Shown: positions 1 through 22,221 of the stretch, in pieces
Layout of the letters: each line of letters opens with the position of its first letter
How positions within the stretch are numbered: position 1 is the stretch's first letter
From: Leidyana gryllorum EB-2025a
Lineage: Eukaryota; Protista; Apicomplexa
Reading direction: 5' to 3'
Length of the DNA stretch: 22,221 bases
Assembly: GCA_048772705.1 (NCBI GenBank)
Contig: JBLWGC010000161.1
Location: 1-22,221 of the forward strand
Made by a program: the position numbers and the translations under genes
The notes under the pieces: model-generated
Database searches by the model: none
What the model saw: only the letters and a program-made list of their open reading frames with translations
What the model was told of the DNA's origin: nothing

Positions 1-140
1 TGCTCAGTCTGCAACATGGAAGAGGGAGCCGAAATGTGATCCTCGAGATGTTAGTTGCCCTGCCTACCGAACCGGGCTAACGAGGTGGCTGTGTTGGTTC
101 TGAGGGCAACATGTCCGGTCAAGTCAAACGACAACCAATA

Positions 141-210
141 GGGCTGTTCTGGAATCGAACCCAGGACTCCTTCCACTCTGAGGAAGGATTATACCAGCAG
201 AGCAACAGCC
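141..210 (-). pseudogene. tRNA-Pro pseudogene (loop TC-AGA-GT)
   Basis: Pro body GGCTGTT..GAACAGCCC with a damaged D-arm, U33>C and indels relative to 9670-9741. Confidence 0.8.
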
Positions 211-297
211 GAATACTTGGGTGCATGCAACCGGATATACAAATGGAGATTCGAATCTACTGTGGCCTTTTCCAGTTTTTTTTGGGGTGATCGCCGT

Positions 298-381
298 TGC
301 ACAGAATGGGATTCGAACCCATGCAGACTTGCGCCTACCAGAACTTGAGTCTGGCCCCTTAGACCACTCGGGCATCTGTGC
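298..381 (-). tRNA. trnL-CAA: tRNA-Leu(CAA)
   Basis: GCACAGA/TCTGTGC acceptor, CCAGA-CT-CAA-GT-TCTGG, long variable arm, GGTTCGAATCC. Confidence 0.93.
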
Positions 382-478
382 ATTACTTTCCTTCTGAGTT
401 CCAAAGTGTTAATGGCTTCCGTTGGGACCGCCCATGTCGTTCTGGCTGCGGTGTGCCGCCCCGAAGTACTCTTACGGC

Positions 479-556
479 CCGGGCTGCTTAGATGGTAACG
501 TATCTGACTGTAGTGGTGGCATCAGATATTCCACGAGTAAATTCCGTCCCACCCGA
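479..556 (+). pseudogene. tRNA-Tyr(GTA) relic
   Basis: Keeps ATCTGACTGTAGTGGTGGCATCAGAT and TTCCGTCCCACC; D- and T-arms decayed. Confidence 0.7.
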
Positions 557-655
557 ATGAGGAGTGGACTTCTTGCAACGCAGCTCGTCTGACGCTCCTG
601 TTCCATCCCATCCTGATCGATGTTTCGCTACCTCTACAGCCTCGCTCAAAGATTT

Positions 656-715
656 GTCCGAGTCGTCTAGTGGTTAGGACAGCACGTTGTGGCCGTGGAA
701 ACCCAGGCTCGGACA
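656..715 (+). pseudogene. tRNA-His(GTG) with a 12-nt T-arm deletion
   Basis: Matches 5153-5224 but lacks ATTCCTGGCTCG. Confidence 0.85.
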
Positions 716-808
716 ACCAATCTAAAGTGCATTGCAATTCCCCTCCAAACCTCTCAGATCCTTATCGACACTGAGAGACCAGTCAGAAAAGCTTAAGTGC
801 GTGAGCAA

Positions 809-879
809 AGCCTTCTGCCGGAATCGAACCGGCGACCTTTCGCTTACTAAGCGAATGCTCTGCCCCAAGCTAAGAAGGC
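809..879 (-). tRNA. trnT-AGT: tRNA-Thr(AGT), 1-nt D-loop deletion
   Basis: TTCGC-TT-AGT-AA-GCGAA; GGTTCGATTCC; lacks A14. Confidence 0.75.
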
Positions 880-1007
880 AATGTTAACTGGACATCACGA
901 ATGAGTCCCTATTGACGGAAGTTACTGAAGCACATTGTTCCACCACTCAATACTTCCACTGCTCCACCCAACGGCAAATAGGGTGTAGCTCAGTTTAGAG
1001 CTTCGTT

Positions 1008-1080
1008 GCCGCCCTAGCTCGGTCTGTAGAGCGCAAGACTTTCAATCTTGCAGTCGCGGGTTCGAGCCCCGCGGGCGGTG
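1008..1080 (+). pseudogene. tRNA-Lys body with TTC anticodon
   Basis: CAAGA-CT-TTC-AA-TCTTG in the Lys body of 4198-4270; D-loop A14 and G18 mutated. Confidence 0.75.
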
Positions 1081-1129
1081 CAAATCAATGTCTCTGGAAG
1101 CCGTTACCTACAACCACTCTCTGCTGGAT

Positions 1130-1202
1130 TTCCACTCCCGGGACTTGAACCCGGATCGTGCGGGTGAAAGCCGCGAATCCTAGCCACTTAGACTACAGTG
1201 GA
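1130..1202 (-). tRNA. trnE-TTC: tRNA-Glu(TTC), two stem mismatches
   Basis: GCGG-CT-TTC-AC-CCGC; GGTTCAAGTCC. Confidence 0.75.
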
Positions 1203-1372
1203 CGCGTGGTTGAGTTGGGGCTTCGGCCGAGAGCCGTACCGTCTTGGAAAAAATGGTATGTCGGCGTGATCAAGTGAGTGGATCTCTGATACAGATTCGC
1301 ACTTAGTAACCAATTCTATTTGTATTGATCGTGGAATGTTGGGCCTTCCCCCGGTACAGGGCGAGCTTCCTT

Positions 1373-1445
1373 GCCGCCCCAACTCCGTCGGTGGAGCGCA
1401 GACTTTTGATAGGAGAACCGCGGGTTCGGGGGGGCGCGAGCAGTG
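1373..1445 (+). pseudogene. Lys-derived degenerate tRNA element upstream of Ser
   Basis: GCCGCCCC..GGAGCGCAGACTTTT..CGCGGGTTCG; 3' strands of stems lost. Confidence 0.6.
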
Positions 1446-1493
1446 CTGAACCGTATGCGAAGCCACTGGCTGCAAAATGCCAAGTTCGAGAGC

Positions 1494-1567
1494 GGCAACT
1501 TGCCCGAGTGGTTAAGGGGGTAGATTACTGGGCCTGGCTCGCGCTGGTTCAAATCCAGCAGTTGTTG
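1494..1567 (+). pseudogene. tRNA-Ser with deleted anticodon loop
   Basis: Ser body with GTAGATTAC in place of GTAGACTAGAAATCTAC. Confidence 0.85.
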
Positions 1568-1643
1568 TGCGATGTGGTTGGAGGGGTAAACACCAACTGA
1601 CGCATGAATTTCTGGAATGATGGAAAAACAACAATGTGTCCTC

Positions 1644-1714
1644 TGCATCTGCCTGGAATCGAACCCGGGTCGTCTCGATGGCAACGAGACATTCTACCAC
1701 TAGACCACAGATGC
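1644..1714 (-). tRNA. trnG-GCC: tRNA-Gly(GCC)
   Basis: GCATCTG/CAGATGC acceptor; TCTCG-TT-GCC-AT-CGAGA; one T-stem mismatch. Confidence 0.88.
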
Positions 1715-1769
1715 GTGACACCTCCATTCCTGACCACCAAGTAATGAGTCTGGAGCGGGGGATGGTTTT

Positions 1770-1838
1770 GGGCCTATGGCCAACGTACCGCGTCTGACTC
1801 CAGATCAGAAGGTTGGGTTTTGAATCACTATGGGCTCA
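1770..1838 (+). pseudogene. tRNA-Trp(CCA) pseudogene
   Basis: TCTGA-CT-CCA-GA-TCAGA arm intact and acceptor pairs; D- and T-arms decayed. Confidence 0.7.
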
Positions 1839-1875
1839 ATCAGACTCTTTTGTTTTTCCCGTGTGAGGGTCAACC

Positions 1876-1955
1876 TGAAAAGAGTGGGATTTGGACCCAC
1901 GCCCTTTCAAACTGCGACTGGAATACAGCGCCTTAGACCCCTCAGCCATCTTATC
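1876..1955 (-). pseudogene. tRNA-Leu pseudogene
   Basis: Diverged copy of the 8735-8814 body; loop TTCCAGT, T-loop GTCCAAAT. Confidence 0.75.
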
Positions 1956-2043
1956 AGCTCGGTTCCTGTCCCGCTACTCCAAGCGTTCCCTGTCTGTTGA
2001 AGCTAGAGAATGGAAAAGCTGGGCTCTGAGGTTGGGGCGTGCC

Positions 2044-2098
2044 TCCGACATGGTATCAAAGTTATATTTCCGCCTGCCACGCCAACGATCGGGTGGGT
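2044..2098 (+). pseudogene. Heavily decayed tRNA-Asp relic
   Basis: TCCGACAT..TATTTCCGCCTGCCACGC preceded by an Asp-type upstream flank. Confidence 0.45.
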
Positions 2099-2153
2099 AC
2101 CAGCTCTGAACGCATTCATTTCCAATCCCAATGGCTTCATACACTCTTTTAAT

Positions 2154-2223
2154 TGTTGGTCGTGAATGGTTAGCACTGGAGGCTTTGAATCTCCCGAGCT
2201 GGGTTCGATTCCCGGCGCGACCT
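2154..2223 (+). pseudogene. tRNA-Gln(TTG), 5' end decayed
   Basis: GGAGG-CT-TTG-AA-TCTCC; 3' half matches Gln 15233-15304. Confidence 0.75.
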
Positions 2224-2283
2224 CGCAACTAGTTCTACTTCTTGAGACTTCGCAACTTCTCTTGGTTTCCGCAAAGCTTTCGT

Positions 2284-2356
2284 GCAGTCATGGTCTAGTG
2301 GTTACGACGTCTGCTTTACACGCAGAAGGTCCCGAGTTCGATCTTCGGTGGTTGTA
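2284..2356 (+). tRNA. trnV-TAC: tRNA-Val(TAC)
   Basis: TCTGC-TT-TAC-AC-GCAGA; full cloverleaf with G-U pairs. Confidence 0.88.
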
Positions 2357-2396
2357 GCTCGCAACTTTCAGCGAGAACCAAAAGAGAGAATCTGTG

Positions 2397-2468
2397 CTCC
2401 GAGACCGGGAATCGAACCCGGGTCTTCCGCGTGACAGACGGAAATACTAACAAGTAGACCATCTCGGC
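2397..2468 (-). pseudogene. tRNA-Asp(GTC), D-arm mutated
   Basis: 3' half matches 9096-9167; D-loop GG lost. Confidence 0.75.
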
Positions 2469-2602
2469 CGCTCTGAACACGCCGGCCTCCAACCCCAAAA
2501 GTCCTTCCATTTTGTTGTGCAGAGCCCGTCGCATATTGTTGATTCTCAACATAGTATGACCACTCTCGCGACTGTGCTCACCGGGTTGCACGACCGACAG
2601 GG

Positions 2603-2673
2603 GGCTATTTGGTCTAGTGGTATATTCTTCCTTCGGGTGGAAGAGGTTCTGGGTTCGATTCCCAGAACAGCCC
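2603..2673 (+). tRNA. trnP-CGG: tRNA-Pro(CGG), slightly degenerate
   Basis: CTTCC-TT-CGG-GT-GGAAG; 1-nt D-arm deletion and an acceptor mismatch. Confidence 0.7.
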
Positions 2674-2754
2674 CGTTGGTTGTCGGTTGACCCGACGCTT
2701 CACCTCATCTTAAGATGGTACGGCTCTCATCCGAAGCCTCAACTCGGGAACTTG

Positions 2755-2827
2755 TCCACTGTAGTCTAAGTGGCTAGGATATGCGGCTCTCACCCGCACG
2801 ATCCGGGTTCAAGTCCCGGCAGTGGAA
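2755..2827 (+). tRNA. trnE-CTC: tRNA-Glu(CTC)
   Basis: TCCACTG/CAGTGGA; TGCGG-CT-CTC-AC-CCGCA. Confidence 0.93.
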
Positions 2828-2903
2828 GTCCTCGGACTACTCGAGCAAAGTGCTCCAGTAATCTCCGTCAATAGTGACTGATTCGTGATCTTTGGCCTGC
2901 ATT

Positions 2904-2975
2904 GCCTTCTTAGCTTAGGGGCAGAGCATTCGCTTAGTAAGCGAAAGGTCGCCGGTTCGATTCCGGCAGAAGGCT
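2904..2975 (+). tRNA. trnT-AGT: tRNA-Thr(AGT)
   Basis: GCCTTCT/AGAAGGC; full cloverleaf. Confidence 0.93.
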
Positions 2976-3024
2976 TTAGTCACGACCCAATCAATTCTAT
3001 AGCTGTTTCCCTCCTGCGCACACT

Positions 3025-3096
3025 TAGCAGTGCGTCGTTTCGATCGACGGACCTTTGGGTTATGAGCCCAACACTCTTCCACTGAGCTACACTGCT
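3025..3096 (-). tRNA. trnM-CAT: Initiator tRNA-Met(CAT)
   Basis: A1-U72, TTGGG-CT-CAT-AA-CCCAA, T-loop GATCGAAA. Confidence 0.93.
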
Positions 3097-3231
3097 CGGT
3101 CTGCAACATGGAAGAGGGAGCCGAAATGCGATTCTTGAGATGTTAATTGCCTTGAGTGCGAAGTCTGCTAACGAGCTGGCTGCGTTGGTTCTAAAAACTG
3201 CTTATCTCATCGGGTCAACCGACAACCAAGA

Positions 3232-3303
3232 GGGCTGTTCTGGGAATCGAACCCAGGACTTCTTCCACCCGAAGGAAGAATCATACCACTAGACCAAACA
3301 GCC
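3232..3303 (-). tRNA. trnP-CGG: tRNA-Pro(CGG)
   Basis: Full cloverleaf, loop TT-CGG-GT. Confidence 0.92.
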
Positions 3304-3380
3304 GCCTAGCCGGTGGTTCAACCAGCTGGGCAAAGTCGAGAGACTCGTCTCACTACGTGAAGTATCACTCAATGCCATGA

Positions 3381-3453
3381 GGTAGGCTAACCCAGATGAT
3401 GAAACGGTGGCTTGCTATACGAAAGGTACTGGGATCGATTCCCAGCCCATCCG
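3381..3453 (+). pseudogene. Ala-derived degenerate element
   Basis: Keeps the Ala-type T-arm CTGGGATCGATTCCCAG; other arms decayed. Confidence 0.65.
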
Positions 3454-3529
3454 AGTTACATCGATGGAATGTTCGCCGGAGTAGTCTACTTGGCCTGTCA
3501 ACGCTGTCTGCCGAAACCACATCGCTACT

Positions 3530-3609
3530 TCCGGTGGGACGGAATCGAACCGCCGACTATCTGATGCCAGCACTACAGTCAGATGCTCTACCAACTGAGC
3601 TACCCCCGG
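3530..3609 (-). tRNA. trnY-GTA: tRNA-Tyr(GTA) with a 7-nt intron (3566-3572)
   Basis: C1-G72, A73; TCTGA-CT-GTA-G[TGCTGGC]A-TCAGA. Confidence 0.9.
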
Positions 3610-3620
3610 CCGTCCAACTG

Positions 3621-3709
3621 CTCCGGGGTTCGAAAGGCTCAACCCCAGATCCTCGCCCTGTCGCACTGCGGTCTGAGCACAGCCCCTTAGACAAAACGGC
3701 CATCTTGCG
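3621..3709 (-). pseudogene. Leu(CAG) 5' part fused to a non-Leu hairpin
   Basis: Leu body through the variable arm, then GAGGATCTGGGGTTGAGCCTTTCGAACCCCGG. Confidence 0.7.
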
Positions 3710-3802
3710 GGATGTTGTTGGCTCGCCGCTCCACGCGTTTTCTGTGCTTGGAATCTCATAATGGAAGAACTTTTGGGGTTGGAGGCCGGCGTGTTCAGAG
3801 CA

Positions 3803-3874
3803 TTTGAGATAGTGTAGTGGTTAGTATTTCCGCCTGTTACTCGGAAGACCCGGGTTCGATTCCCGGTCTCAGAG
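3803..3874 (+). pseudogene. tRNA-Asp body with GTT anticodon
   Basis: TCCGC-CT-GTT-AC-TCGGA; acceptor and anticodon-stem mismatches. Confidence 0.75.
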
Positions 3875-4063
3875 CAGTTCCAGCCCCTCACAACTGCTGC
3901 AACTCAGATTTTGTCTCAGCTGGTCCGGACTTCATCCGGGATTGTACGAGTGGCTCTACCACTTGAGATAGCCGCCCGCCCGCCAAACCTAGGTGAACTT
4001 TCCATCTGAGACCAACTCACAGTTCTCTGGCGCCTCATTTGTCAGTGCAACTGTTGTGTCTCG

Positions 4064-4137
4064 TCCACTGTAGTCTAAATGGCGAGGATATGCGGCTCTC
4101 ACCCGCACGATCCGGGTTTCAAGTCCCGGCAGCGGAA
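4064..4137 (+). tRNA. trnE-CTC: tRNA-Glu(CTC), degenerate (extra T in T-loop)
   Basis: Glu body with GGGTTTCAAG and an acceptor mismatch. Confidence 0.65.
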
Positions 4138-4197
4138 ATCCAGCTGAGTGTGCTTGCAGGCAACAGTTCCATTCTTACATCCAGGGATATAGATCCA

Positions 4198-4270
4198 CAC
4201 CGCCCGCGGGGCTCGAACCCGCGACTGCAAGATTAAAAGTCTTGCGCTCTACCGACTGAGCTAGGGCGGC
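4198..4270 (-). tRNA. trnK-TTT: tRNA-Lys(TTT)
   Basis: CAAGA-CT-TTT-AA-TCTTG; full cloverleaf. Confidence 0.93.
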
Positions 4271-4401
4271 AAGGAAGCTCTCAACTTAGTTACACCCTAT
4301 TTGCCGGTGGGTGGAGCAGTGGGAGTGTTGAGTGGTGGAACAATGTGCTTCAGTAACTTCCGTCAATAGGGACTCCTCACGCGTGATGTCCAGTTAACAT
4401 T

Positions 4402-4472
4402 GCCTTTTTAGCTTGGGGCAGAGCATTCGCTTAGTAAGTGAAAGGTCGCCGGTTCGATTCGGGCAGCAGGCT
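4402..4472 (+). pseudogene. tRNA-Thr(AGT), degenerate
   Basis: Several stem substitutions and A14 deletion. Confidence 0.7.
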
Positions 4473-4520
4473 TGGCTCACGAGCCAATCTATCCTGCAAC
4501 TGTTCCCTTCTGCGCACACT

Positions 4521-4592
4521 TAGCAGTGCGTCGTTTCGATCGACGGACCTTTGCGTTATGAGCCTAACACTCTTCCACTGAGCTACACTGCT
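4521..4592 (-). pseudogene. Initiator tRNA-Met with broken anticodon stem
   Basis: TTAGG/CGCAA in place of TTGGG/CCCAA. Confidence 0.75.
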
Positions 4593-4688
4593 CAGTCTGC
4601 AACATGGAAGAGGTAGCCGAAATGTGATTTTCGAGATGTTAGTGATTCTGAGGGCAACATGTCCGGTCAAGTCAAACGACGACCAATA

Positions 4689-4758
4689 GGGCTGTTCTGG
4701 AATCGAACCCAGGACTCCTTCCACTCTGAGGAAGGATCATACCAGCAGAGCAACAGCC
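4689..4758 (-). pseudogene. tRNA-Pro pseudogene (loop TC-AGA-GT)
   Basis: Near-identical to 141-210. Confidence 0.8.
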
Positions 4759-4822
4759 GAATACTCGGGTGCATGCAACCGACTGTGGCCTTTTCCAGCT
4801 TTTTTTTGGGGATGATCGCCGT

Positions 4823-4906
4823 TGCACAGAATGGGATTCGAACCCATGCAGGCTTGCGCCTACCAGAACTTGAGTCTGGCCCCTTAGACCACTCGGGCAT
4901 CTGTGC
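4823..4906 (-). tRNA. trnL-CAA: tRNA-Leu(CAA)
   Basis: As 298-381, variable arm fully paired. Confidence 0.93.
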
Positions 4907-5003
4907 ATTACTTTCCTTCTGAGTTCCAGAGTGTTAATGGCTTCCGTTGCGACCGCCGATGTCGTTCTGGCTGCGGTGTGCCACCCCGAAGTACTCTTAC
5001 GGC

Positions 5004-5081
5004 CCAGGGTGCTTAGATGGTAACGTATCTGACTGTAGTGGTGGTATCAGGTATTCCACGAGTAAATTCCGTCCCACCCGA
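5004..5081 (+). pseudogene. tRNA-Tyr relic
   Basis: Paralog of 479-556. Confidence 0.65.
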
Positions 5082-5152
5082 AGTTGAGGAGTGGCTGTTC
5101 CATCCCATCCTGGTCGATGCTTCGCTACCTCTACAGCCTCGCTCAAAGATTT

Positions 5153-5224
5153 GTCCGAGTCGTCTAGTGGTTAGGACAGCACGTTGTGGCCGTGCAAACC
5201 CAGGCTCGATTCCTGGCTCGGACA
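5153..5224 (+). tRNA. trnH-GTG: tRNA-His(GTG), T54>C
   Basis: GTCCGAG/CTCGGAC; GCACG-TT-GTG-GC-CGTGC; T-loop CTCGATT. Confidence 0.82.
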
Positions 5225-5317
5225 ACCAATCTAAAGTGCATTGCAAATCCCCTCCAAACCTCTCAGATCCTTATCGAGACTGAGAGACCAGTCAGAATAG
5301 CTTAAGTGCGTGAGCAA

Positions 5318-5389
5318 AGCCTTCTGCCGGAATCGAACCGGCGACCTTTCGCTTACTAAGCGAATGCTCTGCCCCTAAGCTAAGAAGGC
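5318..5389 (-). tRNA. trnT-AGT: tRNA-Thr(AGT)
   Basis: Same body as 2904-2975. Confidence 0.93.
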
Positions 5390-5465
5390 AATATTAGCTG
5401 GAAATCACGCATCAGTCACTATTGACGGAGGTTACTGGAGCACTTTGCTCGAATGGTCCAATGAC

Positions 5466-5538
5466 TTGCACTGCCGGGACTTGAACCCGGATCGTGCGGG
5501 TGAAAGCCGCATATCCTAGCCACTTAGACTACAGTGGA
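5466..5538 (-). tRNA. trnE-TTC: tRNA-Glu(TTC)
   Basis: Loop CT-TTC-AC; one acceptor mismatch at 2:71. Confidence 0.82.
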
Positions 5539-5655
5539 CAACTCCCTCAGCTGCAGCTTTAGCCGAGAGCCGTACCCTCTTGACAAGACGTGGTTGCAGA
5601 ATCCTGCGGTAGAAAAAGGAGGATCTCTATACTAACCTCTGAACCATTGTAGCTG

Positions 5656-5728
5656 GGTCTTGTAGCTCAGTCGGCAGAGCGTGTGGCTGTTCACCACAAA
5701 GTCGCAGGTTCGAAACCTGCCAGGACCG
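5656..5728 (+). tRNA. trnN-GTT: tRNA-Asn(GTT), A37>C
   Basis: TGTGG-CT-GTT-CA-CCACA; otherwise as 6351-6423. Confidence 0.8.
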
Positions 5729-5772
5729 GTTTCAGAGGCACACTAGACACTGACTGCGCTGCTCTCCCAATG

Positions 5773-5832
5773 GCACTTGTGGTCTGCGACCCTTCAAAGA
5801 TGTAAGGTTGGGTTTGGCTCCCGCCACGTACA
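5773..5832 (+). pseudogene. tRNA-Gly(TCC)-derived relic
   Basis: GCACTTGTGGTCT..GCGACCCTTC shared with 13946-14016; D-arm deleted. Confidence 0.55.
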
Positions 5833-5846
5833 GCCGTAGCGTACTT

Positions 5847-5919
5847 TGGACGACCTGGGCATCGATCCCAGTACCTCTCGCATGCTAAGCGAGCGCTCTA
5901 CCATTTGAGCTGGTCGCCC
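5847..5919 (-). tRNA. trnA-AGC: tRNA-Ala(AGC)
   Basis: G3-U70; CTCGC-TT-AGC-AT-GCGAG; U8>C. Confidence 0.85.
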
Positions 5920-6002
5920 ATTGAGCAAAGCGGAGTACATCCAGTTCTTTTTTACATGGTATGACCAGTCTCTCCACTTTGCACAAACGAAGCCACGCAG
6001 GA

Positions 6003-6075
6003 AACGGCTGGAGGGACCCGAATCCTCAACCTTCGCCTTGGGAGGGCAACGCGCTATGCATTGCGGCACAACCGC
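6003..6075 (-). pseudogene. tRNA-Arg(CCT) body with CCC anticodon
   Basis: Paralog of 14397-14469; D-loop and T-arm substitutions. Confidence 0.72.
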
Positions 6076-6156
6076 ATTCGCAACCCATCCACCGAGCTGC
6101 CCCAAGGTGTCTCCTCTTACACCCAACTAGTATCGAGATGACCGAAGCTTGTCTAT

Positions 6157-6229
6157 GGTGCGGTGGCCTAATGGATAGGGCATCGGTCTTCGGAACCGGG
6201 AGTTGTGGGTTCGAGTCCCATCCGCATCA
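6157..6229 (+). tRNA. trnR-TCG: tRNA-Arg(TCG)
   Basis: TCGGT-CT-TCG-GA-ACCGG; GGTTCGAGTCC. Confidence 0.92.
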
Positions 6230-6350
6230 TAGCCTCTCACGCGAAAGACGTTCCGCAAGCTTGCTAGCTGTATGGGGAGCCACTGCCGCGCATGTCGAGT
6301 TGGAGTGCTCGTGATATGATTTTCCTTCCCTTGGAGAGTGCCTCTGAAAC

Positions 6351-6423
6351 CGGTCCTGGCAGGTTTCGAACCTGCGACTTTGTGGTTAACAGCCACACGC
6401 TCTGCCGACTGAGCTACAAGACC
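6351..6423 (-). tRNA. trnN-GTT: tRNA-Asn(GTT)
   Basis: Full cloverleaf, TGTGG-CT-GTT-AA-CCACA. Confidence 0.93.
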
Positions 6424-6541
6424 CAGCTACAATGTTTCAGAGGTTAGTATAGAGATCCTCCCTTATTCTACCGCAGGATTCTGGAATCACGTCTTGTCAA
6501 GAGGGTACGGCTCTCGGCTAAAGCTGCAGCTGAGGGAGTTG

Positions 6542-6614
6542 TCCACTCTTGTCTAAGTGGCTAGGATATGCGGCTCTAACCCGCACGATCCGGGTTCAAG
6601 TCCCGGCAGTGGAA
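6542..6614 (+). tRNA. tRNA-Glu body with CTA (amber) anticodon; possibly a pseudogene
   Basis: TGCGG-CT-CTA-AC-CCGCA (anticodon 6576-6578); G7>C and A9>T relative to 2755-2827. Confidence 0.65.
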
Positions 6615-6674
6615 ATCCAGCTGAGTGTGCTTGTAGGCAACGGTTCCATTCCTACTCCCAGAGACATTGATTTG

Positions 6675-6747
6675 CACCGCCCGCGGGGCTCGAACCCGCG
6701 ACTGCAAGATTAAAAGTCTTGCGCTCTACCGACTGAGCTAGGGCGGC
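6675..6747 (-). tRNA. trnK-TTT: tRNA-Lys(TTT)
   Basis: Same body as 4198-4270. Confidence 0.93.
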
Positions 6748-6875
6748 AAGGAAGCTCTAAACTTAGTTACACCCTATTTGCCGTTGGGTGGAGAAGTGGA
6801 AGGATTGACTGGTGGAACAATGTGCTCCAGTAACTTGCGTCAATAGTGACTGATGCGTGATTACCAGCTGATATT

Positions 6876-6947
6876 GCCTTCTTAGCTTAGGGGCACAGCA
6901 TTCGCTTAGTAAGCGAAAGGTCGCCGGTTCGATTCCGGCACAAGGCT
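6876..6947 (+). tRNA. trnT-AGT: tRNA-Thr(AGT), two G>C substitutions
   Basis: D-stem and acceptor mismatches. Confidence 0.7.
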
Positions 6948-6996
6948 TTGCTCACGAGAAAATCTATTCTATAACTGTTTCCCTTCTGCGCACACT

Positions 6997-7068
6997 TAGC
7001 AGTGCGTCGTTTCGATCGACGGACCTTTGGGTTATGAGCCCAACACTCTTCCACTGAGCTACAATGCT
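6997..7068 (-). tRNA. trnM-CAT: Initiator tRNA-Met(CAT), one acceptor mismatch
   Basis: As 3025-3096 with G5>T. Confidence 0.82.
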
Positions 7069-7209
7069 CAGTCTGCAACATGGAAGAGGTAGCCGACATG
7101 CGATTCTTGAGATGCTAGTTACCCTGACTGCCCTACCCAAGTGGGCTAACGAGGTGGTTGTGTTGTTTCTGAGGGCAACTTGTCCCGTCGGGTCAACCGA
7201 CGACCAAGA

Positions 7210-7280
7210 GGGCTGTTCTGGGAATCGAACCAGGACTACTTCCACCCTGAGGAAGGATCATACCACTAGACCAAACAGCC
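7210..7280 (-). pseudogene. tRNA-Pro(AGG), degenerate
   Basis: U33>C and a 1-nt T-stem deletion. Confidence 0.72.
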
Positions 7281-7310
7281 GACTGGTCGGTGGTTCAACC
7301 CGCTGGGTAC

Positions 7311-7414
7311 AGTCGAGAGACTCGTATCACTATGTGAAGTATCACTCAATGCCATGAGGTAGTCGAGAGACTCGTATCACTATGTGAAGTACCACTCAAT
7401 GCCATGAGGTAGTC
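7311..7414 (+). repeat. 50-bp tandem duplication
   Basis: AGTCGAGAGACTCGTATCACTATGTGAAGTA(T/C)CACTCAATGCCATGAGGT twice, one mismatch. Confidence 0.95.
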
Positions 7415-7419
7415 ATAGA

Positions 7420-7492
7420 GGGAGGCTAGCCCAGATGATGAAACGGTGGCTTAGTATACAAAAGGTTCTGGGATCGATTCCCAGCCCATCCG
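7420..7492 (+). pseudogene. Ala-derived degenerate element
   Basis: Paralog of 3381-3453. Confidence 0.65.
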
Positions 7493-7586
7493 AACTACAT
7501 AGATGGAACCCTCGCGGGACTAGTCTAGTTGGCCTATCAACGCTGTCCATCAGGTTGAGTAGTAGTTTGCCGATGACCGCTCTACT

Positions 7587-7666
7587 TCCGGTGGGACGGA
7601 ATCGAACCGCCGACTATCTGATGCCAGCACTACAGTCAGATGCTCTACCAACTGAGCTACCCCCGG
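7587..7666 (-). tRNA. trnY-GTA: tRNA-Tyr(GTA) with a 7-nt intron
   Basis: Same sequence as 3530-3609. Confidence 0.9.
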
Positions 7667-7677
7667 CCGTCCAACTG

Positions 7678-7765
7678 CTCCGGGGTTCGAAAGGCTCAAC
7701 CCCAGATCCTCGCCCTTTGGACTGCGGCCTTAACACAGCGCCTTAGACCACTCGGCCATCTTGCC
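7678..7765 (-). pseudogene. Leu(AAG) 5' part fused to a non-Leu hairpin
   Basis: 5' part matches 8735-8814; 3' part matches the 3621-3655 hairpin. Confidence 0.75.
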
Positions 7766-7846
7766 GGAGTGCTCTTGGCTCGCCGCTTTACACGTTTTCT
7801 GATCGTGAGTCAAAATAGAAAGACTTCTGGGATTGGAGGCCGGCGT

Positions 7847-7897
7847 GTATTTCCGCCTGTCACGCGGAAGACCAGGGTTCGTTTCCCGGTCTCGGGG
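7847..7897 (+). pseudogene. 5'-truncated tRNA-Asp(GTC)
   Basis: GTATTTCCGCCTGTCACGCGGAAGACC..GGTCTCGG joined directly to the upstream flank. Confidence 0.75.
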
Positions 7898-7933
7898 CAC
7901 AGATGATTTCGCTTAGGATTGTTTCCTTTGATT

Positions 7934-7993
7934 CTCGAGATAGTATTTTCGCCTGTCACGCGGAATACCCGGGTTCGATTCCCGGTGTCGGAG
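7934..7993 (+). pseudogene. tRNA-Asp(GTC) lacking the D-arm
   Basis: 12-nt deletion between TAGTAT repeats. Confidence 0.8.
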
Positions 7994-8045
7994 ATAGATC
8001 GTCTTCCGCTCTAGATTTCGTGATGCTCACCTGAACGATGCGTGT

Positions 8046-8115
8046 TACAGCCACCGAGGATGGAACTCGGGACCTTCTGCGTGTTAAACAGACGTCGTGA
8101 CCACTAGATGGCTGC
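8046..8115 (-). pseudogene. tRNA-Val(AAC), 3-nt deletion
   Basis: GCAGCCATCTAG lacks GGT; T-loop TTCCATC. Confidence 0.78.
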
Positions 8116-8255
8116 ACGGAGCTTCCGGACTGCGAAAGGGGCGTGTCTCTGGAACCACGTATCCGATGAGCCTGGTTTTTATGTATCGGCCTAAGTTGGA
8201 CGGCCTGGACTAGTTTTAAGACCCTTCGGTTTGTATTCAGGAATGGAGATGTTAC

Positions 8256-8326
8256 GCATCTGTGGTTTAGTGGTAGACTGTGTCGTTGCCACCGAGACGA
8301 CCCAAGTTCGATTCCCGGCAGACGCA
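8256..8326 (+). pseudogene. tRNA-Gly(GCC), degenerate
   Basis: Several stem mismatches relative to 1644-1714. Confidence 0.7.
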
Positions 8327-8399
8327 GGAGGCACGCCTCAAACAGCCGTGGCAGATTGACAGAGACGCTGACAAGCTTCGGCACGAGGCCCGACCAGGG

Positions 8400-8442
8400 G
8401 GCTGTTTGGTCTGCAGGTATGATTTTTCCTCGCTTGGAAGAA
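8400..8442 (+). pseudogene. tRNA-Pro 5' fragment
   Basis: GGCTGTTTGGTCT..GGTATGATT; paralog at about 20418-20460. Confidence 0.6.
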
Positions 8443-8453
8443 CATTGCAACTG

Positions 8454-8526
8454 GGTCTTGTAGCTCAGTCGGCAAAGCGTATAGCTGTTTACCACAAAGT
8501 CGCAGTTTCGAAGCCTAGCGGTGCCG
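8454..8526 (+). pseudogene. tRNA-Asn(GTT) pseudogene
   Basis: Asn 5' half present; T-stem and acceptor decayed. Confidence 0.7.
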
Positions 8527-8601
8527 GGAGCTGCGATATGCGACGCTCTGTTAGAGGTCGCAACTCTGTTTTTAACTACCGGCAGGTCGCCCTACTGAGT
8601 T

Positions 8602-8674
8602 TGGACGACCTGGGTATCGATCCCAGTACCTCTCGCATGCAAAGCGAGCGCTCTACCATCTGAGCTAGCCGCCC
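8602..8674 (-). tRNA. trnA-TGC: tRNA-Ala(TGC)
   Basis: G3-U70; CTCGC-TT-TGC-AT-GCGAG. Confidence 0.92.
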
Positions 8675-8734
8675 ATCCGCTCTACATGGAAAACCTTCTG
8701 CATCCAGTGGCTGACCGAGTGCCGATACAACGGC

Positions 8735-8814
8735 TGACAAGAGTGGGATTCGAACCCACGCCCTTTCGGACTGCGGCCTTAACACAGCGCCTTAGACCAC
8801 TCGGCCATCTTGCC
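8735..8814 (-). tRNA. trnL-AAG: tRNA-Leu(AAG)
   Basis: CTGTG-TT-AAG-GC-CGCAG; variable arm TCCGAAAGGG. Confidence 0.92.
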
Positions 8815-8909
8815 GAAGTGTTCTTGGCTCGCCACTTTACACGTTTTCTGTTCGTGAAGTCTCGAGAAGGGAGGACTTTTGGGGTTGAAGGCCGGTGTGT
8901 TAGTGAGCC

Positions 8910-8981
8910 ACTGAGATAGTATGGTGGTTAGTATTTCCGCCTGTCACGCGGAAGACCCGGGTTCGATTCCCAGAAGAGCCC
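8910..8981 (+). pseudogene. Chimeric tRNA-Asp(GTC)/tRNA-Pro
   Basis: Asp up to GGGTTCGATTCCC, then the Pro 3' end AGAAGAGCCC and the Pro downstream flank. Confidence 0.85.
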
Positions 8982-9095
8982 GTCTGATAGTTGTTGACTA
9001 AATGCCACGTCTCTCCAAGGTCGTATGATCCGGGATGAAGTCCAGACCAGCTGAGACAAAATCTGAGTTGCAGCAGTTGTGAGGGGCTGGAACTG

Positions 9096-9167
9096 CTCCG
9101 AGACCGGGAATCGAACCCGGGTCTTCCGCGTGACAGGCGGAAATACTAACCACTATACTATCTCGGA
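9096..9167 (-). tRNA. trnD-GTC: tRNA-Asp(GTC)
   Basis: TCCGAGA/TCTCGGA, G73; TCCGC-CT-GTC-AC-GCGGA. Confidence 0.94.
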
Positions 9168-9261
9168 CGCTCTGAACACGCCGCCCTCCAACCCCAAAAG
9201 TCCTTCCATTTTGAGATGTCAAGCACAGAAAACGCGTGGAGCGGCGAGCCAACAACATGCC

Positions 9262-9350
9262 GGCAAGATGGCCGAGTTGCCCAAGACGCTGTGCTCAGAC
9301 TGCAGTCCGAAAGGGCGAGGATCTGGGGTTAAGCCTTTCGAACCCCGGAG
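9262..9350 (+). pseudogene. Leu(CAG) 5' part fused to a non-Leu hairpin
   Basis: Paralog of 3621-3709. Confidence 0.7.
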
Positions 9351-9361
9351 CAGTTGGACAG

Positions 9362-9441
9362 CCGGGGAAAGCTCAGTTGGTAGAGCATCTGACTGTAGTG
9401 CTGGCATCAGATAGTCGGCGGTTCGGTTCCGTCCCACCGGA
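9362..9441 (+). tRNA. trnY-GTA: tRNA-Tyr(GTA) with a 7-nt intron, degenerate
   Basis: G7>A, U8>A, A58>G. Confidence 0.65.
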
Positions 9442-9507
9442 TGGTTTTGGCAGACAGCGTTGATAGGCCAACTAGACTACTCCGGCGAGGGTTCCATCTA
9501 TGTAGTT

Positions 9508-9580
9508 CGGATGGGCTGGGAATCAATCCCAGAACCTTTCGTATACTAAGCCACCGTTTCATCATCTGGGCTAGCCTCCC
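9508..9580 (-). pseudogene. Ala-derived degenerate element
   Basis: Paralog of 7420-7492. Confidence 0.65.
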
Positions 9581-9669
9581 ACTGTGCCTACCTCATGGCA
9601 TTGAGTGATACTTCACATAGTGAGACGAGTCTCTCGACTGTACCCAGCGGGTTGAACCACCGGCTAGGC

Positions 9670-9741
9670 GGCTGTTTGGTCTAGTGGTATGATCCTTCCT
9701 TAGGGTGGAAGGAGTCCTGGGTTCGATTCCCAGAACAGCCC
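9670..9741 (+). tRNA. trnP-AGG: tRNA-Pro(AGG)
   Basis: CTTCC-TT-AGG-GT-GGAAG; full cloverleaf. Confidence 0.93.
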
Positions 9742-9847
9742 GTCTGATAGTTGTTGACGCAACACGGCACTCGACCCATCCCGGACAATGTCCCTGACAC
9801 AGGATCTGAGTTGTTGAGTCAACAGGCTGCAGCCCGGCCATTCGCCC

Positions 9848-9920
9848 AGACGCTACTGGGACTCGAACCCAGAATCCCCGGTTCCGAAGACCGATGCCAT
9901 ATCCATTAGGCCATAGCGCC
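9848..9920 (-). tRNA. trnR-TCG: tRNA-Arg(TCG), on the same body as Arg-ACG 17578
   Basis: GGCGCTA/TAGCGTC; loop CT-TCG-GA. Confidence 0.9.
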
Positions 9921-10041
9921 GACTAACGGAGCCCTCAAATGGAAGTGTGTAGCGATCAAGAGAGGACATGGGGAGCTAAGCCGGATCGTGGGTTCGGACA
10001 AACTTCACCTACATCTCCCATTCGAGACATCGGGGACATAC

Positions 10042-10112
10042 TATCCAAGCCAGGATTCGGGCTGGGTACGCACGGCCACAACTTCCTGTTGTAAGCACTA
10101 GACGACCCGGAC
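10042..10112 (-). pseudogene. tRNA-His(GTG) pseudogene
   Basis: GTCCGGGTCGTCTAG..TTGTGGCCGTGC..TCCTGGCTTGGATA. Confidence 0.7.
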
Positions 10113-10246
10113 AATCTTCATGTGAGGCTGGTATGTCGGCGTGACCAAGTGAGTGGATCTCTGATACAAATTCGGACTTAGTAACCAATTCCATTTGTAT
10201 TGATCGTGGAATCTTGGGCCTTCCTCGGGGATGGGGCGAGCTTCTT

Positions 10247-10319
10247 GCCGCCCCAACTCCGTCAGTAGAGCGCAAGACTTTTGAAGGGAGAACCGCGGGT
10301 TCGGGCGGCGCGAGCAGTC
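10247..10319 (+). pseudogene. Lys-derived element upstream of Ser
   Basis: Paralog of 1373-1445. Confidence 0.6.
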
Positions 10320-10380
10320 CTAGTAAAGCTCGCTGAACCGTATGTGAATCCGCTGGCCGCAAATAGCCAAGTTCGACAGC

Positions 10381-10461
10381 GGCAACTTGCCCAAGTGGTT
10401 AAGGGGGTAGACTAGAAATCTACTGGGCCTGGCCCGCGCTGTTCAAATCGAGCAGTTGTCG
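10381..10461 (+). tRNA. trnS-AGA: tRNA-Ser(AGA), T-stem damaged
   Basis: GTAGA-CT-AGA-AA-TCTAC; 1-nt deletion in the T-stem. Confidence 0.65.
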
Positions 10462-10581
10462 TGTGCTGCGATCATCGGAGTAGGCGGCTGGGCTCAAACA
10501 CCAGCAGTACATGCTAGAGATTGCAGTGGCGACGCAGAGGCATCAAGTAAGTGCATAGGTGCCATCTGTCGTCGCAGAAGT

Positions 10582-10655
10582 GGTCGCGTAGCTCAGTCGG
10601 TCAGAGCGTGAGCCTAATAAGCTCAAGGTCCCCGGTTCGAGCCCGGGCGTGACCA
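10582..10655 (+). tRNA. trnI-AAT: tRNA-Ile(AAT)
   Basis: GGTCGCG/CGTGACC; TGAGC-CT-AAT-AA-GCTCA. Confidence 0.92.
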
Positions 10656-10755
10656 AGTGAGTGGATCTCTGATAAATAGTTGCCCTGAACCCGAGGAAGC
10701 TCCAAAATCCTGCGACCAATACGAAAGGAACTAGTTACTAAGTCCGAGCTTCCTT

Positions 10756-10828
10756 GCCGCGCCACCTCCGGCAATAGACCCCTAAACTTTCAATGGAGAG
10801 ACCGCGGCTTCGGGCAGCGCCAGCAGTC
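10756..10828 (+). pseudogene. Lys-derived element upstream of Ser
   Basis: More decayed paralog of 13353-13425. Confidence 0.55.
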
Positions 10829-10890
10829 CGAGTCAAGCTTGCTGAACCGTATGTGAAGCCACTGTCTGCGGCATGCCGAGTTCGACCGTT

Positions 10891-10972
10891 GGCAACTTGC
10901 CCGAGTGGTTAAGGGGGTAGACTAGAAATCTACTGGGCCTGGCCCGCGCTGGTTCAAATCCAGCAGTTGTCG
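10891..10972 (+). tRNA. trnS-AGA: tRNA-Ser(AGA)
   Basis: Full cloverleaf, long variable arm, G73. Confidence 0.93.
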
Positions 10973-11054
10973 TGCGATCTGATTGGAGGGGCAGACAACA
11001 ACTCACTCCTGAAACCCCAGAATGGTGCCTCAATCAACCATCCGCCATCTTCTC

Positions 11055-11125
11055 TGCATCTGCCGGGAATCGAACCTGGGTCGTCTCGGTGGCAACGACA
11101 CAGTCTACCACTAAACCACGGATGC
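11055..11125 (-). pseudogene. tRNA-Gly(GCC), degenerate
   Basis: Inverted paralog of 8256-8326. Confidence 0.7.
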
Positions 11126-11267
11126 GTGACATCTCCATTCCTGAATACAAAGCGAAGGGTCTTAAAACTAGTCCAGGCCGTCCAACTTAGGCCGATACAT
11201 AAAAACCAGGCTCATCGGATACGTGGTTCCAGAGACACACGCTCCTTTCGCAGTCCGGAAGCTCCGT

Positions 11268-11337
11268 GCAGCCATCTAGTGGTCACGACGTCTGTTTAAC
11301 ACGCACAAGGTCCCGAGTTCCATCCTCGGTGGCTGTA
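11268..11337 (+). pseudogene. tRNA-Val(AAC), 3-nt deletion
   Basis: Inverted paralog of 8046-8115. Confidence 0.78.
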
Positions 11338-11389
11338 CCACGCATCGTTCAGGTGAGCATCACGAAATCTAGAGAGGAAGACGATCTAT

Positions 11390-11460
11390 CTCCGAGACCG
11401 GAAATCGATCTTGGTTTTCTGCGTGTCAGGCGGAAATACTAACCACTAGACTATCTCGGC
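11390..11460 (-). pseudogene. tRNA-Asp pseudogene (loop reads GAC)
   Basis: Asp body with a decayed T-arm. Confidence 0.7.
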
Positions 11461-11529
11461 CGCTCTGGATACGCTAGCCTCCAACTCCAAAAAGTCTTTC
11501 CATTTTGAGATTCCACGGATAGAAAACGC

Positions 11530-11579
11530 GTGGAGCGGCGAGCCAACAACATTTGTGGAGCGGCGAGCCAACAACATTT
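11530..11579 (+). repeat. 25-bp perfect tandem duplication
   Basis: GTGGAGCGGCGAGCCAACAACATTT twice. Confidence 0.95.
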
Positions 11580-11580
11580 C

Positions 11581-11669
11581 GGCAAGATGGCCGAGTGGTC
11601 CAAGGCGCTGTGCTCAGACCGCAGTCCGAAAGGGCGAGGATCTGGGATTGAGCCTTCCGAACCCCGGCG
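11581..11669 (+). pseudogene. Leu(CAG) 5' part fused to a non-Leu hairpin
   Basis: Paralog of 9262-9350. Confidence 0.72.
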
Positions 11670-11680
11670 CAGTTGGACGG

Positions 11681-11759
11681 CCGGGGTAGCTCCGTTGGTC
11701 GAGCATCCGACTGTAGTGCTGGCATCAGATAGTCGGCGGTTCGATTCCGTCCCACCGGA
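11681..11759 (+). pseudogene. tRNA-Tyr(GTA) with intron, degenerate
   Basis: 1-nt acceptor deletion; D-loop and anticodon-stem changes. Confidence 0.72.
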
Positions 11760-11853
11760 AGTAGAGGGGTGATCGGCAAACTACTACTCAACCTGATGGA
11801 CAGCGTTGATAGGCCAACTAGACTACTCCGGCGAGGGTTCCATCTATGTAGCT

Positions 11854-11926
11854 TGGATGGGCTGGGAATCGATCCCAGAACCTTTCGTATACTAAGCCAC
11901 CGTCTCATCATCTGGGCTAGCCTCCC
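11854..11926 (-). pseudogene. Ala-derived degenerate element
   Basis: Paralog of 7420-7492. Confidence 0.65.
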
Positions 11927-12015
11927 TTTGTGCCCACCTCATGGGATTGAGTAAGACTTCACATAGTGAGACGAGTCTCTCGACTGTACCCAGCGGGTTG
12001 AACCCCCGGCTAGGC

Positions 12016-12087
12016 GGCTGTTTGGTCTAGTGGTATAATCCTTCCTTAGGGTGGAGAGAGTCCTGAGTTCGATTCCCAGAACAGCCC
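12016..12087 (+). tRNA. trnP-AGG: tRNA-Pro(AGG), degenerate
   Basis: Anticodon-stem and T-stem substitutions. Confidence 0.62.
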
Positions 12088-12228
12088 TCTTGGTCGTCGG
12101 TTGACCCGACGGGACGAGGTGCCCTCTGAATCAACACAGCCACCTCGTTAGCCCACTTCGGTAGGGCAGTCAGCGCAACTAACCTCTCAAAAATCGCATT
12201 TCGGCTCCCTCTTCCATGTTGCAAACTA

Positions 12229-12299
12229 ACCAGTGTAGCTCAGTGAAGAGTGTTGGGCTCATAACCCAAAGGTCCGTCGATCGAAACGACGCACTGCTA
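12229..12299 (+). pseudogene. Initiator tRNA-Met, degenerate
   Basis: G2>C and loss of one D-loop G. Confidence 0.7.
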
Positions 12300-12325
12300 A
12301 GTGTGCGCAGAAGGGAACAGTTGTA

Positions 12326-12396
12326 AGCCTTCTGCCCGAATCGAACCGGCGACCTTTCGCTTACTAAGCGGATGCTCTGCCACAAGCTAAGAAGGC
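12326..12396 (-). pseudogene. tRNA-Thr(AGT), degenerate
   Basis: A14 deletion and stem mismatches. Confidence 0.68.
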
Positions 12397-12499
12397 AATG
12401 TTAACGGAAGTTGCTGAAGCACATTGTTCCACCGGTCCAATGACTTCCACTGCTCCGCCCAACGGCAAATAGGGTGTAACTAAGTCTAGAGCTTCGTTT

Positions 12500-12572
12500 G
12501 CCGCCCTAGCTCAGTCCGTGGAGCGCAAGACTGTTAATCTTGCAGTCGCGGGTTCGAGCCCCGCGGGCGGTG
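12500..12572 (+). pseudogene. tRNA-Lys body with GTT anticodon
   Basis: CAAGA-CT-GTT-AA-TCTTG; G18>C, A21>G. Confidence 0.72.
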
Positions 12573-12632
12573 CAAATCAATGTCTCTGGGAGTAAGAATG
12601 GAACCGGTGCCTACAACCAAACTCTGGTGGAT

Positions 12633-12705
12633 TTCCACTGCCGGGACTTGAACCCGAATCGTCCTGGTGAAAGCCCCATATCCTAGCCACTTAGACTCCA
12701 GTGGA
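12633..12705 (-). pseudogene. tRNA-Glu(TTC), anticodon stem broken
   Basis: TGGGG/CAGGA stem does not pair. Confidence 0.72.
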
Positions 12706-12882
12706 CGAGTGGTTGAGTGGTTGAGTTGGGCTTCGGCCGAGAGCCGTACCGTCTTGGAAAACATGGTATGTCGGCGTGATCAAGTGAGTGGATCTCTGAT
12801 ACAGATTCGGACGTAGTAACCAATTCCATTTGTATTGATCGTGGAATCTTGGGCCTTCCTCGGGTACGGGGCGAGCTTCCTT

Positions 12883-12955
12883 GCCGCCCCAACTCCGTCA
12901 GTAGAGCGCAAGACTTTTGAAGGGAGATCCGCGGGTTCGGGCGGCGCGAGGAGTC
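12883..12955 (+). pseudogene. Lys-derived element upstream of Ser
   Basis: Paralog of 10247-10319. Confidence 0.6.
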
Positions 12956-13016
12956 CTAGTAAAGCTCGCTCAACCGTATGTGAAGCCACTGGCCGCAAAA
13001 TGCCAAGTTCAACAGC

Positions 13017-13098
13017 GGCAACTTGCCCGAGTGGTTAAGGGGGTAGACTAGAAATCTACTGGGCCTGGCCCGCGCTGGTTCAAATCCAGCAGTTGTCG
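13017..13098 (+). tRNA. trnS-AGA: tRNA-Ser(AGA)
   Basis: Same body as 10891-10972. Confidence 0.93.
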
Positions 13099-13219
13099 TG
13101 TGCTGCGATCATCGGAGTAGGCGGCTGGGCTCAAAACACCAGCAATACATGCTAGAGATTGCAGTGGCGACGCAGAGGCATCAAGTAAGTGAATAGGTGC
13201 CATCTGTCGTCGCAGAAGT

Positions 13220-13293
13220 GGTCGCGTGGCTCAGTCGGTTAGAGCGTGAGCCTAATAAGCTCAAGGTCCCCGGTTTGAGGCCGGGCGTGACCA
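13220..13293 (+). pseudogene. tRNA-Ile(AAT), T-arm mutated
   Basis: GGTTTGAGGCC in place of GGTTCGAGCCC. Confidence 0.68.
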
Positions 13294-13352
13294 AGTGAGT
13301 GGATCTTTGATAAAGAGTTGCCAATACGAAAGAAACTTTTTCAAGCTTCCTT

Positions 13353-13425
13353 GCCGCGCCAGCTCCGTCGGTAGAGCGCAAGACTTTCAATGGAGAGACC
13401 GCGGGTTCGGACAGCGCGAGCGGTC
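13353..13425 (+). pseudogene. Lys-derived element upstream of Ser
   Basis: GCCGCGCCAGCTCCGTCGGTAGAGCGCAAGACTTTCAA..GCGGGTTCG. Confidence 0.65.
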
Positions 13426-13486
13426 CGAGTCAAGCTGCTGAACCGTATGTGAAGCCACTGCCTGCGGCATGCCGAGTTCTACCGTT

Positions 13487-13568
13487 GGCAACTTGCCCGA
13501 GTGGTTAAGGGGGTAGACTCGAAATCTACTGGGCCTGGCCCGCGCTGGTTCAAATCCAGCAGTTGTCG
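13487..13568 (+). tRNA. trnS-CGA: tRNA-Ser(CGA)
   Basis: Ser body, loop CT-CGA-AA. Confidence 0.92.
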
Positions 13569-13632
13569 TGCGATGTGATCGGAGGGTCGAACACCAACTC
13601 ACGCGCAAAACTCAACCTTGTGCTATCTCCTC

Positions 13633-13704
13633 TGCATCTGCCCGGAATCGAACCCGGGTCTTCCGCGTGACAGGCGGAGACACTAACCACTATACTGACT
13701 CGGA
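13633..13704 (-). pseudogene. Chimeric tRNA-Asp(GTC)/tRNA-Gly
   Basis: Asp up to GGGTTCGATTCC, then the Gly 3' end GGCAGATGCA and the Gly downstream flank. Confidence 0.85.
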
Positions 13705-13795
13705 CGCTCCGAACACGCCGGCCTCCAATCCCAGAAGTCTTTCTATTTCGGCTCACGGACAAAAAACGTGTAAAGTGGCGAGCCAAGAACACTCC

Positions 13796-13875
13796 GGCAA
13801 GATGGCCGAGTGGTCCAAGGCGCTGTGTGCAGGCCGCAGTCCGAAAGGGCGTGGGTTCGAATCCCACTCTTGTCA
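13796..13875 (+). tRNA. trnL-CAG: tRNA-Leu(CAG), U33>G
   Basis: CTGTG-TG-CAG-GC-CGCAG; remainder intact. Confidence 0.75.
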
Positions 13876-13945
13876 GCCGTTGTATTGTATTGGCACTCAG
13901 TCCCTTCACTTCACTGATATACAGGTCGTTCGACCTACATACAGC

Positions 13946-14016
13946 TGCAGCTGCCGGGACTCGAACTCGGGTTACGACCTTGGAAGGGTCGCATCTTACC
14001 CTTAGACCACAAGTGC
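13946..14016 (-). tRNA. trnG-TCC: tRNA-Gly(TCC)
   Basis: CGACC-CT-TCC-AA-GGTCG; one acceptor and one T-stem mismatch. Confidence 0.78.
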
Positions 14017-14223
14017 AATTGCGAAAGATCTGCAGCACCCCGAGAGACTCGGGCAATTTCTACTTCCAGCTGTCTGCAACCTACGGGGATCGAATCGAGC
14101 ACCCCCACAAGCGAAGGAGAATCATATCACTAGCACTTCAACTCGACATGCGCGGCAGTGGCTCCCCATACAGCTAGCAAGCTTGCCTCAGTCGAAACTG
14201 AACGTCTTCCGAGTGAGAGGCTA

Positions 14224-14296
14224 TGATGTGGATGGGACTCGAACCCACAACTCCCGGTTCCGAAGACCGATGCCCTATCCATTAGGCCACCGCACC
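14224..14296 (-). tRNA. trnR-TCG: tRNA-Arg(TCG)
   Basis: Inverted paralog of 6157-6229, one acceptor mismatch. Confidence 0.85.
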
Positions 14297-14396
14297 ATGG
14301 ATAGGCTTCGGTTATCTGGATACTGGTTGGGTGAAAGAGGAGACACCTCGGGGCAGCCCGCTTTCGTCCAACTCAAAAGTCGGATGCGTCCCGAAT

Positions 14397-14469
14397 GCGG
14401 TTGTGGCGCAATGGATAGCGCGTTGCCCTCCTAAGGCAAAGGTTGAGGGTTCGAGTCCCTCTAGCCGTT
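14397..14469 (+). tRNA. trnR-CCT: tRNA-Arg(CCT)
   Basis: TTGCC-CT-CCT-AA-GGCAA; GAGGGTTCGAGTCCCTC. Confidence 0.9.
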
Positions 14470-14585
14470 TCCTGCGTGCCTTCGTTTGTGCAAAGTGGAG
14501 CACAAACAGGTGAAAGTGATCGATGCAGTTGGGAGATTGGTCATTCCATGTAAAAAAGAAATGGATGTACTGGGGTTTGCTAAAT

Positions 14586-14659
14586 GGGCGTCTAGCTCAA
14601 ATGGAGGCTCGCTACGCTTAGCGTGCGAGAGATACTGGGATCGATGCCCAGGTCGTCCA
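14586..14659 (+). pseudogene. tRNA-Ala(AGC), degenerate
   Basis: D-arm and anticodon stem disrupted. Confidence 0.72.
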
Positions 14660-14766
14660 AAGTACGTACGGCTGCACGTGCCGGGATCTCACCATCTTTG
14701 AAGGGTCGCAGACCACAATTGCCATTGCGAGAGCAGCGCAGTCAGTGTCTAGCGTGCCTCTGAAAG

Positions 14767-14839
14767 CGCTCCTGGCAGGTTCCGAGCCTGCGACTTTGCC
14801 GTTAACAGCCACACCCTCTGCCGCCTGAGCTACAAGACC
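14767..14839 (-). pseudogene. tRNA-Asn(GTT), degenerate
   Basis: Anticodon stem and T-loop mutated. Confidence 0.72.
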
Positions 14840-14934
14840 CCTTACAATGTTTCAGAGGTTAGTAGAGAGACCCTCCTCTTCCTACAACAGTTCGCACGGG
14901 GTGCCCGAGGGAAGGTGTAATCAGTTACAGTCGC

Positions 14935-15015
14935 GGCAAGGTGGCCGAGCGGTTAAGGCGGCGGCCTGCTGAGCCGTTGGGTTTTACCCGCATGAATTCG
15001 AATCTCCCCTTGTCG
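14935..15015 (+). pseudogene. tRNA-Ser(GCT), T-stem degenerate
   Basis: GGCAAGG/CCTTGTC; GCGGC-CT-GCT-GA-GCCGT; long variable arm. Confidence 0.7.
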
Positions 15016-15185
15016 GTAGCATTCGCGGAGAGCGCAATTGCTTCAATGATTGAAGTGAGCTTTCTGTCCGACTCAAATCCAACGCTCTACGCTGGGCGCT
15101 ATATACAGGAGCCAATTAAATTTTCCAGACGTCAGTAGAGAGACCCGTGTTGCGTGTGTCCAGTTGAGGAAGCGCTAGTCCGGAT

Positions 15186-15213
15186 AATTCTACCGACTCA
15201 ATTCTACCGACTC
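15186..15213 (+). repeat. 14-bp tandem duplication
   Basis: AATTCTACCGACTC twice. Confidence 0.9.
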
Positions 15214-15232
15214 TTCTGGGATGGGCTGAATC

Positions 15233-15304
15233 CGTTGCGTGGTGTAGTGGTTAGCACTGGAGACTCTGAATCTCCCGACCTGGGTTCGATTCCCGGCGCG
15301 ACCT
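15233..15304 (+). tRNA. trnQ-CTG: tRNA-Gln(CTG), G1>C
   Basis: GGAGA-CT-CTG-AA-TCTCC; GGTTCGATTCC. Confidence 0.85.
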
Positions 15305-15366
15305 TGGAACTGGTCCTCACTACTTCGTGAAACTTCGCTATCCTTTGGGCTGCGGGGACCATCCGT

Positions 15367-15439
15367 GCAGCCATGGTCTAGCGGTTACGACGTCTGCTTC
15401 ACACGCAGAAGGTCCCGAGTTCGATCCTCGGTGGCTGTA
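15367..15439 (+). tRNA. trnV-CAC: tRNA-Val(CAC)
   Basis: TCTGC-TT-CAC-AC-GCAGA. Confidence 0.92.
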
Positions 15440-15474
15440 GCTTGCAACTTTCAGCGGCAACCAAAGGAGACAAT

Positions 15475-15546
15475 CTCCGAAACCGGGCATCGAACCCGGA
15501 TCTTCCGCGTGACAAGCAGAAGTCCTGACCACTACTTTATCTCGGA
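15475..15546 (-). pseudogene. tRNA-Asp(GTC), degenerate
   Basis: Multiple stem substitutions. Confidence 0.7.
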
Positions 15547-15640
15547 CGCTCGTCAACGCGCCGGACTTCAACCGCGAAAGTCTTCCTTCTCGAAACTTCA
15601 CGGACAGAAAACGTGTAAAGTGGCGAGCCAAGAACACTGC

Positions 15641-15720
15641 GGCAAGATGGCCGAGTGGTCTAGGGCGCTGTGTTAAAGCCGCAGTCCGAAAGGCCGTTGG
15701 TTCGAATCCCCCGCTTGTCA
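15641..15720 (+). pseudogene. tRNA-Leu body, loop reads AAA
   Basis: CTGTG-TT-AAA-GC-CGCAG; T-stem mismatches. Confidence 0.7.
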
Positions 15721-15789
15721 ACCGTTGTATTGTATTGGCACTCGGTCCCCTCACTTCACTGATAGACAGTCGTTCGAGCTACATACGGC

Positions 15790-15860
15790 TGGACCTGCCG
15801 GGACTCGAACCCGGGTTACGACCTTGGAAGGGTCGCATCTTACCCTTAGACCACAAGTGC
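15790..15860 (-). tRNA. trnG-TCC: tRNA-Gly(TCC)
   Basis: Paralog of 13946-14016; one acceptor mismatch. Confidence 0.82.
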
Positions 15861-16083
15861 AATTGCGAAAGATCTGCAGCACCCCGAGAGACTCGGGCAA
15901 ATTTCTGCCTCCAGCTGTCTGCAACTCACTCAGAAACGGACTATTCGGGGATCGATCGAGCAATTCCACAGACGAAGGAGACTTATACCACTAGCACTTC
16001 AACTCGACATGCCGGGGCAGCGGCTCCTATACGACTAGCAAGCCTGCCTGGGTCGAAACGGAACGGATTCCGAGTGAGAGGCT

Positions 16084-16142
16084 GTGGTGCGGATGGGACT
16101 CGACCCCACAACTCCCGGTTCCGAAGACCGATGCCCTATCAT
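16084..16142 (-). pseudogene. 5'-deleted tRNA-Arg(TCG)
   Basis: About 17 nt at the 5' end missing relative to 14224-14296. Confidence 0.8.
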
Positions 16143-16305
16143 GGATAAGCTTCGGTCATCTCGATACTGGTTGGGTGAAAGGAGTATTTGATCTCAAAAC
16201 CTCCCCCAAACCGTTGTTAAAAAGTGCAGCGAGTAAGACATGTCGCTGGCAACCTCGGGGCGGCACGGACGCGGCGCATTCTGATACTCGATGTGACGAC
16301 CTCTT

Positions 16306-16377
16306 TGCCTCGCCGGCGGATCGAACACGGAACTTCCAAGTCTTGTCTAGCGCTCTCTAACTGAGCTTCCTACGCGC
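16306..16377 (-). pseudogene. Decayed tRNA-Phe-like relic
   Basis: AGCTCAGTTAGAGAGCGCTAGAC..GTGTTCGATCC..GGCA; anticodon lost. Confidence 0.45.
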
Positions 16378-16651
16378 GAGAAAGTCATGGAGCGCGGTGA
16401 AGATGAGTGACCCACCGCATGTGCGAGCCAGTCTTGCCAAACCGTATGTGAAGCCGCTGGCCGCAAAATGCCGAGCTCGACAGATGGCAACTGGCCCGAG
16501 TGCTCAAGGTCTGAGTATGCACGCGGTCGGCCTCAATGTGGCGCCTTACTTTGCCAGCCTGTAGCCCTGCACACCCCATAGCATTTAGTGGTTCTTGACA
16601 TGTTATGACCAGTCTCCCGACTCTACCAGCAATTTGCACCACCGATCAGTC

Positions 16652-16723
16652 GGCTGTTTGGTCTAGTGGTATGATCCTTCCTTAGGGTGGAAGGAGTCCT
16701 GGGTTCGATTCCCAGAACAGCCC
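16652..16723 (+). tRNA. trnP-AGG: tRNA-Pro(AGG)
   Basis: Same body as 9670-9741. Confidence 0.93.
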
Positions 16724-16910
16724 TCTTGGTCGTCGGTTACCCGACGGGACAAGTTGCCCTCAGAACCAACACAGCCACCTCGTTAGCCCACCTCGGTAGG
16801 GCAGTCACGGCAACTAACATCTAGAGAATCGCATTTCGGCTAAGTCGACGACCTTGGAAAGGGGTTCCAAGAGCACGAGTGCCGTCTAGAGAGTACGGTG
16901 CCGAATAACA

Positions 16911-16983
16911 CGGTCCTGGCAGGTTTCGAACCTGCGACTTTGTGGTTAACAGCCACACGCTCTGCCGACTGAGCTACAAGACC
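16911..16983 (-). tRNA. trnN-GTT: tRNA-Asn(GTT)
   Basis: Same body as 6351-6423. Confidence 0.93.
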
Positions 16984-17101
16984 CAGCTACAATGTTTCAG
17001 AGGTTAGTATAGAGATCCTCCCTTATTCTACCGCAGGATTCTGCAATCACGTCTTGTCAAGAGGGTACGGCTCTCGGCTAAAGCTGCAGCTGAGGGAGTT
17101 G

Positions 17102-17174
17102 TCCACTGTAGTCTAAGTGGCTAGGATATGCGGCTCTCACCCGCACGATCGGGGTTCAAGTCCCGGCAGTGGAA
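17102..17174 (+). tRNA. trnE-CTC: tRNA-Glu(CTC)
   Basis: One T-stem mismatch; syntenic with the CTA copy at 6542. Confidence 0.85.
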
Positions 17175-17234
17175 ATCCAGCTGAGTGTGCTTGCAGGCAA
17201 CAGTTCCATTCTTACTTCCAGAGATATAGATCCA

Positions 17235-17307
17235 CACCGCCCGCGGGGCTCGAACCCGCGACTGCAAGATTAAGAGTCTTGCGCTCTACCGACTGAGCTA
17301 GGGCGGC
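17235..17307 (-). tRNA. trnK-CTT: tRNA-Lys(CTT)
   Basis: Lys body, loop CT-CTT-AA. Confidence 0.93.
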
Positions 17308-17383
17308 AGGAAAGCAAGGACACAAAACCCGATAGCCTGACATCTAAAGTGGCTTTGGTACCCACCAGCCTCACTTGAAGATT

Positions 17384-17456
17384 GTCCGGGTCGTCTAGGG
17401 GCTCACAACAGCAAGTTGTGGCCGTGCACACCCAGGCCCGAATCCTGGCTTGGATA
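17384..17456 (+). pseudogene. tRNA-His(GTG) pseudogene
   Basis: Inverted paralog of 10042-10112. Confidence 0.7.
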
Positions 17457-17577
17457 GTATGTCCCCGATGTCTCGAATGGGAGATGTGGGTGAAGTCTGT
17501 CCAAACCCACCATCGGGCGTAGCTGCCCATGTCCTGTCTTGATCGCTACACACTTCCATTTGACGGCTCCGCTAGTC

Positions 17578-17650
17578 GGCGCTATGGCCTAATGGATATG
17601 GCATCGGTCTACGGAACCGGGGATTCTGGGTTCGAGTCCCAGTAGCGTCT
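17578..17650 (+). tRNA. trnR-ACG: tRNA-Arg(ACG)
   Basis: TCGGT-CT-ACG-GA-ACCGG. Confidence 0.92.
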
Positions 17651-17746
17651 GGGCGAATGGCCGGGTTGCAGCCTGTTGAGTCAACAACTCAGATCCTGTC
17701 TTAGCTGTCCGGGATGGGTGCCGTGTTGAGTCAACAACTGACAGAC

Positions 17747-17818
17747 GGGCTGTTCTGGGAATCGAACCCAGGACTTCTTCCACCCAAAGGAAGAATCATA
17801 CCACTAGACCAAACAGCC
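17747..17818 (-). tRNA. trnP-TGG: tRNA-Pro(TGG)
   Basis: CTTCC-TT-TGG-GT-GGAAG. Confidence 0.92.
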
Positions 17819-17907
17819 GACAACCCACCATCCCGGTACAGCCCCCAGTACTGTGGAATCAGTCGGCACAGCACGCGTTTCGGCTCCCTCTTTCATCTTG
17901 GACACTG

Positions 17908-17978
17908 AGCAGCGTGGCTCAGTGGGAGAGTGTTGGGCTCATGACAGGAAGGTCCGTCGGCCAAACGACGCACTGCTC
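17908..17978 (+). pseudogene. Initiator tRNA-Met pseudogene
   Basis: AGCAGCG..GGGCTCAT..CGACGCACTGCT; stems broken. Confidence 0.7.
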
Positions 17979-18037
17979 AGCGTCAGCAGGAGGACACACT
18001 TATAGAAATGATACAGGCGTCTTTTTGATTCAAGAGC

Positions 18038-18109
18038 TCCCCGATCTGGCTATCGACCGCTACACCTTTGGCGTGCAAAGTCACCTCTCTACCACTTGAA
18101 ATAGCCGCC
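18038..18109 (-). pseudogene. Decayed tRNA-Ala(TGC)-like relic
   Basis: GGCGGCTATTTCAAGTGGTAGAG..CTTTGCA; the 5' part recurs at about 3954-3976. Confidence 0.45.
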
Positions 18110-18300
18110 AACCGCCAAACCCAAGTGAACTTTCCCCGCCTCGGTTCCTCAACAGTGGCACTTCGAGCTCTCAAGCTCAACACTGCGGCACAGATCGCGG
18201 GGTGGTCGGAGATGCCAAACTCGAATTTGGATCGCGTAAGTCTGCATGGCTCGGAATGTCAGCCACTCTTGTCGATTCCGCTGTAGAGCGAGACCACGAG

Positions 18301-18372
18301 AACGGTGGGCAGACTCAAACCCACAACCTTTGCCTCCGGAGGGCAGCACGCTATCCATTGCGCCACCACCGC
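18301..18372 (-). pseudogene. tRNA-Arg(CCG), degenerate
   Basis: GCGGTGG/CCACCGT; TGCC-CT-CCG-GA-GGCA; T-loop TTTGAG. Confidence 0.68.
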
Positions 18373-18537
18373 ACAATCCACAGCCCCACTGTCTGCGACC
18401 CCTGAGTCGGTGATATCGCCTGCTGGTTCGATTCAGCAGTTGTCAAGTGGACGTAGTAGGCAGAGTTCGAAAGACTCCTTATCTTATTTGAGACACGGGT
18501 ATCAACTGTGCTAGACCCAAATCAAAGCCTAGCAAAA

Positions 18538-18609
18538 GGGCTGTTCTGGGAATCGAACCCAGGACTCCTTCCACGCTAAGGAAGGATCATACCACTAGAC
18601 CAAACAGTC
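18538..18609 (-). tRNA. tRNA-Pro body with AGC anticodon; possibly a pseudogene
   Basis: CTTCC-TT-AGC-GT-GGAAG; G2>A, otherwise the Pro-AGG body. Confidence 0.65.
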
Positions 18610-18696
18610 GACTGGTCGGTGGTGCAAATTGCTGGTAGAGTCGGGACACTGGTCATAATATGCCAAGAACCACTAAACGCTATGGTGTCTGCAAAG

Positions 18697-18769
18697 CGGC
18701 GACTAGCTCAAATGACATAGCACTCGCTTAACATGCGAGAGATACTGGGATCGATGCCCAGATCGTCCA
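18697..18769 (+). pseudogene. tRNA-Ala body, loop reads AAC
   Basis: CTCGC-TT-AAC-AT-GCGAG; D-loop decayed. Confidence 0.7.
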
Positions 18770-18845
18770 AGCCTTTAACGGCTGCACCCGCGGTATATGA
18801 AAACAGAGTCACGAGCGAAGGGAGTTGATGCCCGATCACATCGCA

Positions 18846-18927
18846 CGACAACTGCTGGATTAGAACCAGCGCGGGCCAGGCCCAGAAGATTTCGAGTCTA
18901 CCCCCTTAACCACTCGGGCAAGTTGCA
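18846..18927 (-). pseudogene. tRNA-Ser(CGA), degenerate
   Basis: G1>T plus anticodon-stem and T-loop changes. Confidence 0.68.
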
Positions 18928-18987
18928 ACGGTAGAACTCGGCATGCCGCAGGCAGTGGCTTCACATACGGTTCAGCAGCTTGACTCG

Positions 18988-19060
18988 GACCGCTCGCGCT
19001 TTCCGAACCCGCGGTCTCTCCATTGAAAGTCTTGCGCTCTACCGACGGAGCTGGCGCGGC
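18988..19060 (-). pseudogene. Lys-derived element upstream of Ser
   Basis: Inverted paralog of 13353-13425. Confidence 0.65.
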
Positions 19061-19127
19061 AAGGAGGCTTGGACTTGGTGAAAATTTCCTTTCGTATTGG
19101 CAACTCGTTATCAAAGATCCACTCACT

Positions 19128-19201
19128 TGGTCACGCCCGGGCTCGAACCGGGGACCTTGAGCTTATTAGGCTCACGCTCTAACCGACTGAGCTACGCGAC
19201 C
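19128..19201 (-). tRNA. trnI-AAT: tRNA-Ile(AAT)
   Basis: Full cloverleaf. Confidence 0.93.
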
Positions 19202-19309
19202 GCCTCCGACGACAGATGGCACCGATTCACTTACTTGGTGCCTCTGCAATCCTTAGCATGTACTGCTGGTGTTTTGAGCCCAGCCGCCTACTCCGATGAT
19301 CGCAGCACA

Positions 19310-19391
19310 CGACAACTGCTGGATTTGAACCAGCGCGGGCCAGGCCCAGTAGATTTCTAGTCTACCCCCTTAACCACTCGGGCAAGTTGCC
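19310..19391 (-). tRNA. trnS-AGA: tRNA-Ser(AGA)
   Basis: Full cloverleaf. Confidence 0.93.
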
Positions 19392-19462
19392 ACCTGTTCA
19401 ACTCGGCATTTTGCGGCCAGTGGCTCCACATACGGTTCAGCAAGTTTGACAAGGACTCTCCA

Positions 19463-19503
19463 CCATTGAAAGTCTTGCGCTCTAGCGACGGAGCTGGCGC
19501 GGC
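19463..19503 (-). pseudogene. Lys-derived element, 5' half only
   Basis: GCCGCGCCAGCTCCGTCGCTAGAGCGCAAGACTTTCAATGG. Confidence 0.6.
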
Positions 19504-19603
19504 AGGGAAGCTCGGACTTGGTAACAAGTCCCTCTCGTATTAGTCGCAGAATGTTGTGGCTTCCTCGCGTCCGGGGCGACTCTTTAGCAGAGATCCCCTC
19601 ACT

Positions 19604-19677
19604 TGGTCACGCCCGGGCTCGAATCGGGGACCTTGAGCTTATTAGGCTCACGCTCTAACCGACTGAGCTACGCGACC
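19604..19677 (-). tRNA. trnI-AAT: tRNA-Ile(AAT), G53>A
   Basis: One T-stem mismatch. Confidence 0.78.
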
Positions 19678-19751
19678 ACTTCTGCAACGACAGATGGCAC
19701 CGACCCGGATGCAGAATCCCCCAGAGCTGGAACAAACATCAGAGCCATTTA

Positions 19752-19820
19752 GACACTGGCGGACCCAGCACCCAATTTTCTAAGCTGGAGTCAGACGCGC
19801 TACGTTCCGCCACCCCGCTC
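19752..19820 (-). pseudogene. tRNA-Trp(CCA) relic
   Basis: GCGCGTCTGACTCCAG; shares the upstream flank AATGAGTCTGGAGCGGGG with 1743-1760. Confidence 0.55.
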
Positions 19821-19871
19821 CAGACTCATTGCCTTGTGGTCCAACATCTCCGATCATTCCAAACCATCTTC

Positions 19872-19943
19872 AGGGCACCCGCGGAGTTGAACCACGGACT
19901 AGCTGATCTGCAGTCAGCTGCTCTACCACTGAGCTACGTACCC
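19872..19943 (-). tRNA. trnC-GCA: tRNA-Cys(GCA)
   Basis: GCTGA-CT-GCA-GA-TCAGC; U73; one acceptor mismatch. Confidence 0.85.
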
Positions 19944-20039
19944 ACAAACTACCCGTCATACTCGCTCAACTCGATTCTGTCTTCTCTTCTGAAGCAAAAC
20001 GGCCGGTATTGTGCACGAGCTTGAACAACAACGAGTCGT

Positions 20040-20111
20040 GCATCTGTGGTCTTGTGGTAAAAATGTGGCGTTGCCACCGAGACGACCCAGGTTCGATTCC
20101 CGACAGACGCA
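20040..20111 (+). pseudogene. tRNA-Gly(GCC), degenerate
   Basis: Multiple stem mismatches. Confidence 0.68.
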
Positions 20112-20256
20112 GGAGGCACGCCTCAAACCGCCCGTGGCAAATTAGCAGAGACGCTGACAAGCTTGGTCGGCACGAGGCCGGGGCATTCTGACACTTGATG
20201 TAACAACCCCCTGAGATAGAATCGAATGTGACTTACGCGGTGGAACGGCGGTGATC

Positions 20257-20330
20257 GCTCCCCTAGCTCAGCTGGTTAGAGCATCGGCCTTATGTGCCGA
20301 AGGTCGAGGGTTCGATCCCCCCGGGGAGCA
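20257..20330 (+). tRNA. trnI-TAT: tRNA-Ile(TAT), intronless
   Basis: GCTCCCC/GGGGAGC; TCGGC-CT-TAT-GT-GCCGA. Confidence 0.87.
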
Positions 20331-20471
20331 AATCAACCCAATGACAGCCGAACGCGACCGCCGAGTACTCCAGCATTTGACACCTATGAGTGCCCTAGCC
20401 GGGCAGGCCGACCAGGAGGCTGTTTGGTCTGAAGGTATGATTTTTCCTCGCTTAAAAGAACATTGCAACTG

Positions 20472-20544
20472 GGTCTTGTAGCTCAGTCGGCAAAGCGTGT
20501 AGCTGTTCACCACAAAGTCGCAGTTTCGAAGGCTAGCAGTACGG
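20472..20544 (+). pseudogene. tRNA-Asn pseudogene
   Basis: Paralog of 8454-8526. Confidence 0.68.
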
Positions 20545-20619
20545 GAGCTGCGATATGCCACTCCCTCTTAGAGGTGCAACTCTGTATTTAACTACCAGCA
20601 GGTGCCGCCCTACTGAGTT

Positions 20620-20692
20620 TGGACGACCTGGGTATCGATCCCAGTACCTCTCGCATGCAAAGCGAGCGCTCTACCATCTGAGCTAGCCGCCC
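20620..20692 (-). tRNA. trnA-TGC: tRNA-Ala(TGC)
   Basis: Same body as 8602-8674. Confidence 0.92.
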
Positions 20693-20799
20693 ATCCGCTC
20701 TACATGAAGAACCTTCTGCATCCAGTGGCTGACCGAGTGCCCATACGTCACGGCGGGCAGTGCTGGGATCCAGTCGCAGGTTGTCCTGACTACAACGGC

Positions 20800-20879
20800 T
20801 GACAAGAGTGCGATTCGAACCCACGCCCTTTCGGACTGCGGCCTGAACACAGCGTTTAAGACCACTACGCCACCTTTCC
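20800..20879 (-). pseudogene. tRNA-Leu(CAG), degenerate
   Basis: Loop TT-CAG-GC; acceptor, D- and T-stem mismatches. Confidence 0.7.
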
Positions 20880-20974
20880 GGAATGTTGATGGCTCGCCCT
20901 TCCACGCGCTTCCTGTACTTGGAATCTCAAAATGGAAGGTCTTCCGGGGTTGGAGGCCGGGGTATTCACGAGTG

Positions 20975-21046
20975 TCCGAGATAGTATAGTGGTTAGTATT
21001 TCCGCCTGTCACGCGGAAGACCCGGGTTCGATTCCCGGTCTCGGAG
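20975..21046 (+). tRNA. trnD-GTC: tRNA-Asp(GTC)
   Basis: Same body as 9096-9167. Confidence 0.94.
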
Positions 21047-21101
21047 CACAGTTGGTTCCGCTTAAAATTGTCTCCTTGGGTTGCCGCTGAAAGTTGCGAG
21101 C

Positions 21102-21174
21102 TACAGCCACCGAGGATCGAACTCGGGACCTTCTGCGTGTTAAGCAGACGTCGTGACCACTAGACCATGGCTGC
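21102..21174 (-). tRNA. trnV-AAC: tRNA-Val(AAC)
   Basis: TCTGC-TT-AAC-AC-GCAGA. Confidence 0.92.
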
Positions 21175-21237
21175 ACGGAAGGTCCCGCAGATCAAGAGGA
21201 GTGGTGAGGTTTCACAAAGCAGTGAGAATTAGTTGTG

Positions 21238-21309
21238 AGGTCGCGCCGGGAATCGAACCCAGATCGGGAGATTCAGAGTCCCCAGTGCTAACCACTACAC
21301 CACGCAACC
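21238..21309 (-). tRNA. trnQ-CTG: tRNA-Gln(CTG)
   Basis: GGTTGCG/CGCGACC; loop CT-CTG-AA. Confidence 0.92.
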
Positions 21310-21585
21310 CATTCACTCCTTCACAAAAAGAGTTGGTAGAGCCTCCGGACTAGCCATCAACCGGACACATGCAACACGCGCATCTCTACTAACCTCTGAG
21401 ATATTGGAACTGGCTCTTGTACTTTAGTCGGCAGAACGTGTGGTTGTAAAATACAAACTCGGAGATCCGGTCTCTGAGGCAACCTTCACACATACTGCGG
21501 TGCCCAAGTCTATCCAAGGGCTACAGGCACCATTAAAGCTCTCAACTCTGTAGTCAAATAGCGCCAGTTGCAGCACTACAAAGTT

Positions 21586-21658
21586 TGGACGACCTGGACA
21601 TTGATTCCAGTACCTCCCGCACGCTAAGCGAGCGCTTCACCATTTGAGCTAGTCCCCC
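21586..21658 (-). pseudogene. tRNA-Ala(AGC), degenerate
   Basis: Ala body with several substitutions. Confidence 0.65.
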
Positions 21659-21747
21659 GCTGTGCAGACCCCGTCGCATTTTGTTGATTCTCAACATAGT
21701 ATGACCACTCTCGCGACTGTGCTCACCGGGTTGCACGACCGACAGGC

Positions 21748-21819
21748 GGCTGTTTGGTCTAGTGGTATGATCCTTCCTTAGGGTGGAAGGAGTCCTGGGT
21801 TCAATTCCCAGAACAGCCC
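21748..21819 (+). tRNA. trnP-AGG: tRNA-Pro(AGG)
   Basis: Full cloverleaf, T-loop TTCAATT. Confidence 0.92.
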
Positions 21820-21952
21820 TCTTGGTTGTCGGTTGACCCGATGGGATAAGCAGTTTTAGAAGTAACACAGCCACCTCGTTGCCACTTCGGCACTCAAGGC
21901 AATTAACATCTCAAGAATCGCATTCCGGCTCCTTCTTCCATGTTGCAGACTA

Positions 21953-22024
21953 AGCAGTGTAGCTCAGTGGAAGGGTGTTGGGCTCATAACCCAAAGGTCC
22001 GTCGATGGAAACGACGCACTGCTA
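21953..22024 (+). tRNA. trnM-CAT: Initiator tRNA-Met(CAT), C56>G
   Basis: A1-U72; T-loop GATGGAAA. Confidence 0.7.
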
Positions 22025-22073
22025 AGTGTGCGCAGGAGGGAAACAGCTATAGGATTGATTGGGTCGTGACCAA

Positions 22074-22145
22074 AGCCTTCTGCCGGAATCGAACCGGCGA
22101 CCTTTCGCTTACTAAGCGAATGCTCTACCCCTAAGCTAAGAAGGC
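22074..22145 (-). tRNA. trnT-AGT: tRNA-Thr(AGT)
   Basis: Full cloverleaf. Confidence 0.92.
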
Positions 22146-22221
22146 AATGCAAGCCAAAGATCACGAGTCAGTCACTATTGACGGAGGTTACTAGAGCACT
22201 TTGCTCGAATGGTCCAGTGAC

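Follow-up and report, generated by a model that had tools for sequence, protein, structure and literature searches.

Heterogeneous tRNA gene clusters ('islands') have been described in zebrafish, stickleback and Nematostella (Bermudez-Santana et al. 2010, PMC2888827; review PMC13578239); they turn over rapidly, and a tie to chromosomal instability has been proposed (PMC2888827; PMC13578239). In Entamoeba, arrayed tRNA genes make up > 10% of the genome; the arrays repeat 25 defined units regularly in tandem, and short tandem repeats separate the genes (PMC2652664). The array described here resembles the animal islands in comprising thousands of tRNA genes and pseudogenes, densely packed, of many isotypes and in both orientations. 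It differs from them in its host, an alveolate close to apicomplexans, in that most of its genes have no oligo-T terminator, and in that the domain to which it belongs may amount to about one fifth of the assembly, judging from a rough first-look count of 11,591 tRNA candidates in 15.5 Mb. With Entamoeba it shares a protist host and the arrangement of tRNA genes in arrays (PMC2652664), but it is aperiodic, runs in both orientations and consists of diverged blocks with many truncated tRNAs.

The window, which is the whole contig of 22,221 nt, carries approximately 126 tRNA-like units on both strands along its entire length (Table 1). The array had been placed at 2520-22145; it is indeed there, but these limits are too narrow since it fills positions 1-22221. 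ARAGORN found 86 intact-looking tRNAs in the 22.2 kb (≥ 5 genes within 5 kb being enough for a cluster), the gap from one ARAGORN tRNA to the next having a median of 133 nt, and Rfam RF00005 found 85. BLAST with representatives of the 25 body families present in the window gave 126 tRNA-like elements, of which 85 are full and 41 partial. Together with its sister loci (208 kb) the window holds 817 tRNAs, and orientation is mixed across the dataset (360 plus, 386 minus). The genes are of nuclear eukaryote type: A34 anticodons are present (AGT, AGG, AGA, AGC, AAC, AAT, AAG and ACG), the initiator-type Met tRNA has A1:U72 and an AUCGAAA T-loop, and tRNA-Tyr has a 7-nt intron. Oligo-T terminators are rare: of 743 tRNAs, 12.5% have a T4 ≤ 40 nt downstream (8.7% for an A4 control) and 3.8% have one ≤ 15 nt downstream. 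A mechanical list of open reading frames in the window includes ten of 120-179 aa. The contig is probably a piece of a tRNA-derived repeat domain, multi-megabase in size, in an alveolate nuclear genome; the HSP70 of this alveolate has its closest affinity to gregarines.

Table 1. Features of the window referred to in the text; single tRNA copies are named by their start position.
Feature	Position	Strand	Observation
Whole contig (G000:C161)	1..22221	.	Dense eukaryote-type tRNA gene/pseudogene array
Pro-CGG	2603..2674	+	In common with Pro 21748: 87 nt upstream, 21 nt downstream
Thr-AGT	2904..2975	+	One of seven copies: 809-, 2904+, 4402+, 5318-, 6876+, 12326-, 22074-
Initiator Met	3025..3096	-	Never a switch point: 30 spanning, 0 one-sided copies
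Multi-tRNA block Glu-Lys-Thr-iMet-Pro-Tyr	6498..7787	.	Inverted copy at 12756-11559, 83%
Gly-GCC	8256..8326	+	Node seamless on both sides
Chimeric tRNA	8913..8981	+	Asp positions 4-62 joined to Pro 3' end and Pro D2 downstream flank
Pro-AGG	9670..9741	+	Clearest seamless node; upstream type U1, downstream type D2
Ser-Ile-Ser block	10129..11085	.	Direct repeat with 12764-13663, 87-90%
Pro-AGG	12016..12087	+	Homologous to 16652: 85 nt upstream, 119 nt downstream
Chimeric tRNA	13633..13704	-	Asp positions 1-64 joined to Gly-GCC 3' end and its downstream flank
	14337..16978	+	Recurs as whole separate 2637-bp contig C154, 98.5% identical
Pro-TGG	17747..17818	-	Unique upstream flank U2; downstream D2 (391 nt in common with 9670)
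Pro body, anticodon AGC (read as Ala)	18538..18609	-	U1 upstream, third downstream type

Most of the window consists of recurring material. Self-chains that contain spacer number 148 (72 direct and 76 inverted) and cover 92% of it as diverged blocks of 70-96% identity, which confirms that a limited set of flanks is used in both orientations. Median chain length is 216 bp and identity runs from 76 to 91% (10th-90th percentile), the largest shuffled block in the window being about 3 kb; paralog identity overall spans 70% to 99.8%. The absence of long-range periodicity, also noted previously, holds for the window: no offset bin contains more than 6.3% of direct aligned bases, and TRF reports only four small rows, representing three loci (28-104 nt), in 22 kb, with no array-scale repeat and no other short tandem repeats between the tRNA genes. 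An Entamoeba-type tandem array was rejected on these two results. Block ends are found both in spacers and in tRNAs. Both ends of the multi-tRNA block at 6498 lie mid-spacer, while the Ser-Ile-Ser block at 10129 has its left end in a spacer; its right end lies within Gly 11055 in one copy, and in the second copy within a truncated element.

The preliminary description made tRNA genes the recombination nodes of this mosaic, with continuing ectopic recombination or inversion between almost identical tRNAs of 72 bp as the main engine and the tRNAs as privileged nodes in a graph walk. The enrichment of breakpoints in tRNAs that this implies, whose absence had been named beforehand as grounds for refuting it, did not appear overall. 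Junctions were sampled from the window and 186 kb of sister arrays, out of a domain of perhaps 3 Mb; the tRNA zone was defined as an intact tRNA ± 6 nt, and circular shifts served as the null in the window. Homology ends occurred at 3.42 per exposed kb in tRNA zones and 3.01 in spacers (ratio 1.14, bootstrap CI 1.0-1.38), and 96 of the 315 end sites in the window fell in tRNA zones against 105.7 ± 8.0 expected (P = 0.90). The ratio was similar in all identity classes, with a modest rise in the youngest pairs (≥ 95% identity; 1.36, CI 1.1-1.73), which favours the tRNA-node model, and in pairs of ≥ 98% identity about 6 of 14 internal ends were at tRNA edges. Also in its favour, the outer edge of the tRNA, the only position enriched in the window permutation, held 60 sites against 15.9 ± 4.2 expected (approximately 4-fold, P < 0.001).

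A junction was called seamless when it lay ≤ 6 nt from the outer edge of an intact tRNA common to otherwise unrelated flanks. Joint classification of 39,897 pairwise ends, which are not independent because a much-copied junction counts many times, placed 55% as spacer/spacer, 20% as seamless within the same family and 13% inside or truncating a tRNA. For chains of ≥ 92% identity, beyond whose ends the sequence is unrelated (local scores equal to the null), the proportions were 62% spacer, 27% seamless and 8% truncated; the spacers hold tRNA fossils that ARAGORN misses, and some spacer junctions may be old tRNA junctions. Synteny thus does switch at tRNA genes, as had been described, but at a minority of junctions. 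Minimal counts of distinct events also speak against the tRNA-node model, with 61 at tRNAs and about 156 in spacers (0.71 and 1.55 per kb), although this estimate is crude and the spacer count is inflated by degraded neighbours. Since spacers hold junctions about as often per base, tRNAs are probably one exchange site among many, and not privileged nodes or hot spots.

The Pro copies illustrate both kinds of junction. The U1 flank of Pro 9670 is common, over 80-400 nt, to 3232, 7210, 12016, 16652, 21748 and the Pro body at 18538, and over 63 nt to 2603. Its D2 flank is found again only at Pro 17747, and homology stops 0 nt past the tRNA; in the sample, 32 copies have the left flank and tRNA only and three are spanning. 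Pro 17747 loses its homology to every other Pro copy at 0-3 nt from the tRNA edges, with no spanning copy in the sample, and at 18538 the switch occurs 5 nt past the 3' end. The examples given earlier for Pro fared unevenly, one being correct, one displaced by 21 nt, one miscounted and one wrong. Between 2603 and 21748 homology crosses the tRNA and a further 21 nt, and the proposed switch at the tRNA lies in spacer. The CCGGCTAGGC upstream flank was said to be paired with three downstream flanks (3232, 9670 and 12016); it does switch, but between two types, as 3232 and 12016 (371 nt homologous upstream) share 332 nt downstream and only 9670 differs, exactly at the tRNA 3' end. The supposedly different upstream flanks of 12016 and 16652 are homologous over 85 nt at 84%.

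Thr and Gly give further examples. All seven Thr-AGT copies have in common approximately 61 nt upstream, the tRNA and 1-9 nt downstream, and their neighbours occur in all four possible combinations, Lys or Glu lying upstream and iMet or His downstream, as the tRNA-node model would predict. However, the exchanging block is approximately 140 nt long, of which the tRNA is half, and since the common block of Thr and Pro starts 53-87 nt upstream, the node comprises more than the tRNA. Gly 8256 has 299 nt upstream and 1 nt downstream in common with 11055, and 0 nt upstream and 64 nt downstream in common with 20039; no copy spanning it was found in the 186-kb sample. Flank comparison agrees with the earlier statement that Thr, Glu, Asp, Ser and Pro swap neighbours. 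The initiator Met behaves otherwise: besides the copy in Table 1, those at 6997, 12229 and 21953 have 28-30 spanning copies and no one-sided copy, and that at 4521 has two spanning and none one-sided.

Graphs of upstream against downstream flanks contain cycles for Thr (5), Gly-GCC (4), Pro (1) and Val (1), and those of Thr and Gly are in keeping with the tRNA-node model. The graphs of the other 21 of 25 families have none and are trees, far from the full upstream-by-downstream matrix of free exchange, which suggests few historical events, later amplified, and not free ongoing reassortment. Nor are the tRNA copies the roughly 72-bp identical sequences that had been supposed, since copies of one family have a median identity of 94.4%, with complete identity in only 6.6% of pairs. 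On contig C206, an inverted duplication of 99.5% identity has both ends at tRNA edges (Ala and Val), which again points to tRNA-bounded exchange. Ectopic exchange between tRNA copies is therefore upheld in part, by the seamless ends, the Thr combinations, C206 and the chimeras described below, but without a per-base excess, and it is unlikely that such exchange is the main engine.

Two tRNAs in the window are fusions of different families (Table 1). The crossover lies inside the common GGGTTCGATTCCC (B-box/T-arm) in the chimera at 8913 and in the common CCCGGGTTCGATTCC in that at 13633. A GGTTCGA-type motif is the join point in both and in two more elsewhere, as might be expected of programmed or site-specific recombination targeting a tRNA motif such as the B-box. 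That explanation is the most improbable of those considered: unique chimeras number only 4-5 among 1077 elements, most junctions are in spacers, and the motif is the longest stretch common to different tRNAs, as expected for use of microhomology.

Some features of the assembly could be taken to mean that a true regular higher-order repeat has been scrambled by wrong assembler paths through identical tRNAs. Two small contigs, C154 and C46, repeat parts of larger ones at 98.5-99.7% identity and stop within tRNAs (C154 5 nt inside the tRNA at 16911-16983), which suggests that the assembly graph tangles at repeats. Among sequencing runs, a single low-share match was obtained, made up of short Logan contigs in pieces of 115-317 nt, and no RNA run contained the stretch. 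The junctions in the window are nevertheless not assembler errors, because 78 of its 86 flank-tRNA-flank triples are present again, in diverged form (75-100% identity), on other contigs, their joins having been inherited through evolution. The tRNAs are, moreover, short (72 nt) and diverged, most junctions are in spacers, where wrong tRNA paths would not act, and there is no hidden period. An artefact of this kind is highly improbable as the source of the mosaic.

Spread of a mobile or retroposed tRNA-derived element, SINE-like or inserting next to tRNAs, in place of rearrangement at the DNA level, would fit the abundance of tRNA-derived units and their lack of oligo-T terminators of their own. 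It is very unlikely, as the common blocks include long flanks along with several different tRNAs, whose order is fixed and whose orientation is mixed, TRF shows no poly-A or simple-repeat tails, and block ends are uniformly spread.

The explanation that we consider likely is long-term turnover of blocks, with junctions roughly in proportion to sequence length. Given the range of paralog identity, the domain would have formed and been rearranged over a long period, as short blocks (median approximately 200 bp, up to about 3 kb in the window) were repeatedly duplicated, inverted and deleted, leaving more than half of the junctions in spacers, about a quarter seamless at a tRNA outer edge and about a tenth cutting a tRNA. 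The seamless junctions would require homology-guided exchange, either within the tRNA alone or within the tRNA together with a short common leader; candidate mechanisms are unequal crossover, gene conversion and replication template switching. Two different tRNAs would occasionally fuse in their common B-box sequence, and most junctions at tRNA edges are presumably old events that were copied later. What the analysis points to is ordinary repeat-domain turnover with a sizeable homology-guided tRNA component, and not a tRNA-driven recombination system.

Genomes of the apicomplexan lineage usually have few tRNA genes. An alveolate with in the order of ten thousand terminator-less tRNA-like loci therefore merits a specialist look, whatever is made of the claim about recombination. 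A tRNA 'satellite' of about a fifth of such a genome, with genes mostly lacking Pol III terminators, might be a structural or a polycistronic tRNA-producing domain in which duplication, anticodon shifts on common bodies and B-box fusions generate new tRNA species; we put this forward tentatively and regard it as rather doubtful. Large mixed clusters in a few animals and regular arrays in Entamoeba are already known, but their evolution has rarely been measured at the level of junctions, and the present array permits such measurement junction by junction.

Among known processes, non-allelic homologous recombination at dispersed repeats produces inversions, deletions and duplications by exchange between short repeats; both the seamless junctions at tRNA edges and the inverted duplication bounded by tRNAs agree with it. 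According to work cited in PMC2888827, tRNA genes in yeast are replication-fork barriers or fragile sites; as junctions show no per-base excess at tRNAs, a fragile-site effect is not needed to account for the pattern here. In Arabidopsis, tRNA clusters (Tyr-Ser-Ser, Pro and Cys) vary among accessions through unequal crossover (PMC10701932, PMC13578239), and a 457-bp tandem unit on contig C129 resembles these locally amplified units. Each Arabidopsis cluster is regular and comprises one or a few isotypes, whereas the present array is scrambled and contains nearly all.

The mosaic arrangement of the tRNA array is real and not an artefact. Comparison of the window with itself gave 148 spacer-containing homology chains (alignment blocks between two copies), 72 direct and 76 inverted, at 70 to 96% identity, which cover 92% of the window. 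No hidden higher-order period was found in the window, where the best offset accounts for at most 6.3% of direct aligned bases and TRF reported just four tiny repeats. This bears out the preliminary description, in which a limited set of flanks recurs in both orientations without periodic order; the swapping of neighbours by Thr, Glu, Asp, Ser and Pro tRNAs is also real. In a sister array locus (L007, G000:C129, 7762-9050) a 457-bp Pro-Thr unit forms a local tandem repeat (98.8%), so periodic stretches exist elsewhere in the domain.

The joins in the window were inherited rather than made by the assembler. Each window tRNA, together with 70 nt on either side, served as a query against both window and sister loci. 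From the recurrence of 78 of the 86 flank-tRNA-flank triples, spanned whole at other places with 75 to 100% identity, it follows that the joins predate assembly. Some caution is called for by two small contigs, C154 (L001; 98.5% identical to window 14337-16978) and C46 (L013; a 99.7% match to the beginning of C43, L014). Both terminate inside tRNAs, which suggests local graph tangles; they are possibly haplotigs or assembly-graph leftovers. The sole matching read run contained 5% of sampled words, as Logan contigs of 115 to 317 nt, too short for long-range order. One 212-nt Logan contig links sequence resembling 13516-13582 to the tRNA at 9670 and is most simply explained as another paralogous locus.

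Comparative analysis reveals about as many junctions in tRNAs as their length would predict. The window and 20 further loci (186 kb), taken from other contigs of the array, were aligned all against all after removal of three near-duplicate loci (20,856 chains, median length 216 bp); each chain was followed outward, and its ends were assigned to intact tRNA (± 6 nt) or to spacer. Homology ended 3.42 times per exposed kb in tRNAs and 3.01 times in spacer, a ratio of 1.14 (bootstrap CI 1.0 to 1.38). Across three broad identity classes the ratio ranged from 1.05 to 1.21, and chains of ≥ 95% identity gave 1.36 (CI 1.1 to 1.73). Of 315 unique end sites in the window, 96 fell in tRNA zones, against 105.7 ± 8.0 expected under circular shifts (P = 0.90). 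An event-level estimate, with 40-nt flank ends clustered into 145 types, placed a minimum of 61 junction-forming events at tRNAs, compared with about 156 within spacers (0.71 versus 1.55 per kb, the spacer figure being inflated by degraded neighbouring tRNAs). The proposal that tRNA genes are the recombination nodes, with breakpoints enriched inside them, is therefore not upheld. Flank types summed over families (58 upstream, 70 downstream) did not clearly favour either the 5' or the 3' tRNA edge. A port-based continuity test on 40-nt flank ends (0.59 across tRNAs, 0.40 across spacers, hazard ratio 0.75) was kept in a supporting role only, and alignment-based walks were used, because degraded neighbouring tRNAs inflate spacer breaks.

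The earlier impression of tRNA nodes reflects a pile-up of junctions at the tRNA outer edge, where the window has 60 end sites against 15.9 ± 4.2 expected from circular shifts. When the two copies were classified together at 39,897 ends, 55% of the ends lay in spacer in both copies. A further 20% were seamless, lying at the outer edge of a same-family intact tRNA in both copies; 13% paired the interior of an intact tRNA with a truncated remnant, and 8% paired an outer edge with an unrecognised element. Among chains of ≥ 92% identity, 62% of ends were in spacer, 27% were seamless and 8% truncated a tRNA; in these chains the 60 nt past each end score no better than the null, which shows the ends to be real.

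Exchange guided by tRNA sequence is a real component, accounting for about a quarter of junctions. Random non-homologous breaks could not leave two copies with one flank and the tRNA in common and an unrelated flank on the other side, which argues for guidance by the tRNA; such seamless junctions may have arisen by tRNA-guided crossover, conversion or template switching. Two elements in the window are true chimeras, joined within B-box sequence that both partners have in common (see the table). A strict chimera scan returned four matches (three unique) and one more was found by hand, giving four to five unique chimeras among 1077 elements; B-box fusion is thus real but minor.

Coordinates of tRNA variants and recent rearrangements in the window and sister loci
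Feature	Location	Strand	Details
Asp/Pro chimera	window 8913-8981		joined within shared B-box sequence, then Pro's own downstream flank
Asp/Gly chimera	window 13633-13704	minus	joined within shared B-box sequence, then Gly's own downstream flank
tRNA-Tyr with 7-nt intron	window 3530-3609, 7587-7666		ARAGORN i(39,7)
Anticodon-shifted copies on conserved bodies (examples)	window 1008-1081, 12500-12573, 6542-6614, 15641-15720, 1875-1956, 18538-18609, 3803-3875		
Inverted duplication, 2.79 kb, 99.5%	L016 (G000:C206) 808-3598 and 5390-8179		arms end exactly at Val/Ala tRNA edges; 1.79-kb centre
Indel, 2.4 kb	L006 (C212) 1432-4064 versus L009 (C61) 5288-5538		250-bp direct repeats flanking; arrays otherwise 99% identical

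The Pro examples of the preliminary description hold only in part. Every Pro copy in the window except that at 17747 has the same upstream flank for at least 53 to 87 nt, and three downstream flank types follow. The first (D1) lies behind the copies at 3232, 7210, 12016, 16652 and 21748 and also provides the first 21 to 23 nt downstream of 2603; D2 follows 9670 and 17747, and D3 follows 18538. The switch at 9670 is exactly at the tRNA 3' end, as had been claimed. Between the copies at 2603 and 21748 the switch is 21 nt downstream of the tRNA. One Pro upstream flank said to lead to three downstream flanks in fact leads to two, and the copies at 12016 and 16652, described as having different upstream flanks, are homologous over 85 nt upstream, so that this example fails.

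Thr copies have about 61 nt upstream, the tRNA and 1 to 9 nt downstream in common. Their neighbours are Lys or Glu upstream and iMet or His downstream, and all four combinations are present; the block that exchanges spans about 140 nt, half of it tRNA. Gly 8256 is seamless at both sides. The block upstream of Thr (about 61 nt) and Pro (53 to 87 nt) is retained in almost every copy regardless of the sequence beyond it, and may be an ancestral leader or regulatory element.

Several results limit the tRNA-node model. The tRNA copies had been taken to be identical; median identity of same-family pairs is 94.4%, and only 6.6% of pairs are identical. In 21 of 25 families, upstream and downstream flank types are linked in a tree-shaped graph, indicating that each new flank combination arose about once and was later amplified. 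Cycles occur only in Thr (five), Gly-GCC (four), Pro (one) and Val (one). In the window, iMet, Tyr, Arg-ACG, Arg-CCT and Gly-TCC bodies have no or almost no partners matching on one side only; as both flanks are common to all their copies, any exchange there would be invisible.

Turnover has been long-lasting and extends to recent times, since paralogs span an unbroken range of identity between about 70% and 99.8%. Every kind of junction is represented among events at ≥ 98% identity. These include the inverted duplication and the 2.4-kb indel (see the table), the latter having one edge in spacer and one at a Val edge and looking like an unequal crossover, as well as the 457-bp tandem unit, two tRNA-truncating ends and several mid-spacer ends. 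Where flanks are 76% identical, tRNA bodies are 92.7% identical; their roughly three-fold slower divergence indicates selection or conversion. Despite this conservation, a third of all elements are truncated.

The window is one complete contig (G000:C161) of an assembly of 237 contigs (15.5 Mb). ARAGORN predicted 86 tRNA genes in it, and an Rfam search gave 85 matches to the tRNA model and none to any other. BLAST searches with a single representative per body family (25 families) found 126 tRNA-like elements, typically spaced 50 to 150 nt apart; 85 are full-length and the other 41 are truncated or degenerate. With remnants included, 38.5% of the window is tRNA-like. Sister loci are equally dense (817 tRNAs of 33 body families in 208 kb, window included). 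A rough first-look count gave 11,591 tRNA candidates across the assembly, and about 30 contigs carry copies of one 801-nt module. Other DNA interrupts the arrays: L011 (G000:C72, 20001-30000) has just eight tRNAs in its 10 kb, and its tRNA-free sequence includes an internal repeat of 600 bp (98.7%).

The window tRNAs are of nuclear eukaryote type, with A34 anticodons and an initiator-type Met. The 7-nt Tyr intron was seen in 19 copies across loci. Isoacceptor sets such as Thr AGT/TGT/CGT, Pro AGG/CGG/TGG, Val AAC/CAC/TAC and Ala AGC/CGC/TGC each belong to a single body family, and shifted anticodons occur on Lys (TTC/GTT), Glu (CTA, amber-reading), Leu (AAA/CCA), Pro (AGC) and Asp (GTT) bodies. 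Pol III oligo-T terminators are missing from most array tRNAs: among 743 tRNAs (window and L002-L020), 12.5% had T4 within 40 nt downstream, versus 8.7% with A4 as a control, and 3.8% had T4 within 15 nt.

One HSP70, encoded without introns on a large contig, shows 77% identity to gregarine HSP70s and 75 to 76% to those of Eimeria, Chromera and Vitrella, placing the host as an alveolate near apicomplexans. The assembly has about 40 HSP70-family matches, many of them tandem-clustered and intronless (G000:C104 at about 1.25-1.27 Mb, C2 at about 0.20-0.21 Mb and C230 at about 1.58-1.59 Mb). A pattern search of the whole assembly for the telomere repeat (TTTAGGG)3, allowing one mismatch, gave no match.

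Arrays of tRNA genes make up > 10% of the Entamoeba genome, in the form of regular tandem units that include short tandem repeats (PMC2652664); in contrast, the window has neither. Zebrafish, stickleback and Nematostella have dense mixed clusters of thousands of tRNA genes and pseudogenes in both orientations with rapid turnover, and it has been proposed that tRNA clusters are linked to chromosomal instability (PMC2888827; PMC13578239). A literature search found no published account of such arrays in gregarines or other alveolates, which does not prove their absence. The window belongs with heterogeneous clusters of this kind, from which it departs most notably in its lineage and in having hardly any oligo-T terminators.
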